This document shows, one piece after another, positions 1 through 64,000 of a stretch of 64,000 nucleotides of DNA (position 1 is its first letter; the number at the start of each line of letters is the position of its first letter). This DNA comes from Klebsiella phage vB_KpM_FBKp24: sequence record MW394391.1; one strand, written 5' to 3'. Both the position numbers and the translations under genes were made by a program. Below the pieces are notes generated by a model. That model was not told the origin of the DNA and did no database searches. It saw nothing but the letters and a program-made list of their open reading frames with translations.

Positions 1-58
1 TGATGATTTTGAACTGCATTTTCTTAATGTCAGTAAACATACTTTATTTTCCTATTAT

Positions 59-499
59 TTAGGGATAAATTCCGTAAGATTCCCACTCTACCAAACCCAC
101 GGGCGTCAATAAACCCCGTCCAATTTCCTGCTCCCGATCTTTCTGTTTATCCTTTTCAGAAAAGTCGTCAATGCGCATTAACCTATTTGATGCCAAAAGG
201 TGATTCCCTTTATTCCCGCACAGGCTTTCGTAGTGGATAACTTTAGGGGAGATTGTACGCACCCCTTCGTCAGTGTTAAAACTTAGTATAGCTGTAGTAC
301 TAAGTTCCCCCTCCAATAACCATAGCGTTTCCGTTGTGTCCCCTGTTCCGCGAATTTTCTGATCGTGGTTTAAAAAGAAAATATGAATTTTTTCGTTTTT
401 AGGTATTAATTCCACAACCCTGACTACTTTCCCGACGTTATCAAGGTGTTCGGGGTCGCTGATCACGAGCGCTAAACAACCCGCCTCGATTGGTTTCAT
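59..499 (-). CDS. hypothetical protein (146 aa)
   Basis: ORF in the minus-strand gene train; 4-nt overlap with the upstream gene 496..876. Confidence 0.5.
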   Translation of the reverse strand: MKPIEAGCLALVISDPEHLDNVGKVVRVVELIPKNEKIHIFFLNHDQKIRGTGDTTETLWLLEGELSTTAILSFNTDEGVRTISPKVIHYESLCGNKGNHLLASNRLMRIDDFSEKDKQKDREQEIGRGLLTPVGLVEWESYGIYP

Positions 500-876
500 G
501 CGCGTTTCTCCTGTGTAAGGAAATACTCGCGTATTCCTTCGGCTAACGGACCGAAATCGGATACCAACTGTAACAGAGCTAGTTGGTCATCGGTCTGCCG
601 TAGTCGTTCTAACCCGATACGCGGTGGTGTTAGTCCTACCTCAGTCAGTTCCAATTTACCGAGATAGATCTTTGTCTGCCCGCGATCGAGAAAGGCGTGA
701 AAGGACAATTCCGGCCCAGTAGCAAGAATCAGCCCATCAAAGGGATTCTTCCCGCTATACACGCTTTCCCTCTGAAAATGGAAAGACGCCGCCACTTTCT
801 CGCCTTCCCCTAATTCCTTTTGACAATGTTTTAACCAACGTTCAGTCAATTCCGCTTCTTTGAATTTAAATTCCAT
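496..876 (-). CDS. hypothetical protein (126 aa)
   Basis: ORF preceded by AAGGAG ribosome-binding site and an upstream terminator hairpin (900-930). Confidence 0.55.
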   Translation of the reverse strand: MEFKFKEAELTERWLKHCQKELGEGEKVAASFHFQRESVYSGKNPFDGLILATGPELSFHAFLDRGQTKIYLGKLELTEVGLTPPRIGLERLRQTDDQLALLQLVSDFGPLAEGIREYFLTQEKRA

Positions 877-899
877 ACCGACTCCTTATTAAACAAAAT

Positions 900-930
900 A
901 AAAATATAGGGACAAACGTCCCTATATTTC
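900..930 (-). terminator. intrinsic terminator hairpin
   Basis: atatagggac-aaac-gtccctatat stem-loop; U-run follows on the minus-strand transcript. Confidence 0.55.
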
Positions 931-941
931 AGTACGTACTT

Positions 942-2630
942 TTAGTAGTGGCGCGTCAGCGAATAACGCACGGTAGCGCCATCTGCCATTTCAGCAACCA
1001 GATTGAAAGGTCCAGTGCTACGATAGATTTCAACACCAGTGTTCCCGGGGATCTGAATCCCTGCCGCAACAGAACCTTCCACTTCTTCCAGCTTATTCGC
1101 TTGGGAGAACGCTTCAACAACGCGACGGACATCGCGGAGTTCATGCGTCAGCTCTTCGGCAAACAGCGCAGATTGGTTTGAATTTTTGTCCTTAAATCCT
1201 TCGAGGACTAAAATCATACCGTGATCTGGAGTGTTGTACGTGAAGGTCTCTTTCCCGCCCCACGCTTGCGGAGAGAGGGTGATCCCAACCACTTTTACCG
1301 GACCCGTTGCATCCGTCCAATTCATCAGACGAGAACCACCTTGGTAGCTGTAGCAAGAAACGGAGTTGCGCTTCTCTTCCGAATCCCAGCGATGGATAGG
1401 TTTGGCATCGACAACCACGCGATCTGTCATCTGAACGGTGTTGAATCGCGAATAACCCGCATTGTGGAATTCGACGGTCAAAGATTGCGCCTTAGGCAAG
1501 ACCTCTACCATAAATTGCATTAGGGAAATCGCACCACCGTCAACAACCCGTTTCGCAGGGGCAACTTTCTCTTCTTTGGTTTTCAGGCCATCGAAGATGC
1601 TACCGACTTCTTCCGTCTCTTTTGCCGTCGCAGTCGGCTGCCATACCCATTCCTGAATATCGCTCACCAACGCGAAACGACGGCGGAACGCGGATTCGAT
1701 CCCGAGCGTTTTCACTAACGTTTTCGCCTTTTCCAACTGCTCCTCAGTTGGAGCTTCAGTGGCGCGCATGTAGTTAACACCTTCAATGCTTTCACGGAAT
1801 TTACGAATCGCGTATTGTTCGTGACCGCTTTGAATGTCGTCCATCAACACGCCGACGACCGTAGTGTGGAAATGAATGATGTCTTTGTTGTCAAAGTTCA
1901 TCGCTTCCCACACCAGGTTGTTTTTGATGTTGTTGTTTTTGGTGGCATTGAACTCGCGATGGAGTTTCGCCCAGGTTTTAAACCGGTTGGCGAATTTGGT
2001 GATATGTTTCAATTCACCGTGTTCGAACAGTTCAACAGCCCGCTGCACTGTTTCAGGCGCCCAGCGTGTCAGGCCACTGCGCAGGATACGAACCAGTTCA
2101 CGCCCTTCTGCTTCTTTACCTAAACGCTCTTCGTCGTTATCGTAAGTAAAGATCAGCGCAGTCGATGCACAGTTCAGTTTACCGTTGAAGTGGCGGAATT
2201 TACCAGAATGCTTCAGCGAGTAATCGGCGACGTTCTCCACGACGATGTCGGTTACCGGGCAACGGGCGACAATACGGTTCAATGCCTTAACCATCGCGTA
2301 TGCGTTGGTGTGCGGTTCGCCCTCTGCTTCGATATCAATATCGAAAGCCAGGCTCTTAGCTACGCCGTCATCGATGGTCACATATTGGCCAAATTTATTC
2401 AGCCAGCGTTCACAGGTTTTACAGCGGTACTGTTGACGCTGCTCTTCCGGAAACAGGCTCAGGTAATGTTGATACAGCGATTTGCCAGTGCTGGCTTCAA
2501 CATCGACTTTATAAATATCGTCATCGATATCGAAAAGAGAAAGGTTGTGCTCAATAATATCAACCAAAGAATCGTAAAAACGATCTTCAGCGACAACAGT
2601 TTCATTGGAAGCTACGATTTGTTCAGACAT
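942..2630 (-). CDS. large hypothetical protein (562 aa) with a single CxxC motif (CKTCERW)
   Basis: Long uninterrupted ORF; no Walker motif or other recognisable catalytic motif seen by eye. Confidence 0.6.
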   Translation of the reverse strand: MSEQIVASNETVVAEDRFYDSLVDIIEHNLSLFDIDDDIYKVDVEASTGKSLYQHYLSLFPEEQRQQYRCKTCERWLNKFGQYVTIDDGVAKSLAFDIDIEAEGEPHTNAYAMVKALNRIVARCPVTDIVVENVADYSLKHSGKFRHFNGKLNCASTALIFTYDNDEERLGKEAEGRELVRILRSGLTRWAPETVQRAVELFEHGELKHITKFANRFKTWAKLHREFNATKNNNIKNNLVWEAMNFDNKDIIHFHTTVVGVLMDDIQSGHEQYAIRKFRESIEGVNYMRATEAPTEEQLEKAKTLVKTLGIESAFRRRFALVSDIQEWVWQPTATAKETEEVGSIFDGLKTKEEKVAPAKRVVDGGAISLMQFMVEVLPKAQSLTVEFHNAGYSRFNTVQMTDRVVVDAKPIHRWDSEEKRNSVSCYSYQGGSRLMNWTDATGPVKVVGITLSPQAWGGKETFTYNTPDHGMILVLEGFKDKNSNQSALFAEELTHELRDVRRVVEAFSQANKLEEVEGSVAAGIQIPGNTGVEIYRSTGPFNLVAEMADGATVRYSLTRHY

Positions 2631-2684
2631 GTCATTTCCTATTTTGCAAAATAAGGGGTTTTGTTCAGAGTAATTCTAACGGGT

Positions 2685-3278
2685 TTATTTTCGGAACAGA
2701 TTTAAAAATCGGGTAAGTAAAGAAGGACGAGATTTCCGCATAACTTCAGCCCAGTACGCGCCTTCATCGACAGGGGATTTATCGGCAGCAGATGCATAAT
2801 CGGAATAATTTGCGGCGGATGCGTAATTGTCAGAGGGACTGTACTGTTTAGAATCAGTGTAGGGTCTTTTCTTTTCCTGCTTAGCGTCCTGCAGCCGTTG
2901 CCGCTGTACTGCCTCTTCAGCGATATAAGTATTTTTATTACGCATGAAATCCATCAGTGAGGCTAAAGCCAATTCCGCGCGGGCAGTGGAATTGTAGGTG
3001 ATGGAGCAATTGTTCACGTTCCGCCCATCGTTCGTTTGGAAACGGACTAGACCATCACCGTTTGACAAAGTGAACACTTCATTAGTGACCACATTCAGTG
3101 AAGCAACCGGGACCGCTATTGTAATAACGTCGCCCATAATTTCCAACTGGGTGCCGTTATCGATTATTATCCAAAAACGATTTTCCACCTGTTGAACCAG
3201 TTTCCCCAAAAAGTCCGTTCGCTCTGGAATGATCGCACCGTTTTCGTTAGGGACGTCACTACGAATGTTATCTTGCAT
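2685..3278 (-). CDS. hypothetical protein (197 aa)
   Basis: ORF in gene train. Confidence 0.5.
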   Translation of the reverse strand: MQDNIRSDVPNENGAIIPERTDFLGKLVQQVENRFWIIIDNGTQLEIMGDVITIAVPVASLNVVTNEVFTLSNGDGLVRFQTNDGRNVNNCSITYNSTARAELALASLMDFMRNKNTYIAEEAVQRQRLQDAKQEKKRPYTDSKQYSPSDNYASAANYSDYASAADKSPVDEGAYWAEVMRKSRPSLLTRFLNLFRK

Positions 3279-3636
3279 GAGGAAGCTCCGGGGTTAGATC
3301 GCCAACTTTAAGAACGGTAACAGCGCGGTCCTTTTTATCGTACGGGATAAAGGCTATACAGAAGTAGCGTTCTTCTTGCATCAACTGAACAATTTTCCCT
3401 TCTGATTTAATGTCCTTCCCTTCCCACTTGAGTCTCGTGATAGAGACATCGAAGTCAAAAACTAAATCCTCCGCGGGTTCTTTCTCTACTGCTACGGTTT
3501 CACTTTTGACCAGAATCTTTGTATCACCCGCGTACAGGAATATCTTACCGTCACGAATATAGAGTGTTGCTTCCGCATCGCGAAACGGTTGGAAATCAAT
3601 AAAATCCATTTCCTCAAGAATAAACGTCTTCGCCAT
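3268..3636 (-). CDS. hypothetical protein (122 aa)
   Basis: ORF in gene train, short overlap with the upstream gene. Confidence 0.5.
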   Translation of the reverse strand: MAKTFILEEMDFIDFQPFRDAEATLYIRDGKIFLYAGDTKILVKSETVAVEKEPAEDLVFDFDVSITRLKWEGKDIKSEGKIVQLMQEERYFCIAFIPYDKKDRAVTVLKVGDLTPELPHAR

Positions 3637-3639
3637 AGC

Positions 3640-3969
3640 TTAATCCGCCAGATCAATAATTTGCTCGGTAAAAGGGAACCGGTTCGCTAACATCTCCATA
3701 CAGGTTCCTACCGAATCGCCAATGAAATAGTAGTCGTAAAGCATCCCGCTCGTATGACGGTGCTTGACATGTAGTATCAGTCCTTTACGATCGGCTGCGT
3801 AAAAGTCATTAAACCACGCAGAGGTGATGTACTCACCTACACCAAACACCGCCCGTAAATAATCTTTCACCGTCATCTGTTCATTTTCCGGGAAAAATCC
3901 AAACGACTTTATCTCGAACAGTTCAAAGCGATGTTCTAATTGCATGTTAACTCCCTCGTTAAAGGCCAC
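3640..3969 (-). CDS. hypothetical protein (109 aa)
   Basis: ORF with GAGGGAG ribosome-binding site, directly downstream of terminator 3968-4000. Confidence 0.55.
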   Translation of the reverse strand: MAFNEGVNMQLEHRFELFEIKSFGFFPENEQMTVKDYLRAVFGVGEYITSAWFNDFYAADRKGLILHVKHRHTSGMLYDYYFIGDSVGTCMEMLANRFPFTEQIIDLAD

Positions 3970-4000
3970 AAAAAGACTCCTGAGGCAATAACCTCAGGAG
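3968..4000 (-). terminator. intrinsic terminator hairpin
   Basis: ctcctgagg-caataac-cctcaggag stem-loop followed by UCUUUUU on the minus transcript. Confidence 0.6.
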
Positions 4001-4006
4001 ACCGTA

Positions 4007-4783
4007 CTATTTACGCTTTTTCTTTTTGGATTGCCCAGAAGCGTGTTTAGACACGCGTTTAGGACGTGCCGGTGGCGCGGTGAAAAGGTTGCGTTTTCCG
4101 CCCATACTGAATCCGCCATTGAAAGAGAAGCTGGTCTGGAACTCTGAGGGCAGAGCTTCTTTAAACTTGGTTTTCCACGCCTGACGCAGCGCTACGTGAT
4201 TAACCTGAAATGTCCCTTGAACAAACCAGTCGCCCGGGTTACGCTCAATCAGCGTTTTCCCGCCGTAGGTTGCAGTGACGGTGTTCTCTTCTTGGCTGAC
4301 AACAATACTGACAACCGGGTGTTCGATCGCTGGTTTTTCTGCATTGACCAGCTCGGAAGCACTGTCTAATTCGATGTGCTTCGTTGAAAGATCTGCAGGG
4401 GTAATTTCGTGCCGATAATATTCACCGGGGTTGTCATCAACTTCAATCCCTTTCCCGAATCGTCCGGACTGAGAATGATTTTGTACCTTTTTGGTATCAG
4501 GAATAAATGCGGGTTCGTCTACGTAAATAAGACGACTCTTTTCTTTTGGTGTTTCTGCTGCAGGTAGTACTAATCTATCGTACGGGGAACGTACATGGAA
4601 ATTGAAAGGTTTTAACTCGCGACCATCGCCCAGTACGCGCTCCAATTCTTCTTCAGAAATAAACGCCGGGTCATCTACCGGAATGGTCAGGCGTGTTTGC
4701 CCGCGGCCGTGGACGTTTTGTTTTTCTGCGAGAGTTTCAGCGGTGATCACGCCTTCTACAGCTTCGATTTTTTTACTTTCCAT
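4007..4783 (-). CDS. hypothetical protein (258 aa) with Lys/Arg-rich C-terminal tail
   Basis: C-terminus ...PKRVSKHASGQSKKKKRK shares the RVSKHA-G motif with the next gene. Confidence 0.55.
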   Translation of the reverse strand: MESKKIEAVEGVITAETLAEKQNVHGRGQTRLTIPVDDPAFISEEELERVLGDGRELKPFNFHVRSPYDRLVLPAAETPKEKSRLIYVDEPAFIPDTKKVQNHSQSGRFGKGIEVDDNPGEYYRHEITPADLSTKHIELDSASELVNAEKPAIEHPVVSIVVSQEENTVTATYGGKTLIERNPGDWFVQGTFQVNHVALRQAWKTKFKEALPSEFQTSFSFNGGFSMGGKRNLFTAPPARPKRVSKHASGQSKKKKRK

Positions 4784-4810
4784 TTTATTTTCCTTCTTTT
4801 AGAAAATTGA

Positions 4811-5143
4811 TTAACGACGACGTTTTACTTTGATCGGTTTAGCACGTACCTTCTTCTTCGGTAACGGTCGACCTTTGGCGTGCTTAGAAACACGGATCGC
4901 TTCTAATTTCTCGATTTCATAATCGATAGTTTCCCCGCTGTCGTCAGTGATTCGGTTCAACACGGTAATGTCAATGTGTTTTACCTTCACCTTTAATAAC
5001 GGGAAATGTTTCTGAAAGATTTCTGCCAGAGTATCAAAGTTAATGGTCGATGTTTTTGGATCCACTGCTTCACGGAATAAACTGTGATGAAGAGAGTGGC
5101 CTTGAGTTCTGGCAGAAAGGGTGTTCTTAATCCGTTCTTTCAC
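4811..5143 (-). CDS. hypothetical protein (110 aa, GTG start) with Lys/Arg-rich C-terminal tail
   Basis: C-terminus ...RVSKHAKGRPLPKKKVRAKPIKVKRRR; GGGAGG ribosome-binding site before GTG. Confidence 0.5.
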   Translation of the reverse strand: MKERIKNTLSARTQGHSLHHSLFREAVDPKTSTINFDTLAEIFQKHFPLLKVKVKHIDITVLNRITDDSGETIDYEIEKLEAIRVSKHAKGRPLPKKKVRAKPIKVKRRR

Positions 5144-5197
5144 AGGTTATCCTCCCTGTCGTTTTTATTAAAAGTTGGTTCATAATCGAGTTACCAA

Positions 5198-5236
5198 ACT
5201 AAAAAATAAATTGAGGGGATCCGAAGACCCCCTCAA
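5198..5236 (-). terminator. intrinsic terminator hairpin
   Basis: ttgaggggatc-cgaa-gaccccctcaa stem-loop followed by a U-run on the minus transcript. Confidence 0.65.
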
Positions 5237-5239
5237 TCG

Positions 5240-5713
5240 TTAATTTACCAAATAGAAGATAACGTCTTCAGCGAGCGTAAAGTTGGTGAGTAGGGATTCA
5301 TAAGTCTTGTCCCGACGTACGCGGCTAAAATAAAAATACGCTTCGTCTACGTAAACGTGCGTAATGGGATGTTTTCGGTACGCAGCGGTATAACCCTGTT
5401 CGTACGGTTTTCCGACGATGACCCTTAAGTCTTGCGGTATTACCCCAGCGTTACGCGTAAACCGAGACAAAAGTTCTTCTTTCATTTCACTCGTCGGGAA
5501 TAAGATGAGTGAGTGGGCAGGGTCTTTTTTAGCCCGTGAAAATATCCATTCGGTCTTTCCTGTTTGCCGCGTTGCAGTAAAGCCAATAGTGCGACACTCC
5601 CGAAGTAAAATCGGTCGCCGCCAATCACAACGTTTGGCCTGCTCAGAATTCTCTGAGATAAGCGTCTTTTCTAATACCTGCGCAATTGATTCAAAATCGT
5701 TTTTATTTGCCAT
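5240..5713 (-). CDS. small P-loop NTPase-like protein (157 aa)
   Basis: Walker A-like TATRQTGKT and Walker B-like HVYVDEA in a short protein; may be a minimal or fragmentary ATPase. Confidence 0.45.
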   Translation of the reverse strand: MANKNDFESIAQVLEKTLISENSEQAKRCDWRRPILLRECRTIGFTATRQTGKTEWIFSRAKKDPAHSLILFPTSEMKEELLSRFTRNAGVIPQDLRVIVGKPYEQGYTAAYRKHPITHVYVDEAYFYFSRVRRDKTYESLLTNFTLAEDVIFYLVN

Positions 5714-5731
5714 GGTGTATTTTGCCTTTTG

Positions 5732-6082
5732 TTACAGTGAATGGAACCAACCTTCATTATCTGGTTCCGAAGAAAACTCAAAGTTCACAAACTCTTTCCC
5801 TTTTGCAAACTCTGCAAAGGTATCCGTACCAATCCAAAATCCCCGGCGTTTCAACTCATATTGGTCGCCATTTAAACGAAAAGATACTTTCCCTTCATTA
5901 GCGTCAAACTCCGCGTCAATCCATTCGCCATCAGTCATTCCTTTAAACGCAGACGTAAAACGAAAGAAGCCTGACTTATACAGACTACCGATTAGTTTCC
6001 CGCCTCGTGAATTACCAATATTTTTTGGCGTAGAAAGAAAACGAAGGTTGTTTAAATCTAACTTCATTTCCTCTCCCCTCAA
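5732..6082 (-). CDS. hypothetical protein
   Basis: ORF in gene train; true start probably the internal Met (MKLDLNN...). Confidence 0.45.
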   Translation of the reverse strand: MRGEEMKLDLNNLRFLSTPKNIGNSRGGKLIGSLYKSGFFRFTSAFKGMTDGEWIDAEFDANEGKVSFRLNGDQYELKRRGFWIGTDTFAEFAKGKEFVNFEFSSEPDNEGWFHSL

Positions 6083-6405
6083 TCAAGAAACTCTATTGAA
6101 AAAGTCCCTTCTTCTCGATTATAACCCACGAAAAAACGGACACCATTGGCTTTCAAGATATTACTCAAGGCAACAACCGCGGTTGTCGAATCGTCGCGGC
6201 CAAACAACGGGTTTGAAATCGTATTCTGTAATTCCCAGAAAGGGTCACCCGATTTCTTTTTTCGTTTCCACCGAGAACGAAAGGTAACCGGTTGTTTTTG
6301 CCAAAGGTATAACGGTCCTTTATTCGTTTGGACTGTCAACGAACGAATAAAGGTTGCGTCCGTATATTCTTTGCCAAATAGAAACGTTTTTATTTTTTCC
6401 AACAT
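6079..6405 (-). CDS. hypothetical protein (108 aa)
   Basis: ORF in gene train. Confidence 0.45.
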   Translation of the reverse strand: MLEKIKTFLFGKEYTDATFIRSLTVQTNKGPLYLWQKQPVTFRSRWKRKKKSGDPFWELQNTISNPLFGRDDSTTAVVALSNILKANGVRFFVGYNREEGTFSIEFLD

Positions 6406-6639
6406 TTATAGCTCCTTAGAAACAGATTTCGTCAGTGTCTGAATTTGCTCCAGAACACAGAGGTCGTTTTGAATAGATTCGACACTGATACCGTAGAAAT
6501 GCGCTATTTCCTCAGTGCGCATTCCGTTCTTGACGCCTTGTTGAATGAGTTTAGCAATACTCGGATTTTCTATCTTTGCGAGTAGCGCGTCGAAGTTGTT
6601 GAGGTAATCCTTATACGCGTTACGATCCATTAGAAACAT
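6406..6639 (-). CDS. small helix-turn-helix protein (77 aa), sigma-70 region-4 or LuxR-like
   Basis: Segment GMRTEEIAHFYGISVESIQNDL resembles region-4 or LuxR-type helix-turn-helix. Confidence 0.4.
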   Translation of the reverse strand: MFLMDRNAYKDYLNNFDALLAKIENPSIAKLIQQGVKNGMRTEEIAHFYGISVESIQNDLCVLEQIQTLTKSVSKEL

Positions 6640-7009
6640 CCTTTAAACGGCTTCTGGCAATGTCAGACCAACCGTGTTCACGAAAAAGACGGTCTAAAGT
6701 GGCGCTATACTCGTTTATCTTTGCCTGCAGCTCAATAGCCTCTGCAATTTTAACAGGGTCGTCAGGAATCAGAAAATCTTCTCTGATCAAAAACCAACCA
6801 GATAGCCCCTCTATTTTGACGACGAGGGAGTCAGGTAGCCCGACTCTTTTAACTCCGGGTACCCGATCGACTTCTTTAAAAACTTTCGTTACAAAAGGCG
6901 TAATATTAATAGCCTTTATACCCGTCCAGGTTTTACCAATTTTTCTTACTTTGGAAATCGTATCAGTGACGATAACTTTGTTCATAATCTTTTCCTCTTT
7001 ACTCGCCAT
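6620..7009 (-). CDS. hypothetical protein (129 aa)
   Basis: ORF in gene train. Confidence 0.45.
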   Translation of the reverse strand: MASKEEKIMNKVIVTDTISKVRKIGKTWTGIKAINITPFVTKVFKEVDRVPGVKRVGLPDSLVVKIEGLSGWFLIREDFLIPDDPVKIAEAIELQAKINEYSATLDRLFREHGWSDIARSRLKDVSNGS

Positions 7010-7011
7010 TA

Positions 7012-7455
7012 CTATTTCCTCACCTGAATACTATTAACCCACTTCTCATCCTCAGTTATTGGATAGAACTCCGTCGTTTTAATTTTACCGATTAAAGATA
7101 ACCAACGTAAATACGTTTCATCATCTACAAATAAAACCGCATTTTTTCTTTGATTAAATTCATCAGGGATTACCCTACTAATCCCACGCGTAGGAAACGG
7201 AAGAGATTTGATTAACCGCCGTTGGTTAACTTCAATCTTTACTTGTTCTATACCTCGCGAAGCTTCGTCGACCGTTGGGATATAACCAGTTTCAGCCTGA
7301 ACAAACGGTTTTATTTCAGGGCGATCAAAGTATCTGAGGCGTTCTTGCTTCGTCCAGTTTACTTTTCGATCTAGAAAAGCAATAATCGATTTGTCAGTAA
7401 AACCGAGAATAAATCCTAATCTAGTGCAATGGCGTAAATTACCCAGATTTAACAT
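7012..7455 (-). CDS. hypothetical protein (147 aa)
   Basis: ORF in gene train. Confidence 0.45.
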   Translation of the reverse strand: MLNLGNLRHCTRLGFILGFTDKSIIAFLDRKVNWTKQERLRYFDRPEIKPFVQAETGYIPTVDEASRGIEQVKIEVNQRRLIKSLPFPTRGISRVIPDEFNQRKNAVLFVDDETYLRWLSLIGKIKTTEFYPITEDEKWVNSIQVRK

Positions 7456-8453
7456 TACACCTCCTTATTCAACCCAGAAACGATAGTGGCGCGGATCCAT
7501 TTGAATTTCAGCTTTCGTACCCCGTTGACAACAGGACCGACCCAATACCCATGCCAATGGGCACGGCGAATATGCGCTGCTCTTCCGTAAGTCTTTTGTC
7601 CTTTCTTTCGCTTCTCCATTTCTTCCAGGTAATCAAACCCTACTGGAAACTTACGATGCGCATTCAGGAAACGCAAGCTGTAGTGTTTACCCGAACGTTT
7701 CATTTTGGTTAAACGAAAGGTGTTACGGAAATCAGCAGCGTCTTGCTGGTCATATTCCTGCGCGACGAATAAAGCCACATTTAACAGCTTCGTGTACGTT
7801 TCACGATAACCGTCACGCATGAGAATACCTGCCGCCTCTTCTGCGTCAAGGTTGTGCTCCTTCGCAGCACGAACAATCGTAGGGTCAGAAGCAATGACTT
7901 CTTCCAACGTCAACCCTTCATCGAACGGAAAGAAGAGCGTTTGCGGGAATCCACCGTCGTTATACGGGTAGACGATAGTCAACCCTTCTTTCCCGCTCCA
8001 ATGTGTAACCGTGGAGAGGAAAATCCCTTCAATGAGCGGTTCCTCCGGGAGTGGGTGCTTGATAGGGCAAGCTGAAAGGTCGACGTACCCCGTCCAATGA
8101 GGAATGGTTTTCAGAACGGTTAGCGGCAATTTACCGTTGAACTCGGAGTCCAGCACATCTGCCAATAATTCAGAAGGGATTTGATATTCCGGTTTCGTGA
8201 TTTGCCAGCAGTAGGTCATACTCGCGTGCCAGAACATTTCCCGGTAGTATGGATTACTGAAATCGATTCCCTTTGGGAACCCTTTATTTTCACCCCATAT
8301 TTCCAATGGGTAAAAATACGGTGGGATTTCCCCTTTCGTTTCCGTAAGGATGCGATTGAAGAAATCTTTTGCGTCCCACGCCCTCAAGCGCGGGAGTAAG
8401 GTTTTTTCTACGGTTTCAAGAATGTTCACGGAATCTTTTCTCCATTCCTTCAT
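7455..8453 (-). CDS. hypothetical protein (332 aa)
   Basis: Long ORF; basic C-terminal region (HIRRAHWHGYWVGP). Confidence 0.55.
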   Translation of the reverse strand: MKEWRKDSVNILETVEKTLLPRLRAWDAKDFFNRILTETKGEIPPYFYPLEIWGENKGFPKGIDFSNPYYREMFWHASMTYCWQITKPEYQIPSELLADVLDSEFNGKLPLTVLKTIPHWTGYVDLSACPIKHPLPEEPLIEGIFLSTVTHWSGKEGLTIVYPYNDGGFPQTLFFPFDEGLTLEEVIASDPTIVRAAKEHNLDAEEAAGILMRDGYRETYTKLLNVALFVAQEYDQQDAADFRNTFRLTKMKRSGKHYSLRFLNAHRKFPVGFDYLEEMEKRKKGQKTYGRAAHIRRAHWHGYWVGPVVNGVRKLKFKWIRATIVSGLNKEV

Positions 8454-8979
8454 CTACGTGCCAACAAAACAGAGAGAAAAAATGCTCTTCCATAGATTGC
8501 GGCAATAATGAGAAATTAGCGGGAGTGACGATATTGTATTTTTTCTTGTTCGATAGAGCGACGATAAAATGACTCTTGGTAACTCTAACCGAAACAATCT
8601 CGTGGCCATACATCTTATTAATTTGTTTGCCATCTCTTATTCGGAGCCCGACAATTCCTTGCCCTATGCGTAATCCATTTTTAGAGGAAGGAACAATCCA
8701 GTCCCCTTGACGATTTTTGAAGAAATTCCACCAAAGACTCACCGGGATAAACCAATGAGCATCTTTAAGATTTCTTCCCGTATGATAAGAGATAGCCTCG
8801 TACATTTCCTTTTGCGTTAAAGTCGTCCCCTCTTGGTCAGGGGTATTTATTTTTACTCCCATTTTTTCAGAGTAAACAAACATGATGATAGAGTTATCGC
8901 GAAGAAATAAATTTTCGCTTACCCACTTACCATACTCTATCTCTAACTCAAGAACTTTTTCTGCTGTACTCTTTTCCAT
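8416..8979 (-). CDS. hypothetical protein (187 aa)
   Basis: ORF in gene train. Confidence 0.5.
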   Translation of the reverse strand: MEKSTAEKVLELEIEYGKWVSENLFLRDNSIIMFVYSEKMGVKINTPDQEGTTLTQKEMYEAISYHTGRNLKDAHWFIPVSLWWNFFKNRQGDWIVPSSKNGLRIGQGIVGLRIRDGKQINKMYGHEIVSVRVTKSHFIVALSNKKKYNIVTPANFSLLPQSMEEHFFSLFCWHVDEGMEKRFREHS

Positions 8980-9005
8980 TTTTTACCCGATCAGTGCTAA
9001 TTACA

Positions 9006-9194
9006 TTAGACGTCTAACGTGGGGTTCCACCAAGTAGCAAGTCTGTCCAAATCTTTGACCACTTTGGCAGCCTGCCTTGCCGGGATACGGTACTTTCTGG
9101 CTACCCGGCGTTTTGCGCTTTGTACAGTAGTCATGCAGGTGGAAAGGTCGTAGGTGACCAAGTTATCTATTTTCTTGCGTAAAGATTCTTTCAT
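9006..9194 (-). CDS. small hypothetical protein (62 aa)
   Basis: Short ORF filling a gap in the gene train. Confidence 0.35.
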   Translation of the reverse strand: MKESLRKKIDNLVTYDLSTCMTTVQSAKRRVARKYRIPARQAAKVVKDLDRLATWWNPTLDV

Positions 9195-9210
9195 TTTATT
9201 ACTCCTTTAA

Positions 9211-9486
9211 TCATTTATCGTTAATGATAACGAATGGATCATTACTTTTTTCTAATACTTGCTTACGTGTGTATAGCGTGGGATCGAAGTTAGACACCGA
9301 TACGTATACGCCGTTGCCGAAATCGGCATAGCAGCCATCACTGTAAATAACCTCTACATCACTGTATAACTTTGCGCGAAGTTTACATTGCTCGATTTCT
9401 TTTTCTTTCTTCGCGGACAATAGATACGGAGTGAATCCTAGCATCACAACAACAGCTACCCCTAAGAAAATAATTAATTTATTCAT
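9211..9486 (-). CDS. small signal-anchor membrane protein (91 aa)
   Basis: N-terminal hydrophobic segment IIFLGVAVVVMLGF. Confidence 0.45.
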   Translation of the reverse strand: MNKLIIFLGVAVVVMLGFTPYLLSAKKEKEIEQCKLRAKLYSDVEVIYSDGCYADFGNGVYVSVSNFDPTLYTRKQVLEKSNDPFVIINDK

Positions 9487-9746
9487 TACATTTTTCCTTT
9501 AATGGTTTGGTATAACCGATCGAGGTTGTCACTGATGAGTTTCCCACGCGAAATAGTAATCGGCTTAGTCCTTGAATCGTAAAAGGTTATTTCTAATACG
9601 ACGAACGGAATCGTCCCGAGCCGCCCTTTAAAACTACGGTCTACAATAGACCGCCGAATCGTTTTAATATCGCGAATGAATAAGCAATAATAATTTTCTC
9701 CGTCAGTAATATCCACTTTCCCATTAAGTACCGTAAAGTTTGGCAT
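9486..9746 (-). CDS. hypothetical protein (86 aa)
   Basis: ORF, 1-nt overlap with the downstream gene. Confidence 0.4.
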   Translation of the reverse strand: MPNFTVLNGKVDITDGENYYCLFIRDIKTIRRSIVDRSFKGRLGTIPFVVLEITFYDSRTKPITISRGKLISDNLDRLYQTIKGKM

Positions 9747-9755
9747 AGTTTTCTC

Positions 9756-10079
9756 TTAGTGAAATAATTCGATTAAAGGAACGGTAACAGACAGAGTTTT
9801 TTTCGGTTTATTTCTGTGGTTTCCAACGCCAAAAGCCCTTAGTTTAACGCTGTCTTCCGTGTGGAAACGAAGCGACTGTAAATCCAGTAACATTCTTTCG
9901 ACAGCCCGCTCATTAGCTCTCGACCAAGTCAGAGTCGCAACGGTCTGACCGTTAAGAAGAGTTTCAAGACAAACTTGGTAAGAGTATTCCTTTTTTATAT
10001 TTTCTTTAACTATTTGCTCAATAGCGACTATCAGCCCCTGAAAAGCAGGAACCTCTTCTAAGCGAGGAACGCGTTTCAA
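9756..10079 (-). CDS. hypothetical protein (107 aa)
   Basis: ORF in gene train. Confidence 0.45.
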   Translation of the reverse strand: MKRVPRLEEVPAFQGLIVAIEQIVKENIKKEYSYQVCLETLLNGQTVATLTWSRANERAVERMLLDLQSLRFHTEDSVKLRAFGVGNHRNKPKKTLSVTVPLIELFH

Positions 10080-10081
10080 GC

Positions 10082-10588
10082 TTAACCTCCGTAACTGTTA
10101 TCGAAACCAAAAGACGTCCCCTCGATAACGAGAATGACTTTACTTTCCGGCGGATAAATAACATCCAGCGCCGATCTGATTTCTTCGTTCACGTTAAATC
10201 TGGCTTTAATGCAACCACAGATATTTTTCATTAATTCCTTACTTTTATTTTCATTGAGCATAATTCGAACAATGAGATCGGCGTCATCGTCAATAGATGC
10301 TTGCGTCTCAATCCCATCGGTTTCCACGTTATATTCGAAGCGAACGTTGTCCGCCGAAACGTTATGAACACTAAAACCTTCTGGTACCGTATGGTATTCT
10401 ACGCCAGACGAAATTAGCGCGACAATTTTCTCGATTTCATTGCGAGAGATTTTACAAACTTCCGCCTTTAAACGCTCAATGGCTTCTTTTTCACTGTTTC
10501 GGTGTTTTTGAATAGCGTCAAGAGCCATAGGGGAAGAAACGAAACTTTTGATCACTTCTGCGATTTTTGACGGTTCAGTGGATTTCAT
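10082..10588 (-). CDS. hypothetical protein (168 aa)
   Basis: ORF downstream of promoter-like motif 10651-10676. Confidence 0.5.
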   Translation of the reverse strand: MKSTEPSKIAEVIKSFVSSPMALDAIQKHRNSEKEAIERLKAEVCKISRNEIEKIVALISSGVEYHTVPEGFSVHNVSADNVRFEYNVETDGIETQASIDDDADLIVRIMLNENKSKELMKNICGCIKARFNVNEEIRSALDVIYPPESKVILVIEGTSFGFDNSYGG

Positions 10589-10650
10589 GATATTTTTCCT
10601 TTTGTTGATTTCAGAACAATTAAAGAGTGAATGTTTTTCTACTTCATTAA

Positions 10651-10676
10651 GGTGATATAGACTTTAAATGTAATCG
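10651..10676 (-). promoter_or_regulatory. recurrent phage promoter-like motif (minus strand: CGATTACATTTAAAGTCTATATCACC)
   Basis: One of seven copies of the core CTATATCAC motif; about 70 nt upstream of gene 10082..10588, immediately after terminator 10677-10712. Confidence 0.5.
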
Positions 10677-10712
10677 AAACAAAAAATAAAAGAGGGGCAT
10701 CTGCCCCTCTTT
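10677..10712 (-). terminator. intrinsic terminator hairpin
   Basis: agaggggca-tc-tgcccctct stem-loop followed by UUUUAUUUUUU on the minus transcript. Confidence 0.7.
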
Positions 10713-10724
10713 TATAGCGTTACC

Positions 10725-12029
10725 TTAGTTCAGTTTCCTGCGCTCCTGTACGACAATCTCCCCTTCTTTCAGGTAGATTTTCTTACGCGGTTTACGCAGG
10801 GCTTTCGCCAGCGAGATGTTTTCTGAAGGCGTGACTTCGAAAGCCGGGAGTCCAGCAGCAGCGCGAGCCTCAATGGCTTCCATCGGTGTAAGCAGACGGA
10901 AATGTAATGGTTCCCCCATGTAATGACGACCATCACGCATTAACGCCGGTTCGATCTGAGTTTTGTCAGTCAGGTTAGTGGTGATGATCATTTTACGTGT
11001 AATAGCGCTTCCTACGCCATCGGTTTCGTTCAGCAGTTCAGCCATCATTTCGTTACCATGGCTACGTGGTGCGATCAGAAGATCACCGTCTTCTACGATA
11101 ATCACCGGGAATGCGGGTTCTTTCCTTTTTACCCCAATTTCTACAGTGGGAAGATTAGGTTGAGTTGCCATCTGGTCAAATATTTTACGCTCTTTAAACA
11201 AAACATCGCGGCCTGCGCCGTTAATGACCTGCGCTTTCTCCATGTAATTGTCACTGAAGTTGAAGATAGAAGAAATGAAATCTTTGTATTCGATCACTTC
11301 CTTTTTCTTCACGTAGATCGGCATGAGATTCAGCGCTGTGGCCGCAGAAGAAATAGCCGTGGATTTCCCGGTACCGGGTTCGCCCATCAGGATCAGTACT
11401 GTTTCATCGGAAGCGATAAAGTCTTCGATGAGGTTAACAATCCCACCGTCAAGGTAGGGGTAAAATGCGTTGTGAGTATGGCCAGAGTGCTGAATTTCCT
11501 TTTTCTTCAACCCCAATCCCTCACCAAACATATTTTTCTCAATGACGGTCTCGTAATAGTAACGACTGTCGTCTTTTGGCGGCTCCGTCGTGTCAAGTTT
11601 GATGTTTTCACGGACAGCCGCCCATAAGGCGTCATAGAGATCTTTTGACAGAATACCAGAGAATTGCAGTAGCGTCTTCTCCCCGCCAAGCACACGAAGA
11701 AAACCGACAGGGCGATTGTAGCGGTCCAACGCGATAAACTGGTCGTCGTCGTACTGAAAGAAACCGTGTTTTTCCAGGAATACGGAAACCCACTGTGTTT
11801 CCGAGAAGTAGTGGATAGACGCGTTTATGTAGTCGCTGGAATCAAGACCAAAAATTGGTAATTGATTGGCGGCCAGAAAGTGACGCACCATATTTTTTGG
11901 AGAGAGCTCATCATTATCGTTGCCGACCAATGCAGCGAATGCATCATAAGCCTCAGCGAATGAATCAAAAACGTCATTCAGTAATTTGTGAGAGCGAGTG
12001 AGATTTGCTACAGCATTAGAATAAGACAT
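10725..12029 (-). CDS. AAA+ ATPase with N-terminal domain of unknown function (434 aa)
   Basis: Walker A GEPGTGKS, Walker B VIIVEDGD, and LLNETDG...ITTNL...EPALMRDGR segments typical of classic or BCS1-type AAA modules. Confidence 0.8.
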   Translation of the reverse strand: MSYSNAVANLTRSHKLLNDVFDSFAEAYDAFAALVGNDNDELSPKNMVRHFLAANQLPIFGLDSSDYINASIHYFSETQWVSVFLEKHGFFQYDDDQFIALDRYNRPVGFLRVLGGEKTLLQFSGILSKDLYDALWAAVRENIKLDTTEPPKDDSRYYYETVIEKNMFGEGLGLKKKEIQHSGHTHNAFYPYLDGGIVNLIEDFIASDETVLILMGEPGTGKSTAISSAATALNLMPIYVKKKEVIEYKDFISSIFNFSDNYMEKAQVINGAGRDVLFKERKIFDQMATQPNLPTVEIGVKRKEPAFPVIIVEDGDLLIAPRSHGNEMMAELLNETDGVGSAITRKMIITTNLTDKTQIEPALMRDGRHYMGEPLHFRLLTPMEAIEARAAAGLPAFEVTPSENISLAKALRKPRKKIYLKEGEIVVQERRKLN

Positions 12030-12083
12030 TTCGATTCCTCATTAAGTTAGTGAAAAATGAACTTTATGTTCGTTGTATCAATG

Positions 12084-12110
12084 CAGTGATATATAAGCAA
12101 AAATATTTTC
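12084..12110 (-). promoter_or_regulatory. recurrent promoter-like motif variant (minus: TTTTGCTTATATATCACTG)
   Basis: About 60 nt upstream of the AAA+ ATPase gene start (12029), just after terminator 12105-12141. Confidence 0.4.
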
Positions 12111-12141
12111 AAAATATAAGATGGAGAGGCAACGCCTCTCC
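12105..12141 (-). terminator. intrinsic terminator hairpin
   Basis: ggagaggc-aac-gcctctcc stem-loop followed by a U/A-rich tract on the minus transcript. Confidence 0.55.
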
Positions 12142-12146
12142 ATCGA

Positions 12147-12497
12147 TCAGTGAAAATATTGATAAGACCAAAACCCCAACCATACTGAGGCCATCACCAA
12201 AGTAAAAACATTTAGCATTACGCCAAGCATAGTTGCAAAAGTATTTTTCTGGTAATGACGACGGCGTATTAAGTACCCGGGGTAATAGAGCACCCAAAAG
12301 AAACTCGGCGAGTTACCAGTTTTATTCCCTAAAACAAATTTATCCATCGCTATCAGATAAGTCATCCAGAAGAAATAAATGACAGACATCAACCAAAGCG
12401 AATTAAACGGCCAAAAGGTAACGATGGGATGATAGGCCCAGAGAAAATAATAACCGAAGGTGAGCAGGTAGCCGAGCAGGAAAAAGAAATTCTTCAT
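12147..12497 (-). CDS. multi-pass membrane protein (about 116 aa from Met MKNFFFLLGYLL)
   Basis: Several hydrophobic helices; track ORF 12147..12623 is probably N-terminally over-extended into the neighbouring gene. Confidence 0.5.
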   Translation of the reverse strand: MKNFFFLLGYLLTFGYYFLWAYHPIVTFWPFNSLWLMSVIYFFWMTYLIAMDKFVLGNKTGNSPSFFWVLYYPGYLIRRRHYQKNTFATMLGVMLNVFTLVMASVWLGFWSYQYFH

Positions 12498-12961
12498 TGC
12501 AGGCACTGCGTAGAAAAACCGCGAAGGAAGCGAAAGATATCTTCCCGGGATTTCAGATCGGTTAACTCTTGCCATGGCGCTTCTTTCCAGAACTGAACTG
12601 AAAGCGAGTAGCGATTGATGCAACCCGCGTAACTGTCAACGTAAACGTTTAAACGGATAGCGAAGATACTGGAGAGTCGCGGAGTTTTGATTGGTAAACG
12701 AATGACAAAATTAGCGTAGGTGCCGCTGATCGACTCGAGAAAAGTTTCCGAGAAAAATTCCAGCTTCGGAAAATAATGCGGGTCGATATAAGGAGCTTTC
12801 AGAATATTGTTGCCGCCGCCCAACCAGTTTGCGGTATCTTTCAGGGACCGCAAGAACAGTTGTTTATTCCGTTCAGGAAAATCAGGGCGGTCCAATTTAA
12901 CGAACCCTAATAATTCTTTACCAAGAACAACTTTTGTATCAAATTTCATTATTTTCTCCAA
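12494..12961 (-). CDS. hypothetical protein (155 aa)
   Basis: ORF in gene train. Confidence 0.5.
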   Translation of the reverse strand: MEKIMKFDTKVVLGKELLGFVKLDRPDFPERNKQLFLRSLKDTANWLGGGNNILKAPYIDPHYFPKLEFFSETFLESISGTYANFVIRLPIKTPRLSSIFAIRLNVYVDSYAGCINRYSLSVQFWKEAPWQELTDLKSREDIFRFLRGFSTQCLQ

Positions 12962-13257
12962 ATTAAGGGAATTGTAAACCTAGAAGGGATTTTGCGATGT
13001 TTGAGTTTAGCTTTGGCTTTACCTGAGCAAATTACCTCTAGCTCAAAACTTTCAGGTAAGAGAAGGTCCATTCGTTTAACTTTCTCGACTAGACCTTTCA
13101 CTGAGACCGGATCGCATGAAGCAATGACTCCCCCACCAATGGCCCTGTTATCTAGCAATAAATTACTTTGTAGTTTGATAGGGTCTAAAATACTCTGTAC
13201 ATCTATTACCCATTTTTCAAGGCCGGGTATTTCATGATAGTTGGGGAGCGTTTTCAT
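12949..13257 (-). CDS. hypothetical protein (102 aa)
   Basis: ORF in gene train. Confidence 0.45.
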   Translation of the reverse strand: MKTLPNYHEIPGLEKWVIDVQSILDPIKLQSNLLLDNRAIGGGVIASCDPVSVKGLVEKVKRMDLLLPESFELEVICSGKAKAKLKHRKIPSRFTIPLIWRK

Positions 13258-13260
13258 TTT

Positions 13261-14952
13261 TTATTCCTTTGGTTTTTTACCGGTGATGCGCAATGTGACA
13301 GGTTGCCAAATACCGCGTTCGGTGGCAGCGTGTTCTGCGCGTTGTAGAATAGCCGCTGTATCTGGCCATTCTGTAATAACAGGAAGAACTTCTTTGAGAG
13401 GGATGTCCATTTTCAGTTCATCTCCCTCAAACCACGCTTCACTGTTATCCGCTAACCATTCCGAATTATCAATGGTAACAGCGATTTTTTGATCCGCTTT
13501 TCGAGCAAGGTTATCCACGAGGATGTCGGCATATCCGGTAAGGAGTTCGCGGTTTTTCACCGACTCTTCGGAACTGAAAACTCGCCCAGAATGAATCGAC
13601 CAGAACTCCGCGCCAAAGTGGGCGTATCCGCTAACCTTACGCTCTCCTTTGAGGCCGGACGAACCAAAGAAGCGAATAGCCGGGGAACTTAAAAAAGCTC
13701 GCCAGCGCATTGCATCGCGTAAAAGGTCGGTAGAAAGCGGCTTTAATTTAAAACCATCGGGGTCTTTAACATACTCGCCATCTAACGTCTGGCGGAAGTA
13801 TTCGATGTCTTGTTCGGTTAAAGGTCTGAGAGTTACTGCGCCGCCGCCGTTCTTCAGATCAACGACAAGTTTACCATCTTCCTTAGAGAGGGCTCCGGTT
13901 CCTGGATCAAACCCATAAATTACCGGCGCAGGAGAATTGTCTTTCTCCGCCCGCAAAGCACGATTTTCCGATTGCTTTTGAGTCAACCGGTCATCCGTTG
14001 CTTCTTTCTCCAGCTCTGCCAAAGACTCTCTAGCTTGTCGTTGACGGGCCAACTCTTCACGGATAAACCCCTGAAGTTCCTCTGACGTTTCTGTTAGCGA
14101 GATAACGTAGTGATCGTTCTTACTGGGGGTATCCTTCAGATAAAATCCTAGCGGGTTATTAAATTCGTTATGAAAAATAACCGATATGGTGTCACCAACA
14201 GATTTAACACTGATTTCCTTAATCGGTCCGTAATAATCCTGACCGTTCAGCGTTTCATAAAGCGACCGAATTTCATCCTCAATATCTTCATTGAGTTGTG
14301 CTTTAGGGTAAGGAGCAGTCATTCCCGGCTCCATTATTCCCCAGTCCCACTCTACGATCTCTTTTATTTCCCGAGGTACTCTATTGGACAAGTTGTTCTG
14401 TAACGATCTGATTGATTCTTCAGTCGCCAAAATAACATGGTCGCTACCGGGGAGGATTACCCCTGCGCGACCTTCTAAACCCAGGTAATCTTTTACCAGT
14501 CTACGTGTGTCGAGGGTAAATGAATTTGGCCCGCATTCGATAATCGGGTTAAAACCCACAGCGCTGATCTTTCTGCGAAGGTCAGCGAGTTCCTGGGCCA
14601 TCCGGCGTACTTCGTACATGAAAACAGTACACCCTTCCGGTTGAGTGGGAAGTGTTTGGTAGTATTCAATACGGCTCAGGGGGAGTTGGTCTTGTTTGTC
14701 CATTTCAACCTCAGTGAGTTTGTCTAATAATGCGATTTCGTTGTAAGCACCAAATACAGTCTCAAGACCATATTTGAACTCATGAATTTGGTCGATAGGT
14801 AGTTTGCCGTAAAAGATATAATCGATATCGTTTTTCGGTTCGCAGATAATCCCACCTAACGCCTCAATGCGTTTAGCGTATTGCTCACGGGTAAAACGAC
14901 TAAACTCACCGACGAGCGCAATGTTCATCTTCTCTAAGCTTTCACCTGACAT
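13261..14952 (-). CDS. BRCT-like N-terminal domain protein (563 aa); C-terminal half has ligase-like KEDG and LDGE motifs
   Basis: N-terminus IALVGEFSRFTREQYAKRIEALGGII...DYIFYGK aligns with the LigA-type BRCT pattern; KEDGKL then QTLDGEYV 28 aa later resemble nucleotidyltransferase motifs I and III; start 2 nt after the rtcB stop, with AAGGGG ribosome-binding site. Confidence 0.6.
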   Translation of the reverse strand: MSGESLEKMNIALVGEFSRFTREQYAKRIEALGGIICEPKNDIDYIFYGKLPIDQIHEFKYGLETVFGAYNEIALLDKLTEVEMDKQDQLPLSRIEYYQTLPTQPEGCTVFMYEVRRMAQELADLRRKISAVGFNPIIECGPNSFTLDTRRLVKDYLGLEGRAGVILPGSDHVILATEESIRSLQNNLSNRVPREIKEIVEWDWGIMEPGMTAPYPKAQLNEDIEDEIRSLYETLNGQDYYGPIKEISVKSVGDTISVIFHNEFNNPLGFYLKDTPSKNDHYVISLTETSEELQGFIREELARQRQARESLAELEKEATDDRLTQKQSENRALRAEKDNSPAPVIYGFDPGTGALSKEDGKLVVDLKNGGGAVTLRPLTEQDIEYFRQTLDGEYVKDPDGFKLKPLSTDLLRDAMRWRAFLSSPAIRFFGSSGLKGERKVSGYAHFGAEFWSIHSGRVFSSEESVKNRELLTGYADILVDNLARKADQKIAVTIDNSEWLADNSEAWFEGDELKMDIPLKEVLPVITEWPDTAAILQRAEHAATERGIWQPVTLRITGKKPKE

Positions 14953-14954
14953 TT

Positions 14955-16199
14955 TTACCCCTTCACGCAGACTATTTGTTTCAACGTAAAAAGAACTTCC
15001 ACGAGATCGTCTTGCGAACGCATTACATCGTCAATGTTCTTATACGCTTTTGGTGTTTCATCGATGACATCTTTGTCTTTGCGGCATTCGACGCCTTCAG
15101 TGTCACGTATTTGATCTTCTACTGTGAAGACACGTTTTGCTTCTCCACGGGACATCAGACGACCGGCGCCATGGGAACACGAGCAGAATGATTCTGAATT
15201 CCCTTTCCCGCGTACCACAAATGTTTTTGCACCCATCGACCCGGGAATAATAGCGAGATCGGTTGTCCTGGCTCTGACCGCCCCTTTACGGGTAACAAGG
15301 ACGTTTTGATCAAAGTGATTTTCCAGCGCAACGTAGTTATGATGACAATTGATGGCGGTCACTTTATTCTCGAAGGGTTTTTGTAAAACCTTATGCAGCG
15401 CAATCAGTGTTGCATTGAGCATAATGGCGCGGTTTACAGCCGCGAAGTCCTGTGCCCATTGCACAGCTTCTAGGTAGTCTTTGTAGTAGACCGACCCTTC
15501 CGGTAAATAAGCCAGGTCGTCATCAACTAAATGGATAAAGAAACGCGCCATTTCTTCCTTTGCTTTCTCAATGAAGAAACGACCAATTGCGTTACCTATA
15601 CCGCGAGAACCGGAATGAATTACTATCCAAAGTGAGTCATTCTGGTCGAGTGATAATTCAACAAAATGATTGCCGCTACCCAACGTTCCTGCGTGTGAAG
15701 CAAAACGGTTCGCGTTACGTAACAGAGTAGGGTATTTATCAGTGATGAACTTCAAGCGATTCTCTAATGAGACTAACTCGGCTTTAAGCTGTAGCGTTAA
15801 GTTTTGAGGGTCATTATTACCCCACGCTCCCCGGTCGTTCGGCCCACCGTTATCGGTACGGCCATGGGGGATGAGTTGTTCAATCGCGCTACGAATACCG
15901 GAAAGATCTGTTGGTAAGTCCTCGCGTTTTAACGATGTCTGTTGACCCACCAACCCGCAACCAATGTCAACACCAAGCGCAGCAGGAATAATGGCCCCCT
16001 TTGTTGCAATGACAGAACCTATTGTCGCACCCATCCCCCAGTGGACATCGGGCATGACTGCGATATGCTTGAAGATAAACGGTAAGGTAGTGAGGTTATG
16101 AAGTTGTTTTTCTGCCTGCTCTTCCACTGGGACAAATTTTGTCCAAGATTTAATGTTGACTTTGTCACCTTTAATAAAAACAATATTTGAATCTGACAT
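14955..16199 (-). CDS. rtcB: RNA-splicing ligase RtcB (3'-phosphate/5'-OH RNA ligase)
   Basis: Hallmark RtcB motifs: HWGMGATIGSV, GSGNHFVEL, HSGSRGIGN, NCHHNYV, CSHGAGR. Confidence 0.95.
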   Translation of the reverse strand: MSDSNIVFIKGDKVNIKSWTKFVPVEEQAEKQLHNLTTLPFIFKHIAVMPDVHWGMGATIGSVIATKGAIIPAALGVDIGCGLVGQQTSLKREDLPTDLSGIRSAIEQLIPHGRTDNGGPNDRGAWGNNDPQNLTLQLKAELVSLENRLKFITDKYPTLLRNANRFASHAGTLGSGNHFVELSLDQNDSLWIVIHSGSRGIGNAIGRFFIEKAKEEMARFFIHLVDDDLAYLPEGSVYYKDYLEAVQWAQDFAAVNRAIMLNATLIALHKVLQKPFENKVTAINCHHNYVALENHFDQNVLVTRKGAVRARTTDLAIIPGSMGAKTFVVRGKGNSESFCSCSHGAGRLMSRGEAKRVFTVEDQIRDTEGVECRKDKDVIDETPKAYKNIDDVMRSQDDLVEVLFTLKQIVCVKG

Positions 16200-16213
16200 T
16201 TTTATTTCCTCAG

Positions 16214-16933
16214 TTATTTAACCATGTTACGGCATTGTTCCAGAGTGAAACCTTTCTCCATGAGATCGGCCACCATGATTTCATGTTGCATTTTATACTG
16301 CTCAAACAACACTTTTATCTCAACAACAGTACCCGCGCTGTCTACTAGTTTAACCGTGAAAGATTCTTCGTTGACGGCGTACGTATTGGTTACAAAGAAC
16401 TCCTGTAACGCTTTTAAAATCAACCCCATTAGAAAGAAGTTGGGTAAATCCAGAAACAGATCGTGATACTCCGTAAGTCCCTTGCCCCAACGATAATAAA
16501 TATCAAGGACATCTACGTTTGGCCCAGAAAAAGATATCGGACCACCTTCGTTTTTCTTTATCGTGATCACGTTCTGTTTAAGTATAACCTCCTTAAAGAA
16601 AATCTCATTAAACAAAGCGCGGTCGTAATGGTAGGGAAGAATTTTAATTTGGAAGCAGGATTCCAAATCCTCTCCGGGTAATTCGTTGACCATAGGGTAC
16701 ATGGCACGTTCCCAGTAACTATTTTTATCGTCACCTACTTCTTTTACGGTGTCGAGATAGGAAAGCCAACCCCGTAGAATGGAGTCAAACACGGGATTAG
16801 CGAAGAAGTCGGGGACAGTTGTTACTATCTTCTCCAACCTGTCAAGGAACGCCCCAGTCATCTCAAGTGGGTCAGTGTGTTCTCGATTCTCGTCCGGATC
16901 AACATCTGTTTGCGCTAATAAATTAAAGTCCAT
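16214..16933 (-). CDS. hypothetical protein (239 aa)
   Basis: ORF directly upstream of rtcB in the same transcription unit. Confidence 0.5.
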   Translation of the reverse strand: MDFNLLAQTDVDPDENREHTDPLEMTGAFLDRLEKIVTTVPDFFANPVFDSILRGWLSYLDTVKEVGDDKNSYWERAMYPMVNELPGEDLESCFQIKILPYHYDRALFNEIFFKEVILKQNVITIKKNEGGPISFSGPNVDVLDIYYRWGKGLTEYHDLFLDLPNFFLMGLILKALQEFFVTNTYAVNEESFTVKLVDSAGTVVEIKVLFEQYKMQHEIMVADLMEKGFTLEQCRNMVK

Positions 16934-16951
16934 CCCTTCCGCCTTTTTTAA

Positions 16952-17515
16952 TTAGAACCAATCCTCAATGACCCTTTCCAGGTCACCTACGCTACTACTC
17001 AACCATTTCGTTTCGTCCGTCCATTCTGTCCAAGGTTGAACTTCGTCTAACAAAGAACAACCTTTACGCACTTTGATAACGGAAAGATCGAGATTAAAAA
17101 CAATCTCGTGTTGAGTCAGTTGCAAATAGAAGATCCCCGTCTGTGATTCTTCATCCCAGTAGGTCCCGCTGGAGTAGGGTAAGGTAGAGCCCTCTTCATT
17201 TTTTCCTTGAACCCCTTCATCCCAAAATCGTTTTACCCATGGACCAGTTTCATCGAGATCTCTTTCAGCTCTGTCAGAAAAATCGATAAAGGTAAACTGC
17301 CACCGAGAAATGAGTTTTTTCATTTTCTCAACGAGGACTTTTCGGGTCAGGGGCTCTTCTGCAAATGTAGGCGAATTAAAGAGTGGTTCTTCTTTCCGTT
17401 CCATTTGCTCACGAATTTTCCCAGTGAGATCCCAGCGCTCGGTATGCTCCGCCAATTCACTTAGAATCTCGTCCACTACTTCACGAGTGAGTACAACCAC
17501 TTTATCGTTAAACAT
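16952..17515 (-). CDS. hypothetical protein (187 aa)
   Basis: ORF in gene train. Confidence 0.5.
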   Translation of the reverse strand: MFNDKVVVLTREVVDEILSELAEHTERWDLTGKIREQMERKEEPLFNSPTFAEEPLTRKVLVEKMKKLISRWQFTFIDFSDRAERDLDETGPWVKRFWDEGVQGKNEEGSTLPYSSGTYWDEESQTGIFYLQLTQHEIVFNLDLSVIKVRKGCSLLDEVQPWTEWTDETKWLSSSVGDLERVIEDWF

Positions 17516-17517
17516 CT

Positions 17518-17820
17518 TTAGAGCACCTTATTAATCAAATACAGTTTCACCCGGACAATAACTTCATGACAATAGTCGTTATCAGAGATCGCTTCTAAAG
17601 CAGAACATTCGATAGCAGTAAGAATCCTTCTTGGTTGCCACCCGCCTGCCAGCGCCGCATCAATGAATCCCGTCCAATCAATAGTGAATCCTGCGTTAAA
17701 TATTTTACCTACTGCGATATCTAACGGCAAACCGTGAGTAGCCACCAGGAAGAACAATTTATCTCCCGAGAACAAATTATTTTTCATTTCGCAATTTCCC
17801 TCCGATTGCATCGATTTCAT
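17518..17820 (-). CDS. hypothetical protein (about 90-100 aa)
   Basis: ORF; weak resemblance (THGLPLDIAVGKI...GFTIDW) to an alanyl-tRNA-synthetase segment, unverified. Confidence 0.4.
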   Translation of the reverse strand: MKSMQSEGNCEMKNNLFSGDKLFFLVATHGLPLDIAVGKIFNAGFTIDWTGFIDAALAGGWQPRRILTAIECSALEAISDNDYCHEVIVRVKLYLINKVL

Positions 17821-18304
17821 CCATCAAGGGCTTCAGTGCATAAAGGCCCTCAATCGCTTCTAACGAATGATCTGCCCGTAACCGAGACACACTCTCACGA
17901 TGACGTTCAAACCACTCAGCGTCCGTTTCAGGGACTTCTAAGATCTCCCACCAACGTGCGGTAGATTTCTTTTTCCGACCGAACCGTTTCCCTTCGCGAA
18001 GCTCTACTTCTTGAATAACAAAACGACCTCTCCCGGTGACTACTTCCTCGAGGTCACTGATGGGTGAATATTCTTCGGTGACGTTACCTGCCCACATCTC
18101 CTTGAAATTGATTTCCCAACGGCATCGACTGCCCCAAGCAAAATAAATCCCAGTAGTTTCGATTAAAATAACTTTGCCATTTTCAGAGGTAAATGATGCC
18201 GCCGGGGAAACGCCTCGCCGGAACCAAGTGCGGCTACCAATGATTAACATTTTACCGTGTTCACTGGAGACAAACGAGGCTAAGATCATTATTTTATTCT
18301 CCAC
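17777..18304 (-). CDS. hypothetical protein (175 aa)
   Basis: ORF in gene train; overlaps the 5' extension of the downstream ORF. Confidence 0.45.
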   Translation of the reverse strand: MENKIMILASFVSSEHGKMLIIGSRTWFRRGVSPAASFTSENGKVILIETTGIYFAWGSRCRWEINFKEMWAGNVTEEYSPISDLEEVVTGRGRFVIQEVELREGKRFGRKKKSTARWWEILEVPETDAEWFERHRESVSRLRADHSLEAIEGLYALKPLMDEIDAIGGKLRNEK

Positions 18305-18723
18305 ATTCTGCGGGCTATACGTCGCTCTGCCGGACTCGTTGGCTCATGACTGCCAGTATTGTAAACGTCGAATAAATAATCACCTGTACCTTCTTCTATT
18401 AAAATCTTTCTTCCTGAGCGAAAAAATTCTGCGCGAGATTTTCGCTCATGGTCGTAAACACTTTCTATTTCCTCTACCGAGACACCAAAAACCGCACCCA
18501 GTTCTTCTAAACGCAAACCGGAGGAAATTGCTTTTTCAATGTCGACCCCGATGAGCCTCTCCGAAATTTCGAAGCGCTCCTGTCTGTGCCGGTCCATCAT
18601 TTCATGTTGCGCCTTAACAAGTCGACCTAAACTACTGTCCCAAAAATCGTCGTAGTTTGACATTTTATTCTCCGGTATCCATTGCGCCTTGGATGAGATT
18701 ATCGAGTTCCACAAATTCTTCAA
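18289..18723 (-). CDS. helix-turn-helix protein with sigma-70 region-4-like segment (144 aa)
   Basis: ERFEISERLIGVD...LRLEELGAVFGVSVEEIESV resembles sigma-70 region 4. Confidence 0.4.
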   Translation of the reverse strand: MKNLWNSIISSKAQWIPENKMSNYDDFWDSSLGRLVKAQHEMMDRHRQERFEISERLIGVDIEKAISSGLRLEELGAVFGVSVEEIESVYDHERKSRAEFFRSGRKILIEEGTGDYLFDVYNTGSHEPTSPAERRIARRMWRIK

Positions 18724-19069
18724 ATGTGGTATTTAAGTCCATAGACCCTGACATTTGGTAGTTACGGAAATTATGATACCGCTGCTCTTGATCGGTAAGA
18801 GGAGTGTATTCACCTCTCCCCTTTTTAATTTCCATTTTATAAATTTTTCGGCGATTAAGGCTCGTCAAAATACTGTCTTGAAGAGCAGTCAGACGTTGGA
18901 TGGTGATGGTTTTATCTGTTACCCGAAGCCGTGTGTCTTGTAAAGAAGATAAATTGTCACCGTTCGGCGTCACGATAATTAAATTAGGACGAGAGGCACA
19001 AAACTCACGGATTCTTTTCAGGAGACTTGTCAAAGACTCATCATTCATTTTGTTTTCCTCAGGTGCCAT
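18665..19069 (-). CDS. hypothetical protein (134 aa)
   Basis: ORF in gene train. Confidence 0.45.
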   Translation of the reverse strand: MAPEENKMNDESLTSLLKRIREFCASRPNLIIVTPNGDNLSSLQDTRLRVTDKTITIQRLTALQDSILTSLNRRKIYKMEIKKGRGEYTPLTDQEQRYHNFRNYQMSGSMDLNTTFEEFVELDNLIQGAMDTGE

Positions 19070-19377
19070 TGTACAATGATTTCTTCGTAAAGTTTATTTG
19101 CTGATTCTTGGTCGTGAAAATGAAACCACTCGAAATTGCTGGGGTTGGAATAATAAAGTACCCCGATGGACGGTTTAGATTCACCCCAGAGCGGGAAATG
19201 TTTTTGAATAGGTGGCGTGACATGTACCAATTCATCGAAATTGACGACACGGCCATTGATCACAATTTTCTTTAGGTTAGTATCGGCCATGTTATGAAAC
19301 CCCCTTGTTAAGAGTGAAATGAATATGAGACTGGACGACGGTATTCTAACTTTCTTTTGCCCGGGTTGCGAGACCAC
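19045..19377 (-). CDS. hypothetical protein; true start probably Met MADTNLKK at about 19290
   Basis: ORF; the N-terminal extension overlaps the plus-strand gene start. Confidence 0.4.
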   Translation of the reverse strand: MVSQPGQKKVRIPSSSLIFISLLTRGFHNMADTNLKKIVINGRVVNFDELVHVTPPIQKHFPLWGESKPSIGVLYYSNPSNFEWFHFHDQESANKLYEEIIVQWHLRKTK

Positions 19378-19657
19378 CCATTCTGTTTCGGTCGAACCAA
19401 CTGACCCTTGTTACTGGACGTGGAATGGGTCGTTAGAGAAACCAACGTTATCTCCGAGTGTTTTGACCCGCTCCGGTCATTACGTGGACGGTAGTCATGG
19501 TTGCTGGTGTAACTATTATACCGCGCACCCGGAAGAAGAAGTTGTCTTTAAGTGTTATCGCTGCCACAGCTTTATCCGCGACGGCAATATTGAATTCCTT
19601 TCTGACTGCAGCCATAAATTGGCAGGGCAGACTGTTCCTTTAGATCCATTAAAGTGA
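19319..19657 (+). CDS. zinc-ribbon-like small protein (112 aa) on the plus strand
   Basis: Two CxxC pairs (FFCPGCETTH ... FKCYRCHSF); 112 stop-free codons where no minus ORF of 60 aa or more exists; followed by bidirectional hairpin 19667-19692. Confidence 0.5.
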   Translation: MNMRLDDGILTFFCPGCETTHSVSVEPTDPCYWTWNGSLEKPTLSPSVLTRSGHYVDGSHGCWCNYYTAHPEEEVVFKCYRCHSFIRDGNIEFLSDCSHKLAGQTVPLDPLK

Positions 19658-19667
19658 TATAGGCGTG
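19652..19667 (-). promoter_or_regulatory. recurrent promoter-like motif (minus: CACGCCTATATCACTTT)
   Basis: Follows the bidirectional hairpin 19667-19692; oriented antisense to the plus gene 19319..19657. Confidence 0.35.
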
Positions 19668-19692
19668 AAACAGGGTCGATACGACCCTGTTT
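19667..19692. terminator. bidirectional hairpin between convergent plus and minus genes
   Basis: aaacagggtcg-atac-gaccctgttt stem-loop, U-rich on both strands. Confidence 0.55.
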
Positions 19693-19704
19693 CCGTTTGT
19701 GCTA

Positions 19705-21096
19705 CTAACCCACTTTTTTCATAGTAGAATAACTGACCGCTTCCACGGGTTTAGTGACATCATATTCCCGCAAGGCAATTTCAAAGGTCTCAGGGCTATG
19801 TTTATTTAACATGAACAACGCCTGTACTGAGGCACCCGGTAAAGGCGGGAAAGGAACTGGACTACGGGGTTCTGCATCAGGAAACGCCATTTTGAAGAAG
19901 CGGCGAATCTCTTTGTCCCCCAGAACTTCAACCTCTACACGAATGTCAATTCTACCATCCCTTAGAATTGCATCGTCCAGTTTCTCAGGGTGATTCGTGG
20001 TCAAGAACACAATGACATCATTCAGACGCATTACGCCATCTAGTGCGTTGAGGAAATCAGACAAACTCCCATTCAGGTATTCGTCCATTGCCTTGTCGTC
20101 TGATTTCGTTTCTTCTAATGTCCCCGGTACCCCGTGAGGCATTTCGATAACATTCAACCCAGACGACTCTTTTTCCTTTTCTTTTAATTCAACTATTGTC
20201 TTTTCTTTACTGCGTGCTTTCGTAAAAGAGTAAGTATCAATATCCTCGATGATGACAACACCACCCGCCGCGCGCTGGAATAATGCCTGATATTGTAATC
20301 CGCCGCTCGGTTTAAGGGTATGAATGTTACGACCTAAAGCCCCAGCCAGTGCGGAAATAAGACTGCTCTTACCAGTGCCAGGTAGCCCATAAAGTAATAC
20401 TGTAAATTTATAAGGTAATCCCCGCGAATGGTACCACTCTTTACTCCGACTAAATTCAAAGACGGGTTCAATCAATCCTTTTTGTACATTATCAGTAACA
20501 ACAATAGTGTCCAGGCTCCGCTTAGGGAGACGGCAGAGGTATTCCCAATTGGCGGTATTGTTGACAAATGCACCGACTGTATTTTTAGTGTCACTTTTCA
20601 CCATGAACGCATCCATCAGTTCGAGTATTGCCTTATGGCTTCGCCCAAACTTACTGATACTCAACCGGTATTTAGAAGCATTAGACGCATTGGCGTCTAT
20701 TTCAATGATTTTAAATACAAAGAGCGTACCGCGATAGAAAAAGAAATGAGAACCCACACCCGGACCTACCGCGCCGTCCGTCCCACTACTTTCCCCATCG
20801 ATAGTAATCGTTCTGCTCCAGTGAAACCAACTGTTCAATGAGAACCAATTAAGGAAGGCAGTGTACTGCTCTGAGTTATAATTAGTCCAGTTGGTGCTGG
20901 CAGTATTGAAAATCAAACTGGTAACGAATTGCCTTTTAACCCACTGAATCACCGCTTTGGGGGTTTTGATTAAACCCCAACCGATTGCGCCTGAGACAGC
21001 TAAAGAACTCGCAGTAACAATCGCGTTCTGTGCCATGGGGTAATCTTTAAAGTTAGACAATATATGGTCGTAAAACGACATTAGCTGTTCAAGCAT
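19705..21096 (-). CDS. BCS1-like AAA+ ATPase with N-terminal hydrophobic segment (463 aa)
   Basis: LLYGLPGTGKSSLISALAG, VVIIEDID, NALDGV...VIVFLTTNHPEKLDDAILRDGRIDIRV match the BCS1 pattern; N-terminal stretch AIVTASSLAVSGAIGWGLI. Confidence 0.8.
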   Translation of the reverse strand: MLEQLMSFYDHILSNFKDYPMAQNAIVTASSLAVSGAIGWGLIKTPKAVIQWVKRQFVTSLIFNTASTNWTNYNSEQYTAFLNWFSLNSWFHWSRTITIDGESSGTDGAVGPGVGSHFFFYRGTLFVFKIIEIDANASNASKYRLSISKFGRSHKAILELMDAFMVKSDTKNTVGAFVNNTANWEYLCRLPKRSLDTIVVTDNVQKGLIEPVFEFSRSKEWYHSRGLPYKFTVLLYGLPGTGKSSLISALAGALGRNIHTLKPSGGLQYQALFQRAAGGVVIIEDIDTYSFTKARSKEKTIVELKEKEKESSGLNVIEMPHGVPGTLEETKSDDKAMDEYLNGSLSDFLNALDGVMRLNDVIVFLTTNHPEKLDDAILRDGRIDIRVEVEVLGDKEIRRFFKMAFPDAEPRSPVPFPPLPGASVQALFMLNKHSPETFEIALREYDVTKPVEAVSYSTMKKVG

Positions 21097-21149
21097 TGAT
21101 AATCTCCGTTACACTGGTCTGGTCGTAGCATAAGGTTACATTCCGCCGT

Positions 21150-21190
21150 AAAAAGCAAAAAAAAAAGAGGAGGGAAATCCCTCCTCTTTT
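21150..21190 (-). terminator. intrinsic terminator hairpin
   Basis: aagaggaggga-aat-ccctcctctt stem-loop followed by a U10 run on the minus transcript. Confidence 0.75.
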
Positions 21191-21193
21191 AGC

Positions 21194-21358
21194 TTATTCT
21201 AAATCGTTGAGTTCCTGACGCACGATCTTTTTATTGATACGACGCTCGGCGCGGTGAGTGAGCAACTTGGAGTACGGTCCCGGAATAGTCGGATTACCTG
21301 GGCGGGCGCTCCAATATTCTTGGCTCTGAGCCTTACTGCCGCGTTTGGTTCTTGCCAT
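21194..21358 (-). CDS. small basic protein (54 aa, MARTKRGSKAQSQEYW...); alternative to track ORF 21199..21414
   Basis: AGGA ribosome-binding site 7 nt before ATG, Lys/Arg-rich, ends just before terminator 21150-21190; the overlapping 71-aa track frame has no ribosome-binding site and an odd composition. Confidence 0.35.
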   Translation of the reverse strand: MARTKRGSKAQSQEYWSARPGNPTIPGPYSKLLTHRAERRINKKIVRQELNDLE

Positions 21359-21417
21359 CTTTTGAGTCCTCGAGTTGAAGTATGTAATCGAGGACGGACT
21401 TGAAAGTAATGCATAGC

Positions 21418-21801
21418 TTACCCCGCTGTAAATATTAAGAGTTTCTGATCAAAGTCAAAGTCTTGATGCCGAGCCATCAAAAAAGTTGAGAGTCCTTCAT
21501 AGTCGTTCCATCGATCGTCGTTCTGTTCATTGCTACACGCAATAATTTCAGAAATAATCATTGGGATATCTTCCTTACTAACAACCCACGGACCCAGTTC
21601 GTCGTTAGGGCAGATATTAACCCGTGCCATAATTTCAACTAGTGTACGCTGATTCTTCCACGTCGCTAGCCTTTTAGGCGCCACCGCGTCGTCATCGAAA
21701 ACTTCGTCGTATTCAAGTGTTTTCCCTACACCATCTTCGCCTGTAACCGGTTCCGGTACAGTCTCTTTATCGACCGAATAAAACGTGAGATAAAAGCCCA
21801 T
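21418..21801 (-). CDS. hypothetical acidic protein (127 aa)
   Basis: ORF downstream of the macrodomain gene in the same unit. Confidence 0.5.
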   Translation of the reverse strand: MGFYLTFYSVDKETVPEPVTGEDGVGKTLEYDEVFDDDAVAPKRLATWKNQRTLVEIMARVNICPNDELGPWVVSKEDIPMIISEIIACSNEQNDDRWNDYEGLSTFLMARHQDFDFDQKLLIFTAG

Positions 21802-22167
21802 CTATTCTCCGCCCCAGAAATAAGTTAAGATTGAATCAAAGTCAGCAATCTCCCAGAAAGTATCCAATTCAAGCCACGAGTCGATAATATCTAAGGGACC
21901 TTCTTTCATCCATTTGTCCAGTAACTCCCGAATCTCTTCGCCTGTTAAAACGAAGTGTATTCCTGGACGAGGGAGATTGTATTTGGCTTGTACCAGTTTA
22001 TGAAAATCTTCTGCCTGTACCCCGCTGATCCCTCTCATCGCTAACACCGGACCAAGGTGATGGCCGTAGGTTAAATACTGACGAGTCTCTCCTGCTTCAG
22101 TTTCGTAGGTAGCGATCTTTTCAGGAATAACACGGTCACGCTGAAATTCTCTGAGCTCAACGAACAT
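21802..22167 (-). CDS. hypothetical protein (121 aa)
   Basis: ORF in the same unit as the macrodomain gene. Confidence 0.5.
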   Translation of the reverse strand: MFVELREFQRDRVIPEKIATYETEAGETRQYLTYGHHLGPVLAMRGISGVQAEDFHKLVQAKYNLPRPGIHFVLTGEEIRELLDKWMKEGPLDIIDSWLELDTFWEIADFDSILTYFWGGE

Positions 22168-22172
22168 AGTCT

Positions 22173-22646
22173 TTAACCCTCAAACCGATAGACGATAATT
22201 TCAAAATCAGTATCCGAAAAAACCCGCTTGATATTTTCACTCACGCGCTCCCAGTCACCACCTGCTAACCCGCACCCCAATAGAGGGAAACCGACTTTTA
22301 AAACCCTCCCTTCCTTTTTCAGGATAGAGGCCATTAGTTTCAACGCCAGATAAAGAGCAGCGTAATGGGTTTTATAGTCAGGGTGCGAATGTTCGTGATG
22401 AAATTGACCACAAAGGTTGAAGCCCCATTGATTCCCATTCTTAGCAGCAGTTAATTTCCCCAAGCGTTTGTTGTAAGGGCGCTTATCGGAAAAGTAAGAT
22501 TCCGCTAACCAAGGCAATGCTTCGAATATTTTAACAGCAATACCGCTCTTAGCGACCCCAAAGCAATTGACTTGGTGGGCTATGACGTCAACTTCCTTAT
22601 TAAGAAAGGCTTCAATCAAATCCCCTTTTATTTCAGTGTATTTCAT
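22173..22646 (-). CDS. macrodomain protein, TARG1/OARD1/DarG-like (157 aa)
   Basis: KGDLIEAF...VDVIAHQVNCFGVAKSGIAVKIF and VGFPLLGCGLAGGDWERVSENIKRVFSDTDFEIIVY align closely with the TARG1-type macrodomain (GDLF..AHCIS.DCRMGAGIAV ; MPRIGCGLDRLQWENV...ITVY). Confidence 0.8.
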   Translation of the reverse strand: MKYTEIKGDLIEAFLNKEVDVIAHQVNCFGVAKSGIAVKIFEALPWLAESYFSDKRPYNKRLGKLTAAKNGNQWGFNLCGQFHHEHSHPDYKTHYAALYLALKLMASILKKEGRVLKVGFPLLGCGLAGGDWERVSENIKRVFSDTDFEIIVYRFEG

Positions 22647-22664
22647 AGCCCGCTCTCGCCGTGG

Positions 22665-23282
22665 TTAATTGATGATGAATTTACATTTTTCGAGGTGGTA
22701 TTCTTTCCCGCCAAAGCAGAGTTTCTTAACGTAATCCGGACGAGGGAGATTAACGTTCTCTGTGTAGGCGTTATGGGATACTAACGACTTGTTAACGACT
22801 TCGCCTTTGTTGTATTCAACGAGCCGACCGGGGAATTCTTGGGAAAAACCAAACCCCGAGAATTTCAATTTTACATGCGAATGAAAAGAGAGATTTCGCC
22901 AACCTGGGAATTTCAACCCTTTCACGTGGGCAGCGATAAAACGAATCAACGCAGTGTAAACTTTACCCAGTTCACCCGTGGTAATGACTTCGTCTTCGTT
23001 ACCGAAACGGAAGATGACTTTGGAATCGTGACCATCTTTATTACGGTACCAGTCGACGACAAAACGAGAGTAGTAACCGTAGAGACCATTCTCTGGCGTA
23101 CTGCGGTTACGGTAAGACTGCGCCGTATCGGAGTCGTACCGGTAGCACGTATTGTGCTCAAAAGGCTGACCCCGTCTGAAACCGATGAACTGCGCGAGCT
23201 GGACCGCCTGGATTAATGTCAGGTGTACGATCGTACCTAACTTGTTAGTAAGAATAAAGATAGGACTTGAAGCTGTTTGCAT
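22665..23282 (-). CDS. hypothetical protein (205 aa) immediately upstream of the TARG1-like macrodomain
   Basis: ORF; no confident catalytic motif; candidate ADP-ribosyltransferase by context only. Confidence 0.55.
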   Translation of the reverse strand: MQTASSPIFILTNKLGTIVHLTLIQAVQLAQFIGFRRGQPFEHNTCYRYDSDTAQSYRNRSTPENGLYGYYSRFVVDWYRNKDGHDSKVIFRFGNEDEVITTGELGKVYTALIRFIAAHVKGLKFPGWRNLSFHSHVKLKFSGFGFSQEFPGRLVEYNKGEVVNKSLVSHNAYTENVNLPRPDYVKKLCFGGKEYHLEKCKFIIN

Positions 23283-23287
23283 TCGTT

Positions 23288-23887
23288 TTACTCCTGCAGC
23301 AGTTTGGTTATTTCACCAATGAACTCGGAATGGTCTTCTATTTTATCTCGACCAATCTCCGAGCCCGTAATTTGATCATCAACATAACGAGAGACCAAGG
23401 CGTTGATTTTCCCAGCGGGACTGGAAAGGAATTCATCTGACTCAGCGTAATCAGCATTCCAGTTACGAATATAGAATGAAGGGTTAAAGGTCTCTGTCGT
23501 TCGGAAGTCAGGGAGTTTACCCACCATTAAAAGTTCCAACGAAGGAGAATAATGTACACCGTATTCAGTTCGACCGGTGTACTCGTTAAGTTCTGCCTTT
23601 GCCCAAATATTAAAACTGTCTATAATCCATACCCTGCTACATTTTAGAGCAATCTCCCTTTTCCAATCAGCAAGCGGGCCGTCTTGTAACATCGCTGAAA
23701 TATGCTCGTCGCTCATTATGACTTCGTAATAGTTCCGCCGGTTGAAATCTTCTAATCTCCTTTTTAAAAGGGAAAACAGATTCTGCTGCTCGGCGCTGAT
23801 AAAAGCGTCGTAATACTTATTGGTAATAAGATCTCTTTCTACTTCTGACAGCGGTTCTTTAAGAAAACCGAGTTTTGTTCTGGACAT
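23288..23887 (-). CDS. hypothetical protein (199 aa)
   Basis: ORF in gene train. Confidence 0.5.
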   Translation of the reverse strand: MSRTKLGFLKEPLSEVERDLITNKYYDAFISAEQQNLFSLLKRRLEDFNRRNYYEVIMSDEHISAMLQDGPLADWKREIALKCSRVWIIDSFNIWAKAELNEYTGRTEYGVHYSPSLELLMVGKLPDFRTTETFNPSFYIRNWNADYAESDEFLSSPAGKINALVSRYVDDQITGSEIGRDKIEDHSEFIGEITKLLQE

Positions 23888-23896
23888 TTTTACTCC

Positions 23897-24304
23897 TTAA
23901 TTAAAGTTGAACACCAATCGTTCAGCGCCCGATTCTTTGAGGATGTTTAATTGTTCGAACCACCACTCCCCAAGATGTTCCCGCCAACTCGCCGTTACGC
24001 CTTCCCCTTCGGGAAGAGTACTTCTTCCATCGCCACTACGGTCTTCTACGAGCGTATCGTAGTCAAAGTCCAGTAACACTTTGACATCCAAAATATAGTT
24101 ATAATCGTAATCGTAACTGATAGGTCTCCCTGCCTTTTCCCATTTATACGGCAAAGGAGGAACGCCAGCCATATTCCTTACGTCAGCGAGCCAACCGTAA
24201 ATAAAGTAGTTCTGGAAATCAAACCAATCCGCTCCTCCAGAAATAATCTCCCATTTCCCTTCTTTGTTTTTCTTCTCAAACCGTCCCTCGATATAAGCGC
24301 CCAT
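23897..24304 (-). CDS. hypothetical protein (135 aa)
   Basis: ORF in gene train. Confidence 0.5.
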   Translation of the reverse strand: MGAYIEGRFEKKNKEGKWEIISGGADWFDFQNYFIYGWLADVRNMAGVPPLPYKWEKAGRPISYDYDYNYILDVKVLLDFDYDTLVEDRSGDGRSTLPEGEGVTASWREHLGEWWFEQLNILKESGAERLVFNFN

Positions 24305-24307
24305 GTT

Positions 24308-25525
24308 CTAGTCTCCGTAGTAATAACTGAAGGTGAAGGTAAACCCGTACTTGGTGTATTCCGGTGAAATATGGAAGATCTGTGCGGGTTTACTTTCCTT
24401 CATAGCGGGGATACGTTCTTTTAATGCATCCAGTGCGATGTCCACTTGGGTGTTACTTAGTTCAGAAAGAGTTATTGTCGCGCAATAGGTAGCGGTGAAT
24501 ATATCTTTTCTATTCCAGCCGACCGCGTGAGAGACAGATTTACCGTCGTCCCAGTCTTTAACATACTGGCGAAGTGTTTGTTCCGTAAAAGACAAATCTA
24601 ACTTCGGTACACTGATCATCTTTTCTTTAATTAATGAGACTAGCGCCCGAGTCAACGTAATTAAAGAAACCTGTTGTACTTGACCGCTGGCGCCTGAATT
24701 TAATTTTCGGATAAAATGGCCAATGAGTTGAGGGAGTTTATTGATCATTTTATTAAAAATAGTATCGTTAGGTGGTTTTACGGGAGGGAAGCAAATTGAC
24801 AATATAACTTTATCCCGATTACCCCCAATTCTTTCCACAGAGTATTCCGCGTAGAGCGAACCGTCTTCCCCGAAAGAAAGTTCAACGTCCTTTCTAACAG
24901 CTGAGGAACCTATCACATCTCGCGCGTCATCAAAAGTGATACTATAGGCTATCGGGGAAACGTTGTTATCTTTGCTCCGCCGGTAATTTGTAAGGACACT
25001 AGTAACCGCGAGGTGCGGGGCGTTGAGGTCCTCTAGGGTAGCGACGATGTCTTTCATTTTAGTCTCCTGTTTATTACTGAGGGAATTATCGACGAAGGTA
25101 AAAATAGCTTCTATTTCTTCGACGGGGTTAATAACATGACTACGGCTCATGTACGAGGTTATTAACCTATTTAGTTTTTCGATCAGTTCTTTTTCTGAGG
25201 CAACACCCACGTAACCTTTTTTCTGCCACTCAAAACGAATATCGAAATGAATAGAGTAGCGATCATTGTCAGGAAGTACTGGTCTTGTAAAATGAGTGAC
25301 AGTACCGTCTTTAATTACAATATCGATACGAACCTGATCTATCGCGTCGCTAATGAATTTTGGAACACTCCAGCTATATTCTAGCTCAGGATTCGGGGTA
25401 GTGGGTTCGCAAGACAGTGTAAATTTCGGGAAAGGAGAATAACTGACATTGGCTTTAAATAAATAAAATTTACCTGCTTGAAAATCTTTAACAATTGAAT
25501 CGTTCTGACCTTTTGAATAGTTCAT
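24308..25525 (-). CDS. hypothetical protein (405 aa)
   Basis: Long ORF. Confidence 0.55.
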   Translation of the reverse strand: MNYSKGQNDSIVKDFQAGKFYLFKANVSYSPFPKFTLSCEPTTPNPELEYSWSVPKFISDAIDQVRIDIVIKDGTVTHFTRPVLPDNDRYSIHFDIRFEWQKKGYVGVASEKELIEKLNRLITSYMSRSHVINPVEEIEAIFTFVDNSLSNKQETKMKDIVATLEDLNAPHLAVTSVLTNYRRSKDNNVSPIAYSITFDDARDVIGSSAVRKDVELSFGEDGSLYAEYSVERIGGNRDKVILSICFPPVKPPNDTIFNKMINKLPQLIGHFIRKLNSGASGQVQQVSLITLTRALVSLIKEKMISVPKLDLSFTEQTLRQYVKDWDDGKSVSHAVGWNRKDIFTATYCATITLSELSNTQVDIALDALKERIPAMKESKPAQIFHISPEYTKYGFTFTFSYYYGD

Positions 25526-25584
25526 TTTGTCACCTCACACTTTTACCGTAATAGAGTCGGAGGAACTCCTCCGACTCTAAGGTT

Positions 25585-25893
25585 TTATTTTGGTCTTACA
25601 CGTAGTTCGAGTTTCACTTTCCCGATGGAATCATTTTCAATGACAATACTTCGCCAGAGACCGATCTCCCCGCCATAGGCGTAAAAGCAGATCTCGCGTT
25701 CAAGAATGTCGAAGAGTCGAGTAACCGCCCTCTTCTCATCTTCGTTGAACTCAAAGCATGGATCAAGCGATTTTTCTCGATGTACCTTTACGTTTTGAAC
25801 CAGTTCTACAGCATCGTTAAATTCCGTAGAAACTAGTCCGGCGTGAACGGCGTTATGTACGTAAACTACTGTCTCCAGTACACAGGTCGTCAT
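25585..25893 (-). CDS. hypothetical protein (about 102 aa from Met MTTCVLE)
   Basis: ORF; start placed at the ATG that overlaps (TAATG) the stop of the small membrane peptide gene. Confidence 0.45.
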   Translation of the reverse strand: MTTCVLETVVYVHNAVHAGLVSTEFNDAVELVQNVKVHREKSLDPCFEFNEDEKRAVTRLFDILEREICFYAYGGEIGLWRSIVIENDSIGKVKLELRVRPK

Positions 25894-26024
25894 TAGATTA
25901 CTCCACCCCAAACAATCGCCGCCGCAAATAACCACCAACCCCAGCTATGTTCCCCGTGAAAGAAACCATAGCCTCCAATACCGATTAACACTAAACTTAA
26001 AATACCGGCCATGAAATATTTCAT
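25893..26024 (-). CDS. small hydrophobic membrane peptide (43 aa, MKYFMAGILSLVLIGIGGYGFFHGEHSWGWWLFAAAIVWGGVI), not in the ORF track
   Basis: ATG overlaps the thyA stop (ATGA); GAGGTG ribosome-binding site 6 nt upstream; stop overlaps the next start (TAATG); one transmembrane-like helix. Confidence 0.4.
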   Translation of the reverse strand: MKYFMAGILSLVLIGIGGYGFFHGEHSWGWWLFAAAIVWGGVI

Positions 26025-27412
26025 ACCGACACCTCTATTTTAATCGCAGGGTGGTGTTTGTATTCCGTGAAGACGAAGTCCTCAAAGGTGAGTTCAAATA
26101 ATCCTTTCTTTGGAACGACCACCGCCGAATCGTAATAGTGCTCAGAACGAACAAAACATTCTACTGGTTTATACGGCTCACGAGTAAGCTGTAATTTCAC
26201 TTCCTCGATCTGGTTAAGGTAGATATGGACGTTAGTCAGATTACCAACCAACTGTTTTGGCGCCATCCCCAACTCATGGGCAAAGGCCAGTAACATGAAT
26301 GCGTAGAACGCCTGGTTATACGGTTCGCCGACGGGTAAGTCCACGGAACGCATTGAGTACTTAAGACTCAACCACTGCGTAGGGACATGATTCTCAGTGA
26401 GCCACTCCGCTTTACGTTCTGCCGACATCTTAGGTTGATTACAATGTTCTTCTGCGTAGCAGTCGGACATGTGATCTTCCCAGAGATCCTGGAAGTACGG
26501 GTTAGCGTTATTCGCGCACCAATCCAAACGCTCGCGCAGCGTCATCTCTTCCACGTAGAACTCTACGAGGAAATGACAGGGAGTGAGGCACGGTTTTCCG
26601 TTGATAACGTTTTCCTGCGGTGTCACCTTTACCGTCTTAGTTCGCGGTACCCCGTGACTGGCCAGAAAATCTTCGCAGTTATCGGTCTTACCGTGATCTT
26701 CCAGGCGCGGCCAGAAGATCGCATAAAGGTCCGGGCTGTGGGTTTTTAAATGTTCCCACATCTCGTCATTAGTGAGAGTAACTTCTTTCGTTTCCTCTGG
26801 CATCCAGAGTGGGTTCCACGCCGAGATGAGAATCCGGCGGGATTCTGGATTGTTCCGCAGCAGGTCTAAAACATATGCGACTTGATCAACGCCTTTCTTC
26901 TTAAGCGGGTCTTCCGAGAAGTTTCGCCAGGCGCTACCATACGGCGCATTCAGATCATTTACGTGATGTGCGATTACCGAGCGCGTACGCGGTACGTTAT
27001 GCGAATCCAACCACACGTGACCCTCTTCGACTGGGCGAATAGAGATCTTCTTACTGAAGAACTCGATGTACGCATCTTCGTTGTTTTCTTCCAGCCAACG
27101 CAAACGCTCGTAATTCTCCAACTCCACTTCCGTAGAGACGTTTTCCTTCAACCGCCACGGCGCCCAGAAATCCCCTTTCCCGTCCTCGGTGATCATCGAC
27201 TCCATATGGAGCTCACCATTAAGGATAGAACGGAACTCTCGCCAAGCCAGTTTACGAGAAACAAACTTTGTGGTGAGTAACGGGAACTCACCTTTTGATA
27301 GATCGTATTTTAATCTGGCATCAAAAATACCGATAGTCCCTGTCCCGGTACGATCGCCGCGCACTCGTCCTGTTTCCAAGACTTCCTGGAGTAATTCAAG
27401 GTATTGTTTCAT
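26021..27412 (-). CDS. thyA: thymidylate synthase family protein (ThyA or dUMP hydroxymethylase-like), 463 aa with three internal insertions
   Basis: MKQYLELLQ..GDRTGTGT..FPLLTTK, RRILISAWNP, catalytic PCHFLVEFYV, and LSLKYSMRSVDLPVGEPYNQAFYAFML...NVHIYLNQ all align with ThyA; about 180 extra residues sit in three blocks. Confidence 0.9.
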   Translation of the reverse strand: MKQYLELLQEVLETGRVRGDRTGTGTIGIFDARLKYDLSKGEFPLLTTKFVSRKLAWREFRSILNGELHMESMITEDGKGDFWAPWRLKENVSTEVELENYERLRWLEENNEDAYIEFFSKKISIRPVEEGHVWLDSHNVPRTRSVIAHHVNDLNAPYGSAWRNFSEDPLKKKGVDQVAYVLDLLRNNPESRRILISAWNPLWMPEETKEVTLTNDEMWEHLKTHSPDLYAIFWPRLEDHGKTDNCEDFLASHGVPRTKTVKVTPQENVINGKPCLTPCHFLVEFYVEEMTLRERLDWCANNANPYFQDLWEDHMSDCYAEEHCNQPKMSAERKAEWLTENHVPTQWLSLKYSMRSVDLPVGEPYNQAFYAFMLLAFAHELGMAPKQLVGNLTNVHIYLNQIEEVKLQLTREPYKPVECFVRSEHYYDSAVVVPKKGLFELTFEDFVFTEYKHHPAIKIEVSV

Positions 27413-27642
27413 TTATTCTCATTCTCCCCTATTTCAGTTAATTTCAACATCAAGTTATTGCGTGCGTTTAGCATAGTCTGTGTATTTTTAAAACCTATGC
27501 GCAGTTCACCACCGGAATAGAAGAGAACTTTAAAAAACGCATAATCGTTTCGGTCTTCTGGCCATGCCGGCCCAACAAACTTTATGTCGCTTAGATCAAT
27601 CATAAAACTTTGATCTGTACCATCGAGTATCGTAGTTAACAT
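27409..27642 (-). CDS. hypothetical protein (77 aa)
   Basis: ORF, 4-nt overlap with thyA. Confidence 0.45.
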   Translation of the reverse strand: MLTTILDGTDQSFMIDLSDIKFVGPAWPEDRNDYAFFKVLFYSGGELRIGFKNTQTMLNARNNLMLKLTEIGENENK

Positions 27643-28031
27643 TCACTTTCCTCAGTAAAAATTTTATCGATGTACGGCGTTTTATTGACCCCAACAAATT
27701 CCCCGGTAAACCATCCGTCGGAGAGACGAACGATCTTGTAATAAAACATCCGGTTAAATCGCGTTCCGTTTTTCTTTGTGATCATGTTCGTTATTGCTGC
27801 CGGCAAACAAAAGGCACCAGACATGATCTTTCTTTCGTATCCTTTACCGACCCGGAATCGGAATTCTTCTGTGGTTGTATCAACCTCAAAGTCGATCGAT
27901 GAATACAATTCCGGTTGTAGGTCCCGGAAACCTGCGGAGAGATAACAGCTCCCACCAGGCATTAAGCGAAGGTAAATGCTCTTTTGTTTCAGCGTAAGCT
28001 TGGGAATATTCTCGAGTTTCTCAAAGGGCAT
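27636..28031 (-). CDS. hypothetical protein, paralog of 29723..30133 (start probably Met MPFEKLEN)
   Basis: Shared pattern FRFRVG..Y.R....G.F.LP.A......K......R..Y.....DGW..G.F with ORF 29723..30133. Confidence 0.45.
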   Translation of the reverse strand: MPFEKLENIPKLTLKQKSIYLRLMPGGSCYLSAGFRDLQPELYSSIDFEVDTTTEEFRFRVGKGYERKIMSGAFCLPAAITNMITKKNGTRFNRMFYYKIVRLSDGWFTGEFVGVNKTPYIDKIFTEESEC

Positions 28032-28560
28032 CTGAGTTTGCTCCAAATTGGAAAGGTGAAAAGAAGTTGATAACCATTTCGACCTTTTCTTTGTCAATAA
28101 AGAACTTCCCAACTTCGTTATAGTCTGGGTCAAGGAAGTCGACGAGCCTTTCTTTAAAATACTCGCAAACCACATCGTTTTGTTTCATTTCACTGATGGC
28201 GGAGACTCTCAGTATAACTTCGCCTTCAATCTTGTTGATGTGGTAATTCACGGTGTACCCGCGCAGCGCGGTGTTGATTTCTCCAACATGGAGTGTTTCG
28301 ACGTAGAAGCTAGAATAGCCAAATTGACCATCCCAGTTTTCTTTTAGAACCAGTTCGAATTTCTCCTCGACTCTGCGCAGGATTTGCGTAAAATCTTTTT
28401 CAAGTTCAGGAATTACTTTTCTTTTACGCTCTTCTAATTCATCAACGTAAAGGAAAAGCTCTTTAAACTTATTCCCTCCGCGAGTAGAGAGTTCTTTTTC
28501 TTTTTTCAAAAACCAAAATATTTGATCGAGTTTCATTTTTATTCCTCCGTAATTTATCAA
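28021..28560 (-). CDS. hypothetical protein (179 aa)
   Basis: ORF in gene train. Confidence 0.5.
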   Translation of the reverse strand: MINYGGIKMKLDQIFWFLKKEKELSTRGGNKFKELFLYVDELEERKRKVIPELEKDFTQILRRVEEKFELVLKENWDGQFGYSSFYVETLHVGEINTALRGYTVNYHINKIEGEVILRVSAISEMKQNDVVCEYFKERLVDFLDPDYNEVGKFFIDKEKVEMVINFFSPFQFGANSDAL

Positions 28561-28576
28561 AATAAAACAAGACGGA

Positions 28577-28608
28577 ATAAAAAGAGAGGGGGAGATTCCC
28601 CTCTCTTT
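28577..28608 (-). terminator. intrinsic terminator hairpin
   Basis: agagaggggga-gat-tcccctctct stem-loop followed by a U-run on the minus transcript. Confidence 0.65.
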
Positions 28609-28609
28609 T

Positions 28610-29209
28610 CTATTTACCCGTGCGAGTGTTTACCCAGGAAGACAAATGCTTCAGTTTGTCACGATGAGCGAGTAGCTTGCTCCAGCTTTTCTCGGGTTTG
28701 TTGGTGGAATCTCCAACTACCCTTTGATAGGCGTAGACGATTTGATCGTAAGAAACTTCAGCCGGCATCCCGCCAGTGGCCGTACAGAAGAGAGGCATGA
28801 CAACCTCAGAAATTTTCCTGTCGGGTGTCATCTTATTGAAATAAACAATTTGACAGAATGCAGCGAGGGCCACACGGTAAGCGATATCTTTTTCTTTTGC
28901 GGGGCTAGGAAAACGCATAGTCGGCGCGTAGCACAGCTGTAGATTACCGCCTAAAGAAACAGTAATAGCTTGGCCCACCGGCATTTCTTTACCCCAGAAA
29001 CGCTCGATAGCAAATTGTACTGCATCTTGAGAATCGGGAAATTTATTCGCTATAACTTTGTCGAAGCCGCCATCCATGATCCCGAATGAATTACCTGGCG
29101 TAATAACGCAGTCGTAATCTTTTCCCGGGATCAGCGCATTAAAGTCGCCTTTCTGGTAATGTTGGCGGGGTGAAAGATTTACTCTGTCAACGATCTTTAG
29201 ATTAAACAT
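28610..29209 (-). CDS. macrodomain protein (199 aa), ADP-ribose or ADP-ribose-1''-phosphate binding or processing type
   Basis: DCVITPGNSFGIMDGGFDKVI and VVMPLFCTATGGMPAEV match the macrodomain Gly-rich and catalytic-loop signatures. Confidence 0.75.
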   Translation of the reverse strand: MFNLKIVDRVNLSPRQHYQKGDFNALIPGKDYDCVITPGNSFGIMDGGFDKVIANKFPDSQDAVQFAIERFWGKEMPVGQAITVSLGGNLQLCYAPTMRFPSPAKEKDIAYRVALAAFCQIVYFNKMTPDRKISEVVMPLFCTATGGMPAEVSYDQIVYAYQRVVGDSTNKPEKSWSKLLAHRDKLKHLSSWVNTRTGK

Positions 29210-29213
29210 TTTA

Positions 29214-29699
29214 TTACCTTCCTAGATTAAAGAGTGATTGTAAAGGGCTCAGTAATGGTTTCTTGTAGTTTCGATAGACGATCTCGATTGATAACTTTGC
29301 TCCGGATTTGGAGGTCAAAAGAAGTACATCTGAAATGTATCGGGTTTTCAGGAGCTTCTTCTTCTGATAAATCTCAAGAACTTTCTCGGCTTTCTCGTCG
29401 ATAAGGTAATCGCTATCTAGCCTTACTCGAATTTCTTTCAGTGCATTAGTTCGAATCGCAAGTTGAAAGTCGATAGAGAGTCGAGGCGCTGTCACCTTGA
29501 CAGACCCTTTCTCCCCGATACCGTTCTTCAACTTCTCATGGAAAGCAACGCTGGCTGATTTGTCCCGTAAATATTCGGTGACTTCGTCTATCGTCTTGGA
29601 GATAACAGCGATCAGTGCGATCTCTAGACTTTGGGGTTCTTCTTCCACCGGTTCTTCAAGTGATTGAAACAATTTAGCAAGTGGGTCGGCTGAGGTCAT
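29214..29699 (-). CDS. hypothetical protein (161 aa)
   Basis: ORF in gene train. Confidence 0.5.
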   Translation of the reverse strand: MTSADPLAKLFQSLEEPVEEEPQSLEIALIAVISKTIDEVTEYLRDKSASVAFHEKLKNGIGEKGSVKVTAPRLSIDFQLAIRTNALKEIRVRLDSDYLIDEKAEKVLEIYQKKKLLKTRYISDVLLLTSKSGAKLSIEIVYRNYKKPLLSPLQSLFNLGR

Positions 29700-29722
29700 T
29701 TTTTACTCCTACTTTTATCAGA

Positions 29723-30133
29723 TCAAATCCAACGATCGTTAGGGCGAATAAAGGTTTGGAAAACGCCGTACCACCAACCGTCGTCTTTCAAAACGGGTTG
29801 GAAGTAGGCAGAACGCCGCATTGACCCGACCTGATTTTTCCCTGCAGCAATAATATTCTTGTACCAAATAGTGCGTAGTACTGCACTAGGAAGCTGGAAT
29901 TTCCCGCCCACTAAAGGACGGTCGTAATTTTCCCCTACACGAAAACGAAACCTACCATTGTTAGGCTCGTATTCAAAGTCGATAGTATTGTTTTCCCCCT
30001 CTTCTAATCCCCAGAGAAATGTCTTTGATAATGAACAGTCCGAATCGCGCGACAGTCGAATGTAAGGTACTGTATAGACTTGCTCACGCGGAGTAGAGGT
30101 AGTGGGAGTATATGGTATCTTGATAAAAGGCAT
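29723..30133 (-). CDS. hypothetical protein (136 aa), paralog of 27636..28031
   Basis: Shared sequence pattern with ORF 27636..28031. Confidence 0.5.
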   Translation of the reverse strand: MPFIKIPYTPTTSTPREQVYTVPYIRLSRDSDCSLSKTFLWGLEEGENNTIDFEYEPNNGRFRFRVGENYDRPLVGGKFQLPSAVLRTIWYKNIIAAGKNQVGSMRRSAYFQPVLKDDGWWYGVFQTFIRPNDRWI

Positions 30134-30149
30134 GTAATTCTCCTTGACT

Positions 30150-30187
30150 AAAAAATAAAAGAATAGAGGGGAATTAATTCCCCTCTA
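30150..30187 (-). terminator. intrinsic terminator hairpin
   Basis: tagaggggaatt-aattcccctcta stem-loop followed by UUCUUUUAUUUUUU on the minus transcript. Confidence 0.7.
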
Positions 30188-30192
30188 CGTTA

Positions 30193-30555
30193 TTAGCAGA
30201 CGATCGAATCAACGAACAGTGCGGTATTGCTGCGAGTCGGCTGAATTTGCTTTTCGATGGTCGGGAAGAATTTACCGGCGGCGTTAATGAAAAGAAACGC
30301 GGTGTCTTTCTCGCCGCGACCTACTTTTTCGGCCGATAGAACACTAACCGGGAAAGGAACAACTTTGACTTTATCAATCACTGCCGGACCAAGGTAAAGC
30401 TCGATCATTTCCGCAAACTTTTTACGGGTCGCTGGATCACCGTAAACTTTAATTGTTTTCCCTTTTACCAGGTTATTGAGAATGAACGCTGCGTAGTGAA
30501 GCAGCGCTGTATTGTTGAAAGTACCTGTAACGCGGATCGATTGAATTCGTTTCAT
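30193..30555 (-). CDS. hypothetical protein (start probably Met MKRIQSIRV)
   Basis: ORF; ATGA overlap with upstream gene 30552..31109. Confidence 0.45.
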   Translation of the reverse strand: MKRIQSIRVTGTFNNTALLHYAAFILNNLVKGKTIKVYGDPATRKKFAEMIELYLGPAVIDKVKVVPFPVSVLSAEKVGRGEKDTAFLFINAAGKFFPTIEKQIQPTRSNTALFVDSIVC

Positions 30556-31109
30556 TTCGTGAACACCCAATAAACACTGTAGAAGTTGATCGCATGAATA
30601 CCGGAAGAGAGGGTATCAAGTTCCCCTAGGTCATCAGGGTCAATAAGGTTGACCTTTAACCCTGTCGCCAACAAACGTTTCAGATTGTAAGCCACGGCTG
30701 TCTGAGGAATCCGAAACGTAATCGCTTGTTGGTTTCTGAAGTGACTAACCAAATCGCGAGGGGCATCACCTAAACGTTCTAGATACTTAGCGAACGTTTC
30801 GCCATCTAACCCGTCTAACGACCACTGCCAAACGACACCGTCTGCCGCAACGACAGCCACTCCTTTATAACGATACGGTTTTTGGTATTCTCCCCATTTG
30901 ATACTCTCTGGCTGATAGCAAGAATTGTAATCTGTGATCCTCAGTTCTTCGCCAGGTTCTGCTTCATCGACCATTTCAGCAAAAGCGGGAAGGAGAATAG
31001 TCTCACCGGCAGCGTTTTTAGCATGGGCGACAATTTCACCCTCAGTGAGCCCATAAGCATCAGCTGCGTAAACCCCACGTTCAAACTTCAATTTTATCTG
31101 CTGAGTCAT
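30552..31109 (-). CDS. hypothetical protein (185 aa)
   Basis: ORF, 4-nt overlap with the tpt1/kptA homolog. Confidence 0.5.
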   Translation of the reverse strand: MTQQIKLKFERGVYAADAYGLTEGEIVAHAKNAAGETILLPAFAEMVDEAEPGEELRITDYNSCYQPESIKWGEYQKPYRYKGVAVVAADGVVWQWSLDGLDGETFAKYLERLGDAPRDLVSHFRNQQAITFRIPQTAVAYNLKRLLATGLKVNLIDPDDLGELDTLSSGIHAINFYSVYWVFTK

Positions 31110-31675
31110 TCTTTCTTTTCCTCTATTTTAAAACAGCCAACCGGAACGTGCCTGACTAACCAGACCCCGTTCAACGCTTTGTAGAACACGTAGCCGAGCT
31201 CAATTAATTTCTCGGCATCTACGCTCAGTACCACGAGAGAGCCTTTCTTAGCGTACCGTAAACCCACTAACCGCGCCGTCTCAATGTGATCGGTCAAATG
31301 GACAAACTGACGAGATTGCGGATTGAGTCCGTTCTCAAAAATGCTCTCTAAGTTACCCGATGCGGTACCGTGGTACAAAACCCTAGGAGGGGTCTCTTTG
31401 CTAAAAGACATTTCATTCACTGGGAAAGAATGCCCTTGTACCGCTCTGATTGCCGAAAGGTCTTTGGAAAGACTGAATCGTTTCTTGTCGTCTGTTTCAA
31501 CGACGTACATTAACTCCTCTAAACTGACCTCTTTTTTCTGCTCACTGAAAGCAGCAATAAGATCGTCGAGTTTTACATATCCAAATTCGTCCGGCGTTAA
31601 TTTCAATGCCTGAGGGCGATGACGTAAAACAAAACAGAGCGTTTTAGACAGTTTAATGGGGTCATTCATTAGCAT
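31106..31675 (-). CDS. kptA: RNA 2'-phosphotransferase Tpt1/KptA
   Basis: SKTLCFVLRHRPQALKLTPDEFGYVKLDDL (Arg-His-Arg catalytic cluster), IRAVQGHS, LYHGT, SRQFVHLT match the KptA/Tpt1 signature. Confidence 0.9.
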   Translation of the reverse strand: MLMNDPIKLSKTLCFVLRHRPQALKLTPDEFGYVKLDDLIAAFSEQKKEVSLEELMYVVETDDKKRFSLSKDLSAIRAVQGHSFPVNEMSFSKETPPRVLYHGTASGNLESIFENGLNPQSRQFVHLTDHIETARLVGLRYAKKGSLVVLSVDAEKLIELGYVFYKALNGVWLVRHVPVGCFKIEEKKE

Positions 31676-32180
31676 GAATACTCTTGTTAATGTAAATATT
31701 CCACCCCGGACTCACCCATACTGGAATTTTAAAACCTAAATGGTCTTCTTCTCGATAACCCCAATCTTCCCTTTTAGTAAATGAAAAGAAACGATCGCGA
31801 TCCGCTCTCAACTTATCGTAATAGGCAAACATTTTGTGATCAATTGCCTCTGCTTTATATTTCGCATAGAGCCATTTGCGATACTGCGCTTCCATTTCAT
31901 TGTATTCCACCGGCTCATACCCAGAAAGAATCGTCACACCACCAGTAACATTTTCGGGGTAGCACTGGAGTCCATCCCAAATAGCGGGAAGGGGGATAAA
32001 GTCACCCAGTTCCCAAATATCGAACATGGGTGTCAGAACAGAGCGTGGCTCATCCGGGCAAACACTGAATGTTGCGTTACGGAAAGCGGCTTCTTTATCT
32101 TCAGCGGCAATTAATAACACCGTCGCTTCTTTAGACTCAGGAAGATCGTAAAACTTCTCACTTGCCAGAAAAAGTTTCAT
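31662..32180 (-). CDS. hypothetical protein (172 aa)
   Basis: ORF directly downstream of kptA; possible Rossmann-like fold, unverified. Confidence 0.5.
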   Translation of the reverse strand: MKLFLASEKFYDLPESKEATVLLIAAEDKEAAFRNATFSVCPDEPRSVLTPMFDIWELGDFIPLPAIWDGLQCYPENVTGGVTILSGYEPVEYNEMEAQYRKWLYAKYKAEAIDHKMFAYYDKLRADRDRFFSFTKREDWGYREEDHLGFKIPVWVSPGWNIYINKSIHANE

Positions 32181-32455
32181 TATCGTTCCCCTATTGCGCC
32201 TAGTTCAGTTTTAACCCAACTAAAACAATATTTCCCTTCGTACTGTGTATTCATGAGCGCCTTAGGAGTGGTTTTGGTAGGATCAAAAACACAGACGAAG
32301 ATACGATTGAAACGTTCTTCTCCCTTGTAGATAAATAACCCCTCGCGATTAAAAACTGCGGATACGAACCCTGGTAAAGTTTTAAGAAATTCTAATGCCT
32401 TTTCTTGGTCTTTTTTAAGGTTCCCTGTTGAAAATTCCACATTAATTACTTTCAT
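32180..32455 (-). CDS. hypothetical protein (91 aa)
   Basis: ORF in gene train. Confidence 0.45.
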   Translation of the reverse strand: MKVINVEFSTGNLKKDQEKALEFLKTLPGFVSAVFNREGLFIYKGEERFNRIFVCVFDPTKTTPKALMNTQYEGKYCFSWVKTELGAIGER

Positions 32456-33161
32456 TATTATTCCCCTGTGCAGTTAGACCAAAATAATGACATTTACCTT
32501 GCGCAGCAACTCGGTATTTCTTTGCGTGCGCTGCACCAAGCGCAGTGTAAAACTTGAGATTGCTGATGTAGTCAATATTCCTTTCCGTAAACTCTTCACG
32601 TGTCTGCCCGAACCGAATACCGATCTCTTGGTACAACCCGTTAAAGATATCTTCATCGAGATAAGACATTGCGTAAAGTTGATCGGCGTCCCGAATAATG
32701 CCGAATAAATAACGCATACCGGTACCACCGGGATACTGCGGAAAAGGGTCGTCGAAGTTATAATGCGTGAATCCAACTAATAAAGTGATCATCGCTTTAT
32801 TAGCCGTAGGAAACTCACACCAGAAACCTAATTGCTCAAGTTGCTGTAAAGCGTGCTCGATATTTTTCCAGTCATCTTTCTCTCCCAAATGACAGAAATC
32901 GTGAACTAACCCTGCAATGACGGCTGATTCAAAATCCTTCTCAGAGAGTCCGTAATTTGATGGCTCAAGATTAGAAAGAAGATAACTTGTTAATACACCA
33001 ACGCCAATTAAATGGTGCGTAGAATGATAAGGGCGGTCGACGTTGTGTTTTTCCACCCACTGCATCATTTTACCGTATCGATTAAAGAATTGTCGTCCCC
33101 AGATAGGGTTAAACTCTTCTAACGAATACGCTTCCCAGAAGTTTGAAAATTCACTATTCAT
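32442..33161 (-). CDS. HD-domain metal-dependent phosphohydrolase (239 aa)
   Basis: HSTHHLIGV ... LVHDFCHLG ... IRDADQL give the H..HD..D signature. Confidence 0.7.
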   Translation of the reverse strand: MNSEFSNFWEAYSLEEFNPIWGRQFFNRYGKMMQWVEKHNVDRPYHSTHHLIGVGVLTSYLLSNLEPSNYGLSEKDFESAVIAGLVHDFCHLGEKDDWKNIEHALQQLEQLGFWCEFPTANKAMITLLVGFTHYNFDDPFPQYPGGTGMRYLFGIIRDADQLYAMSYLDEDIFNGLYQEIGIRFGQTREEFTERNIDYISNLKFYTALGAAHAKKYRVAAQGKCHYFGLTAQGNNNESN

Positions 33162-33867
33162 TGCTAACCTCGTAGTAAGCCATATTGACCGCCTTTAACG
33201 TTTTAACGATCATTTCAGAATCAAATATGGTTTGGTTCCAGTTACGGTGAGTGGCGACGTAGAATTCGTGTTCCTCGGGCGTAAACTCAATATAGAAGCT
33301 GTGGTCAGCATCAACAAGGGCGGAAATTTTATTAGTGGCAGCACAGTAGAGAACTTTAGTACCCGCTAACTCAGAAATACGTTTAAGTTTATCCGGGTTA
33401 ATTAAAGGGTGTGCTAAAAACGACTCTACTGTCCCCTTAAACGGGAGAATATTCATTTCGCCGTTAGAGGAGTCCGTCGGTCCCAGGTATTTCCTCACCG
33501 CAATCTGACAATATTCTTCGACCTGATTACAATATACTTCCATCAACTCTTTCGGAACTTCGAAGAGTTTTTTCTCCAGGCGGTCGATTAATCCATTTGT
33601 CATAATCTCGTCGTTGCGAATCAAGACCATCGGAAACCATTTCTGCAATAAACAGAAGAATCGAGGGTCCACTCCATGATTCGTTAAATAACTAACGAAC
33701 TCGGTGGTTCCAATACCTGCTATCCAACCAAAAGGTTTATTAGTACCGGGAGGGATAAAGTCTTCGTCTGACCAAAAAGCGCGAAGATAATGTTGATCGC
33801 GACTGAGAGCCTGAACAAAGAAAGTAAATTCTGGTTTAAGATTTAAGAAACGTTCGATGAGCTGCAT
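33154..33867 (-). CDS. hypothetical protein (237 aa)
   Basis: ORF overlapping the HD gene start, same unit. Confidence 0.5.
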   Translation of the reverse strand: MQLIERFLNLKPEFTFFVQALSRDQHYLRAFWSDEDFIPPGTNKPFGWIAGIGTTEFVSYLTNHGVDPRFFCLLQKWFPMVLIRNDEIMTNGLIDRLEKKLFEVPKELMEVYCNQVEEYCQIAVRKYLGPTDSSNGEMNILPFKGTVESFLAHPLINPDKLKRISELAGTKVLYCAATNKISALVDADHSFYIEFTPEEHEFYVATHRNWNQTIFDSEMIVKTLKAVNMAYYEVSNE

Positions 33868-34355
33868 TAGTTATTCTCCAGATGGATACGAATTTTAAAA
33901 TCAACAAACGGTGTAATCTCTTGTCCATTGAGTAAGAGGGGCGTGGTGTAGTCAGTTATTATTCTAAACGCCCGTAACTCAAAACCAATGATTATGGTGA
34001 AATCAACCACCACACCTTCTCTGAATACAGAGAATGTTTCTCTAGGAACATTCCCTAACCCAGTACTACGGAGAATCATCTCGTTAGTACTTACGAATGT
34101 TGTAGTGATAGGTGAGTCGCTTTCCGGGTCTTTCCATAAACGACTCACCGAAAGGACTTCGATACTGGTAATTCTCTTGTTGTCTGGAACAATATTTTTC
34201 AGTTTGTGGATGCGGTCGTCTGAGATCGTTAAATCGAAGAAAGGGACATCAGCATTTTCAAGTTTTGGGTCGTTCAATAACCTTTGAGTTTCCTTTACTT
34301 TAGCACTATCGCTGAGATTACTAGCCATGATTCTTCGAATATCGTCAAGTAACAT
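33867..34355 (-). CDS. hypothetical protein (162 aa)
   Basis: ORF downstream of promoter-like motif 34387-34412. Confidence 0.5.
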   Translation of the reverse strand: MLLDDIRRIMASNLSDSAKVKETQRLLNDPKLENADVPFFDLTISDDRIHKLKNIVPDNKRITSIEVLSVSRLWKDPESDSPITTTFVSTNEMILRSTGLGNVPRETFSVFREGVVVDFTIIIGFELRAFRIITDYTTPLLLNGQEITPFVDFKIRIHLENN

Positions 34356-34386
34356 TTTGTTCTCCTTTAATTTTCCTCTACATCTA

Positions 34387-34412
34387 AGTGATATAGACTT
34401 GAAAACGAATCG
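34387..34412 (-). promoter_or_regulatory. recurrent promoter-like motif (minus: CGATTCGTTTTCAAGTCTATATCACT)
   Basis: About 35 nt upstream of gene 33867..34355, immediately after terminator 34411-34464. Confidence 0.5.
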
Positions 34413-34464
34413 AAAAAAAAAACAATACAGTAACCTCTCCCTCTGGCCTAGGCCAGAGGGAGAG
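34411..34464 (-). terminator. intrinsic terminator hairpin
   Basis: ctctccctctggcc-taggccagagggagag stem-loop followed by a U10 run on the minus transcript. Confidence 0.75.
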
Positions 34465-34469
34465 TACGG

Positions 34470-34877
34470 TTAAAGTTGTACGCCTAACGCTGCCGCAACG
34501 ACGACCGCAACGAAGATCGAAAGAATACCGGAAAGGATATACCAGACAAACCACAGGCGGGAGTTACCGTTGCGATTCTGGCGCTTGTAAATGTAGACCG
34601 GTGCGATCAACCACCACCAGGCAGACGGAACGAAAGCGCCTTCTTTTTTCAGTGACTCACGGTCGTAGACGAACCACACGGTAAACAACACCAGCGAGAT
34701 CAGCCAGCCGATGGACGGCAGCGCGACCTGAATCGCAGTGAAGATCGGTTGTGAGAAAATGATGAAGAGCATGAAGAACGGCGTCATCAATTGAGGCAGG
34801 GTGCCTTTCTTGAAGAAGATGTGGCCGTTGTTATCGCGGAATTGATTATCGTTCAAATTGATGGTATCGGTAGACAT
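34470..34877 (-). CDS. multi-pass membrane protein (135 aa)
   Basis: Three or four hydrophobic helices; own promoter-like motif upstream and terminator downstream. Confidence 0.55.
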   Translation of the reverse strand: MSTDTINLNDNQFRDNNGHIFFKKGTLPQLMTPFFMLFIIFSQPIFTAIQVALPSIGWLISLVLFTVWFVYDRESLKKEGAFVPSAWWWLIAPVYIYKRQNRNGNSRLWFVWYILSGILSIFVAVVVAAALGVQL

Positions 34878-34944
34878 ATATTGACTCGCTTATGTAAGTG
34901 TGTTTAAAGGGTAAATTTTAAGTTTACTATCTCAATTGCATAAT

Positions 34945-34965
34945 AGGGATATAGATGTCAAATTT
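34945..34965 (-). promoter_or_regulatory. recurrent promoter-like motif variant (minus: AAATTTGACATCTATATCCC)
   Basis: About 60 nt upstream of membrane protein gene 34470..34877. Confidence 0.4.
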
Positions 34966-35506
34966 GTTTGATATCGAGTTCGGGGATAGGCATTTCACGA
35001 AAGATACATTCGTTCTCTACTACTGCCCCTAAACCACCTTCCGCATAAACAGCCTTTAACCCGCGTTTCTGATACCGGCGTTTACCGATGGGGGTTTCTG
35101 ACATGCTGTCATTAGTGAAGAGAAGAAATATTCTTTTCCCATCAAAGTCAGTGTAGAGAGAATAGTCCGTTTCGACCCCTTCCTCTTCACCATCCTCGGC
35201 AAAGCAGAAATCAACAACACCCATTGATATTAACCAGAAGAGGCGCTTGTACTCCCCCAGAAGTTTCGTGTCATCGAGGAGTATTTCCCCGGGTTGGTTG
35301 ATCCTCTCCACGATACTTGCATCGATCAGTTCTGCGTTAGGTTCTTCGGGATCGTACAGATCAGAAAGTATATCCCATGCCCCATCTCTTCCAACGCTGA
35401 CAAAAAGAAACTGATCATTGTCTTCATCGTACATCACCTTGAGACAGTCTTTCTCGATCAGACTTAAAGCGGTACGATACTTTTCTAATAAAGATTCGTT
35501 TTCCAT
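34958..35506 (-). CDS. hypothetical acidic protein (182 aa)
   Basis: ORF in gene train. Confidence 0.5.
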   Translation of the reverse strand: MENESLLEKYRTALSLIEKDCLKVMYDEDNDQFLFVSVGRDGAWDILSDLYDPEEPNAELIDASIVERINQPGEILLDDTKLLGEYKRLFWLISMGVVDFCFAEDGEEEGVETDYSLYTDFDGKRIFLLFTNDSMSETPIGKRRYQKRGLKAVYAEGGLGAVVENECIFREMPIPELDIKQI

Positions 35507-35938
35507 TTAATTCACCTCAATTTGCATAAAGTTTTGTCTTGCGTTTACGTAGATATCAAGTTGGACATCATCCCGAGTACAGTAGTCAAAGAAATCAAAC
35601 TTTGACCCGAAGAAACGATACAAACTGGCCCAACCTCCGTAATTGTCAATATGCTGAGAAAATTGTTCAAAGACGGCAAAAACTCTATCCGGGTCATCAT
35701 TGGATTCTGTATCCTCCGCGCTGTCTATACAGCAAGGATCAATATACATCTGATACGCTTGCTCCGCAAAAGAATGATGAAGAATATCCCCGGCGTGTTT
35801 AGAGTCCGCATTTTCAGACGTACAAACCACCGCCCAGAAAAGTGCCGTCATGACATTTTCTCTGTCCTCTGTACGTTCAATTCTCCGCAGCCCGATTGCC
35901 AGTCTTTCCGGAATTTCAACTATGAAGGTCTTCTCCAA
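35507..35938 (-). CDS. hypothetical protein (143 aa)
   Basis: ORF in gene train. Confidence 0.5.
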   Translation of the reverse strand: MEKTFIVEIPERLAIGLRRIERTEDRENVMTALFWAVVCTSENADSKHAGDILHHSFAEQAYQMYIDPCCIDSAEDTESNDDPDRVFAVFEQFSQHIDNYGGWASLYRFFGSKFDFFDYCTRDDVQLDIYVNARQNFMQIEVN

Positions 35939-37055
35939 TTTCTTTTACCCTCAGTACAAAATAGAAATGACCTTCCGTTGCGAGATTATGCGGATTGCCC
36001 TCTATAGTACAACCGTTCCATATCTGGAGGTCGTAATTACTTTCTTTCTCGATGATTTCCACTGGCTTTCCGTAATCAGAGAAAAAGTTAAACAAATTCT
36101 CTTTTACGTAAATCAGGAGTTTATCGCCGTCAAGGTCAACCCCCGGTTTCTTCAATTTTAGCTTAAGGATAAAGTCATTTTTATCCAATTCAAGAACCGC
36201 GTTGGCAACAAAATCTTGACCCTGCGTTAGATCAATTGTTGATTTTCCTTTCAACTCCTTGACAGTGATATTTTTCAGCACTGTCTCAGAAATGTAATCG
36301 GAAATTTTACGAGAGAAGAAACCGATGCTGTCAATATACTCTTTTTCTAGCTGTGTTTTCATTTCCTCGCTGAATGACAGGAGTTGTTTATAAACATCCG
36401 CTGGCGTTCCTTTTACCGAGAATTTATTTACATACGCCCCGGCAGAACAAAGAACGATTTCATCGATTCTTTTTTCCCTGTCGCGGAAAATGTCCCACGG
36501 AGAATAAAGAATAGTAAAACTCCGGTCCTCGCTGAGTTTTTCACTAAGCCACATCATCCAACCGCGCAAAAGTGTTTTACGGTTATCAGTATGGGAACAA
36601 TAACCGTATTGCGATCTGCTACTCGATGAAAAACCGTACATCTTGGTTTTAGCTTCCGTCAGGCACCTGACCTCATCATCCCAGTCGTCAATTTCAACCG
36701 CCGGTGCAATACGGTAAATTCCCATAAAGTCACGATGAAGAAAAACAGAAACAGAGTTGAGCGAACTACTTACACGCGCGATAACTGTATTTTCTCCCCT
36801 GACCAACATACTTTCCTTTCTTGATAACTCCCCCTGAAGATTTTTAAGGGTCTCGTCACCAGGTAGTAAAGATTGGATGAGATCTTTCTCTACTTCTTTT
36901 TTGGTCTTCAGCCAATATTCATCCGGATTTTCAATTTCAGCGGCGGGCCGTGAGGGGCCCTTTTCCTTTTTACCATGGTTGAAACCTTTATAAACACAGA
37001 AGAGAAGGATAGCGGTAAAAATACAGAACATGGAAATACCAAATGTATCGATCAT
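35916..37055 (-). CDS. membrane-anchored hypothetical protein (379 aa)
   Basis: N-terminal helix ISMFCIFTAILLFCVY followed by a large soluble domain. Confidence 0.55.
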   Translation of the reverse strand: MIDTFGISMFCIFTAILLFCVYKGFNHGKKEKGPSRPAAEIENPDEYWLKTKKEVEKDLIQSLLPGDETLKNLQGELSRKESMLVRGENTVIARVSSSLNSVSVFLHRDFMGIYRIAPAVEIDDWDDEVRCLTEAKTKMYGFSSSSRSQYGYCSHTDNRKTLLRGWMMWLSEKLSEDRSFTILYSPWDIFRDREKRIDEIVLCSAGAYVNKFSVKGTPADVYKQLLSFSEEMKTQLEKEYIDSIGFFSRKISDYISETVLKNITVKELKGKSTIDLTQGQDFVANAVLELDKNDFILKLKLKKPGVDLDGDKLLIYVKENLFNFFSDYGKPVEIIEKESNYDLQIWNGCTIEGNPHNLATEGHFYFVLRVKEIGEDLHS

Positions 37056-37255
37056 TTTTTATTTTCCTTTGAGAATTCAACAAATTCTCCGGCAAATTGA
37101 ACCAGTTCAGCGCCATTAGGTTGCGTATCGGTATTCAGCATACCTGCAGCCACCAAGACGTCGTAAAGCGCTTCTGCTAACAGTTTGCGTTGATGGAAAA
37201 CTTCGTTCGGATCGGTATCAGGAAGATAGACTTTAGACATGTTTAATTTCTCCAT
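37052..37255 (-). CDS. small hypothetical protein (67 aa)
   Basis: ORF, 4-nt overlap with upstream gene. Confidence 0.4.
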   Translation of the reverse strand: MEKLNMSKVYLPDTDPNEVFHQRKLLAEALYDVLVAAGMLNTDTQPNGAELVQFAGEFVEFSKENKK

Positions 37256-37260
37256 TAGAG

Positions 37261-37665
37261 TTAGTGTTTGTTATTTACCACTACGGACGCCTTCTCAGGG
37301 TTGGAATCGTGCGCCACGATAATCTCCCCGATATCTTCACGGAAGACGTATTTCAATGTTGTCGATAACGCGTCATTGTGAATGATATCGATTACACCAC
37401 TTTTCTCGTTCTGAGTTTGAATGGTTAAGTCAATACTTTCCCATTCAACGATATCCAACTCACGGTTAGACGACATAAACCAAATGTTATCACCTACGCC
37501 GTCCTTTGTATCCGTGAAAACGGCCAAGTAACGTTCATTAGGGATAAGGTGAGTAAAGCGATCACTGGCAATCCAGAAAGGGATGAGCACATTACCAAAT
37601 CTCAACACGAGATTGGCTTGCTCGCCTTTGTCATTAACGGGAACTTCATCATTCTCTAGAATCAT
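37261..37665 (-). CDS. hypothetical protein (134 aa)
   Basis: ORF in gene train. Confidence 0.45.
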   Translation of the reverse strand: MILENDEVPVNDKGEQANLVLRFGNVLIPFWIASDRFTHLIPNERYLAVFTDTKDGVGDNIWFMSSNRELDIVEWESIDLTIQTQNEKSGVIDIIHNDALSTTLKYVFREDIGEIIVAHDSNPEKASVVVNNKH

Positions 37666-37666
37666 A

Positions 37667-38602
37667 CTACTCCCCTCCGAAAGATTGCTGAATAGCTGTA
37701 CGTATATCGATAATTGGGAGAGGAATAATTGTATCCCAATCCAGCGCCGGGCGGGCAGCGATAAATGCGTTGCGGCGTCTCTGTAGTTCTTCCTTTAACA
37801 GGTCATCATCTTTAAAATAATACCCTTTCTCCAGAAGATCAAAGATTTCTATTTCGCCTACGCCGAATTCATCGACTAATTTCCAGTAAACCTCAAAGCC
37901 ATCATCGGTCAACCAACCCGGTGCTGTTCCGCCATGTTCTTCCCAGCCCAGTTCCCCTAATTGATAAGCCGTCCAATAATAGACAGGGTCAGGGACAATT
38001 TTATTTTTATTATTGAATCGTTCCCTGTAAGTCTCGTAAGAGGAACACCCTGGTTTTTCCATCCATTTCCGTAACGCGATATGAGTCATGTACTTTAACA
38101 TGAAGTAACGGATACGCGCAGAGGCGTCGATGCGGGAAAGTGAATCTGGATTTACAACTTCCTGCGCTACCGGGACGTAGGGATCAGCATCTTCAATTTG
38201 AATAAAGAGATGCGATTTCTCCAAAAACAACACTGTCAATCGACCAAGGTTGGTAAGTTTACCTTCTTTAGTAAGAATCTTTTGCTCCACTGCACGGTCA
38301 ATGAAAAATTCGATACCGCCAGCGAAACCGAAAAAGTCCGCAAAAGGAGAAAGGCCGGATACGGCCTTTATTTGCGCTAACCAGAAAACTTGTGTGTCGT
38401 GCGGCGTACCGCAGCCACAAAATCCAAGGGTATCGTAAAGAAAGAATTGTTCGGCGTCAGAAAAAACAGTCTTTACTCCGTTTAGAAGGATTGAGGTATC
38501 GCCGCGCCAGCTCTCCAATATTTCCATTGTAGGTTCGTCCAATAAAGGTATAATCGGATTTTGTTCTCTCATGCTACCGTATTTTATTTCAATAGTTTCC
38601 AT
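37667..38602 (-). CDS. hypothetical protein (311 aa)
   Basis: Long ORF. Confidence 0.5.
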   Translation of the reverse strand: METIEIKYGSMREQNPIIPLLDEPTMEILESWRGDTSILLNGVKTVFSDAEQFFLYDTLGFCGCGTPHDTQVFWLAQIKAVSGLSPFADFFGFAGGIEFFIDRAVEQKILTKEGKLTNLGRLTVLFLEKSHLFIQIEDADPYVPVAQEVVNPDSLSRIDASARIRYFMLKYMTHIALRKWMEKPGCSSYETYRERFNNKNKIVPDPVYYWTAYQLGELGWEEHGGTAPGWLTDDGFEVYWKLVDEFGVGEIEIFDLLEKGYYFKDDDLLKEELQRRRNAFIAARPALDWDTIIPLPIIDIRTAIQQSFGGE

Positions 38603-38612
38603 GTTAGTTTCC

Positions 38613-38960
38613 TCAATGTAAATACTGTTGATTTGGTGGGGTAAAGTAAATGGTTACGGGGGGATCGTTATTAAAGATAACGTCTAGGTCCGCACTCGTG
38701 TCTGTATTTGAAACAACTTTAACCCAAGTAAATGTATAAGTTTCGTGCTTATTTAACGCGTTGAGAATGGAGGCCATTTCTGACTTTCCAATATTATCAA
38801 GGCAATAAAGAGGGTTGTAGATAATGTTAGTTTCCGTTTCTTTCCGTGGGTACATTAAGAGATATACTTTGCCCACTTCCATTCCAGCTGGGCCCTCTTT
38901 TACAGATGAGAAACGATAAACAAGATCTCTTCCGTGTAAACTGAAAATACTCTGATTCAC
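38613..38960 (-). CDS. hypothetical protein (115 aa)
   Basis: ORF in gene train. Confidence 0.45.
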   Translation of the reverse strand: MNQSIFSLHGRDLVYRFSSVKEGPAGMEVGKVYLLMYPRKETETNIIYNPLYCLDNIGKSEMASILNALNKHETYTFTWVKVVSNTDTSADLDVIFNNDPPVTIYFTPPNQQYLH

Positions 38961-38989
38961 GTGCTCACCTTCCGTTTCAGATTAAGCGA

Positions 38990-39027
38990 ATAGAAAATAA
39001 AAAAGGAGAGGCGAAAGCCTCTCCTTT
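38990..39027 (-). terminator. intrinsic terminator hairpin
   Basis: aaggagaggc-gaaa-gcctctcctt stem-loop followed by a U-run on the minus transcript. Confidence 0.7.
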
Positions 39028-39042
39028 TATTCAGCGATAGGG

Positions 39043-39555
39043 TCAATGAACAATCTTAATGAGAACTTCATTAATCGAACACAGAACCGAATCATCTTTA
39101 CGGTTATTGGCGTAAAAATACGCGTATTCATTCCCTTCGTCGTCAGGAAGTACCGTGAAGGAAATGTCAGCCGCAACCTCCAGCCCAGTATAGAACCAGC
39201 CCGTAGAAAGTTTCCCTGGGACCAAATCTACTCTTAAAGCCATAGGTATTAAACTGTCGTAACCACCTATCGCTTTAACTACAGTCACGCAATTTAGTCC
39301 GGGGACCAGGGTCTGGTTATTTCGATGTCGTTCAGAAATATCCCCTAAAGTATGAGAATGAGACTGATGTTGGAATAACGTATAAGTGGCAACGTCACAC
39401 GAGAAAGCCCCTTTATAGAGTTCATCGTTTTTTAACTCAACACCAGGCGGGAGCGGATAGATCTTCATCATAACCACACCTCCTGTATTAGAGAGCGAAC
39501 TGGTCTTCAGTAGCGACCTTATTTCTTCAACGGTCATTTCCTTTATTTCGGGCAT
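39043..39555 (-). CDS. hypothetical protein (170 aa)
   Basis: ORF downstream of terminator 38990-39027. Confidence 0.5.
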   Translation of the reverse strand: MPEIKEMTVEEIRSLLKTSSLSNTGGVVMMKIYPLPPGVELKNDELYKGAFSCDVATYTLFQHQSHSHTLGDISERHRNNQTLVPGLNCVTVVKAIGGYDSLIPMALRVDLVPGKLSTGWFYTGLEVAADISFTVLPDDEGNEYAYFYANNRKDDSVLCSINEVLIKIVH

Positions 39556-39571
39556 TTGTTTCTCTCTGTTT

Positions 39572-40021
39572 TTAATTAGCAGGCGGCGGGTTGTTTTTCA
39601 GCCGATTTGCTTCCATTACCGGTAAATTAGCCTCAGTTGGGACGTAGATAACCTGATTCTTGGTTTGCTGTAAACTGTCTACCCAAAGGTAACGTAGATA
39701 CGCTTCGTTATTCTTCAGGCTGTCACCGATGATCTTGTTGGCCCGTGCTACGCCGCCAGCACGAATGACTTCTGCTTCGGCTAAGCTTTTAGCTGACTCT
39801 TTCTTAGCCTCCGCCTCCTGCACAGCTATTTGACGGTCTTGAGTGGCCTTCATCAGCGCGGCCTTACCTGCCATACCCTGCTGCCATACGTTGTAATACG
39901 GGCAGCCTGCCATGAGTAGTACAATAAAAGCCACAACTCCGATTGCTACCCATTTACCTACTTTCTTCAACAATGCTTTCAGTGTCTCATTGTCGGTGTC
40001 GGTGTTATTGTAATAGCGCAT
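39572..40021 (-). CDS. membrane-anchored protein with SPFH/HflC-like C-terminal coiled region (149 aa)
   Basis: N-terminal transmembrane helix (VAIGVVAFIVLLMAG) then Ala/Glu-rich segment QEAEAKKESAKSLAEAEVIRAGG...AYLRYLW resembling band-7 C-termini. Confidence 0.4.
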   Translation of the reverse strand: MRYYNNTDTDNETLKALLKKVGKWVAIGVVAFIVLLMAGCPYYNVWQQGMAGKAALMKATQDRQIAVQEAEAKKESAKSLAEAEVIRAGGVARANKIIGDSLKNNEAYLRYLWVDSLQQTKNQVIYVPTEANLPVMEANRLKNNPPPAN

Positions 40022-40272
40022 TATTTTTCCTGTTTAGTTAAGGTTAGTGGTTCACGCGCCATAACTTCATTGACGGTTACTCTTAGACCGGACTGCGCAA
40101 GGATTGCAACCACCTCTTCGGCGCGTTCCGTGGATACGTCAGGTTCGCCGGCTATTTGATTGAGCGTTGTCTCAATGCAGTATTTATTCAGTAATTCTGA
40201 AATAAGTTTACCGATGGAGCTTTTACCCGTTCGTGCCGGGCCGATTATATTGATCGTAATTTCGTTTTTCAT
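40021..40272 (-). CDS. small P-loop protein (83 aa), possibly truncated kinase or ATPase
   Basis: Walker A IIGPARTGKSS but too short for a full NTPase fold; TAATG overlap with downstream gene. Confidence 0.4.
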   Translation of the reverse strand: MKNEITINIIGPARTGKSSIGKLISELLNKYCIETTLNQIAGEPDVSTERAEEVVAILAQSGLRVTVNEVMAREPLTLTKQEK

Positions 40273-40299
40273 TTTGTTTTCCTGTTAGGTTAAACTAAA

Positions 40300-40989
40300 T
40301 CATTTATTGGTTTTGGTGATATACCATTTCCAAAGACCGTAGAACGCGTTCATCAAGAACACCGCCCATTGCGCAACCTGCGCCCATGAACCCGGTTGAT
40401 TAAGCGCCGGGATCACCCACAGATAAATCGTGACGCAGTTGATAATGATCCAGAGAATCCATTGCTCTGGCTGCTGCTTGATCATCATCCACATGGCGAT
40501 GAGCGATGCGACTAAGCAGAATGCGTCTAAGGCAGGAAACGGATCCTGCGTCGTTTTCAGGTATTCGGTCAGGCCATACCAGAAGATAACCCCAACAACC
40601 AGATATGTTATCACGTCACGTAAAGTGATCGTTTTAACCGCTACGTCAGCTTTGGCTGGAGTTTTGCCCAGGTCTTTCGTCCAGTAATAAATACCGATAA
40701 ACTGCATGGGAAGGTAAATAGCGTTCAACGCCGCATTCGCGTAGAGTCCGGTATTGTACGAAACAATACCGTAGGTAATTACACCAACGGTTCCCCAGTA
40801 GTAATTGGAGACACGACCTTTCGCTACCAGAATAACGCAGATCACGTTAGTCAGCGCCGCCGTAAATTCAAGTGGGCTGGCGCTCCAGCTACCAGCGCCC
40901 ACTAAGATCAACGCAATGATCAGCCAAAGGTATTCGACTTTCTTCCAGTGCGCAAAGTCAGTGAACGTTTTCAATACAAGTGTATTCAT
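40300..40989 (-). CDS. pnuC: nicotinamide riboside transporter PnuC
   Basis: Multi-pass membrane protein aligning with PnuC (YYWGTVGVITYGIVSY..., WILWIIINCVTIYLWV). Confidence 0.85.
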   Translation of the reverse strand: MNTLVLKTFTDFAHWKKVEYLWLIIALILVGAGSWSASPLEFTAALTNVICVILVAKGRVSNYYWGTVGVITYGIVSYNTGLYANAALNAIYLPMQFIGIYYWTKDLGKTPAKADVAVKTITLRDVITYLVVGVIFWYGLTEYLKTTQDPFPALDAFCLVASLIAMWMMIKQQPEQWILWIIINCVTIYLWVIPALNQPGSWAQVAQWAVFLMNAFYGLWKWYITKTNK

Positions 40990-41027
40990 TTTGTGCTCGC
41001 TCGTTGATAGTTGAGAAAAATGGAAAT

Positions 41028-41056
41028 ATAACCTGCGCTATGAATATTGAGGTTAT
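41028..41056 (-). promoter_or_regulatory. inverted repeat ATAACCT-N15-AGGTTAT in the nadR-pnuC intergenic region, candidate operator
   Basis: Perfect 7-bp arms about 40-70 nt upstream of the pnuC start, overlapping a TATATT -10-like hexamer on the minus strand. Confidence 0.3.
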
Positions 41057-41151
41057 CGCCGAACATAGCGCGATAAAGGGGATAACTGTCTCCCAGTATC
41101 CTCTTTATTTTACGTTGCGTACGACGTTGATGGGTCATGTATCTATTCTCC

Positions 41152-42366
41152 TCAATCAGAAGACTTATGGTGACAGCGATCTTCGACACTATCTACCATC
41201 GCCTGAATCAAAGTAGTAATCGATCCGTCAGAAGGCGCGGTTTGGAACTTACCGGGCTCATCTTTCCGTACTGCGTCCCACCCCAGGAACCCTTCGTTAA
41301 ATGCCAGTAATTGATCTACGGCCGCACGGGCTTGATCTAAACGGCCTTTGTACGAGTCGCCAGTAATAAATACCGTACGCCCCCGAGGAGTTTGGTTTTT
41401 AAACTCCAGGAGCATTTGTTGGAATAACCCGTCAGTTTTCTCTCGATCCGGATTTAAACGCAAGCCGTCATCGACCCACGGGACTTCAGGAGACAGTATC
41501 AGAACGAGGTCGTAGTGTTCTTCGGCTGCGATGGCGGAGACGATAGGGTTAGGTTTACCTTCGTACAGACGATGGTAATACTCCGTGACGAAAGCGTTAG
41601 TATCGACGAAACAAAGTCGATTAGAGGTTCGTAACGCTTCCTCCTCCAACTCTTTGTGACGATACGCAATCAACGGGTAGTCAGAACTACGCAGTGTTAA
41701 CTCAGAGCCCGCTAAGACGGTTTCACAGTACGTACGGCCGTACTCTTCTACCCAGCTGGTGTTGTAGAGTTTAGCGAGGTTCTTGACGAGATTTGATTTA
41801 CCCGCGCTCTCGACACCCATGACGACAACCCGCAGACAATAGTCCTTACGGACAATACTGGGGAGATATTCCCAGTTGGCGTAAAGGTTATCACGTACTT
41901 TAGTGGCCGAGATAGGAACACGAGTACGTTCACTGTCAACGATGACGTGCTCAACAAAACCGAGGTGAGTTTTGTATTTCTCATCGTAATCCAGTTCGCT
42001 ACTGAAGATTGCGATAGATTGAGCTTGGCTGTGTTTAGCAGCCAGTTTCCCGGCCTCGCTGAAAATCTTTGCCCCTAATAAAGCGGCGTATTCCTGCCAG
42101 CCGTTAGGATATTCCGGCACCGAAGCTTCGTCGATGAAATCGATCGTAACGTGTTCGGTATCGGCGTAGGTTTGTTGCAACCAGCGCAGACGGTTTTTGA
42201 AGTTCAACACCTGCTGATCGCGGGGAGATTGTTTGTCCAACCAACGTTGGTCGTGAGATAATACCACGAGGACGTGTTTCGATTGGACAGCAGCTTCTGT
42301 AATTAGGTTGATGTGCCCCAAAGTCAGGGGTGCAAACTTACCGATGACGACGCCTAAATCAAACAT
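41152..42366 (-). CDS. nadR: bifunctional NMN adenylyltransferase / ribosylnicotinamide kinase (NadR-type, no helix-turn-helix domain)
   Basis: N-terminal NMNAT motifs GKFAPLTLGH and ISATKVRD; C-terminal kinase Walker A GVESAGKS. Confidence 0.9.
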   Translation of the reverse strand: MFDLGVVIGKFAPLTLGHINLITEAAVQSKHVLVVLSHDQRWLDKQSPRDQQVLNFKNRLRWLQQTYADTEHVTIDFIDEASVPEYPNGWQEYAALLGAKIFSEAGKLAAKHSQAQSIAIFSSELDYDEKYKTHLGFVEHVIVDSERTRVPISATKVRDNLYANWEYLPSIVRKDYCLRVVVMGVESAGKSNLVKNLAKLYNTSWVEEYGRTYCETVLAGSELTLRSSDYPLIAYRHKELEEEALRTSNRLCFVDTNAFVTEYYHRLYEGKPNPIVSAIAAEEHYDLVLILSPEVPWVDDGLRLNPDREKTDGLFQQMLLEFKNQTPRGRTVFITGDSYKGRLDQARAAVDQLLAFNEGFLGWDAVRKDEPGKFQTAPSDGSITTLIQAMVDSVEDRCHHKSSD

Positions 42367-42385
42367 TGACTTTCACCTCTTAAAC

Positions 42386-42697
42386 TCAAGCGAAATGATG
42401 ATACAAACGATGTAAGTGGTAACCTTTGTAGTTCATCGCGGTGAAGCCTTGTTCGTTCTTTACCACGACTTTGGCTGCGTAATCCTCCATCAAAAGGAAA
42501 TCGCGCCCTGACTTAGAAAGAATATCTCCATCATAAACCGGACCATCAACAATCAACTGATTCATGGTGCCGATGACATGCCCGACATCTTTGCGTTCGA
42601 GTAACATCGTCACGGTTTTCTCTAACTCGGCCGCGTACGCCAGATCGCTTTCTTCTTCGTTATCAAGATTGCAGATTTCGATAATGGTGTTCAACAT
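42386..42697 (-). CDS. hypothetical protein (103 aa)
   Basis: ORF in gene train. Confidence 0.45.
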   Translation of the reverse strand: MLNTIIEICNLDNEEESDLAYAAELEKTVTMLLERKDVGHVIGTMNQLIVDGPVYDGDILSKSGRDFLLMEDYAAKVVVKNEQGFTAMNYKGYHLHRLYHHFA

Positions 42698-42709
42698 TTT
42701 CTTTTCCTC

Positions 42710-43105
42710 TTATTCTTCAGTCCAGGGATGAATTTCCCAGTTACGTACTTTATACTTACGATTCTCAAATTGTCGGCTACGAATGTAAACATCGACCTTG
42801 AGGCTGGTTGCGGTTGGCACTAAAAATATAACGAGATGCGCAGGTTCATTTTGATAAACTTCCGCAATTGAAACAAACGCAGAGAAAGGGAGCGATTGCT
42901 TTTCTGCACGCCGGAAGTTATCGTACAGTAGTCGCACTGCGCGGCGAGCGAACAGTTGATCATGGTACCAGCTATGCCGAATACTTTTCCTTCCTGTCTT
43001 TAATTTCAAAAAGAACAGGCGTTTTTCCGCCCAAGGTAAAAGATAACCTACTCCCGTGAGTGCACCTGACCAGAACACCCACGATAGCGTTTTAAATAAA
43101 CCCAT
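42710..43105 (-). CDS. hypothetical protein with N-terminal hydrophobic helix (131 aa)
   Basis: ORF; N-terminus LSWVFWSGALTGVGYLL. Confidence 0.45.
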   Translation of the reverse strand: MGLFKTLSWVFWSGALTGVGYLLPWAEKRLFFLKLKTGRKSIRHSWYHDQLFARRAVRLLYDNFRRAEKQSLPFSAFVSIAEVYQNEPAHLVIFLVPTATSLKVDVYIRSRQFENRKYKVRNWEIHPWTEE

Positions 43106-43113
43106 AATTCTCC

Positions 43114-43347
43114 TTAATTAACGGGCGGTTTCTTGAAAGGATTATAGATATTCAGATACCAGATTAACCCCACGAAGATACCGATACAGATAAAAGGCCA
43201 TGCGATACCGATCGTCAGCACCTTCCACATTTTCATCCGTAAAACTACCCGACGATATTTTGGATTAACAATAGGTTTCCAAACGATCATCAGGAAAACC
43301 GCCAACCAAATAGCGCCGCCAGAAAAAGCGAGTATTGCGAGGTCCAT
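43114..43347 (-). CDS. small membrane protein (77 aa)
   Basis: Two hydrophobic helices. Confidence 0.4.
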   Translation of the reverse strand: MDLAILAFSGGAIWLAVFLMIVWKPIVNPKYRRVVLRMKMWKVLTIGIAWPFICIGIFVGLIWYLNIYNPFKKPPVN

Positions 43348-43356
43348 TTTCTCCTC

Positions 43357-43917
43357 CTAAAATGTATTGTTATTTGACGTCCAGTTTTTGTCTTCTGGGA
43401 ATTCAACGCCAACAAAAACTTCACTGACTAATGCTGGGATTATTTTAATTAAATCTTTTTCAATATTTTCCCAATGGGCGCAGTGTATAGCATGAAGTTT
43501 TTTGTAAGCAAGGCCACCCGAATTTGTCTTGATAATATTCAGTTCTTCTACTAAATCCCTGATCGGACAAATGTCGAACCATCCCTTTTTCGCACAGCGG
43601 TCAAACTCAAGTATTTCTTTTCGCGCTATGGTCCTTCTAAAGATATCGTCGCCTGGATCTGGCCAAGAAATGGCGCGGGTAATGGGGTGAAGATCGCGGA
43701 AAGTATCGATTGTTTTAAGGAAGAGTTCCTGGGATTTGTTCTTCCTGTTATTGACCCCTTGAAATGCGTTAATCGGTTTTTCGTCGTATTGAAGTAATGC
43801 GACTTGGTTGACCGGTTCTGTTTGTTCAGTCACCGGGCGAGAATTTACCGGGGGCGCAAGAAACAACTCCTTATCTTTTCCCGTTGCGATAACCACACCA
43901 AAAATTTTAATTAGCAT
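43357..43917 (-). CDS. hypothetical protein (186 aa)
   Basis: ORF in gene train. Confidence 0.5.
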   Translation of the reverse strand: MLIKIFGVVIATGKDKELFLAPPVNSRPVTEQTEPVNQVALLQYDEKPINAFQGVNNRKNKSQELFLKTIDTFRDLHPITRAISWPDPGDDIFRRTIARKEILEFDRCAKKGWFDICPIRDLVEELNIIKTNSGGLAYKKLHAIHCAHWENIEKDLIKIIPALVSEVFVGVEFPEDKNWTSNNNTF

Positions 43918-44178
43918 TTATAACCCCTTTACTGAGAATTGCTTTAAACCATGACGATAATGAACCCGACTCTTAAGTCTACCACCCAAATCAACACATC
44001 GACGAAAACGTGCGTTTAACAGCGCCCTTCCGCAACGCCTCCCGCCAAAAAACTGAAATCCGGAATCAATCCCGTCAATATACTGTTTACCGATTTTAAT
44101 CAGAAACAAATGGTTTTTAGTAATCGAACTTCGTTTCAGTAAAGACCTTTGCTGCTTTAAACATTTCTTCAATGCCAT
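43918..44178 (-). CDS. small basic protein (about 86 aa from Met MALKKCLKQ)
   Basis: Strong AAGGAGGG ribosome-binding site before this ATG; the longer track ORF 43918..44307 is probably over-extended. Confidence 0.4.
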   Translation of the reverse strand: MALKKCLKQQRSLLKRSSITKNHLFLIKIGKQYIDGIDSGFQFFGGRRCGRALLNARFRRCVDLGGRLKSRVHYRHGLKQFSVKGL

Positions 44179-44188
44179 ATTTCCCTCC

Positions 44189-44314
44189 TTATTCCAAGGA
44201 ATTATAGAGCTTCTTACAGATTGCAAAGAATACCCTGAGAATAGCGCCGGAGATATACCACGCGCCGCCGTAACAAACAATGACAAAAATAAGAATTTTC
44301 CATTCAACGGGCAT
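44189..44314 (-). CDS. small membrane peptide (41 aa, MPVEWKILIFVIVCYGGAWYISGAILRVFFAICKKLYNSLE), not separately called in the track
   Basis: GGAGGTG ribosome-binding site; lies directly after terminator 44333-44375, which the over-long track ORF 44189..44554 improbably spans. Confidence 0.4.
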   Translation of the reverse strand: MPVEWKILIFVIVCYGGAWYISGAILRVFFAICKKLYNSLE

Positions 44315-44332
44315 ATTACACCTCCGGTATTT

Positions 44333-44375
44333 AAGAAATAAAATAAAGAGAGGGAGGGAATTTTCCCTCCCTCTC
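44333..44375 (-). terminator. intrinsic terminator hairpin
   Basis: gagagggagggaa-tttt-ccctccctctc stem-loop followed by UUUAUUUUAUUU on the minus transcript. Confidence 0.7.
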
Positions 44376-44378
44376 CGG

Positions 44379-45014
44379 TCAGTATAAGTTTTCTGAGTAC
44401 AACTCGTCGTTAATGATAACAACATCGGGGCGCGTTGCGTTAATCTGCCCAGCGTGTTTCGCGATGATAAAGGCGTCTTCGCGATTCCAATAACGATCCC
44501 ATTGGTCGATAAAGCCTTGTCCTTCACCGTGCGGGAATTTAATCTCCGGTTCACCTGCTAGTTTCCGCAGACGCTTTATTTCGTCACCGATAAGGTGTTG
44601 AAGATTACTACCGTGGCGAGCGGAAGGGATAACGAGTTTTTCAACAGGTTTCATTCCACGTCCTTCCTGTAGAACTTCCCGCGTATTTACCTCACCCCAG
44701 ACATTAGCGGCAGAGACAATCCGAACCTGAACAAAAACCCCGGGTGAAGGTTCATGGACGCAGATCGCAGGAAGAGCAGATCTTTGTTCTTCCGATAGTA
44801 CCTCATTACCAGAATAACCTTTCTCTTTACGGAAATGAGATTCCGCAGTCTGTACTGAGGCTAGAATATCCTTTGCGAACGCTCGCGCTTCTTCGATGGT
44901 ATAATCCCGACCGTTCAGAAGCCCGCCAACATTAATGACTTTGTCCTCTTCAGTATCGTAATCGCGTACCGTTACTGAAGAGTAATCTCCCCGATGAGAA
45001 AGGTGAATGGTCAT
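44379..45014 (-). CDS. hypothetical protein (211 aa)
   Basis: ORF ending just before terminator 44333-44375. Confidence 0.5.
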   Translation of the reverse strand: MTIHLSHRGDYSSVTVRDYDTEEDKVINVGGLLNGRDYTIEEARAFAKDILASVQTAESHFRKEKGYSGNEVLSEEQRSALPAICVHEPSPGVFVQVRIVSAANVWGEVNTREVLQEGRGMKPVEKLVIPSARHGSNLQHLIGDEIKRLRKLAGEPEIKFPHGEGQGFIDQWDRYWNREDAFIIAKHAGQINATRPDVVIINDELYSENLY

Positions 45015-45304
45015 TTTTTATTTACCTCGCGGGTCAGTTGCCGAAAACTGAGTCTTTGCCCCAGTTTGATCGTACGGATGGGGAGTTCGATCGAACCGCA
45101 GGCGTTAGCCACAATCGTTCCCGTTGGTGTCCCTACGACCGCGGTGAACTCATCGGGTTCTTTTTCGATTAAGTTAGATGCGGCCAAAAAGAGTGCGTCA
45201 TTGCTCGCCATCAGGCGCAATTCGGACTCATTAATGATATCGCCGATATACGGATATTTTGTGTCCCCAATCGGCTGAGTTTTACTGACCTTTTTAGCGA
45301 TCAT
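45011..45304 (-). CDS. hypothetical protein (97 aa)
   Basis: ORF with 4-nt overlaps on both sides. Confidence 0.45.
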   Translation of the reverse strand: MIAKKVSKTQPIGDTKYPYIGDIINESELRLMASNDALFLAASNLIEKEPDEFTAVVGTPTGTIVANACGSIELPIRTIKLGQRLSFRQLTREVNKK

Positions 45305-45735
45305 TCTTTACCTCCGTCAATGACAGAGAACGGATTGGCTTTTTTCATCGGGGTAACGTTGTCCGTCGAAGTTACTGGATCAACTTCTTCTTTCCCTGTG
45401 ATCACAGGGTACGGCAGCGCTAAATTCTGGTCGCTGGTATCCGGGTTGAGGACAACGCGTACTTTATCCCATGAAAAGGTGTCGCTGGCTAATTTACCGC
45501 CGAATCGACCCTCGAAAAACAACCCTTCATCAAAAGATTGTAGCTGGCAGGAATGCGGAGAAATGTTGAGTACTAAATACTCGTACCCCTCGACGTCGGG
45601 TGTGGGTTTAATAAAGCTCCGTAAAATGGGGTTAGTACTGATACATTTACCATTAAGGGCAATAAAAATTCGGTTCCCTTGATCACAGTGCCATTTATAA
45701 GCTGCGTCGAAAAGTGCTTTGTTCAGTGAGGACAT
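45301..45735 (-). CDS. SspB-like protein (putative ClpX adaptor homolog, 144 aa)
   Basis: KALFDAAYKWHCDQGNRIFIAL, YLVLNISPHSCQ...FEGRFGGK and C-terminal SVIDGGKE parallel E. coli SspB (AFYEWLLDN..., IVLNIAPRAV...FNARFGGI, SVIDGDKP). Confidence 0.5.
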   Translation of the reverse strand: MSSLNKALFDAAYKWHCDQGNRIFIALNGKCISTNPILRSFIKPTPDVEGYEYLVLNISPHSCQLQSFDEGLFFEGRFGGKLASDTFSWDKVRVVLNPDTSDQNLALPYPVITGKEEVDPVTSTDNVTPMKKANPFSVIDGGKE

Positions 45736-45759
45736 TTGATTCTCCTTGGATTGGTTTCA

Positions 45760-46275
45760 TTAGGGTGATATAGTCTTCAAAATGCTTCGAGTTTCTTCCC
45801 AGAATTGGACTAACCATTCCCCACTCTTAGGCGTCACTACTTTGACGTTGTCTTCCCAAACCCTCGCGCCCTTCTCCATTCGCCAGTCCCCAAAAACGTA
45901 GTAGTGCGTAAAGGGTAATTCTGACGCAATAAGCGCGTTGTATTGGTGGCGGTAAGCGTTGAGTTTTGCGAGATTGGCAGATTTAATAATCGAGAGAAAA
46001 TCTGGGTGCTGAATAATCTCTAATTTCTTACCGAACGCTTTGGCTTCATTCCCCCACAATCCGCGAAGGTATTGATGTTTGAAGCCTGTTTTCGCGTAGT
46101 ACCAAAACCCCTCCATACTTTCAAAGTTTCCGTATTCGGGATGCTCAAATGGCGTGCGAGGAAAATGCGAAAGAAAGAAGCCCAGTCGGTTCTTTGACTT
46201 GGAATAAATGTTGATGTGGTCGATGCCATCATTGTTTGGGTCGAAAGTCATCAGGTGCCACCTTATTGTACGCAT
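45760..46275 (-). CDS. NADAR (YbiA/DUF1768)-like protein (171 aa)
   Basis: INIYSKS...GFFLSHFPRTPFEHPEYGNFESMEGFWYYAKTGF resembles the NADAR core of E. coli YbiA (INFYS..GDFSNF...WPTSEHYFQAQKF). Confidence 0.5.
   Translation of the reverse strand: MRTIRWHLMTFDPNNDGIDHINIYSKSKNRLGFFLSHFPRTPFEHPEYGNFESMEGFWYYAKTGFKHQYLRGLWGNEAKAFGKKLEIIQHPDFLSIIKSANLAKLNAYRHQYNALIASELPFTHYYVFGDWRMEKGARVWEDNVKVVTPKSGEWLVQFWEETRSILKTISP
45765..45790 (-). promoter_or_regulatory. recurrent promoter-like motif (minus: CGAAGCATTTTGAAGACTATATCACC)
   Basis: About 35 nt upstream of the SspB-like gene; embedded in the last codons of the NADAR-like gene. Confidence 0.5.
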
Positions 46276-46507
46276 AAGTTTTACGGAGGATATACTTTCT
46301 CATCGGTCCCCAATAATTATTTTCGATGCGATAGATTAAGTGTAATTGTTTGATGTTATAATCGAACCACCTCTCCGCTGTATCAAGAAATAAAAGAATA
46401 GGAGACATTAATTTACGCGCTTTAATAATTTTTCTTTTACTTGTCCACGTGACTTTAACCAAGACCTGGCTCAATAATGCATTCAAATCACTGTTGTCTA
46501 TCGCCAT
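46229..46507 (-). CDS. hypothetical protein (92 aa)
   Basis: ORF in gene train. Confidence 0.4.
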   Translation of the reverse strand: MAIDNSDLNALLSQVLVKVTWTSKRKIIKARKLMSPILLFLDTAERWFDYNIKQLHLIYRIENNYWGPMRKYILRKTYAYNKVAPDDFRPKQ

Positions 46508-46508
46508 T

Positions 46509-46736
46509 TCAGAACCCCGGGGTTGATATCCAAAACCAAACTTCTTCGTAAATACGAAAAAACGTTGGCCACAAGAGTAGAGCTGTTCCCACTACGCATA
46601 CGAGATTGATTATTTTCTTCTTTAGGGGTAATGGCCGAAATAAATCAACAATAGAGAACACCACCATAAGGGCAAAAATTAACGCAACAAAAAGTAAAAT
46701 CCACTCTCCAAAAATATTTTGCGGGTAAAGGTTCAT
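46509..46736 (-). CDS. small membrane protein (75 aa)
   Basis: Two hydrophobic helices. Confidence 0.4.
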   Translation of the reverse strand: MNLYPQNIFGEWILLFVALIFALMVVFSIVDLFRPLPLKKKIINLVCVVGTALLLWPTFFRIYEEVWFWISTPGF

Positions 46737-46746
46737 TTCTCTTTCC

Positions 46747-47154
46747 TTATCGCCAGTAAATGATCAGGTACCCTATTAGCGCTAGCGCTGTAATAGTAGA
46801 GGCTATGAACCTTTCATTACGCAAAAAACCACCTTTTGTTTTTACCGCTGAAAAGGGCGGTTTCCCCTCGTTGAGCCGTGTCACGATTGTCTCTACTTCG
46901 TGATAGTAGTTTTCATACCGTTCAGAGATCCCCTTCTCATCGTAGAGTAAGTCATCCATTTTATACCTTAACGGTAGAAAGTTACGTGACAGAATATAAC
47001 CGTCATTATCTTTTATTATCGCCCACTTCGGTTCAATGGAAGAACTGGTACGCGGGAACAGTTTAATATCAGGGTTTCGTTTTGTTGCGACGACATAAAA
47101 CTTAGGTTCTTTACTCTCCGTTATCTTTATATCCCCGCCAATTATTTCCACCAT
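46747..47154 (-). CDS. C-terminally membrane-anchored protein (135 aa), paralog of the next gene
   Basis: C-terminal helix ASTITALALIGYLIIYW; shares the P.FY ... G..IS.N.LPL.Y pattern with ORF 47142..47570. Confidence 0.45.
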   Translation of the reverse strand: MVEIIGGDIKITESKEPKFYVVATKRNPDIKLFPRTSSSIEPKWAIIKDNDGYILSRNFLPLRYKMDDLLYDEKGISERYENYYHEVETIVTRLNEGKPPFSAVKTKGGFLRNERFIASTITALALIGYLIIYWR

Positions 47155-47570
47155 ACTGTTATCCCCTGATGAATGAGAAAACCGACAGAAAAAAGAAAAC
47201 CCGCCGATAACATTCCCGCCACGACTTGTAATACCGGGTTTTGATTGAAAACTGCTTTAGCTTGATTCCATCGGGTGTTACCAAAGCCTATTTCAAAGCC
47301 AGCAATTACACGCTCATTTAAACGATTTGCTTCTTTTTCTGCACCTTCTTTAAAATGGTAAGCGAATAACTCATGGCACCCAAGCGCATCGACCATCTTT
47401 CCGTTATTTCCCGGATAGCACAAGGGAAGTTCATTGGAGGAAATAGGCGTACCGTTAATGTTCACGACAATCCAACTTCCCCGCGCTTCTGGGTGCTCAA
47501 TCACCCGAAAGAATTTTCTTTCGATATAATAAAACTGAGGGCCCGAAGGCCCTCTTTTATTTTTTGCCAA
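47142..47570 (-). CDS. C-terminally membrane-anchored protein (start uncertain; TTG in track), paralog of the previous gene
   Basis: C-terminal helix VVAGMLSAGFLFSVGFLI; the 5' end as called contains hairpin 47538-47555. Confidence 0.45.
   Translation of the reverse strand: MAKNKRGPSGPQFYYIERKFFRVIEHPEARGSWIVVNINGTPISSNELPLCYPGNNGKMVDALGCHELFAYHFKEGAEKEANRLNERVIAGFEIGFGNTRWNQAKAVFNQNPVLQVVAGMLSAGFLFSVGFLIHQGITVWWK
47528..47566. terminator. hairpin with UUCG loop after dut; U/A tracts on both sides
   Basis: gagggcc-cgaa-ggccctc; on the minus strand it sits inside the called 5' end of ORF 47142..47570. Confidence 0.45.
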
Positions 47571-47588
47571 AGGACAATCCCCTTTAGA

Positions 47589-48178
47589 TTACTTGACGCC
47601 AGAGGAACCCCAGCCGCTATCGCCGCGTTCAGAAGACGCGCTGAAAGACTTGACCTCTTTCAGCGCCAGATGCCATACAGGGACGACAACGAGCTGGCTG
47701 ATACGATCGCCCGGGTTGACGGTGAACGGAACGTCAGAGCGGTTCCAGAGCGGTATACCGATGGTTCCGGTGTAGTCACTGTCAATGACCCCGGTCAGGT
47801 TTCCGAGAACGATGCCGTTTTTGTACCCTAACCCAGAGCGCGGATGAGTATTCAGCATGAAGTTCGGGTTATTCAGGTGAATGGCCACACCGGAGGAGAT
47901 CATCTTACATTCGCCCGGGTTCAGTACCACTGGTGCATCGATGGCTGCGCGCAGATCGACTGCCGCAGAACCGGGGGTGGCGTAATCCAGTTTACCCCAT
48001 TCGTTTTCGTAACGCGGGTCATGGTAGATGATTTCAGCGGCAACGAAATTGCGCGGATCGAGTTCCCCGAGACGGACACGCTGGACTGCGTCGACAATGT
48101 TTTCTAATTGGGAGTGATGTACAATCCCGCCCGCGTCGGTATGAAAGTAACGCAGGACTTCATTTGGTTCAGACATGT
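47589..48178 (-). CDS. dut: dUTP diphosphatase (dUTPase), about 196 aa from Met MSEPNEV
   Basis: dUTPase motifs GSAAVDLRA, RSGLGYKNGIVLGN, GVIDSDYTG, GDRISQLVV, RGDSGWGSSG; the track start is a TTG further upstream. Confidence 0.9.
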
Positions 48179-48229
48179 TAAACTCTCTTAGATTGTTGCG
48201 GTGATTATTCAAACAAAGTCTCCCTACCG

Positions 48230-48268
48230 TTGAAAAATATAGCCGGGAGAGGGAATTACCCCTCTCCC
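48230..48268 (-). terminator. intrinsic terminator hairpin after tailspike gene
   Basis: gggagagggaa-tt-acccctctccc stem-loop followed by a U/A-rich tract. Confidence 0.65.
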
Positions 48269-48275
48269 TAAACTA

Positions 48276-50345
48276 CTATACGGTTTCGTAGTCGGTAATC
48301 TGACGACTGGTGTAAATGAACTTATACGGGTTGGGTTTGCTGTATTGTGCCACCGCCCCGACGGGGGTGTTGTACAGCTGAATTTCCCCAGAGCCGTATG
48401 ACGCGAAGGTTAACTTAGTGCCATTATCACTGGAACAACTGTAGAAGAACGACACTCCGCGTCCGTAGACGTTATTACCCACGGTGTCTTTACCGATGGC
48501 GTAAAGCGCGCCGCGAACGGTGTCGGTTACCTGGTTGCCACTCACCACGGATTCAAAATGAGCGACGTAAGTGTCCAGGCCGTACTCCTCGATCGGATAC
48601 CCGTCAACATTACGGTATGTAGACTGGAAACGAATCCCTGTGACGCCGGTAGTGACAAGAGAACCACGTTTGGCGCCCGTACCGTTACCAAAGTGATTTT
48701 CTATCGTACAACCAACCTCGAGGAATGTCCCTTTGACGCCTAACGAAATAGTTTGCCGATCCGCGCTGTGATGAGTCCCGTAAGTAAACCCATTGGCAAA
48801 TTTACAGTTTTGCACGAAGACTTCCGCGCCGTGGTTATTTAAGCACGCGCTGCCACAGGTTCCGGTAACGTTAATCCCTTTTGCCCAGAGTGATGGTTTC
48901 GCGTTCAGAATAATACTTTCCGCGCCGACCCCTATGTCAGTGTCGTTTATCGCAATGTTCTCAAGGTAAACACAACTGTTCCCGGTGACGTTCAACCCGC
49001 TCCCGGTCGCCACCACTTTAAGGTCGCTATCAGGTTTACGACTGTTCGATGTCTGTACCAGTATCGCAGACGAGGTAACACAGTAAGACCCCGGCGTAGC
49101 GACAACGGTACTTGGGCCATCAACCAAGGTTAACCGTTTAGGGAGTCCTTTGTCATCTAATACCCCGTAGTCAAGAACTCCGGCGACTGACAAATCGCTA
49201 GACAAGTACTGATAAACGGTGGTGCTATCGGAATACAGTGACCAGTTAGTGATCGAGAGATTACCCGTCAAGATAGGTTTGGTTGTCCCTTCACCGATAA
49301 TTGTCAGCGTTCGGTCAGCAATCGTTTTTCGTACGAAAAGCGAGGTAGTGTCTTTAATGATAATTGTACTGGCAGCCGGGGATTTATCCAGTGCCCCGTT
49401 AAGTGTTTTCAGCGGAGCAGAAGAAGTCCCCTCGTTATTGTCTGCGCCTAAATTGCCGTCGACATAGTAGGTGACACCAAACGGATAAAACCATTCTGCC
49501 AGATCCAGATCGGTACTGAATCGCATTAAACCTTGGGATAACGCCCCAGTGTATTGGAACTTATCCTTGAGCGAATCAAATACCGCGGGAAGTTTCGGAA
49601 CGCTGTTTAAACAATTGTTCGCGTTATCATACGAGGTTTCGTAAGACGGTCCCGTTAGTTCCAGTAATTGGCCGCTTCGGAATCGCGCGACGGTTGTTTC
49701 TGCTGTTAGTGCCGCAGACGTCAACGATTGAGTGCTGTCATTCCCCAGAACGATCCCGGTGTGACTAGCGGTAGGCAGGAAAGAGCCCTGTTTGCCCACC
49801 ACAAAATTCTCACCATTGATGCGACTCTTACCTGAAAGAGTAAAAGTTTTTCCATCGGACTGGTAGAGTTGATACGATGATCTTACCCAGTCGCGTATGG
49901 TGGACTCTTGTCCGAAGTACACTTCTAAAGATCCTGTGTACATCAATGAGGTTGAAACGGTTTTGACCGTGTATACCCCAATCGTGGTGGTAAGCGCGGT
50001 GGGATTGAAAGATTCACGTAAGATATCCGTCATGTCTAACTGAAGACCGTAATAACTATTCAGTCGATTGACGATATCCTCTGTGGTGAGTATCCCGGCG
50101 GTAGACATGAACACAATGGGCTCTGGAATGACTTTCGACAACGGCACTCGATTGTATTCGAAGATAGCCGAATCGCGATAATCTCCGCTGTCCGTTGCCA
50201 CGGCAGTGATGCGCGTATTAAACTCTCCACCTGTGATGGCAGTGAGGTTGATGAACTCCAGATCAGAGTCTTTGAAAAACGCGTCGTATTGCGTATTGAG
50301 CTGGCGTATCAGGAGCGCTTTGCTCTTTAAGGAAAAGTCGGTCAT
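48276..50345 (-). CDS. tailspike or tail-fibre protein, beta-helix type (689 aa)
   Basis: Large Thr/Ser/Gly/Asn-rich protein with repetitive short beta-strand periodicity; paralogous to the next gene (shared ...SYDN... and C-terminal ..PY.FIYT.. segments). Confidence 0.65.
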   Translation of the reverse strand: MTDFSLKSKALLIRQLNTQYDAFFKDSDLEFINLTAITGGEFNTRITAVATDSGDYRDSAIFEYNRVPLSKVIPEPIVFMSTAGILTTEDIVNRLNSYYGLQLDMTDILRESFNPTALTTTIGVYTVKTVSTSLMYTGSLEVYFGQESTIRDWVRSSYQLYQSDGKTFTLSGKSRINGENFVVGKQGSFLPTASHTGIVLGNDSTQSLTSAALTAETTVARFRSGQLLELTGPSYETSYDNANNCLNSVPKLPAVFDSLKDKFQYTGALSQGLMRFSTDLDLAEWFYPFGVTYYVDGNLGADNNEGTSSAPLKTLNGALDKSPAASTIIIKDTTSLFVRKTIADRTLTIIGEGTTKPILTGNLSITNWSLYSDSTTVYQYLSSDLSVAGVLDYGVLDDKGLPKRLTLVDGPSTVVATPGSYCVTSSAILVQTSNSRKPDSDLKVVATGSGLNVTGNSCVYLENIAINDTDIGVGAESIILNAKPSLWAKGINVTGTCGSACLNNHGAEVFVQNCKFANGFTYGTHHSADRQTISLGVKGTFLEVGCTIENHFGNGTGAKRGSLVTTGVTGIRFQSTYRNVDGYPIEEYGLDTYVAHFESVVSGNQVTDTVRGALYAIGKDTVGNNVYGRGVSFFYSCSSDNGTKLTFASYGSGEIQLYNTPVGAVAQYSKPNPYKFIYTSRQITDYETV

Positions 50346-50360
50346 TTTAAAATGCCCCTG

Positions 50361-52400
50361 TTAAGCGGTATAAATAAACTGGTACGGCGTCAATACTTGC
50401 GTGGCCGGTTTCGATCCAATATCCGTGTCGAACAATGCAATCTTCCCTACCGAATTCGGTGTAAAGGAAAACGCGCTGTTGTCAGTTTTACAACTCCAGT
50501 ATTGTGCTGCTGCGCTATTAAGAGAGTTTGTCCCTACGCAGTAGTGCGAAAGGTTACCGAGTGTGTTCGTTACAGAAGTAGACTGGCACGCGATGTTAAG
50601 AGAGAACGTCCCTTCCCCGGAGTCACTGACATGATTACCGTCACAGGCGGTGTACGTCGAATTAATACGGAGGATTGTCCCGTAAGAAGCCAAACGCGAT
50701 GCTGAGGACGTATGATTTCCATCAAAGCCGCAATAGCTGACAGTAGCACGATTCTCAATAACCCAGTACTTAACATTCATGGACGGGAGTACACGGTCGG
50801 TAGAATAACGGAAACCACCGGCGAAACCAAACTGAGCGATGCAATTCTGATGCGCGACGTTATAACCATAACTCCCGAAAGACGGGTCTTTAAATGTCCA
50901 CCCAAAGGTGCACTGCGACATGTAAAGATAGCCGTATGCGCGAGGGACGGTCATGTCCGCAATGAAACCGTTGTAGGAGAGATCGAAGTTACATTTCTCC
51001 ATAAACACATTGGCACTATCAGCGACCGAACCCGACAGAGTTTTAGCAATCAGGTAAACATTCGTATCCGGCTTACGATTATCCGAGAGATGGACATAAA
51101 CTCGACCGTTGGTATTGTCAACGTAGAAAGAGTGCGGAGTATTCGCGCAATCCACCGCGGATGTTTTTGCTAATAGTCTCCCGTACCCGGTAACCGAAGA
51201 AACTGTTTTATCTACCAACGTGGCAATGTCAGTCGCTGACGTATACCAGGTATTCGCATCGTAACCCGACCAGTTAGTGGTTTGGCGACTGGAGGTAAAG
51301 ACAGGATTACTGTCTCCGTAGCCTACGATATCCACTGTCCGGTTACGGATTGTTTGCGTCCAACCTGAATCGGCGTCGTAGTAGGCATCGCTATAACCCT
51401 TAACACGAATCACGCGGGCGGCGGGTAACGCATTGAGCGCACGTTTAAATGTTTTAAACGCCGTCGCTGCGGTTGTACCGTCGTTAGTATCTACGCCGGT
51501 TTTGATATCGACATAATAGACAGTGCCTGTCGCGGCGCGTTTGGTTGTAACATCAAAAGTGAGGTTGTAGCTCAAAACACCCGCATTCAGTGACGCAGTG
51601 ATTCCTAAAGTTTCCGGGATCGCAGAAAGTTGAGATGGCACTACTGGCATTTTGGGCAATAGCGCGCCGGTATTATCGTAAGACGTTTCCCCATTTAATC
51701 CCAGTATCTCCACTAAACGGTTATTCCGAAAACGCGCTAAGAGTTTATTCGTCGTGCTTTTATAACTGTTACTCGGAATGACTTTACCGGTCGGTGACAA
51801 ATACAACGCAGTGATGCCGTTTCGTTGTGCAAGGCTTCTGGAGACATCGACAACTGTCTGGCCGTTAATTGTCCAGTGACCGCCCATGTAATTGATAGTA
51901 CTGTAATCCGCCGCGACCATAAATTGCAACGCATTAAAGTAACTATATACCGCGTCTTGCGTACCCAGATAGATAGTTACGTCACCCGTATAAACCAGAT
52001 GGTTATCAGCAATGCTAAGTGTAATTTTCCGTACACCAGGGGCCACGTCATCCGGGCGATAAGGACCGTCAACAATGTCAGTGCTGGTCAACGCCAGTTC
52101 ATATTTTTGGTTGATGTAAGGAATAAGGTCAACGAGACGTGAAAGCGCGAGGTCTTCCAATTGGCAATACGGTCGCGCTAAAAGCTTCTTGAAGCTCAGG
52201 CGGTTATATTGTACAGCAACCCCTAAGGATTGCAAAGAAGAACCGTTGGAGAGCGTTATGGAAGTATTCAGTCCATTAATCACGGTTGTGTTAGTAGCGG
52301 GCGTCCCTAACGAGATTGTGGAGATCGTATAGTTCGTACCGTTCGCTTCATTAATCAGATCGATCGCGATCTGTTTTGGGGTCTGTTTCAGATCAACCAT
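50361..52400 (-). CDS. tailspike or tail-fibre protein, beta-helix type (679 aa)
   Basis: Paralog of 48276..50345. Confidence 0.65.
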   Translation of the reverse strand: MVDLKQTPKQIAIDLINEANGTNYTISTISLGTPATNTTVINGLNTSITLSNGSSLQSLGVAVQYNRLSFKKLLARPYCQLEDLALSRLVDLIPYINQKYELALTSTDIVDGPYRPDDVAPGVRKITLSIADNHLVYTGDVTIYLGTQDAVYSYFNALQFMVAADYSTINYMGGHWTINGQTVVDVSRSLAQRNGITALYLSPTGKVIPSNSYKSTTNKLLARFRNNRLVEILGLNGETSYDNTGALLPKMPVVPSQLSAIPETLGITASLNAGVLSYNLTFDVTTKRAATGTVYYVDIKTGVDTNDGTTAATAFKTFKRALNALPAARVIRVKGYSDAYYDADSGWTQTIRNRTVDIVGYGDSNPVFTSSRQTTNWSGYDANTWYTSATDIATLVDKTVSSVTGYGRLLAKTSAVDCANTPHSFYVDNTNGRVYVHLSDNRKPDTNVYLIAKTLSGSVADSANVFMEKCNFDLSYNGFIADMTVPRAYGYLYMSQCTFGWTFKDPSFGSYGYNVAHQNCIAQFGFAGGFRYSTDRVLPSMNVKYWVIENRATVSYCGFDGNHTSSASRLASYGTILRINSTYTACDGNHVSDSGEGTFSLNIACQSTSVTNTLGNLSHYCVGTNSLNSAAAQYWSCKTDNSAFSFTPNSVGKIALFDTDIGSKPATQVLTPYQFIYTA

Positions 52401-52479
52401 TTCAATTCTTCCCTCAATTTACGGGGCGTGAGAAGTGCATTCATAGAAAGGTTTTAGGGGTAAAAAGAAAAAATGGCGA

Positions 52480-52522
52480 CAGGTGAAAATAAGGAGAAGA
52501 GAGCAAAAGCTCTCTTCTCCTT
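52480..52522 (-). terminator. intrinsic terminator hairpin
   Basis: aaggagaagagagc-aaaa-gctctcttctcctt stem-loop followed by a U-rich tract on the minus transcript. Confidence 0.65.
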
Positions 52523-52531
52523 TAATTTACA

Positions 52532-52933
52532 TTATTCGTCGTCTTCGAAGTCTTCCGGTCCAGATTGGTAGTCGTCGTCTTCGTCGTCTTCGTCAAAATC
52601 ATCGAGGTCTTCTTCATCGAGAAGATCCGGATCGGTCTCTTCGAGGTACCAGTCGTTATCGGCCAGTAACGCATTGAAAGAATCGCTACCCGCTTCGATT
52701 AACGCTTCGGTGACGGCCCCGGAATCGTTTTCGGTAACACTCACAACGGTGAGGTCTTCCCCGTCAACGCTTTTGTCGGCGACGTCCGGTTTGTACAACT
52801 CGAATCCTATCTGAGTGTTAACTGTTTCCAACGTCTCAGAAAGATCCAGCGGATCGACGGGTCGGCCATTTTTATCAGTGACTTCGAACGTTTCTTCTTC
52901 GGTATTGAATTTCAGGATTGTGCGGTGGGTCAT
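52532..52933 (-). CDS. highly acidic small protein (133 aa), candidate DNA mimic
   Basis: Asp/Glu-dominated throughout; C-terminus DLLDEEDLDDFDEDDEDDDYQSGPEDFEDDE. Confidence 0.5.
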   Translation of the reverse strand: MTHRTILKFNTEEETFEVTDKNGRPVDPLDLSETLETVNTQIGFELYKPDVADKSVDGEDLTVVSVTENDSGAVTEALIEAGSDSFNALLADNDWYLEETDPDLLDEEDLDDFDEDDEDDDYQSGPEDFEDDE

Positions 52934-53259
52934 TTCCAGTCCTCTTGTTTACGTTTAAGGAAAAGTGCATCGATTACCTTGAGATCAATGGCGATCACTT
53001 CGGTATCGGCATGGGGTTGTAAAAAGTAAAGCGATAGGGTTTCGGTGTCCGTCAATTTTCCAACGACATTAAAAAGAACACCATTAACCATTCCACTAAC
53101 GCCGGTTTTCAGGTTTAGGGCAACGATTAATTGTCGTCCTAATAGGTCACAATTATTTCCAGGGTATTCATTTTTTAACTTAAATAAAACACGGGAAATC
53201 TTTTCTTGCCATTTCGGGATGACAAGCTGTAAGAGTTCGGTTCGAGTGAGAGCTAACAT
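52930..53259 (-). CDS. hypothetical protein (109 aa)
   Basis: ORF, ATGA overlap with the acidic protein gene. Confidence 0.45.
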   Translation of the reverse strand: MLALTRTELLQLVIPKWQEKISRVLFKLKNEYPGNNCDLLGRQLIVALNLKTGVSGMVNGVLFNVVGKLTDTETLSLYFLQPHADTEVIAIDLKVIDALFLKRKQEDWK

Positions 53260-53373
53260 ATTTTTACCTGGTGTGATTTTTCTTCATAATAACTTTGCGT
53301 TATTTTTGATGTTTTTAGGTCGGGAAAAAATGAAGGGTTATTGGTATGTGAACACCAAAAACTAACAAGGTAA

Positions 53374-53595
53374 ATGACAAAGATGAGTCTCGCAATTATT
53401 CCTACTACAGCACAAAAGATCGTGGAAATTACTCGTAGCAAAATCGACCCAAATGCAGTAACGCTAATTTTTGAAGACGGTAAAGACGAAACCTTTTTGG
53501 ACTGGTTTGTTCAGAAACACAAACCCGCAGTAGGTCGTTTCTTGGCGAAAGATGTGGAAGGATTTACGCACGTCATCGACAGTATTGAAGCTTAA
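53374..53595 (+). CDS. small plus-strand protein (70-73 aa)
   Basis: Only plausible ORF in a 340-nt stretch with no minus ORF; AAGG ribosome-binding site before the second ATG; followed by bidirectional hairpin 53608-53637. Confidence 0.45.
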   Translation: MTKMSLAIIPTTAQKIVEITRSKIDPNAVTLIFEDGKDETFLDWFVQKHKPAVGRFLAKDVEGFTHVIDSIEA

Positions 53596-53607
53596 AACAA
53601 GATACAG

Positions 53608-53637
53608 ATTGGTGAGGGGTTAATTCCCCTCACCAAT
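53608..53637. terminator. bidirectional hairpin between the plus gene 53374..53595 and the minus gene 53638..53883
   Basis: attggtgagggg-ttaatt-cccctcaccaat stem-loop. Confidence 0.55.
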
Positions 53638-53883
53638 CTACTCTATGTTTGTATTTAAAACGTCTTGCTCGGAATAGAACTTATCTTCTACTACGCTGTC
53701 AAACGCCATAGAACGCATCAGGAGCGATTCAACTGGTCTATGGTAATAAACCTTATTATCCCAGGGAGGAAGCAAATTAGAGAGCAATAAGGCGGCTTCC
53801 GTGACCAACGGTAAATTGTCATCGGGTACAAAAGAAAGTGCTTCGTCCAATGCTTCGAGCAAAACATGGCGGGGGGTAAACAT
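53638..53883 (-). CDS. hypothetical protein (about 81 aa from Met MFTPRHV)
   Basis: AAGGACGA ribosome-binding site before this ATG; the track N-terminal extension would encode through a terminator hairpin. Confidence 0.45.
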   Translation of the reverse strand: MFTPRHVLLEALDEALSFVPDDNLPLVTEAALLLSNLLPPWDNKVYYHRPVESLLMRSMAFDSVVEDKFYSEQDVLNTNIE

Positions 53884-53899
53884 TACGTAATCGTCCTTA

Positions 53900-53936
53900 T
53901 TAAAAAAGAATAAGGTGAGGACCGAAGTCCTCACGC
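53900..53936 (-). terminator. intrinsic terminator hairpin with UUCG tetraloop
   Basis: gtgaggac-cgaa-gtcctcac followed by CUUAUUCUUUUUU on the minus transcript; lies downstream of promoter-like motif 54031-54053. Confidence 0.6.
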
Positions 53937-54030
53937 TCATTTGTCTTCACTGAATGTCTCGTCATTAACCGGCACTGTGAATAACAGTTAATTAAGAGTT
54001 TCCGAGGGTGTCTTATTTCCTCATCACACT
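53900..54030 (-). ncRNA. candidate short transcript (about 125 nt) or leader RNA
   Basis: Region bounded by promoter-like motif 54031-54053 and the UUCG terminator 53900-53936, with no ORF; purely structural inference. Confidence 0.25.
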
Positions 54031-54053
54031 AGTGATATAGATGTGAAAAAAGG
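54031..54053 (-). promoter_or_regulatory. recurrent promoter-like motif (minus: CCTTTTTTCACATCTATATCACT)
   Basis: About 20 nt after the tailspike stop (54060); followed about 100 nt later by terminator 53900-53936. Confidence 0.45.
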
Positions 54054-54059
54054 TGGGGA

Positions 54060-55856
54060 TTAAGAAAGGTATGCGTAAATCTGGCGATTTTTAGCGTCTA
54101 TACCAGTAAGGTTGACAGTGATCGTGGTACCATCGGTGGAAATACCCACTGTGAAACTGACTCCCGTAGGTGTGCTACTACTATCACCCCAACGATTAGT
54201 AGGATAGGTTTTAAGATTGCCGAGATCGGTGATTAATGTCGGGTTAGTCGTCTCCCACCCCATGAGTAACGGGACTCTTAGGTATTCTAAGTTGCCAGCT
54301 GAGCCATCTCTTGATTCGATATTGAGATTGTAGACATTAGGAATTTGATATTTAGTTAATGCAGTCCGGGTGAATGAAAATGAGGCAGTGCCCCCGGCGT
54401 TTAATGTAATGTTTACGGGGCTACCGATAGAAACGCGACCATTCCTAATTTGAAATACGCCTACTGTACAAGCATTTGAGATACCGTGGTTGCCGAAATA
54501 CGTTTTACTAGCGGCAATAGCGGTTTCTTTAACAAAACCAAGATAACCGCCACTGAAATAAGAACCAGTAACAACAGTTACCATCGACGAACCATTTCCG
54601 GTCGTAATGATATCGTATTCCGGAGTTGCTGTCCCTGTGCCATCGTCATTCACCCCTCTTGTAGTTCTGATTCCGGTGAGTACCAAGACGGAGTCGTCAG
54701 ATTGGAGAATATTACATTGTTCGGTTGTCCCCGCCGTACCTTTACTACCATTACGCTGAATTGAGCAGGTAGAACAAGTGATTGAGGATCCCCCCATCAC
54801 CGCCAAACCTGCTTTTCCGTTCCTATCAATCAGCTCACCGGTGTATGTGTTACCTACCGACTGGTAAAGATAGATACCTTCTCCATCGTTCCACTCGATT
54901 CTCACACCCACAAACGCATTATTATTTGCGCCAGTCAGTAAAGAGATTGCCCGACCGGTATTGGCGTTAAAAGTTGTGTCCATTAATCTGGAGTCAATTA
55001 AATTGTTAGCGCCGAGATTACACCCGTGAATGTTACACCCTCTAGCGTACAAGGTACCTACGTAGTTAGATTTACCTAAGCCTATAGCCCAACGATAAAT
55101 ACCACAACGCTCAAATCGACAACCGTTAAGTTGACCGCTACCCTGCATCAAATTGACCGATTTATCTCTCCCGTCAAAATTGATACCGACGAAATTATGT
55201 CGCCCGGTGAAAGCGAATAAGTAACTCGCCCCCGCGCCCAGTCTTATAACTGTCCCGGTATTATCGAAACTACTGTTTGATGGTGTGGTATAGGGTCGAT
55301 AGCAACTCCCGTAAATACAGAACCCCATAGGTATGGTCACGGTACCTGCATGAACATAAACCCCGACTACCGGCGGATATACTAGATACTTTTCCCCGGC
55401 GTCAATTGCGGCTTTCAATGCATAATCAACGTTGACTTCTACACCAACAGTACTCTTAATGAGCAGTTGATCTTCTTTCGTCATATACGAAAGAATGTTA
55501 GAGGATAAAAGATCAGTGACCTTCGCATTCCCTATCTCACTTATTGAATCCATTTCCTCGTTTAAATCGCGGAGATTGAGGTACTTATTTAATGCATAGA
55601 CACCATTATCAGTTACCACTTGCAAAACGTTCTGCGATGACAGCGTCACTGTGGTTATGGTACCTGTTAAACCCCCAAGATCGAAGAACTGATTGCTTTC
55701 TTCATGAAATAGTACGCTTTCCGTACCTGATGGAATAACTGCACCAACTTCGGCTTTGATAATGTTACTTTCGTCGACCCCGTATAACTGAGCGTTTACT
55801 TGATTCTGTACCTTTAACCCTGTTGATCCGGAAGGTTGTACTAAACGATCTAACAT
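54060..55856 (-). CDS. tailspike or tail-fibre protein, beta-helix type (598 aa)
   Basis: Large Gly/Asn/Thr/Ser-rich repetitive protein in the tailspike cluster. Confidence 0.65.
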   Translation of the reverse strand: MLDRLVQPSGSTGLKVQNQVNAQLYGVDESNIIKAEVGAVIPSGTESVLFHEESNQFFDLGGLTGTITTVTLSSQNVLQVVTDNGVYALNKYLNLRDLNEEMDSISEIGNAKVTDLLSSNILSYMTKEDQLLIKSTVGVEVNVDYALKAAIDAGEKYLVYPPVVGVYVHAGTVTIPMGFCIYGSCYRPYTTPSNSSFDNTGTVIRLGAGASYLFAFTGRHNFVGINFDGRDKSVNLMQGSGQLNGCRFERCGIYRWAIGLGKSNYVGTLYARGCNIHGCNLGANNLIDSRLMDTTFNANTGRAISLLTGANNNAFVGVRIEWNDGEGIYLYQSVGNTYTGELIDRNGKAGLAVMGGSSITCSTCSIQRNGSKGTAGTTEQCNILQSDDSVLVLTGIRTTRGVNDDGTGTATPEYDIITTGNGSSMVTVVTGSYFSGGYLGFVKETAIAASKTYFGNHGISNACTVGVFQIRNGRVSIGSPVNITLNAGGTASFSFTRTALTKYQIPNVYNLNIESRDGSAGNLEYLRVPLLMGWETTNPTLITDLGNLKTYPTNRWGDSSSTPTGVSFTVGISTDGTTITVNLTGIDAKNRQIYAYLS

Positions 55857-55869
55857 GTTATTTCCTCTT

Positions 55870-55891
55870 AAAAGGGGAATAAACCCCTTTT
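55870..55891. terminator. hairpin between tailspike genes
   Basis: aaaagggg-aataaa-cccctttt stem-loop. Confidence 0.5.
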
Positions 55892-55901
55892 TATTAAAAG
55901 T

Positions 55902-58649
55902 TTAACTATTCCCACCAATCAGAAGATCCATGATGGACGTGAAGCACCACCAGTTCAGTTCTTCTTTATTCAGACCGTAGCGGGTTTCGCCTTCTTCCGA
56001 TTTATCAGCAATGAAGCAGCTATACTCTTTCCAGTCTAAGTCGTACTTTTCCATTATTTCAATGGCAGCTTGGACAGTAGGGCCAGAGTGAAGTTTACCC
56101 TCGTCTCCTTTTGGACACGCTTCTTCTTTCCATCTCCAAACGGAGGGTAGCTGCGCAATCTCAGCAAACGCATGTGTTTCTTTACTCGTGCGAACTCTGA
56201 GATCGTCTTTCAACGTAGCATCAGAAGTAGAGGAAACTCCGTTTGTGGCGTATACTGTAGTAAAACGGAAACTACTCGCACCCATGGCATGGGTATTATC
56301 CGCTTTTGGCTGCATCCCGCTGGAGTTAATAACAAAACCAATACTATTAGAAATGGCATTGAGATAGAGTCGACCTACCGAATCGGCGGTCATACTTGCC
56401 ATCACGGTGGTCTGATCACCAGAGGTGTAGAAATAAACACCTTTAGTGGTAGTATTAGTTGAGTTGATGCCAATGTTGATATCACTGGCTGTTGTTACAC
56501 TACCACCACTACTGATCGTACTTCCAGAAGAGATTTTACCCAGCGCAGAAATATCGCCCGCATTAGAGAACGTAATGTAGTCCGTCGGCGTAGTAGCGCC
56601 GGTGATGTCGTTAATGTACGAGAAAATAAGTACACCATTATCATCTACACGATTAGTCCATTCGCGAGAAAGTAGCGTTGTATTGCTGATAGTGGAGCGA
56701 GTACTGAAAGCTTTGAATGTGAAGTCATTCAGAATACACTGATTAAACTGGAACGAACGAATACGGGCAGTGGCAGTGCTGTAGTCGACGATAATATCGA
56801 CATTACGGTTATAACTACTTAACGCAGCGTACGCCGTATTGAAGTAACAGCGATCGAAACCGATATTCATCGTTCCTTGGGTGATTTGTACCAGTTTACC
56901 GTTCGTATCGCTATATGTACCTTGGGCGTTATTAGTGGCTAAACGGCAGGAAGAGAACAGTACGTTGAACGTATTTTCCAAATATGCTACCGGAACAGGC
57001 GTTACGGTCTCATTACCGTTCTGGCTAAACACAACGCCATAGAAGGCACAGTGCGCAGCATAAATCATGCTAAGACATTTTGCATTTCGGTTATGCGTCT
57101 CGACGTGTCCGCCAAACCAGTTAATCGCATGATGGGGGTAAGACTTACTCAGCCCAATAATTCTCACCATGGTGCAGTTATTGGCAGTTGCTGTTTCTAC
57201 TGCGCAGTTAATGAATGTTAATTGGTTTGAATCGTCTCCGGTTGCGCCATTGTTTCCGGCACCAGAGTAAACAGAAATTTCAATACCCGCAGAAGCCTGC
57301 GTAGTATCTTTCATATCTGTCGTACTTTGAATATTTAAACCGATAAAGATGCTGTCGAAGGTCAATTCGGATACAAGACCTTTCGCAAAACCGTATGTTC
57401 CAACGTTAGTCAATAAACAGCGTTGTGCAGGCAACCAAGTTGTTGCATCACCAAGAACAATTCCGCGGTTATAGTTCGAGTTAGCTCGAAAACCGATGTT
57501 CTCCATAATCACGCGACAACGAGTGACCTTTAACGCATCAATATTGTCGGCGGCAGTTTGAATAATTGAAGCTGACATACCGTCGCCAACAATACGTAAA
57601 CAAGTCTGGAAAGTTGTCCCAGTTCCCGTTCCTTGCATGGTCACAGTCAGGCCAGACTTAATGGGGTAAACACCACCGGGGAAATATAGTGTAATACCAA
57701 CAAAATATGAAGAAGATGTCACTGATTTAACTGGTCGGTATTTTACCGCATCATTAATAGCGGCTTGTATCGCGGGTGCCCAGTCCCAAGTCTCCGGATC
57801 ATCAGGATCGGTTTTATTGGTGATTAACCCTGCGTATTCCCAAATGTTTTTAACCTGGGCGCTAAAGAAATCATTAAGCGTTTGGATCTTGGTACTAAGT
57901 GGTGTCCCTCTTCCGAATGCTAGGGCTTTAGTTATATTTGGATCGATCATTTCCCCTTTTGTGAAACGATCGTTTAGTTCGAGCTGGATGTTTTTGCCCG
58001 TTAAGGTACCGATATTACTCGCGCCGTTCGGTCCGGTGTACGTAGCCAGAAACGCTTCGTTAACTTTCTCTACGTCGTCACTGCCGAAACAGATCGCTAC
58101 TACGGTTTGATTTTCTTTTACTGGAGTAGCGAGTTTAAAACTCAACGTATTGTCGGCAACTAATTCAAATCCAACGTCTTTGAATTGACGCAAACCATCA
58201 ACGTAAACTTCCTGGACTGAGATATTCCCAGTCAGCGGAACAGTAAAAGTTTGCTCTCCGCCGTTACTCAGTCCACCGTTATAAACCCACTGAACAATCG
58301 CTCCTTTATCTTTCAGAGCTTTGTTCAATAGAGCGTAGGTCCCGTAGGTAATTTGTTCGCCGTCGCTATTAAGCAGAGGGGTGACGCCCGACCCGGCATT
58401 CACCCACCCTTGTACGTGTTCTTTCGTAGCGTCGGTATAAACGAAAAAGGTATCGCCACTGACTGTGTTAGCGAGGCCGCTGGCAGTATCACTATAGGCG
58501 TTTTCAAACAGAATACTTTCACGCAATTTTTTGAGCGTGACTTTATAAGTATCATTCTCTTCTTTGACTTGTGCGATGGGAATAAACCCATTCTCAGAGG
58601 CTACCGACAATGCCGGTAATTCGGTAATTTTTAAACTAGACTTATCCAT
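55902..58649 (-). CDS. large tailspike or fibre protein (915 aa) with C-terminal S74-type chaperone module
   Basis: Beta-helix-like repetitive body; C-terminal ...GVSSTSDATLKDDL... resembles the autoproteolytic Ser/Lys site of endosialidase-type C-terminal chaperone domains. Confidence 0.7.
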   Translation of the reverse strand: MDKSSLKITELPALSVASENGFIPIAQVKEENDTYKVTLKKLRESILFENAYSDTASGLANTVSGDTFFVYTDATKEHVQGWVNAGSGVTPLLNSDGEQITYGTYALLNKALKDKGAIVQWVYNGGLSNGGEQTFTVPLTGNISVQEVYVDGLRQFKDVGFELVADNTLSFKLATPVKENQTVVAICFGSDDVEKVNEAFLATYTGPNGASNIGTLTGKNIQLELNDRFTKGEMIDPNITKALAFGRGTPLSTKIQTLNDFFSAQVKNIWEYAGLITNKTDPDDPETWDWAPAIQAAINDAVKYRPVKSVTSSSYFVGITLYFPGGVYPIKSGLTVTMQGTGTGTTFQTCLRIVGDGMSASIIQTAADNIDALKVTRCRVIMENIGFRANSNYNRGIVLGDATTWLPAQRCLLTNVGTYGFAKGLVSELTFDSIFIGLNIQSTTDMKDTTQASAGIEISVYSGAGNNGATGDDSNQLTFINCAVETATANNCTMVRIIGLSKSYPHHAINWFGGHVETHNRNAKCLSMIYAAHCAFYGVVFSQNGNETVTPVPVAYLENTFNVLFSSCRLATNNAQGTYSDTNGKLVQITQGTMNIGFDRCYFNTAYAALSSYNRNVDIIVDYSTATARIRSFQFNQCILNDFTFKAFSTRSTISNTTLLSREWTNRVDDNGVLIFSYINDITGATTPTDYITFSNAGDISALGKISSGSTISSGGSVTTASDINIGINSTNTTTKGVYFYTSGDQTTVMASMTADSVGRLYLNAISNSIGFVINSSGMQPKADNTHAMGASSFRFTTVYATNGVSSTSDATLKDDLRVRTSKETHAFAEIAQLPSVWRWKEEACPKGDEGKLHSGPTVQAAIEIMEKYDLDWKEYSCFIADKSEEGETRYGLNKEELNWWCFTSIMDLLIGGNS

Positions 58650-58694
58650 TTCGGTACCTGTATAGTCTGGGTAAATAAGAGGGTATCTAGATCG

Positions 58695-58732
58695 TCATAA
58701 AAACACAAGAGCAGGGCCAATTGGCCCTGCTC
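58695..58732 (-). terminator. intrinsic terminator hairpin
   Basis: gagcagggcc-aatt-ggccctgctc stem-loop followed by UUGUGUUUUUAUGA on the minus transcript. Confidence 0.65.
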
Positions 58733-58756
58733 GTTATAGACAAATTATAAAACAAT

Positions 58757-58951
58757 TCAACTACCAGAATTGTCCTCGTTAGTCCTGTCTTCTAAAAGAA
58801 AAGAATCATCCAAACCCTTTTCTGATAGGAACCCAAGAGCAGCTTCTTGATAGTTTTCTACTTCTTCGAAGGAAACAATAGCCTCTCCTAGTTCAATCCT
58901 TGAAAGAAAATAGACGTTATCCCGAGCTGTATCTTTGTAAATATAAATCAT
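58757..58951 (-). CDS. small acidic protein (about 64 aa from Met MIYIYKD)
   Basis: Short ORF between tailspike genes; start chosen to avoid overlap with the upstream tailspike. Confidence 0.4.
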   Translation of the reverse strand: MIYIYKDTARDNVYFLSRIELGEAIVSFEEVENYQEAALGFLSEKGLDDSFLLEDRTNEDNSGS

Positions 58952-60936
58952 CACAAATACCCTAAAGTCGGATGTTGATCGGAAAACCAAACTGCGGGCA
59001 GTTTAACTTGAATGGTACCAACAAACCCGGTAAAGTTAAGTCCGGCGTACCCATATTGAGATGTCCCAGTATCGCAAGACAACATGTAAGTACCCATGTA
59101 ATTATCCGCGGTGAGGGTAATACCTGTTTTTGTCAGTGAGTTTAAAATATCCTGCTGTGGACCTAGGGCATAGCCACTATAGTTTTCACTCATTGACACC
59201 ACGTTAGTCGTGGCATTATTAGTAAAAGACTGAGATGAGACTAAACGACATACGCCACGTACGTAAACATTGCCGGTAGTTGCGGAGCCAGCTTTGACCG
59301 AACAGGATACATGAAATTTCTGTTGGCTATTACTGTTATTAATCGGCGTACCCCAGAGAAGGTTAACTGAGTTAGTTGTACTTGTGGCAGTGATTGTCAC
59401 CGGGATCAAACCGTCAGAGTCTGCATCTGCTGCAGAACCGTAGACAATAGTTGAGCCGTTAGCAACTACGTACCACTGCCCAATTGCTCTGGCGGTAGGT
59501 AAGGCCGCACCCGCGGTACCGTTAAATAATAACCCAGCGCTATTCAAAATGTAACCGTCAGTAGTATCGTAGGACGGCAAAAAGCGATAGGTTTGTCCAC
59601 GTAACGGGTAACGTATTCTGATTTTGATCAGGTTAGTGGGATCGTACGCCTTATAACTCCCATAAGCACTATTAACGTGTGGGCCATAGCAGAAAATATT
59701 TACGTTGTCAAGGTCGATAGCGGTGCGTGTAGTGGTCGCATAACCGATCGTTCTGACGCCACGATAAGGGTCGTTAACAAACGCGTACATGTAGATGTTT
59801 CCGCCGATCATTTTAAAGTTATTTTCGCCCGCGCCGGTTGTGCGAGATGGGCAGTTGGCTAAATAACGGAAACCCTCGACGTGACATTCAACCAACGTAT
59901 CTTGACCGATGTTCACTGGCGAATAAAAGACAACATCGTTTGTATTGTAGTCGAAGCTACAACCAAAATATTTAAACATGTGAACAGTGTCGTTTCGGTA
60001 AACTCCGCCCAAATAGTTATCGCCGATGAGACAGTTAACAAAACGCATGTTCTCGCCGGAGTTAATGCAGTTTGTGCCGGCGTCAGTTACTACGCCGTAC
60101 GCATTTCGATAAAAGTCACAATTCTCCACAACATCCAAATACGTATCGGTAGAACCGATTCTAATTCCGCCGTAAAATTGTGCAACTTTCACACCTGTAA
60201 TTTTTACTTCCCTTACATGGACATAACCACCAGACGGGTAAGTGGTGTTCCCAAGAGAAATACCGTGGAAGGTCGTTTTGTCGTATCCAGGACCTAAAAT
60301 AAAAAGTGCATTAGTGTCCAACACTTCGGTGTAGCTGGCAGAACTCCCTGCATTATTAGTAAATGGATTGGCTGCAGATCGGGTAAGTCCTGTAAACTCG
60401 CCAGTTATCTCTACGCCGTTCCCGGTAGTAAAGGCGCTAAAATCCCATGTCTGGTTAGTGTCGACAACGATAGAAACAAACGGTGGGACCCGTACTGTCG
60501 CTGTCATTTTATAAACTGTTTCGCCGGTGGCGTTATCTAATGGCGGTACACGCAGACGATAAGTCCCGTTTGCGATATAACCTCTAGCGATAACAATTTT
60601 AACAATGTCAGTAGTTATCTTATTAATACACTGAGAGAGATTATTTAAAGAAGCAGAAAACCCGGCCATCCATACGTTAATAGGTTTTGTTGTATCGAGG
60701 AGCCAGTTAGCTCCTTTGGCCGTTTTAAATACGCTGTAGTCGTTATCTGCGACTGTAGAACTTGCTCTGTATGTCATTATTTCATTTACGTCAGGCCCGT
60801 CAACGACCGCTCGTTTTAATAGAACGCGCTGACCGTCAAACCAAGGTTCTAAAGACCGTAACTCAGTTACGGACCCTACGGTCAAAAGAGAATATTCGCC
60901 GTTACTCCCTCGTGGCTTATTGAAATCAGTAAGCAT
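58951..60936 (-). CDS. tailspike or tail-fibre protein (661 aa)
   Basis: N-terminal module (LRSLEPWFDGQRVLLKRAV...) homologous to that of 61011..63293, followed by a beta-helix-like repetitive body. Confidence 0.65.
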   Translation of the reverse strand: MLTDFNKPRGSNGEYSLLTVGSVTELRSLEPWFDGQRVLLKRAVVDGPDVNEIMTYRASSTVADNDYSVFKTAKGANWLLDTTKPINVWMAGFSASLNNLSQCINKITTDIVKIVIARGYIANGTYRLRVPPLDNATGETVYKMTATVRVPPFVSIVVDTNQTWDFSAFTTGNGVEITGEFTGLTRSAANPFTNNAGSSASYTEVLDTNALFILGPGYDKTTFHGISLGNTTYPSGGYVHVREVKITGVKVAQFYGGIRIGSTDTYLDVVENCDFYRNAYGVVTDAGTNCINSGENMRFVNCLIGDNYLGGVYRNDTVHMFKYFGCSFDYNTNDVVFYSPVNIGQDTLVECHVEGFRYLANCPSRTTGAGENNFKMIGGNIYMYAFVNDPYRGVRTIGYATTTRTAIDLDNVNIFCYGPHVNSAYGSYKAYDPTNLIKIRIRYPLRGQTYRFLPSYDTTDGYILNSAGLLFNGTAGAALPTARAIGQWYVVANGSTIVYGSAADADSDGLIPVTITATSTTNSVNLLWGTPINNSNSQQKFHVSCSVKAGSATTGNVYVRGVCRLVSSQSFTNNATTNVVSMSENYSGYALGPQQDILNSLTKTGITLTADNYMGTYMLSCDTGTSQYGYAGLNFTGFVGTIQVKLPAVWFSDQHPTLGYL

Positions 60937-60967
60937 TGTAACACCTCAAAATTGAAAGACGAAGTCA

Positions 60968-61004
60968 TAGAAAAATCGGAGGAGACACTTGGTCTCCTCC
61001 GATT
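60968..61004 (-). terminator. intrinsic terminator hairpin after tailspike gene
   Basis: aatcggaggagac-acttg-gtctcctccgatt stem-loop. Confidence 0.6.
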
Positions 61005-61010
61005 AATTTA

Positions 61011-63293
61011 CTACTCGTTAATAAACCAATGTACGGGGGCTTTAACGTAAATAGTTCCTACTAACCCAGTGAAGTTAATAGAAACTCCTATTTGATCCGA
61101 ATATGCAGCCTTTCTTACCGACATTGGGAATGCAATATACCCTACGTCAGTTAAACCGGTTAATGTTTTCTTCTTATTAAAGTGAGAATCTACCCCAACA
61201 GACGTACCTTGTGTGTTGGCTAACTGTGAACGAGTCTCTGTGATTGTGGCCACGCTACCAGAAACAGTACCTGTATAAGTTGGCGTATCGTAGTACTTAA
61301 TGTAGTTATACAAGTAAAGTCCTGATACGTAGTCACTCCCTAATCTTACCGAAATTGCGGAGGCAAAAAGAGGGTTAAAGTTGTTTGCTGAATCAAATCT
61401 TTTTAAGCATTCAAGAGTAATAACATTACTTGCTAGAGTAGAAGTGATTTTAATCGTTGCGAGCCCATCTTCATCCAGCGTAGCGAGTTTGGTAATGGTT
61501 ACACCGGTTCCAGTAAAACTAAACTTATGTTGAGTTCGACTATCGGTTTGGTTGTTGAAATCAGTATCTGTTGCCACTGTATCCCATTTCCAGCGCCACC
61601 CCATCAAAGATTGTTGATAATCACTCAAAACAGGAGTAGTGGCGCGAAGGGAACCGGATGGTGCTAATGTATTGTATCCGCCCTTAACAACGCAAACAAA
61701 CTGGTCCCCGGTATTATCTCCGTAACCAGCAACGGTTCCCTGGCCTGTGAGGGAGTAATAAGGAGCCCAATAGTAATCCGATAAAGACCATGCGCACTCA
61801 TTGAAGGTTACCCCGAGGTCTTTCGTTGGGCAGGAAATCATTTGGCGTGCGTGGTTCGCTCTAAAAGTGTCAGAGTAATAAGGAGAGGTGTACTGGTTAG
61901 GGTAGAGGTAGACGCCATTGAACATGAAAATGTTTCGAATGTTCCATGTGTTACCTGGATAGATCTGAGTGAGCTGAGGTTGATTTACCAACATATTACC
62001 AAAGCCTTCGATCCATCCTCTTTCCATCGTGACACGGGTATTAGAGGAATAAAGTGAGCATCTAAAAACATCCCCTGCCGTGTAGTCCAAACTCGTGTCA
62101 ATGATACTAACTATCGCGCCCTTATCAAACCAGAAATGAGCGGTATCGTTATTCCCAATAACCCCGTTAATGAATACTATCTTTTCACCGGAGTTAACAA
62201 TAGTTTGGTTAGTTTCGAACCACACCCCGATTTGGTTATTTGCAATATTGAAATCAGAAAAAGTATTGCAATAAAAGTTAATGTAGTTGATACGCAGACC
62301 GTACTTAAATCCTTCCACCCTGAAATTCTTGACATTAAGATCCCTGACAGACATCGGGAGCGTTCCATAGGTGGCAATTCTAATACCCGCGGCGTTACTT
62401 GTTGACTTTCCTGGGCCTAAAATAAAGAAAGACCCGCCATTAGCGTTAAAGAAATTCGACCCCTGAGTATCGACGAAATTACTATCCGGCATCTGGCCAG
62501 CTGCAACACCGGTGATACCTTCATTCGTGATAACGATCGCGTCATCATTTGTTAGAGAAGTGACTAAATAAATATTCCCATAAGAGACTAAAGAAAAGAA
62601 CGAGGGGATTTTAACTTGTTTCTCTAGCACGTATTTATCGGAAAACTGAGGAAAGAAAATCTGAGTGCTAACACCGAAAGTATTCTTGTTAGCGGAAATT
62701 TTGGCGGTAGTAAAATCAACAATTTTTTGGATTGCGGCTCCTGTACCCGTACCGTCGCTTTTCACTCCGGCCAAACGAATATCTACCCCTTTAGAGACAT
62801 CAACTTTCCAACGGGCACCTTTGGGAGTCACCATAATTGAGAAGTCATTATCAGCGGAAGCAACGTCGCTAGAATCATAATTGGCAATAATATTGATTAG
62901 CGGACCGCCTTGTACAGCACGCTCTAAAATAATTTTTTGCCCTGCGTACCACGGCTCAAATTTTCGCAGATCGGCGATAGTCGCGACAGATACTGTTGTC
63001 AGTGTAGATGGAAACGCCAGAACAGTAAAAGAACCTGCGTTCGTAGTTACCGTGGCTGTGGTTCCGGTAACAGAAACGCCACTCACAACTCCGGTGATAG
63101 CGGTAGTATTAAAAATCTCTTTTGATTCTGGAAGAATAGCAAAAGAGTAATTTGTCAGGTCGTTACCGACTTCCAGTGAACTGATAGACGTTTGCGGGAT
63201 GTTCAATAACTGAGAAAGAACCTCGCCGCTTGATTGTACGGATGTACTTCCACCCGGCTGAATAAAATTAGTTTGCATTTTAGGTCCTATCAA
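61011..63293 (-). CDS. tailspike or tail-fibre protein (760 aa)
   Basis: Contains module LRKFEPWYAGQKIILERAV... shared with 58951..60936; Gly/Asn/Ser/Thr-rich repetitive body. Confidence 0.65.
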   Translation of the reverse strand: MIGPKMQTNFIQPGGSTSVQSSGEVLSQLLNIPQTSISSLEVGNDLTNYSFAILPESKEIFNTTAITGVVSGVSVTGTTATVTTNAGSFTVLAFPSTLTTVSVATIADLRKFEPWYAGQKIILERAVQGGPLINIIANYDSSDVASADNDFSIMVTPKGARWKVDVSKGVDIRLAGVKSDGTGTGAAIQKIVDFTTAKISANKNTFGVSTQIFFPQFSDKYVLEKQVKIPSFFSLVSYGNIYLVTSLTNDDAIVITNEGITGVAAGQMPDSNFVDTQGSNFFNANGGSFFILGPGKSTSNAAGIRIATYGTLPMSVRDLNVKNFRVEGFKYGLRINYINFYCNTFSDFNIANNQIGVWFETNQTIVNSGEKIVFINGVIGNNDTAHFWFDKGAIVSIIDTSLDYTAGDVFRCSLYSSNTRVTMERGWIEGFGNMLVNQPQLTQIYPGNTWNIRNIFMFNGVYLYPNQYTSPYYSDTFRANHARQMISCPTKDLGVTFNECAWSLSDYYWAPYYSLTGQGTVAGYGDNTGDQFVCVVKGGYNTLAPSGSLRATTPVLSDYQQSLMGWRWKWDTVATDTDFNNQTDSRTQHKFSFTGTGVTITKLATLDEDGLATIKITSTLASNVITLECLKRFDSANNFNPLFASAISVRLGSDYVSGLYLYNYIKYYDTPTYTGTVSGSVATITETRSQLANTQGTSVGVDSHFNKKKTLTGLTDVGYIAFPMSVRKAAYSDQIGVSINFTGLVGTIYVKAPVHWFINE

Positions 63294-63330
63294 AACGTGA
63301 AAAGCGAAGGAGGAGAAACTCTCCTTCGCT
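63288..63330 (-). terminator. intrinsic terminator hairpin
   Basis: agcgaaggag-gagaaact-ctccttcgct stem-loop followed by a U-rich tract on the minus transcript. Confidence 0.6.
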
Positions 63331-63345
63331 TATTTTCTTACATTA

Positions 63346-63639
63346 TCAGGATTGACCGTTAATACCAAAACTAGCAGATAGTTCTTTCTCTGCTTGTTCT
63401 AATATTTCTTCCCCTGATTGGCTTTCAGTAACGATTTTGAAAGTTACTGCCCCTTGAGAAAACCCTTCTATATCCACCGTAAAGAAAATCTCGGCGATAT
63501 CTCCTATATATTTTCCCCCGTAATTAATACTTGTAGCCGTATACGTGGCTTCTAGGGATTTTAAAGAAGGTGTAGATGAAGATCCAATTTCATCAATTTT
63601 CTCTTTCGTATAAAATTCTTTGACTACAGTAAAGCTCAT
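63346..63639 (-). CDS. hypothetical protein (97 aa)
   Basis: ORF between structural genes. Confidence 0.45.
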   Translation of the reverse strand: MSFTVVKEFYTKEKIDEIGSSSTPSLKSLEATYTATSINYGGKYIGDIAEIFFTVDIEGFSQGAVTFKIVTESQSGEEILEQAEKELSASFGINGQS

Positions 63640-63650
63640 CTTCAGTCCTC

Positions 63651-63914
63651 TTATATTTGGGTTATTTCTATCTCGATACCGTAGATATTACCTGCCACTG
63701 GGGTATCGGTGTTTTGAGAAGTACCTCGGTAAAGTGCAGGTGGGATAATAATATCAAAACATTGACCGTTATTAGCTGAGAAATATCCTGCCTGCAGACC
63801 GCTGAATGTTTGCGCGAATATTGTGTTTGTAGTAAAGCTTGACAGCGCCGATAACGTGGTAGTGTAAACGCTATTATTGACCGTAGTTTCAGCTTTGAGC
63901 TTCTCTAGTTCCAC
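63651..63914 (-). CDS. hypothetical protein (87 aa)
   Basis: ORF between structural genes. Confidence 0.45.
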   Translation of the reverse strand: MELEKLKAETTVNNSVYTTTLSALSSFTTNTIFAQTFSGLQAGYFSANNGQCFDIIIPPALYRGTSQNTDTPVAGNIYGIEIEITQI

Positions 63915-64000
63915 TACGGAAGCAACGTAACTTTGTCCCTGAGTACTGACAATATAAGAACGACTGTTAACGTGGTTAGCGCCATTAACTCTTAATTCGA

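Follow-up and report, generated by a model that had tools for sequence, protein, structure and literature searches.

Seven copies of a conserved ~37-bp element in a Klebsiella jumbo phage are probable phiKZ-type early promoters

Which RNA polymerase, if any, reads a recurrent element that precedes a subset of the minus-strand genes of a Klebsiella jumbo phage with a genome of ~300 kb? An earlier note on the window (the whole stretch of 64,000 nt analysed here) had proposed a phage-specific promoter class, possibly read by one of two small sigma-region-4-like proteins encoded in the same DNA. In our analysis the seven elements are very probably early promoters that are read by the virion RNA polymerase (vRNAP) of a jumbo phage which resembles phiKZ and forms a nucleus (Chimalliviridae, Siatvirus-like). 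Klebsiella phage vB_KpM_Centimanus shares 94% identity with the window, and KpLz-2_45, a phage assigned to Chimalliviridae/Siatvirus, ~80%. Centimanus encodes the nuclear shell protein (phrog_4795, E = 4e-44) and PhuZ, as well as homologues of phiKZ non-virion RNA polymerase (nvRNAP) gp55, gp68, gp71/73 and gp74 and of vRNAP gp80; the RNA polymerase and chimallin genes were seen only in this relative and lie outside the window.

Five copies of CTATATCAC occur in the window, on the minus strand only (positions 10652, 19654, 34388, 45765 and 54032; 0.27 expected by chance, and 0 of 100 shuffles gave five), and two further copies, with flanks in common, carry one mismatch (ATATATCAC at 12086 and CTATATCCC at 34946). 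A weight matrix (PWM) built from 19 sites of the sister genome Centimanus returned exactly seven sites, all on the minus (gene) strand and scoring 23.9-45.3 bits against a top score of 14.5 bits in 20 random genomes, which agrees with the count given earlier; the three 26-mers quoted at that time are likewise present verbatim. The remaining one-mismatch matches (3437, 40316, 55285 and those on the plus strand) scored below 8 bits and do not represent sites. Alignment of the 19 sites lengthens the element from the 20-26 nt first described to ~37 bp (-34 to +3). Upstream, the consensus consists of T-34, T-32, C-31, S-30, A-29, N5, TTT (-23 to -21), N, A-19, N, G-17, T and M, with a conserved TCSA block at -32 to -29; downstream it continues with TATATCAC (-14 to -7), Y, N, T, A-3, W, T-1, G+1, A and A. 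T-1 and G+1, the latter six bases past the core, are each present in 19/19 aligned sites, although neither was used in seeding.

All seven copies in the window lie upstream of a co-oriented ORF, as had been noted, and 23-142 nt separate the predicted +1 G from the start codon (Table 1), so that the range of 35-90 nt given before is only approximate. Two copies (+1 at 34939 and 45758) overlap the final codons of the upstream gene. Promoter 7 is flanked by tail-spike/fibre genes, an odd location for an early unit. About half of the promoters directly follow strong hairpins, several of which are terminators. The earlier note had four copies following terminator hairpins, and this holds, with a canonical hairpin and T-run before the +1 sites 10645 and 12079, a T-run delayed by 12 nt before 34381, and one atypical case, 19647, in which a hairpin without a T-run overlaps the promoter. 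The terminator T-run had also been placed at the position of an upstream promoter element, and it does extend into the conserved upstream block. The hairpin at 34435..34464 was missed by the terminator scan because its T-run begins 12 nt past the stem; it is probably the terminator of the single-gene unit 34470-34877. For the hairpin at 19667..19693 the minus strand has no T-run and the scan called the plus strand; this hairpin is retained in KpLz-2_45, with differences in the loop only.

Table 1. Predicted early promoters and neighbouring hairpins in the window (PWM score for promoters, dG for hairpins)
Feature	Position	Strand	Score or dG	Predicted +1 G; distance to downstream ORF	Orthologue in Centimanus	Orthologue in KpLz-2_45	Sequence and context
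Predicted early promoter 1	10643..10679	-	45.3 bits	10645; 57 nt to ATG of ORF 10082-10588	247570	13342	TTTCGATTACATTTAAAGTC-TATATCAC-CTTAAT-G
Predicted early promoter 2	12077..12113	-	23.9 bits	12079; 50 nt to ORF 10725-12029 (AAA+ ATPase, AAA domain match)	not found	14781	core ATATATCAC
Predicted early promoter 3	19645..19681	-	35.5 bits	19647; 32 nt to small ORF 19448-19615		18665, before gp034	upstream half is 3' arm of hairpin 19667-19693
Predicted early promoter 4	34379..34415	-	38.7 bits	34381; 26 nt to ORF 33867-34355	267618	31303	
Predicted early promoter 5	34937..34973	-	24.7 bits	34939; 62 nt to ORF 34470-34877			core CTATATCCC, CTATATCAC in KpLz-2_45; overlaps stop codon of ORF 34958-35506
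Predicted early promoter 6	45756..45792	-	40.0 bits	45758; 23 nt to ORF 45301-45735	278353	42918	inside 3' end of ORF 45760-46275, whose TAA stop is at -4..-2
Predicted early promoter 7	54023..54059	-	30.4 bits	54025; 142-nt conserved leader, then ORF 53638-53883		51181, core TATATTAC	
Intrinsic terminator hairpin	10686..10715	-	dG -20.4				ATAAAAGAGGGGCAGATGCCCCTCTTTTAT + T-run (terminator scan); ends AAA+ ATPase unit; T-run reaches into -34 block of promoter 1
Intrinsic terminator hairpin	12120..12144	-					GATGGAGAGGCGTTGCCTCTCCATC + TTATATTTTG (terminator scan); directly upstream of promoter 2
Palindromic hairpin, 12-bp stem	19667..19693	.	dG -20.7				GAAACAGGGTCG-ATA-CGACCCTGTTTC; past stop of ORF 19705-21096; overlaps promoter 3
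Strong hairpin	34435..34464	-	dG -26.4				CTCTCCCTCTGGCCTAGGCCAGAGGGAGAG; T10 run after 12 nt, ending at -34 block of promoter 4

The same element is found throughout the related genomes. In an 8-mer census of Centimanus with T-runs set aside, TATATCAC is the top intergenic-concentrated 8-mer: 19 of its 23 gene-strand copies fall in intergenic DNA, which makes up 7.2% of the genome, and the opposite strand has two copies. The PWM detects 27 sites in Centimanus and 29 in KpLz-2_45, which, like the seven of the window, never score below 14 bits; nearly all far exceed the random maximum, and all are on the gene strand except one chance-level plus-strand match in KpLz-2_45. A genome-wide comparison of motif hits with gene starts had been suggested; in Centimanus a co-oriented gene follows each of the 27 sites, starting 23-141 nt downstream (355 nt in one case), and 25/27 sites are intergenic (P ~ 1e-26). 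Every one of these 27 sites, and all seven of the window, have a positional orthologue in KpLz-2_45; the proteins downstream of orthologous sites are just 36-88% identical. Within the orthologous sites, positions -14 to -10, -7 and -1 are 100% conserved and the spacer (-6 to -4) about 50%. Furthermore, Centimanus copies directly precede the chimallin and gp55-like operon, the gp68-like gene and the gp71/73- and gp74-like genes, so that three copies stand before four nvRNAP subunit genes, whereas none of the vRNAP genes is preceded by the motif when PWM sites are compared with gene positions. This is the set that an early class must drive. The argument is supportive but not universal, since in 201phi2-1 not all nvRNAP genes have an early promoter close by (PMC11512511).

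A close counterpart exists in phiKZ. In its first 100 kb, TATAT[TC]AC-N5-TG occurs 12 times, always on the gene strand, and PHIKZ054 (chimallin) and PHIKZ068 (nvRNAP subunit) are among the genes it precedes. From the phiKZ sequence, with the early promoters of Ceyssens et al. 2014 as background, we take TATATTAC-N6-G to be the phiKZ early promoter. The two consensus sequences align in one register and have the same base at 14 of the 16 positions informative in both, sharing T-32, A-29, TTT at -23 to -21, A-19, TATAT.AC at -14 to -7, T-1 and G+1. Moreover, both motifs are confined to the gene strand and precede the orthologous chimallin and gp68 genes, and the copy before PHIKZ010 has the TATATCAC core. 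Copy numbers are also alike, 27-29 here and 28-32 reported for phiKZ (Ceyssens 2014, Wicke 2021, Putzeys 2024). The motifs differ at -9, which is C here (19/19 seed sites) and T in phiKZ (10/12 copies), at C-31 and G-17, both poorly conserved in phiKZ, and at -3, where A is found here whereas phiKZ favours A at -5 and -4. The Siatvirus matrix finds only six sites when run over 100 kb of phiKZ, against 0.75 expected, and the main cause is the C/T difference at -9. The phage analysed here also infects Klebsiella and has a genome GC of about 44% (37% in phiKZ), and its promoters are predicted from sequence. The proposal of a phage-specific promoter class is upheld, but the shared register with phiKZ argues against a new one.

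Mapped promoters of other jumbo phages point in the same direction. Phages related to phiKZ have strongly conserved early promoters that are rich in A and T and centred near -10, and in phiKZ and phiR1-37 a conserved TSS lies 6 nt downstream of the early element (PMC5312081, PMC7598289). In phiKZ and 201phi2-1 there are conserved blocks at -10, -20 and -30 (PMC11512511), a three-block layout which the present element matches by description, and PHIKZ054 has a TEX-enriched primary TSS with the early motif (PMC8244752). The AR9 early consensus is AAATATATATTAT-N6-G+1 (PMC5312081, PMC7598289). It shares with the present element a TATAT-containing, strongly conserved -10 block that ends at -7 and initiation at a G after a spacer of 6 nt, and its copies, about 40 before early genes, are read by an injected multisubunit vRNAP, as we infer here (PMC5312081). 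By contrast, the AR9 block is longer and purely A/T, without the cytosines at -9 and -7, and -20 and -30 blocks have not been described for AR9, whose DNA contains uracil and which forms no nucleus.

That the motif is instead a middle or late promoter of the nvRNAP is improbable. Such a role would suit a phage which, judging from Centimanus, encodes an nvRNAP, as well as the situation of promoter 7 among tail-fibre genes and the middle promoters that drive some nvRNAP genes in 201phi2-1 (PMC11512511). However, the phiKZ counterpart of the motif is the element that precedes PHIKZ054/068; the motif matches neither the middle class of phiKZ (TACT near -22 following an A-run) nor the late class (TATG at the start site) (PMC8244752, PMC7598289). 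A separate motif, TTATGA(C), with 28 of 108 copies intergenic against 7.8 expected, stands before plus-strand genes, those for tail fibres among them, and is the better candidate for the late class, and the four nvRNAP subunit genes directly downstream of the present motif cannot need nvRNAP for their first transcription. Recognition by the host RNA polymerase, either at an unusual sigma-70 promoter or after redirection by a phage sigma-like or HTH protein, is more improbable still. TATAT is like the start of a -10 hexamer, TTTAAA/TTGACA-like hexamers occur at -23 to -18, and an A/T-rich element near -10 is common to sigma-70, T4 late (TATAAATA) and the present promoters. Nevertheless, the conserved blocks are separated by 3 nt and not by the 16-18 nt of a -35/-10 pair, the conserved cytosines at -9 and -7 fall where sigma-70 needs A/T and T, and the about 37 conserved-register positions hold far more information, which is typical of phage-polymerase promoters. 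A sigma-70 scan was no richer than shuffles (20 and 23 sites versus 15.6 and 21.3) and hit 0/7 promoter sites; the core is not the T4 late box either, both as stated earlier. The supposed sigma-like readers, ORFs 6406-6639 and 18289-18723, each have an HTH-like stretch, but neither matches Sigma70 region 4 (Sigma70_r4 in Pfam, even at E <= 10) or any PHROG, and the only match, in one of the two, is a sub-threshold HTH_DeoR (E = 0.009, 16 bits versus a cutoff of 21). Both ORFs lie in units that would be driven by these same promoters, and their products would be unable to start that transcription unless packaged in the virion. Infection of the phiKZ type is rifampicin-insensitive, and chimalliviruses are reported to lack sigma homologues and to begin transcription by means of an injected virion RNA polymerase (PMC13282480, PMC7598289). 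Just as unlikely is a regulator's operator or a signal acting in RNA, such as a processing site or a leader element, in transcripts that begin further upstream: the element is recognized here by its conservation, and the two copies that overlap coding 3' ends are certainly transcribed through, but the strict 23-141 nt placement before co-oriented genes suits a promoter, the hairpins preceding about half of the sites would stop read-through RNA, the TSS of PHIKZ054, which has the equivalent motif, is assigned to the early promoter motif (PMC8244752), and the invariant T-1 G+1 spacing agrees with mapped AR9, phiKZ and phiR1-37 starts (PMC5312081).

As early promoters, the seven elements would be served by a multisubunit vRNAP that enters the cell together with the DNA. 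It would recognize the blocks near -30 (T.TCSA), -20 (TTTNANGTM) and -10 (TATATCAC) and initiate at the invariant G, with no need for the host RNA polymerase, for a sigma factor or for any phage protein made after infection. Every promoter would head a transcription unit, mostly of small early genes, and where it adjoins the terminator of the previous unit, as about half may do, the two would form a compact terminator-promoter junction. The element would be of the standard early-promoter kind of giant phages that resemble phiKZ and form a nucleus, an expected find in such a genome and not a new class.

The best-supported reading of the seven minus-strand elements in the window (early promoters 1–7) is that they are predicted early promoters of the injected virion RNA polymerase (vRNAP), a virion-packaged multisubunit enzyme that would recognise the element and initiate at a conserved G. 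Over 20 kb, the window is 94% identical to Klebsiella phage vB_KpM_Centimanus (Centimanus; 299,730 bp) and ~80% identical to a group of ~300-kb Klebsiella and 'Serratia' phages including KpLz-2_45, which NCBI taxonomy places in Chimalliviridae, genus Siatvirus. The complete genomes of Centimanus and KpLz-2_45 were used for comparison. The Centimanus annotation includes a nuclear shell protein, the tubulin PhuZ and seven 'RNA polymerase beta subunit' fragments. Its shell protein (chimallin) matches phrog_4795, 'nuclear shell protein' (E = 4e-44), and BLASTP against phiKZ proteins assigned its polymerase genes to the vRNAP or to the non-virion RNA polymerase (nvRNAP) (Table). Both polymerases and the shell protein are thus encoded by the 94%-identical Centimanus, these genes lying outside the 64-kb window. 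On the strength of these homologues, the window phage is assigned to the phiKZ-like nucleus-forming jumbo phages and would have two RNA polymerases of its own.

The 9-mer CTATATCAC occurs five times in the window, exclusively on the minus strand, a count never reached in shuffled sequences (mean 0.27). The one-mismatch total of 12 is no excess over the 9.9 expected by chance, and the flanks of the exact copies are also present at two one-mismatch copies, ATATATCAC at 12086 and CTATATCCC at 34946. One-mismatch matches at 3437, 40316 and 55285 were rejected, having neither the flanking motif nor the N6-G. All seven copies display a G exactly six bases 3' of the 9-mer, a feature unmentioned in the earlier note, whose three quoted 26-mers are found verbatim in the window. 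Since window ORFs of any size all lie on the minus strand, the motif copies are co-oriented with the genes.

Intergenic DNA makes up 7.2% of the Centimanus genome, and its 8-mers were surveyed in a strand-specific census. With T-runs set aside, the most intergenic-concentrated 8-mer is TATATCAC, found in intergenic DNA in 19 of 23 gene-strand copies and only twice on the other strand. Alignment of these 19 seed sites revealed an element much longer than the 8-mer. It comprises a -30 block, T.TCSA at -34..-29 (T-34, T-32, C-31, C/G-30, A-29), a -20 block, TTTNANGTM at -23..-15 (TTT at -23..-21, A-19, G-17, T-16, A/C-15), the -10 block TATATCAC at -14..-7, and a start region with Y-6, T-4, A-3, T-1 and G+1 followed by A+2 and A+3. 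The 8-mer itself is present at -14..-7 in all 19 seed sites and in six of the seven window sites, the remaining one having TATATCCC. Although outside the seed, T-1 and G+1 are each conserved at the sequence level in 19/19 sites and in 7/7 window sites. A weight matrix spanning -34..+3 retrieved from the window exactly the seven known sites (23.9–45.3 bits); in Centimanus it found 27 and in KpLz-2_45 29, every one of them on the gene strand. The random maximum, the best of 20 random genomes, was 14.5 bits; KpLz-2_45 sites score at least 14.4 bits, so that only the weakest falls below it, and the single plus-strand match in that genome (11.8 bits) is at chance level.

When this genome-wide search was compared with gene starts, all 27 Centimanus sites were found upstream of a co-oriented gene, with 25 of the 27 cores in annotated intergenic DNA (binomial P ~1e-26). 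The predicted +1 lies 23–141 nt from the start codon (median 61; 27 sites), with one exception (355 nt) at a doubtfully annotated locus. In the window, the final codons of the upstream gene run into the promoters at 34939 and 45758. Canonical hairpin and T-run terminators are located upstream of the promoters at 10645 and 12079. A strong hairpin also precedes 34381, but it was not called by the terminator scan because its T10 run begins only 12 nt later, and the upstream half of the promoter at 19647 is the 3' arm of another strong hairpin. A strong hairpin lies no more than 100 nt upstream of about half of the sites genome-wide, according to a counter that considers even lengths only, applies a strict T-tail rule and hence undercounts terminators; it missed the 25-nt hairpin 12120-12144 detected by the separate scan. 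The terminators include a stereotyped family, present in the window (Table) and genome-wide in Centimanus, whose stems pair a 5' arm rich in purines with a 3' arm rich in pyrimidines (GGAGAGG...CCTCTCC, GAGAGGGG...CCCCTCTC). In the 8-mer census, GAGAGAGG is intergenic in 11 of 12 gene-strand copies. A plus-strand 'hypothetical protein' of Centimanus (CDS 253594-253926, corresponding to window 19319-19657) overlaps early promoter 3 and is antisense to small minus-strand ORFs; at the orthologous site of KpLz-2_45, a minus-strand gene, gp034, is annotated directly downstream. The plus-strand CDS may be a mis-annotation.

Predicted promoters, terminators and polymerase genes in the window and in the genomes compared
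Feature	Genome	Position	Context
Early promoter 1	window (-)	+1 G 10645; CTATATCAC 10652	predicted leader 57 nt
Early promoter 2	window (-)	+1 G 12079	predicted leader 50 nt
Early promoter 3	window (-)	+1 G 19647; CTATATCAC 19654	predicted leader 32 nt
Early promoter 4	window (-)	+1 G 34381; CTATATCAC 34388	predicted leader 26 nt
Early promoter 5	window (-)	+1 G 34939	predicted leader 62 nt
Early promoter 6	window (-)	+1 G 45758; CTATATCAC 45765	predicted leader 23 nt
Early promoter 7	window (-)	+1 G 54025; CTATATCAC 54032	predicted leader 142 nt
Purine/pyrimidine terminator	window	10686-10715	
Purine/pyrimidine terminator	window	12120-12144	
Purine/pyrimidine terminator	window	34435-34464	
Purine/pyrimidine terminator	window	39001-39028	
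Purine/pyrimidine terminator	window	44347-44376	
TATGA(C) motif	window	58693-58699	before tail-fibre ORF 55902-58649
TATGA(C) motif	window	53282-53288	before ORF 52930-53259
TATGA(C) motif	window	5178-5184	before ORF 4811-5143
CTATGAC	window		~40 nt upstream of ATG at 60936
CTATGAA	window		~45 nt upstream of ATG at 52400
nvRNAP gene	Centimanus	137496-139769	phiKZ gp71 + gp73 homologue (BLASTP)
nvRNAP gene	Centimanus	135529-137496	phiKZ gp74 homologue (BLASTP)
nvRNAP gene	Centimanus	149782-151236	phiKZ gp55 homologue (BLASTP)
nvRNAP gene	Centimanus	143426-144967	phiKZ gp68 homologue (BLASTP)
vRNAP gene	Centimanus	103690-105057	phiKZ gp80 homologue (BLASTP)
Early motif copy	Centimanus	153289	directly before chimallin + gp55-like operon
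Early motif copy	Centimanus	144995	directly before gp68-like gene
Early motif copy	Centimanus	139839	directly before gp71/73 + gp74-like pair
Early sub-variant	Centimanus	172307 (L005:22307)	
Early sub-variant	Centimanus	193964 (L005:43964)	
Early sub-variant	Centimanus	216843 (L006:16843)	
Early sub-variant	KpLz-2_45	238930	
Early sub-variant	KpLz-2_45	259886	
Early sub-variant	KpLz-2_45	281705	
Early motif copy	phiKZ	core 45568; G 45582	66 nt before ATG of PHIKZ054 (chimallin)
Early motif copy	phiKZ	G 57998	27 nt (from G) before PHIKZ068 (nvRNAP subunit)
Early motif copy	phiKZ		before PHIKZ010; core is TATATCAC itself

The corresponding phiKZ motif was derived directly from the phiKZ sequence: TATAT[TC]AC-N5-TG has 12 copies on the gene strand and none on the other strand in the first 100 kb of that genome. 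At the level of individual letters, we take it to be the published early promoter, from our own sequence analysis. The phiKZ and Siatvirus consensus sequences share the same register and agree at 14 of 16 jointly informative positions, the two disagreements being -34 and -9 (C here, T in phiKZ); the -20 and -30 blocks are also seen in the phiKZ copies. Due to the -9 difference, the Siatvirus matrix gives modest scores on phiKZ, and column-by-column comparison is more informative. Published descriptions of early promoters in phiKZ, phiR1-37, AR9 and 201phi2-1 fit the present motif. In phiKZ-related phages, early promoters are A/T-rich elements, strongly conserved and centred near -10, with a conserved transcription start 6 nt 3' of the consensus element in phiKZ and phiR1-37, and the AR9 early consensus is AAATATATATTAT-N6-G+1 (PMC5312081, PMC7598289). 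Conservation at -10, -20 and -30 was described for phiKZ and 201phi2-1 (PMC11512511), and PHIKZ054 has a primary start site with the early motif (PMC8244752). The 27–29 copies in Siatvirus genomes are close to the 28–32 early promoters of phiKZ (PMC8244752, PMC10914365, PMC13282480). With a -10 block, a start G 6 nt on, -20/-30 blocks and tens of intergenic co-oriented copies, the elements have the sequence and placement of chimallivirus early promoters, a class in which the A/T-rich -10 block is ~10 nt long and the vRNAP starts transcription within minutes, resistant to rifampicin and independent of protein synthesis. The earlier note's recurrent motif is confirmed and extended, and its reading as a phage-specific promoter class is correct, but the class is not new: the Klebsiella Siatvirus-like promoters join the known Chimalliviridae early class, with a few lineage-specific positions. 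In a full-text literature search, TATATCAC/TATATTAC turned up solely in unrelated papers on primers and constructs.

In Centimanus, three motif copies directly precede nvRNAP-related genes (Table), and the census found none before the vRNAP genes 17248-23374 and 103690-105057. Since the nvRNAP could not transcribe its own genes before it exists, this placement is as expected for a first temporal class. That the motif is instead a middle or late promoter of the nvRNAP is unlikely, given that copies precede the nvRNAP genes themselves and agree with the phiKZ early element; the late TATG class of phiKZ is matched by a separate motif, TTATGA(C). Recognition by host sigma-70 is likewise improbable: the conserved blocks lie 3 nt apart rather than forming -35/-10 hexamers at 16–18 nt, sigma-70-like matches occur no more often than in shuffled sequence and fall at none of the motif sites, and phiKZ-type infections, by phages without a sigma homologue, are rifampicin-insensitive (PMC13282480). 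The earlier note had nominated two ORFs, 6406-6639 and 18289-18723, as sigma-region-4-like readers, which is unsupported. Each has an HTH-looking stretch and nothing more; neither matches Sigma70_r4 or any PHROG, and at E <= 10 Pfam yielded only a sub-threshold HTH_DeoR for the former (16.2 bits versus a cutoff of 21) and no match for the latter. Moreover, both sit downstream of these same promoters. A T4-type late promoter was rejected, as all strong sites have the core TATATCAC, not TATAAATA at -10.

Positional orthologues in KpLz-2_45 exist for all 27 Centimanus sites and all seven window sites, while the proteins downstream of orthologous sites in Centimanus and KpLz-2_45 are just 36–88% identical. 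When the 27 pairs were compared without gaps from +1, no pair differed at -14..-10, -7 or -1, and +1 was identical in 93%, as against 44–63% identity in the spacer -6..-4 and about 45–60% in the flanks. Conservation thus tracks the information content of the motif, a signature of selection rather than of recent shared ancestry. A self-contained cassette (10686-12144) is seen at the AAA+ ATPase gene (10725-12029), which has a predicted early promoter (+1 at 12079) and a terminator (10686-10715) of its own and borders on the terminator that closes the preceding unit (12120-12144). The promoter of the ATPase gene has a counterpart in KpLz-2_45 (14781, before gp027) but not in Centimanus, and the cassette thus resembles a moron, acquired or lost between close relatives.

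The second motif, a T-run followed by TATGA(C), is often found directly after a terminator hairpin. In Centimanus, 28 of 108 TTATGA copies are intergenic versus 7.8 expected (P = 2e-9), and TTATGA(C) is found ahead of tail-fibre genes and of minus- as well as plus-strand genes, some of the latter adjacent to early units. The late promoter of phiKZ, T-3 A T G+1, which the nvRNAP reads, has a similar sequence, and the window copies of the motif are probably late promoters. An early-promoter sub-variant, which has TATATTGC/TATATAGC as its core, preceded by a nearly invariant AATGCAGTTTTTTTGATGTA, is restricted to divergent intergenic regions, none of them in the window. At Centimanus 193964 and 216843, the complementary strand has ...AAAAAAACTGCATTTCGATTC..TATGA before a plus-strand gene; these sites look like back-to-back early (-)/late-like (+) modules. 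The promoter-7 leader (53884-54025, minus strand) is unusually conserved, its first ~77 nt being nearly identical to KpLz-2_45, and ends in a GTGAGGAC-TTCG-GTCCTCAC hairpin (53915-53934) with a T-run to 53902. In KpLz-2_45, the hairpin displays compensatory changes (CAGGGAC...GTCCCTG) and a weaker T-run. Promoter 7, located among tail-fibre genes, could make an early leader that terminates prematurely, or a small RNA, of ~110–125 nt, reminiscent of the short 5'UTR RNAs reported in phiKZ (PMC10914365). Rfam and tRNA scans of the window gave no match. An alternative ATG at 53940 would place the hairpin inside a longer ORF. It is conceivable, but doubtful, that vRNAP specificity has shifted relative to phiKZ (C-9, C-31, G-17) to give an orthogonal polymerase/promoter pair, with some copies acquiring extra roles, such as the promoter-7 leader RNA or, at the back-to-back modules, a built-in early-to-late switch.

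A scan of IMG/VR with a strict 17-base pattern matched seven loci, two of them from a KpLz-like 302-kb genome. The extended motif (e.g. TTTCATTTCAATTTTACACC-TATATCAC-CTTAATGGA) is present in four metagenomic viral contigs of 36–196 kb (L016, L018, L020 and L021), with two copies ~2.3 kb apart in L016. None of the four has nucleotide similarity to Siatvirus; weak protein-level similarity to Siatvirus genes is detectable in L016 and L021 only, and the 'polymerase' gene located after the 72845 motif copy in Centimanus has a homologue in L021. This is a hint that promoters of the TATATCAC type may extend beyond Siatvirus.

Although of modest interest, the promoter set is useful for annotation, engineering and comparative data on DNA recognition by sigma-less vRNAPs. 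For a Klebsiella jumbo phage with poor annotation, it provides a usable predicted transcription map, comprising seven predicted early transcription units in the window and about 27 per genome. Among the many hypothetical genes, it flags those that probably come first in expression, take-over and anti-defence candidates among them. Centimanus, the closest relative (94% identical), is a component of a therapeutic cocktail under study, and the 37-bp consensus offers an early-expression cassette ready for use in engineering these phages. The positions differing between lineages (-9, -31, -17 and -3) are testable for polymerase specificity. Furthermore, the phiKZ early-promoter architecture is kept at single-base register from Pseudomonas to Klebsiella phages, which constrains how a sigma-less virion RNA polymerase recognises DNA.

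Follow-up and report, generated by a model that had tools for sequence, protein, structure and literature searches.

Does a macrodomain protein encoded by a jumbo phage remove ADP-ribose placed on phage nucleic acid by a bacterial defence system, and does it act alone or together with a neighbouring protein? The question is raised by a 64,000-nucleotide stretch of Klebsiella phage vB_KpM_FBKp24 (MW394391.1; this whole stretch is referred to as the window), in which a minus-strand gene (22173..22646) encodes a free-standing macrodomain of 157 residues, here called macro1. Directly upstream lies a gene for a basic protein of 205 residues (ORF205; 22665..23282, minus strand, pI 9.4). The original prediction left two readings: a free-standing DarG-like eraser directed against DarT-type DNA ADP-ribosylation, or an eraser paired with an ADP-ribosyltransferase (ART), for which ORF205 was the candidate. 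The source phage is a chimallivirus, i.e. a nucleus-forming jumbo phage, with an annotated nuclear shell protein and PhuZ.

Family and subclass of the macrodomain

The macro1 protein matches structures of human TARG1/OARD1 over its full length (PDB phmmer; 4j5r, E 5e-7), as well as the DarG macrodomain chains 5m31 and 5m3i (6e-6), the latter of which we take to be DarG of M. tuberculosis. Altogether ten macrodomain PDB chains are matched at E <0.01. With a profile of the macro1 family, the top relatives in the structural database are Bt_1257 of Bacteroides (PDB 2fg1; 3e-28) and SCO6735 of Streptomyces coelicolor (PDB 5e3b; 3.6e-25), followed by TARG1 (4e-20), DarG (5e-19 and 6e-18) and a chain of yeast Poa1p annotated as ADP-ribose 1''-phosphate phosphatase (2.5e-15). 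The 'phosphatase' and Macro_Poa1p_like labels attached to the phage family in databases stem from this relationship with Poa1p. The match to phrog_335 is strong (7.8e-42), and Pfam Macro is matched at 19.1 bits, just below its gathering score of 22, with profile positions 2–116 of 118 covered. DarG models are matched in their macrodomain part only (PADLOC, 4e-12; NCBIfam NF048014, positions 8–147 of 338, 45 bits versus a cut-off of 250). Macro1 is thus a member of the Macro domain superfamily, and a predicted ADP-ribosyl glycohydrolase.

The residues kept in macro1 are H24, N27, Q81 and the stretch G124-C-G-L-A-G-G-D-W132. Among 27 aligned homologues, H24, N27, Q81 and G126 are invariant or nearly so, as is the glycine-rich phosphate-binding loop GCGLAGG. 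By alignment, these four residues are the equivalents of His24, Asn27, Gln85 and Gly128 of SCO6735, and the residues essential in SCO6735 are therefore conserved. Macro1 also carries the long 'mobile loop' of its subclass, equal in length to that of SCO6735 and Bt_1257, which are cellular rather than phage proteins. In pairwise as well as family alignments, the catalytic lysine of TARG1 (Lys84) and DarG (Lys80) is replaced by Gln81, and Asp125 of TARG1 by Ala128. Macro1 belongs to the ALC1/TARG1/DarG class, but because of these two replacements it is of neither the TARG1 nor the DarG type. The TARG1/DarG-like macrodomain of the original prediction is therefore real and of the expected class, but its subfamily is the Gln-type SCO6735/Bt_1257/Tk.4 group of ALC1-like macrodomains and not the Lys-type one.

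Members of this subclass have been characterized. SCO6735 hydrolyses thymidine-linked ADP-ribose on DNA and saves cells from DarT; its activity is abolished in Q85A and almost abolished or strongly reduced in N27S and G128E (PMC9411070). Neither DarG nor TARG1 clears dT-ADPr from DNA as fast as SCO6735 does. The SCO6735 residues Lys34 and Lys89, which position the DNA, are not kept in macro1, where Lys is found at position 33 instead and Glu at 85. T4 Tk.4 belongs to the same sequence family (31% identity, E 5e-21; 99.9% profile probability in hhalign), is likewise free-standing and of about the same length (157–159 residues for the two proteins), and has in common with macro1 the Gln at the catalytic-Lys position, Asn27 and the GCG(L/I)AGGDW loop. 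Unlike macro1, it has a shorter mobile loop, and its gene adjoins vs and tk with no ORF205-like neighbour, in a phage that does not form a nucleus. Genetic evidence exists only for Tk.4: a knock-out of tk.4 ("adfM") makes T4 sensitive to DarTG2 (HIDEN-SEQ preprint 10.1101/2025.11.20.689424).

The DarG macrodomain (DarTG2) and TARG1, which both reverse thymidine-ADPr, are of the ALC1-like class and align with macro1 in full length. DarG has in addition a C-terminal DarT-binding domain and an adjacent darT gene. Macro1 lacks this domain, and no match to DarT/DUF4433 was found in the neighbouring ORFs (Pfam, PADLOC); we therefore consider it a putative orphan eraser and not part of a toxin–antitoxin system.

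The transcription unit and ORF205

All five minus-strand ORFs of the original prediction recur in the ORF list of the window at the same coordinates. They are part of a leftward unit whose genes follow one another at intervals of 3–18 nt between 25525 and 21418, closed by a strong intrinsic terminator on the minus strand (21163..21190; a 12-bp stem followed by T11). At the other end, a palindromic 12-bp hairpin (25552..25579) lacks a U-tract on the minus strand, and hence is doubtful as a terminator of the leftward transcript. The proposed terminator-bounded unit is larger than described: since the genes are tightly packed and the upstream hairpin has no U-tract, it also includes three further minus-strand genes for proteins of 199 (23288..23887), 135 (23897..24304) and 405 residues (24308..25525). 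These are separated by gaps of 3–9 nt with no terminator found between them, and gave no informative family match in Pfam, PHROG, PADLOC or NCBIfam. A sigma-70 promoter scan was uninformative (10 sites versus 12.4 expected); the phage encodes its own RNA polymerases.

The two small proteins encoded downstream of macro1 are acidic, as predicted. The first (w121; 21802..22167, minus strand, 121 residues, pI 4.78) has no Pfam or PHROG match; it is 84–93% identical in close relatives, with a weak match of 39% in L011, and is absent beside macro1 in L004. The second (w127; 21418..21801, minus strand, 127 residues, pI 4.20) matches phrog_27588 at 6e-5 and is one of a family of small proteins present in several copies in related phages, with three paralogous matches in L010 and two in L004. 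Both were rejected as conserved partners of macro1, as they are not kept beside it in L004; the multi-copy nature of the w127 family also counts against w127. The last gene before the terminator (w54; 21194..21358, minus strand), initially regarded as a possible basic peptide of 54 residues, is a conserved gene with pI 10.6, a phrog_7399 match (1.2e-6), and 94% identity in L012 and 52–56% in L004 and L010.

ORF205 forms a very rare family found in phages only. Scanning of IMG/VR, JGI metagenomes and GTDB genomes yielded just two more loci, both of one lineage, and no cellular homologue. In four of the five lineages ORF205 lies directly upstream of an ADP-ribose-processing gene, which is of three kinds: a macro1-type macrodomain, a MacroD-like macrodomain or a cREC (cyclic-phosphate-processing) gene. 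The exception is L011, where no hydrolase is adjacent.

The order and sizes of ORF205 and macro1 resemble darT–darG, and the two genes are tightly coupled: the ORF205 stop codon is 18 nt ahead of the macro1 start codon, and the genes overlap by 4 nt in L004. Together with the recurrent ADP-ribose-processing neighbours of three types, this arrangement would fit a novel phage ART, possibly a DarT-like toxin, with macro1 reversing or limiting its activity. Eight ORF205 family members, however, gave no match to ART, DarT, RES or PARP profiles, nor did sequence searches against Pfam, PHROG, PADLOC, NCBIfam and the PDB yield any, and neither an H-Y-E nor an R-S-E arrangement can be made out. Comparison of a structure model with ART folds, as had been suggested, came out negative: at moderate confidence (pLDDT 71) the model has no ART fold, with weak PUR/Whirly/PC4-like and immunity-protein-like matches at most. 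ORF205 thus resembles none of the ART folds considered (DarT, Alt/ModA/ModB, PARP, RES, Tpt1), and profiles and model together indicate that it is not an ART. The lack of an ART fold in the model largely refutes the pairing of an eraser with a phage transferase, against which the L011 locus with its missing hydrolase also speaks, and we regard such a pairing as extremely improbable.

Candidate substrates of macro1

We propose that macro1 is a catalytically competent Gln-type glycohydrolase and most likely a counter-defence orphan antitoxin, with ORF205 as a non-transferase accessory, a combined interpretation that we give about an even chance of being correct. Macro1 would strip ADP-ribose from phage nucleic acid, the best-precedented substrate being thymidine-linked ADP-ribose put on single-stranded DNA by DarT2-type toxins, and this removal would allow replication and packaging to go on. 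ORF205 would be a fast-evolving accessory, habitually paired with ADP-ribose-processing enzymes. The free-standing eraser of DarT-type DNA ADP-ribosylation envisaged in the original prediction is the best-supported of the predicted functions on the strength of homology to Tk.4 and SCO6735, because SCO6735 removes thymidine-ADPr, the T4 knock-out is DarTG2-sensitive and homologues are widespread. Of 50,697 phage records, 2,206 carry such a homologue, including those of T4-like, rV5-like, Felix O1-like and PAK_P1-like phages; in one unrelated phage contig, the gene lies among dUTPase, NT5C, DNA methylase, NrdD and Pol III alpha genes.

Several observations count against an anti-DarT role for macro1. 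Identity to characterized members is just 26–31%. A second anti-DarT2 eraser beside a Lys-type AdfM would be redundant, unless location or substrate differs, and phage DNA is replicated within a protein nucleus, where macro1 could act only if imported. The pairing of ORF205 elsewhere with a MacroD-like macrodomain or cREC, with RtcB near, suggests a role in RNA repair or on soluble ADP-ribose derivatives, and the macro1 family is also related to the ADP-ribose-1''-phosphate phosphatase Poa1p. Iyer et al. have argued that phage macrodomains target mostly soluble ADPr derivatives.

A role in NAD+-dependent RNA repair is unlikely, yet the more credible of the alternative substrate assignments. 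Macro1 would then clear the ADP-ribose-1''-phosphate or 1''-2'' cyclic phosphate made by Tpt1/KptA, or 5'-P-RNA ADP-ribose caps, alongside RtcB and polynucleotide kinase after cytoplasmic host nuclease cuts in tRNA or mRNA. The window indeed encodes Tpt1 (31106..31675; PF01885, 2.7e-42) and RtcB (14955..16199; PF01139, 4e-120), and a relative has Pnk and a DHH phosphoesterase. The ORF205–macrodomain pair of L010 lies two genes from RtcB, in L009 the gene after ORF205 encodes a cREC, a domain known only from RNA-repair and ADPr>P contexts, and a KptA-2H-Macro pathway has been described (PMC9503650). The profile relationship to Poa1p, grouped here with the Appr-1''-p phosphatases of the Tpt1 pathway, is in line with this (2.5e-15), although Poa1p is further from macro1 than SCO6735, TARG1 and DarG. 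However, Tpt1 is found in 96 phage records versus 2,206 for the macro1 family, so most carriers of the family lack Tpt1; the function of the family is therefore independent of it, and Tpt1 was rejected as an obligatory partner. Moreover, a Ymx7-like macrodomain (28610..29209), with yeast 1njr of the Macro_2 family as its top PDB match, lies 2 kb from Tpt1 and is its more obvious partner, and the closest characterized relatives of macro1 act on DNA and protein ADP-ribose. Still less probable is the degradation of a soluble immune signal or toxic metabolite derived from ADP-ribose, such as ADPr-1''P from RES-type toxins or TIR/Thoeris products, as part of a wider NAD+ counter-defence kit. NadR and PnuC (NARP3-like) in the window, and NAMPT and PRPP synthetase in a relative, would fit such a kit, but the genetic and biochemical data on the subclass concern DarT2-type DNA modification only.

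With respect to the orphan antitoxin interpretation, the part of ORF205 may be larger than that of an accessory. We tentatively suggest, as an unlikely extension, that the ORF205 family is the constant half of an undescribed two-gene module of chimallivirus-type phages, in which this fast-evolving basic protein would be coupled to an interchangeable enzyme (Tk.4/SCO6735-type macrodomain, MacroD-like macrodomain or cREC), the pair, rather than the macrodomain by itself, forming a counter-defence unit distinct from the nuclear AdfM. ORF205 could be a targeting subunit that binds single-stranded nucleic acid, or a toxin-binding inhibitor like the C-terminal domain of DarG, in which case the pair would amount to a 'split DarG'.

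Position among phage ADP-ribose systems

Orphan macrodomains acting against DarT are known from another nucleus-forming jumbo phage. PhiKZ gp104 (AdfM), a precedent for orphan macrodomain antitoxins in chimalliviruses, resembles macro1 in this respect and in the eraser-as-antitoxin logic proposed for it (PMC13309987). The two proteins show marginal similarity (E 0.006 over 41 residues), by which direct orthology was ruled out, and gp104 is of the Lys type. The true orthologue of gp104 in the source phage group is another gene, located outside the window: CENTIMANUS_00136 of the 97% identical relative Centimanus, a Lys-type DarG-like AdfM (33% identity to gp104, E 2e-23; 5.5e-20 to DarG). ICP1 AdfB was also rejected as a relative of macro1; it has been likened to the toxin-binding C-terminal region of DarG and binds DarT directly, and no macrodomain activity has been described for it. 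Papers on CmdTAC and on Thoeris/N4-like phages contain no link to phage macrodomains.

The expectation that such a factor would be new for this phage group does not hold, as orphan macrodomain anti-DarT factors have been published for T4 and PhiKZ, the closest relative carries a PhiKZ-type AdfM, and more than half of the jumbo phages (56%) contain macro domains (PMC9503650). Macro1 adds another member to a large known family and is an ordinary enzyme; by itself it changes little, the anti-DarTG2 role of the family having just been demonstrated in T4. Within the locus only the rare upstream ORF205 is unusual, and its repeated occurrence ahead of non-homologous ADP-ribose-processing enzymes provides a testable lead to an accessory function in ADP-ribose counter-defence. 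The phage group combines three macrodomains (DarG/AdfM-type, Tk.4/SCO6735-type and Ymx7-like) with Tpt1, RtcB and two NAD+ salvage routes, and is therefore a good system for asking whether erasers divide their work by substrate or by compartment, i.e. nucleus versus cytoplasm.

Family and active site of the macrodomain

Klebsiella phage vB_KpM_Centimanus (300 kb) is 97% identical to the window region, and its annotation includes a nuclear shell protein, the tubulin PhuZ and many split RNA-polymerase beta genes; the phage is therefore a chimallivirus, i.e. a nucleus-forming, PhiKZ-like jumbo phage. Ten other Klebsiella phages, each about 300 kb long, also have the locus, with a protein identity of about 80%.

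The free-standing macrodomain of 157 residues encoded at 22173..22646 (-), here called macro1, can be aligned over its whole length with human TARG1 (E 5e-7 among PDB sequences) and also with DarG macrodomain chains, and DarG HMMs match it exclusively in their macrodomain part. It matches phrog_335 at 7.8e-42. A family alignment (A1, 27 sequences) used as query against PDB sequences identified Bt_1257 (3e-28), SCO6735 (3.6e-25), TARG1 (4e-20), DarG (5e-19 and 6e-18) and an ADP-ribose-1''-phosphate phosphatase chain, yeast Poa1p (2.5e-15). The original assignment to the TARG1/DarG type holds for the class but not for the subfamily, as a nearly invariant Gln (Q81) replaces the catalytic Lys (K84 of TARG1, K80 of DarG) and an Ala is found opposite Asp125 of TARG1. 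SCO6735 has Gln at the same catalytic position, and H24, N27, Q81 and G126 of macro1 are the equivalents of its site, with the long mobile loop of this subclass also present; macro1 is a Gln-type member of the SCO6735/Tk.4 subclass. In SCO6735, Gln85 is indispensable, and mutants of Asn27 and Gly128 lose nearly all or much of the activity; in stripping thymidine-linked ADP-ribose off DNA the enzyme outpaces both DarG and TARG1, and it rescues cells from DarT (PMC9411070). Macro1 is probably an active hydrolase.

Distribution and proposed role of the macrodomains

Homologues of macro1 were found by tblastn in 2,206 of 50,697 phage records, including T4-like, rV5-like, Felix O1-like, Vi1-like, PAK_P1-like and other phages, where they are annotated as 'phosphatase', 'macro domain protein' or 'Tk.4'. 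In T4 the family is represented by tk.4, which lies between vs and tk; its product is 31% identical to macro1 (E 5e-21, profile probability 99.9%) and has the same Gln-type site. In a 2025 preprint, tk.4 was the single T4 gene needed on DarTG2 hosts, and its clean knock-out made T4 DarTG2-sensitive; the authors named it adfM (10.1101/2025.11.20.689424). PhiKZ gp104, likewise called AdfM, hydrolyses DarT2-modified DNA and protects chimalliviruses (PMC13309987); against DarTG1, this job is done by orphan antitoxins of the NADAR type (AdfN). Macro domains were reported in 56% of jumbo phages in one survey (PMC9503650). The proposal that macro1 is a free-standing anti-DarT eraser is thus well supported through homology to Tk.4 and SCO6735, but in view of these precedents, the survey and the many homologues it is of an already known kind, and its presumed novelty falls away. 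Removal of DarT2-type ADP-ribosylation from nucleic acids, as an orphan eraser, would be the most likely role of macro1, with about an even chance of being correct.

Alternatively, macro1 could act in RNA repair or on soluble ADP-ribose derivatives. Tpt1/KptA RNA 2'-phosphotransferase, an NAD+-consuming enzyme of ART fold, is encoded in the window (31106..31675 (-), PF01885 2.7e-42), as are an RtcB RNA ligase (14955..16199 (-), PF01139 4e-120), a second macrodomain (macro2, 28610..29209 (-)) and a NARP3-type pair of neighbouring genes, NadR-like and PnuC-like (41179..42366 (-) and 40303..40989 (-)). Macro2 (199 residues) is of a different class (Pfam Macro_2, 5e-6) and matches a single PDB entry, yeast 1njr (1.7e-6), the Ymx7 ADP-ribose-1''-phosphatase. 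Lying 2 kb from Tpt1, it would be a more obvious partner than macro1 in processing the Tpt1 by-product. Moreover, no more than 96 phage records contain Tpt1; most are of Erwinia and Dickeya jumbo phages, and the present Klebsiella group is also among them. Since Tpt1 is rare and the Ymx7-like macrodomain is much nearer to it, a role in RNA repair or on soluble derivatives is disfavoured as the general function of the macro1 family. NARP3 was described in 2026 as a two-gene NAD+-rebuilding counter-defence module (PMC13464706). An HD/phosphohydrolase-like gene (32442..33161) comes next after Tpt1, and small ORFs near RtcB show weak matches of AlaRS type (tRNA-synt_2c; 17518..17820, and 4482-4895 in the related contig L009). 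In Centimanus, NAMPT and PRPP synthetase (NARP2-like) are encoded just outside the window region, and Pnk elsewhere in the genome.

A third macrodomain, CENTIMANUS_00136, is encoded in Centimanus outside the window (OZ240615.1 132246..132692, i.e. L018:32246-32692). Macro1 has only marginal similarity to PhiKZ gp104; CENTIMANUS_00136 is 33% identical to it (E 2e-23), has the DarG macrodomain chains 5m3i (5.5e-20) and 5m31 (1.4e-18) as best PDB matches, and has kept the catalytic Lys (motif 'ATKDHW'). Judged from its sequence, it is of the true DarG/PhiKZ-AdfM type, the nuclear AdfM, which would make macro1 an additional eraser in this phage group; by the same homologies, both published 'AdfM' types are carried by the group.

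The transcription unit and its surroundings

All five predicted ORFs are present on the minus strand. A single terminator-bounded unit had been proposed; the terminator is there, a strong intrinsic one at 21163..21190, but the unit extends further upstream, as all genes between 25525 and 21418 (-) are spaced by 3-18 nt. A hairpin upstream of the unit (25552..25579) has no U-tract on the minus strand. The two downstream proteins are acidic as described, with pI 4.8 (21802..22167 (-), 121 residues) and 4.2 (21418..21801 (-), 127 residues), and the basic 54-residue ORF (21194..21358 (-), pI 10.6), between this gene run and the terminator, is a conserved gene.

The 127-residue protein belongs to a small-protein family of which related jumbo phages have two or three copies, in tandem or dispersed (L010: 7160-7549, 9261-9644 and 10553-10936; L004: 12472-12852 and 12862-13251); another multi-copy small-protein family has a member near 98..499. 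An unusually long thymidylate-synthase-like gene (26021..27412 (-), 463 residues) has a homologue in L004 that is interrupted by a NUMOD3/I-TevI-type homing endonuclease ORF. The sole plus-strand gene nearby, encoding a Cys-rich DUF6527 protein (19319..19657 (+), 2e-13), is inserted between leftward units, and a hairpin of 12 bp (19667..19693) follows it on its strand; the terminator at 21163..21190, 1.5 kb beyond, looks bidirectional. Two AAA+ ATPases are encoded at 19705..21096 (-) and 10725..12029 (-); the former has a BCS1 N-terminal domain (phrog_7485, 8e-113) and is conserved downstream of the macro locus in every related contig, where it serves as a landmark.

ORF205 and its changing downstream neighbour

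ORF205 (22665..23282 (-), 205 residues), directly upstream of macro1, has no match in Pfam, PADLOC, NCBIfam, PHROGs or PDB sequences, singly or as a family, and the suggestion that it is an ADP-ribosyltransferase paired with macro1 is therefore not supported. Its family is extremely rare, with 11 phage records, four representatives in 1.84 billion clustered proteins, one locus each in IMG/VR and the JGI metagenomes, and none across 185,579 GTDB genomes. In L015 (62-676), ORF205 is 57% identical to that of the window and the adjoining macro1 and 121-residue protein 92-93%; hence its divergence or exchange is much faster than that of the genes beside it, which indicates either that the region is locally mosaic or that this gene alone evolves at an accelerated rate.

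The gene right after ORF205 varies by lineage. Macro1 takes this place in the window group, L012, L015 and, with a 4-nt overlap, L004 (ORF205 32% and macro1 53% identical). In L010 it is a different, MacroD-like macrodomain (PF01661 3.8e-14), with no similarity to macro1 and 28% to macro2, and RtcB lies two genes downstream of the pair; in L009 it is a cREC cyclic-phosphate-processing domain (1.1e-10). No hydrolase follows ORF205 in L011, where an NAD+-binding NLig-Ia domain is encoded two genes upstream. This replacement by non-homologous enzymes of one functional class suggests that ORF205 and an ADP-ribose-processing neighbour may form a functional couple. As all cases belong to a single broad phage lineage in which the synteny is conserved, with thymidylate synthase upstream and a BCS1-like AAA ATPase downstream, they amount to about three independent events. 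Besides this pairing, what remains of interest is that a nucleus-forming phage carries three types of macrodomain.

Follow-up and report, generated by a model that had tools for sequence, protein, structure and literature searches.

The window analysed here, a stretch of 64,000 nucleotides from Klebsiella phage vB_KpM_FBKp24 (MW394391.1), was checked for open reading frames (ORFs), and all those named in a previous sequence-only reading were found on the minus strand with exactly the coordinates it had given (Table 1). Six ORFs, regarded there as unknowns, lie between the genes encoding a macrodomain, a Tpt1/KptA RNA 2'-phosphotransferase and an HD phosphohydrolase. Three strong hairpin-plus-U terminators, at ~34440, ~30170 and ~28590, mark out units A and B. 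Unit A is a run of eight genes including those for HD and KptA, with hairpin terminators at both ends and overlapping gene starts and stops all along from 34355 to 30193, and the macrodomain gene sits in the next one, unit B. RNA folding gave -29.4 kcal/mol for the first hairpin (z = -5.5; none of 200 shuffled sequences folded equally well), -17.1 kcal/mol for the second (z = -4.3) and -21.6 kcal/mol for the third (z = -4.4).

Table 1. Features of the module and related genes in the window, ordered along the minus strand.
Feature	Coordinates	Strand	Remarks
NadR-like NMN adenylyltransferase / ribosylnicotinamide kinase	41152..42366	-	NAD+ supply; Pfam AAA_28 3.4e-30 and CTP_transf_like
PnuC nicotinamide riboside / NMN transporter	40300..40989	-	NAD+ supply; 97% identical to Centimanus PnuC
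Intrinsic-terminator-like hairpin and U-tract	34415..34467	-	Upstream boundary of unit A
162-aa protein	33867..34355	-	First gene of unit A; stop overlaps next gene's start
237-aa protein	33154..33867	-	Conserved partner directly upstream of HD
HD-superfamily metal-dependent phosphodiesterase, 239 aa	32442..33161	-	Class I PDE-like fold
91-aa protein	32180..32455	-	No counterpart in close relatives; kept near KptA in L097 and L098
172-aa protein	31662..32180	-	Fused to HD C-terminus in L097
Tpt1/KptA NAD+-dependent RNA 2'-phosphotransferase, 189 aa	31106..31675	-	Pfam, PHROG, PDB profile, tetrad
185-aa protein	30552..31109	-	Overlaps KptA stop; kept in clade relatives and L099
125-aa protein	30193..30570	-	Last gene of unit A; PHROG 12807 at 1.6e-14, function-unknown family
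Terminator-like hairpin and U-tract	30150..30188	-	Divides unit A from unit B
136-aa protein, small domain family	29723..30133	-	Family found in each module version
161-aa protein	29214..29699	-	Gained or lost jointly with macrodomain
Macrodomain ADP-ribose hydrolase (predicted), Macro_2 / Ymx7 / DarG-like, 199 aa	28610..29209	-	Profiles, AF2 model, Foldseek
Terminator-like hairpin and U-tract	28570..28610	-	End of unit B
Second macrodomain, TARG1/OARD1-like	22173..22646	-	Pfam Macro 1.3e-3; PDB 4j5r TARG1 5e-7
RtcB RNA ligase	14955..16199	-	Pfam 4.1e-120; 15 kb away

The assignment of the full-length 189-aa protein to Tpt1/KptA was borne out by Pfam PF01885 (2.7e-42, 145 bits versus a cutoff of 26) and PHROG 5470 (2.3e-56), its best solved homologue being Runella Tpt1 (7kw8, 8.8e-41). 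The R-H-R-R tetrad, R18-H19-R66-R122, aligns with R16/H17/R64/R119 of RslTpt1, as taken from PMC6097658, and is invariant in all six phage homologues aligned, KptA being thus predicted to be catalytically intact. Profiles and structure prediction likewise agree with the proposed macrodomain. Its Pfam Macro_2 match (5.3e-6, 26.4 bits) falls slightly below the cutoff of 27, an NCBIfam ADP-ribose-binding model matches at 2.5e-5, and its homologues bear PF14519 or PF01661. Residues G39-N40, D46-G47-G48 and G146 are invariant in the family alignment, and the family profile matches 1njr, the yeast Ymx7 Appr-1''-pase, at 5.1e-11 in the PDB. The AF2 model (pLDDT 94.5) retrieved only macrodomains as top Foldseek matches, the nearest structures being DarG and the yeast Ymx7 ADP-ribose-1''-phosphatase, with the M. 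tuberculosis DarG macrodomain ranking highest (1.1e-7). As modelled, the product is a true macrodomain and a predicted ADP-ribose hydrolase; as precedents, macrodomains acting as Appr-1''-p phosphatases are known in Ymx7 and Poa1p (PMC9503650; also PDB entry descriptions). The second macrodomain carries Q and A at the TARG1 K84 and D125 positions, as read from the alignment, and the clade has up to three macrodomains.

For the HD protein Pfam matches were all sub-threshold (PDEase_I 3.5e-3, HD 0.04), and its identity as an HD phosphohydrolase is upheld by PHROG 16069 'phosphohydrolase' (3.2e-22) and by the invariant motifs H46..H50, H87-D88..H91-x-G93 and D158,D160. Its fold is best matched by 3',5'-cyclic-nucleotide phosphodiesterases, the likeness to SidE being much weaker. 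The cyclic phosphodiesterase that the sequence-only reading had suspected among four neighbours (the 161-, 172-, 185- and 237-aa proteins) found no characterised match in any of them; being class-I-PDE-like, the HD protein itself is plausibly the block's candidate for this activity, on RNA 2',3'>p and/or Appr>p. To our knowledge, Appr>p phosphodiesterases are all 2H enzymes, and we know of none of the HD type.

KptA, the macrodomain and the 172-aa protein recur within 4-7 kb in three divergent metagenomic jumbo-phage contigs (L097, L098 and L100), where KptA is only 53-62% identical, gene order is shuffled and HD is retained in two of the three, being absent within 10 kb of the macrodomain in L098. 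The order in L097 is 162, 237, an HD::172 fusion, RlaP, 91-like, KptA, 125-like, macrodomain, 136-like and RNA ligase; that in L098 is 237, macrodomain, 172, NadR, PnuC, RlaP, 379-like, 91-like, KptA, 136-like and RNA ligase; and L100 shows 172, HD, 136-like and then KptA with the macrodomain directly after. On a fourth fragment, L099, 237, HD and KptA are adjacent. The presence of an Rnl2-like RNA ligase together with RlaP inside the module in two lineages (L097 and L098) points to RNA repair. Most of the gene order that L098 and L100 have outside the module matches that of the window, and overall collinearity of related genomes may be a partial source of the conserved co-location. That the KptA, HD and macrodomain genes constitute a functional island and not chance neighbours is supported by the terminator-bounded run common to KptA and HD and by retention of the set in rearranged, divergent contigs. 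Their co-location is unlikely to be due to chance, since by a rough estimate, in which a 300-kb genome is taken to hold ~10 genes related to NAD/ADP-ribose, at least two of these would fall within 2.5 kb of KptA with a probability of ~0.01, the set is kept in divergent lineages, and the 237-HD-KptA core reappears in the fourth fragment.

Homologues of the 162-aa protein, for which Pfam returned nothing, occupy the same position in clade relatives, L097 and L099. The 237-aa protein, with only 6 matches in 5.8 billion proteins, all in-clade, and none in the PDB profile search, has divergent homologues adjoining HD in L097 and L099 and the macrodomain in L098. Those of the 91-aa protein in L097 and L098 are 37-41% identical. 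Only ~5 true representatives of the 172-aa protein were found among 1.84 billion proteins, and the PDB profile search gave no match; its alignment conserves E18, D54, E76, R101, R128, FSF, E145 and H147, and the L097 fusion is a single 398-aa ORF with HD followed by the 172-aa part in the same frame. No family match was obtained for the 185-aa protein in Pfam, PHROG or NCBIfam searches. The 125-aa gene probably has its true start at the ATG at 30555, which would shorten the product to 120 aa, the length in relatives; in L097 its homologue stands with KptA on one side and the macrodomain on the other. In unit B, the 136-aa protein, unmatched in a PDB search, has a paralogue at 27636-28031 and homologues adjoining the macrodomain, ligase or KptA in L097, L098 and L100, and the 161-aa protein is present in KpLz-2_45, KpYy_2_45 and LPKP23 at 68-69% identity.

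Centimanus, the nearest relative (92% nucleotide identity), is missing both the 161-aa gene and a macrodomain of the 28610-29209 type, indels being frequent even among 92%-identical relatives. It also has no RtcB; of 11 clade relatives, just 3 have this gene. The RtcB that had been described as standing alongside the block is real and functionally related, although its distance and patchy occurrence set it apart. Sealing by RtcB leaves clean junctions, and the window holds no 2H enzyme, no junction-forming ligase and no enzyme known to make an internal 2'-PO4, so that the complete processing route suggested earlier as a possibility is not supported. Rnl2 and RlaP homologues are found neither in the window nor in the whole Centimanus genome, whose content includes Nampt, Prs, NadR (annotated as nadR), PnuC, a polynucleotide kinase and 8 tRNAs. 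In the window, PnuC and NadR lie 7-9 kb upstream; PnuC shares 67% identity with an L098 gene of PF04973, and the NadR copy of that contig has the macrodomain on one side and KptA on the other. The KptA, macrodomain and HD families occur independently beyond this phage group, many phages having HD- or macro-family genes without KptA, some KptA phages having neither, and Ea35-70, Y3 and phiCD211 sharing KptA alone with the window.

A group of phiKZ-like, probably nucleus-forming, enterobacterial jumbo phages has the block as a conserved accessory module. We give roughly even odds (about 0.5) to the reading in which it repairs cleaved RNA, probably tRNA, at the expense of NAD+ and disposes of the ADP-ribose by-product, its substrates being those we infer below. 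Of the interpretation previously put forward, this keeps the three enzyme identities and the functional island, and gives up completeness. Host or rival ribonucleases would leave 2',3'-cyclic phosphate ends, and the HD/PDE enzyme with its 172-aa partner would open cyclic phosphodiesters, either at the RNA 2',3'>p end (yielding 2'-PO4/3'-OH, like the CPD domain of fungal Trl1), or in the Appr>p product, or in both; the 2',3'-phosphoesterase HD domain of Runella HD-Pnk invites comparison. Since terminal 2'/3'-phosphates are not removed by Runella Tpt1, the nearest homologue with known biochemistry (PMC6573784), a junction-forming ligase would be required. The break would be sealed by the Rnl2-like ligase in relatives, RtcB or a host enzyme being the candidates here, and KptA would then use NAD+ as acceptor of the 2'-phosphate, with nicotinamide and Appr>p as products. 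Conversion of Appr>p to Appr-1''p would be followed by dephosphorylation to ADP-ribose by the macrodomain, for which stalled ADP-ribosylated RNA ends might be a further substrate, and NAD+ would be restored by PnuC and NadR, joined in the nearest relative by Nampt and Prs.

Alternatively, the region could gather independent counter-defence genes in a shared accessory, early-type region, held together by vertical synteny and shared expression timing and not by one pathway, the macrodomain reversing DarT/CmdT-type ADP-ribosylation of phage DNA/RNA, HD degrading cyclic-nucleotide or cyclic-ADPR-type immune signals, and KptA acting separately. It is favoured by DarG being the top structural match of the macrodomain, with DarG and TARG1-type hydrolases nearest, by the clade having up to three macrodomains, of which the 28610-29209 one is dispensable in Centimanus, by macrodomain and HD homologues being widespread in KptA-less phages, by the HD fold being closest to 3',5'-cyclic-nucleotide phosphodiesterases, by L098 and L100 staying largely collinear beyond the module, and by NAD+ salvage genes being known to counter NAD-depleting defences (PMC9503650). 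It nonetheless appears rather unlikely, as the set survives local rearrangements, such as the NadR/PnuC placement in L098, KptA and the macrodomain are direct neighbours in L100, HD adjoins KptA in L099 and shares its terminator-bounded unit in the window, two lineages include RNA ligase and RlaP, and Bacteroidota clusters bring the same functions together using folds that are unrelated.

The ligase and RlaP of the relatives, indicative of repair, also argue against KptA and the macrodomain being a writer/eraser pair, KptA capping 5'-phosphorylated RNA/DNA ends with ADP-ribose, to protect phage transcripts or disable host RNA, and the macrodomain removing the cap. Tpt1 enzymes can attach ADP-ribose to 5'-phosphate ends (PMC6182162), a modification that several macrodomains undo (PMC6582358, PMC11833690), and the Centimanus polynucleotide kinase would supply such ends in a genome with no annotated RNA ligase. 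However, the biological relevance of 5'-phosphate capping is uncertain even in studied systems (PMC11833690), and HD, which would trim the adduct as the Legionella SidE PDE domain does on ADP-ribosylated ubiquitin, is far closer to cyclic-nucleotide PDEs than to SidE, making this pairing distinctly improbable. Mere coincidence among three loosely NAD- or phosphate-related, functionally unrelated genes would agree with the dense single-stranded gene runs typical of jumbo phage accessory regions, the frequent indels between close relatives, and the phages sharing KptA alone. It is hardly credible given a neighbourhood kept in four divergent lineages despite shuffling, with a fusion and a direct adjacency, terminators at the operon ends, analogous bacterial clusters and the low chance estimate.

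Regarding known systems, the Runella Tpt1 gene cluster comprises HD-Pnk, ligase, Tpt1 and methyltransferase (PMC6097658). Three Bacteroidota loci combine KptA with ARH or NADAR, a metallophosphoesterase and Nampt; of 80 KptA loci from bacteria, no more than 3 show this ARH/NADAR-metallophosphoesterase set and 2 more have a single such gene, and the clusters are analogous to the phage module but built from unrelated parts. The phage combination had been called unusual, an overstatement, since Iyer et al. (PMC7824862, PMC9503650) had already proposed that in some jumbo phages KptA serves NAD-dependent RNA repair together with 2H and Macro domains, and the general KptA-plus-Macro repair idea thus belongs to the prior publication of Iyer and Aravind. 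New here are the terminator-bounded eight-gene unit, the retention in rearranged contigs, the HD::172 fusion, the KptA-macrodomain adjacency, the Rnl2-like ligase and RlaP added in two contigs, the analogous Bacteroidota set and a previously undescribed module make-up, in which an HD/PDE enzyme takes the place of the usual 2H enzyme.

All the ORFs cited in the sequence-only reading were found where it had placed them, and its assignment of one of them to Tpt1/KptA holds. The KptA protein scores 145.3 bits against Pfam PF01885 (cutoff 26), with residues 7-175 of 189 covered, and 196.7 bits against the NCBIfam equivalog models, under their cutoff of 239, so that it belongs to the family without being closely orthologous to the bacterial clades that were modelled. 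It aligns end-to-end with solved Tpt1 structures, the best match being the enzyme of Runella slithyformis (RslTpt1; 7kw8, 8.8e-41), for which R16, H17, R64 and R119 are reported as essential residues, the Arg-His-Arg-Arg tetrad (PMC6097658). In the alignment these positions correspond to R18, H19, R66 and R122 of the phage protein, invariant in six phage homologues. Since the tetrad matches the essential residues of RslTpt1, the possibility raised by that reading of a protein lacking it can be set aside. Judging by its sequence, the phage enzyme is probably an NAD+-dependent remover of internal RNA 2'-phosphate.

Coordinates of the features of the module, its boundaries and related loci
Feature	Position	Strand	Evidence
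KptA / Tpt1	31106-31675	minus	Pfam PF01885 2.7e-42; PHROG 5470 2.3e-56
Macrodomain	28610-29209	minus	Macro_2 near threshold; Ymx7 profile match; macro fold model
HD protein	32442-33161	minus	invariant HD motifs; class I PDE-like fold
RtcB	14955-16199	minus	4.1e-120; 15 kb from the module
Hairpin and U-tract	~34415-34467	coding strand	-29.4 kcal/mol
Hairpin and U-tract	~30150-30188	coding strand	-17.1 kcal/mol
Hairpin and U-tract	~28570-28610	coding strand	-21.6 kcal/mol
~125-aa family copy in a relative	L097:10602-11036
~125-aa family copy in a relative	L098:18109-18987
~125-aa family copy in a relative	L100:9074-9451
Bacteroidota KptA cluster, Emticicia	L070:4844-8729
Bacteroidota KptA cluster, Chitinophagales MAG	L014:4032-7271
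Bacteroidota KptA cluster, Chitinophaga	L045:5450-8213

A confident fold model bears out the proposed macrodomain, towards which profile searches also point. Its score against Pfam Macro_2 (PF14519) is 26.4 bits, slightly short of the cutoff of 27, it also matches an NCBIfam ADP-ribose-binding model, and precomputed PF14519 or PF01661 matches are carried by 18 of its 23 homologues. Its sole PDB sequence match is yeast Ymx7/YMR087W (1.7e-6), and with a 22-sequence family profile the match to Ymx7 (1njr) rises to 5.1e-11, against 0.0099 for DarG; the Foldseek library labels the Ymx7 entry as ADP-ribose-1''-monophosphatase. The AF2 model (pLDDT 94.5, pTM 0.91) predicts a three-layer alpha/beta/alpha macro fold, and a Foldseek search with it returned 169 PDB matches at E<=1e-3, macrodomains exclusively, led by M. 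tuberculosis and T. aquaticus DarG, Ymx7, alphavirus (CHIKV) nsP3, macroH2A, Poa1p and TARG1. The protein contains the motif ITPG-N40-SFGIM-D46-GGFD and G146, with G39-N40, D46-G47-G48 and G146 invariant in 22 sequences. These loops align with GNSYG...GGGFD of Ymx7, suggesting by analogy that the ADP-ribose-binding/catalytic loops (the GN Asn, the Gly-rich loop 1 and the second Gly loop) are present. The protein is a candidate Appr-1''-p phosphatase or ADP-ribosyl hydrolase. A second macrodomain of TARG1/OARD1 type (22173-22646, minus strand; PDB 4j5r, 5e-7) is 97% conserved in the closest relative, Klebsiella phage vB_KpM_Centimanus (hereafter Centimanus); as Q and A align with the catalytic K84 and D125 of TARG1, it may work by a different mechanism or do no more than bind ADP-ribose. 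A third macrodomain occurs in Centimanus (PF01661 7.8e-10; record positions 132246-132692).

The HD protein carries the signature Y-H46-x3-H50 / H87-D88-x2-H91-x-G93 / D158-x-D160, of which H46, H50, H87-D88, H91, D158 and D160 are invariant in eight sequences, and its metal-binding residues are present too in the homologues of Klebsiella phage Eowyn and of ZPAH34. Against Pfam it remains under threshold for both PDEase_I (17.5 bits, 24.8 needed) and HD (14.6 bits, 22 needed), being therefore a divergent relative by sequence, outside either curated family. Its model is confident (pLDDT 88) and shows the class I PDE catalytic-domain fold, making it, by fold and position only, a candidate cyclic phosphodiesterase. 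A motif screen for the 2H-like HxT/S pair found none; the 'VHLTL' of 22665-23282 was rejected as a 2H phosphoesterase, its second motif being absent and Pfam giving no match. Encoded 1.8 kb upstream of the HD gene is a 182-aa protein (34958-35506, minus strand) that weakly matches the gene directly upstream of the Eowyn HD homologue (L090:4189-4803; phmmer 3.7e-6, the search being very small); Eowyn is absent among the KptA matches.

Eight genes follow one another from 34355 down to 30193 with overlapping or abutting stops and starts (unit A), encoding in order the 162-aa and 237-aa proteins, HD, the 91-aa and 172-aa proteins, KptA, and the 185-aa and 125-aa proteins, the uncharacterised ones being named by length. 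Three strong hairpins with U-tracts, having z-scores of -4.3 to -5.5 and no shuffle folding equally well, bound this unit and a following one formed by the genes for a 136-aa protein, a 161-aa protein and the macrodomain (unit B), so that HD and KptA are operon partners and the macrodomain belongs to the next transcription unit. The hairpins at 28570-28610 and 30150-30188 have in common a GAGGGGAAT...CCCCTC core, which may be a clade-typical terminator motif.

Of the uncharacterised module proteins, only the 125-aa one had a match in Pfam, PHROGs or NCBIfam, to PHROG 12807; PDB profile searches with the 172-, 237- and 136-aa families gave zero matches, and HMMER against 1.84 billion representatives recovered for the 172-aa protein clade members and two spurious repeat proteins only. 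The 125-aa protein, considered as a candidate cREC, has an alpha/beta look, but on inspection of its own sequence the two-aspartate site of cREC (PMC9503650) was not seen. A ~125-aa domain family with two paralogues in the window (29723-30133 and 27636-28031, minus strand) displays the conserved pattern E..FRF..G...R...G.F.LP....DGW, has no Pfam, PHROG or PDB matches, and adjoins the macrodomain, KptA or an RNA ligase in all module versions. The mechanically called ORFs 27636-28175 and 28021-28560 (minus strand) overlap by 155 nt; annotations in relatives and the alignment indicate that the downstream gene probably starts at an internal ATG at ~28031 (MPFEKL...), so that its long N-terminal extension would be an ORF-calling artefact.

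The genome containing the module is that of a jumbo myophage of ~300 kb, with the window's genes almost all on the minus strand; Rfam and tRNA scans of the window returned no match and no tRNA. A 6.5-kb region shows 92% DNA identity to Centimanus and 74-84% to ten further ~300-kb Klebsiella phages, such as KpLz-2_45 (genus Siatvirus). Since the annotated genes of Centimanus include those for a nuclear shell protein, for PhuZ tubulin and for split multisubunit RNA polymerases, the present phage is probably also phiKZ-like and nucleus-forming. Downstream of the module lie two AAA+ ATPase genes (10725-12029 and 19705-21096, minus strand), one with a BCS1-type N-terminal domain. A thymidylate-synthase homologue (26021-27412, minus strand; 463 aa; Pfam 9.6e-61) is ~200 residues above the usual length and carries large insertions, as its Pfam match falls in two separate stretches; in L097, a metagenomic jumbo-phage contig, the thymidylate-synthase gene is instead interrupted by a NUMOD3/I-TevI-type homing endonuclease gene.

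A single-sequence search of viral contigs with KptA, giving one close relative only, was replaced by tblastn against GenBank phages and by metagenomic look-ups. KptA occurs in 96 GenBank phage records, mostly Erwinia, Dickeya and Klebsiella jumbo phages and large Clostridioides phages, the macrodomain family in 45 and the HD family in 39, with an overlap of the three confined essentially to the Siatvirus-like clade. KptA is the sole gene shared with the window in the KptA neighbourhoods of Ea35-70, Y3 and phiCD211, as is HD in the HD neighbourhoods of Eowyn and ZPAH34, bar the weak 182-aa match in Eowyn. Centimanus has an unrelated gene in place of the unit B macrodomain and the 161-aa gene, and also lacks the 91-aa ORF and RtcB. 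In the Pseudomonas phiKZ-like phages PS119XW, phiLBG22, BRkr and HPP-Temi, none of them among the KptA matches, a Macro_2-type homologue lies ~5 kb from RtcB, a further association of a macrodomain with an RNA ligase.

The linkage of the module genes was settled in a second pass by contigs encoding more divergent macrodomain and HD homologues. L097 (264 kb; 53% identity for KptA, 47% for the macrodomain and 38% for HD) shows the order 162-like, 237-like, a 398-aa ORF, RlaP (PF10127), 91-like, KptA, 125-like, macrodomain, 136-like and a PF09414 RNA ligase, the 398-aa ORF being HD followed in one frame by the 172-aa protein (HD::172 fusion). The order in L098 (144 kb) is 237-like, macrodomain, 172-like, NadR, PnuC, RlaP, 379-like, 91-like, KptA, 136-like and RNA ligase, with HD absent in the 10 kb around the macrodomain. 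L100 (42.7 kb) contains 172-like, a 394-aa gene, HD, 136-like, KptA and, after 10 nt, the macrodomain, and in L099 the 237-aa, HD and KptA genes are mutually adjacent. The ligases inside the module in L097 and L098, both PF09414, are Rnl2-like, with best GenBank matches labelled 'RNA ligase 2'. KptA, the macrodomain and the 172-aa family are kept within 4-7 kb even where the locus has been rearranged or has undergone insertion, fusion or deletion, and HD and the 237-, 136- and 91-aa families likewise in most of these lineages. The module also has ties to recognised genes of RNA repair and to NAD+ salvage. More distant macrodomain homologues (31-39% identity) do not adjoin KptA; one in a P22-portal-type phage contig (L101:7801-11958) has a short PF09414 RNA ligase 1.5 kb away and a YAcAr (SLOG) gene as its neighbour, and two others (L102:6762-7142, L103:2730-3107) are found 2-3 kb downstream of genes with an RF-1 domain (ArfB-like).

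Among 80 bacterial KptA loci, profiles of the phage macrodomain and HD families found no neighbour, and a Pfam census of same-strand immediate neighbours was mixed, with no dominant partner. In three of the 80, from Bacteroidota, KptA is tightly clustered with an ADP-ribosylglycohydrolase (ARH) and/or NADAR, Nampt, and a calcineurin-like metallophosphoesterase, its start overlapping the stop of KptA. The functional set, in overlapping genes, is that of the phage: KptA is joined by a metal-dependent phosphoesterase, by an ADP-ribose hydrolase and by NAD+ salvage; the folds differ (ARH/NADAR against macrodomain, calcineurin-like against HD, Nampt against NadR/PnuC), and these clusters are cellular and from one phylum, whereas the phage module is viral. 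Such rebuilding from unrelated folds argues that the combination itself is selected. Listed with the Bacteroidota loci is an apparent NADAR::KptA fusion in a Clostridium MAG (L039:5683-6525).

Considering the identities of the enzymes and their neighbours, the module most likely repairs RNA cut by transesterifying nucleases, a reading given a probability of roughly 0.5. The HD/PDE enzyme would open a cyclic phosphodiester, either the RNA 2',3'>p end, the by-product Appr>p (the 1''-2'' cyclic phosphate of ADP-ribose) or both; KptA would pass the 2'-phosphate to NAD+; the macrodomain would convert Appr-1''p into ADP-ribose, or rescue ADP-ribosylated RNA ends; and PnuC and NadR would replenish the spent NAD+, a relative adding Nampt and Prs. 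For the by-product route a Ymx7/Poa1p-like macrodomain is present, and the HD protein would be the opener of the cyclic phosphate. It is established to which families the enzymes belong, that their catalytic motifs are intact, how the operon is built and that the linkage is conserved; all substrates and the order of steps we infer.

The weakest point of this repair model is the source of the 2'-phosphate. RtcB leaves clean junctions, with no 2'-phosphate. The RtcB gene that had been set alongside the module is genuine, though distant from it and found in three clade members only, at 90% identity; it is an indel polymorphism, its flanking genes being adjacent in Centimanus. Its product is 71% identical to RtcB of Erwinia Ea35-70-like jumbo phages, whose KptA lies ~23 kb away. 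RtcB is the sole ligase of the window, where none forming a 2'-PO4, 3'-5' junction is found, and neither the window nor the whole Centimanus genome contains an Rnl2-like ligase or RlaP homologue. As for a 5'-OH polynucleotide kinase, within the module there is no Walker A protein; elsewhere in the Centimanus genome a gene bears the label 'polynucleotide kinase', for which Pfam gave no confirmation. The weakness arises because (i) an Rnl2-like ligase and RlaP are missing, (ii) RtcB would leave no 2'-phosphate behind, and (iii) RslTpt1, the closest characterised homologue, is inactive on terminal phosphates, although some other Tpt1 enzymes are active on them (PMC6573784).

By structure, the unit B macrodomain is nearest to the DarG/TARG1 macrodomain hydrolases (5m3i, 1.1e-7; 5m3e, 1.2e-6), enzymes that reverse ADP-ribosylation of DNA or RNA. 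No DarT was seen beside the phage gene, Pfam and PHROG detect no ART family but KptA among its neighbouring ORFs, and by sequence the protein is nearer to Ymx7 than to DarG. The genes could be independent counter-defence functions, with a DarG-like macrodomain undoing host ADP-ribosylation and the PDE destroying immune cyclic nucleotides, an explanation regarded as rather unlikely. KptA and the macrodomain might instead form a 5'-phosphate ADP-ribose capping/decapping pair, which we find quite improbable. Outside the module, L098 and L100 largely follow the gene order of the window, so that part of the conserved linkage is inherited synteny; with the core genes held together across rearranged lineages, co-location by coincidence is hardly credible.

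Within the RNA-repair reading, it is tentatively proposed that HD and the 172-aa protein constitute a new, non-2H cyclic phosphodiesterase and, with KptA, the macrodomain and NAD+ salvage, a split phage counterpart of Trl1-Tpt1-Cpd1-Poa1. If true, this would be the first natural setting accounting for the purpose of bacterial-type Tpt1/KptA, and the ARH-metallophosphoesterase-Nampt version in Bacteroidota would agree with it. What Tpt1/KptA does in organisms that have no fungal-type tRNA ligase has long been an open question (PMC6573784, PMC6097658). Though unsurprising in concept, the module gives a tangible starting point for learning what bacterial-type Tpt1 enzymes do: the conserved phage operon links a phosphodiesterase, an ADP-ribose hydrolase and NAD+ salvage with KptA, relatives adding an RNA ligase and RlaP, and so provides a compact, genetically tractable route to the natural substrate of KptA. 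As Centimanus is a component of a Klebsiella therapy cocktail (PMC13436347), resistance to RNA-cleaving or NAD-depleting host defences is of practical interest. Should the HD/PDE enzyme process a cyclic phosphate, it would represent a new enzyme solution for Appr>p or RNA>p (RNA 2',3'-cyclic phosphate).

Fungal and plant tRNA splicing employs Trl1 (ligase, kinase and 2H cyclic phosphodiesterase), Tpt1, Cpd1 (2H) and Poa1p/Ymx7 (macrodomain). The phage module resembles this pathway in the intact KptA tetrad and in a macrodomain close to Ymx7 by sequence and to Poa1p by fold, and its phosphodiesterase could, by analogy, take the role of the Trl1 phosphodiesterase domain (CPD) or that of Cpd1. 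On the contrary, the phage parts are separate small proteins, the phosphodiesterase is of HD/PDE and not 2H type, and no intron-containing tRNA is involved, the window being devoid of tRNA. Compared with Trl1, the ligase of the phage relatives is Rnl2-like, and the window phage has none such.

The sequence-only reading had proposed a route processing RNA 2'-phosphate and ADP-ribose-1''-phosphate; the enzyme identities and the linkage partly bear it out. The idea had already been published as computational inference. NAD+-dependent, KptA-based RNA repair was predicted for jumbo phages by Iyer, Anantharaman, Krishnan, Burroughs and Aravind in 2021 (PMC7824862) and by Iyer et al. in 2022 (PMC9503650). 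As proposed here, phage KptA clears 2'-phosphates in their model, a cyclic phosphodiesterase and a macrodomain process Appr>p, and there are ties to RNA ligases, RlaP and NAD+ salvage. Their cyclic phosphodiesterase is a 2H enzyme or the predicted cREC (PMC7824862, PMC9503650), whereas here no 2H-like protein was found and the KptA-coupled gene encodes a class-I-PDE-like HD protein with clade-specific 172-aa and 237-aa partners. None of the papers searched describes the module of the Siatvirus-like clade, the HD::172 fusion or the terminator-bounded operon. Apparently new are the PDE-like HD protein with dedicated partners as the KptA-coupled phosphoesterase, replacing 2H, together with that operon, the fusion and the Bacteroidota parallel.

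The RNA repair cluster of Runella slithyformis comprises HD-Pnk, an ATP-dependent ligase, Tpt1 and a methyltransferase (Munir and Shuman; PMC6097658). It shares with the phage an HD-superfamily phosphoesterase beside Tpt1 and, considering the phage relatives, a ligase in the cluster. In a comparison made by description, the phage HD protein is stand-alone or fused to the 172-aa domain, unlike the kinase-fused HD-Pnk with its 2',3'-phosphoesterase HD domain; a macrodomain and NAD+ salvage are extra in the phage module, which lacks the methyltransferase. The Runella cluster is a further precedent for an HD phosphoesterase beside Tpt1.
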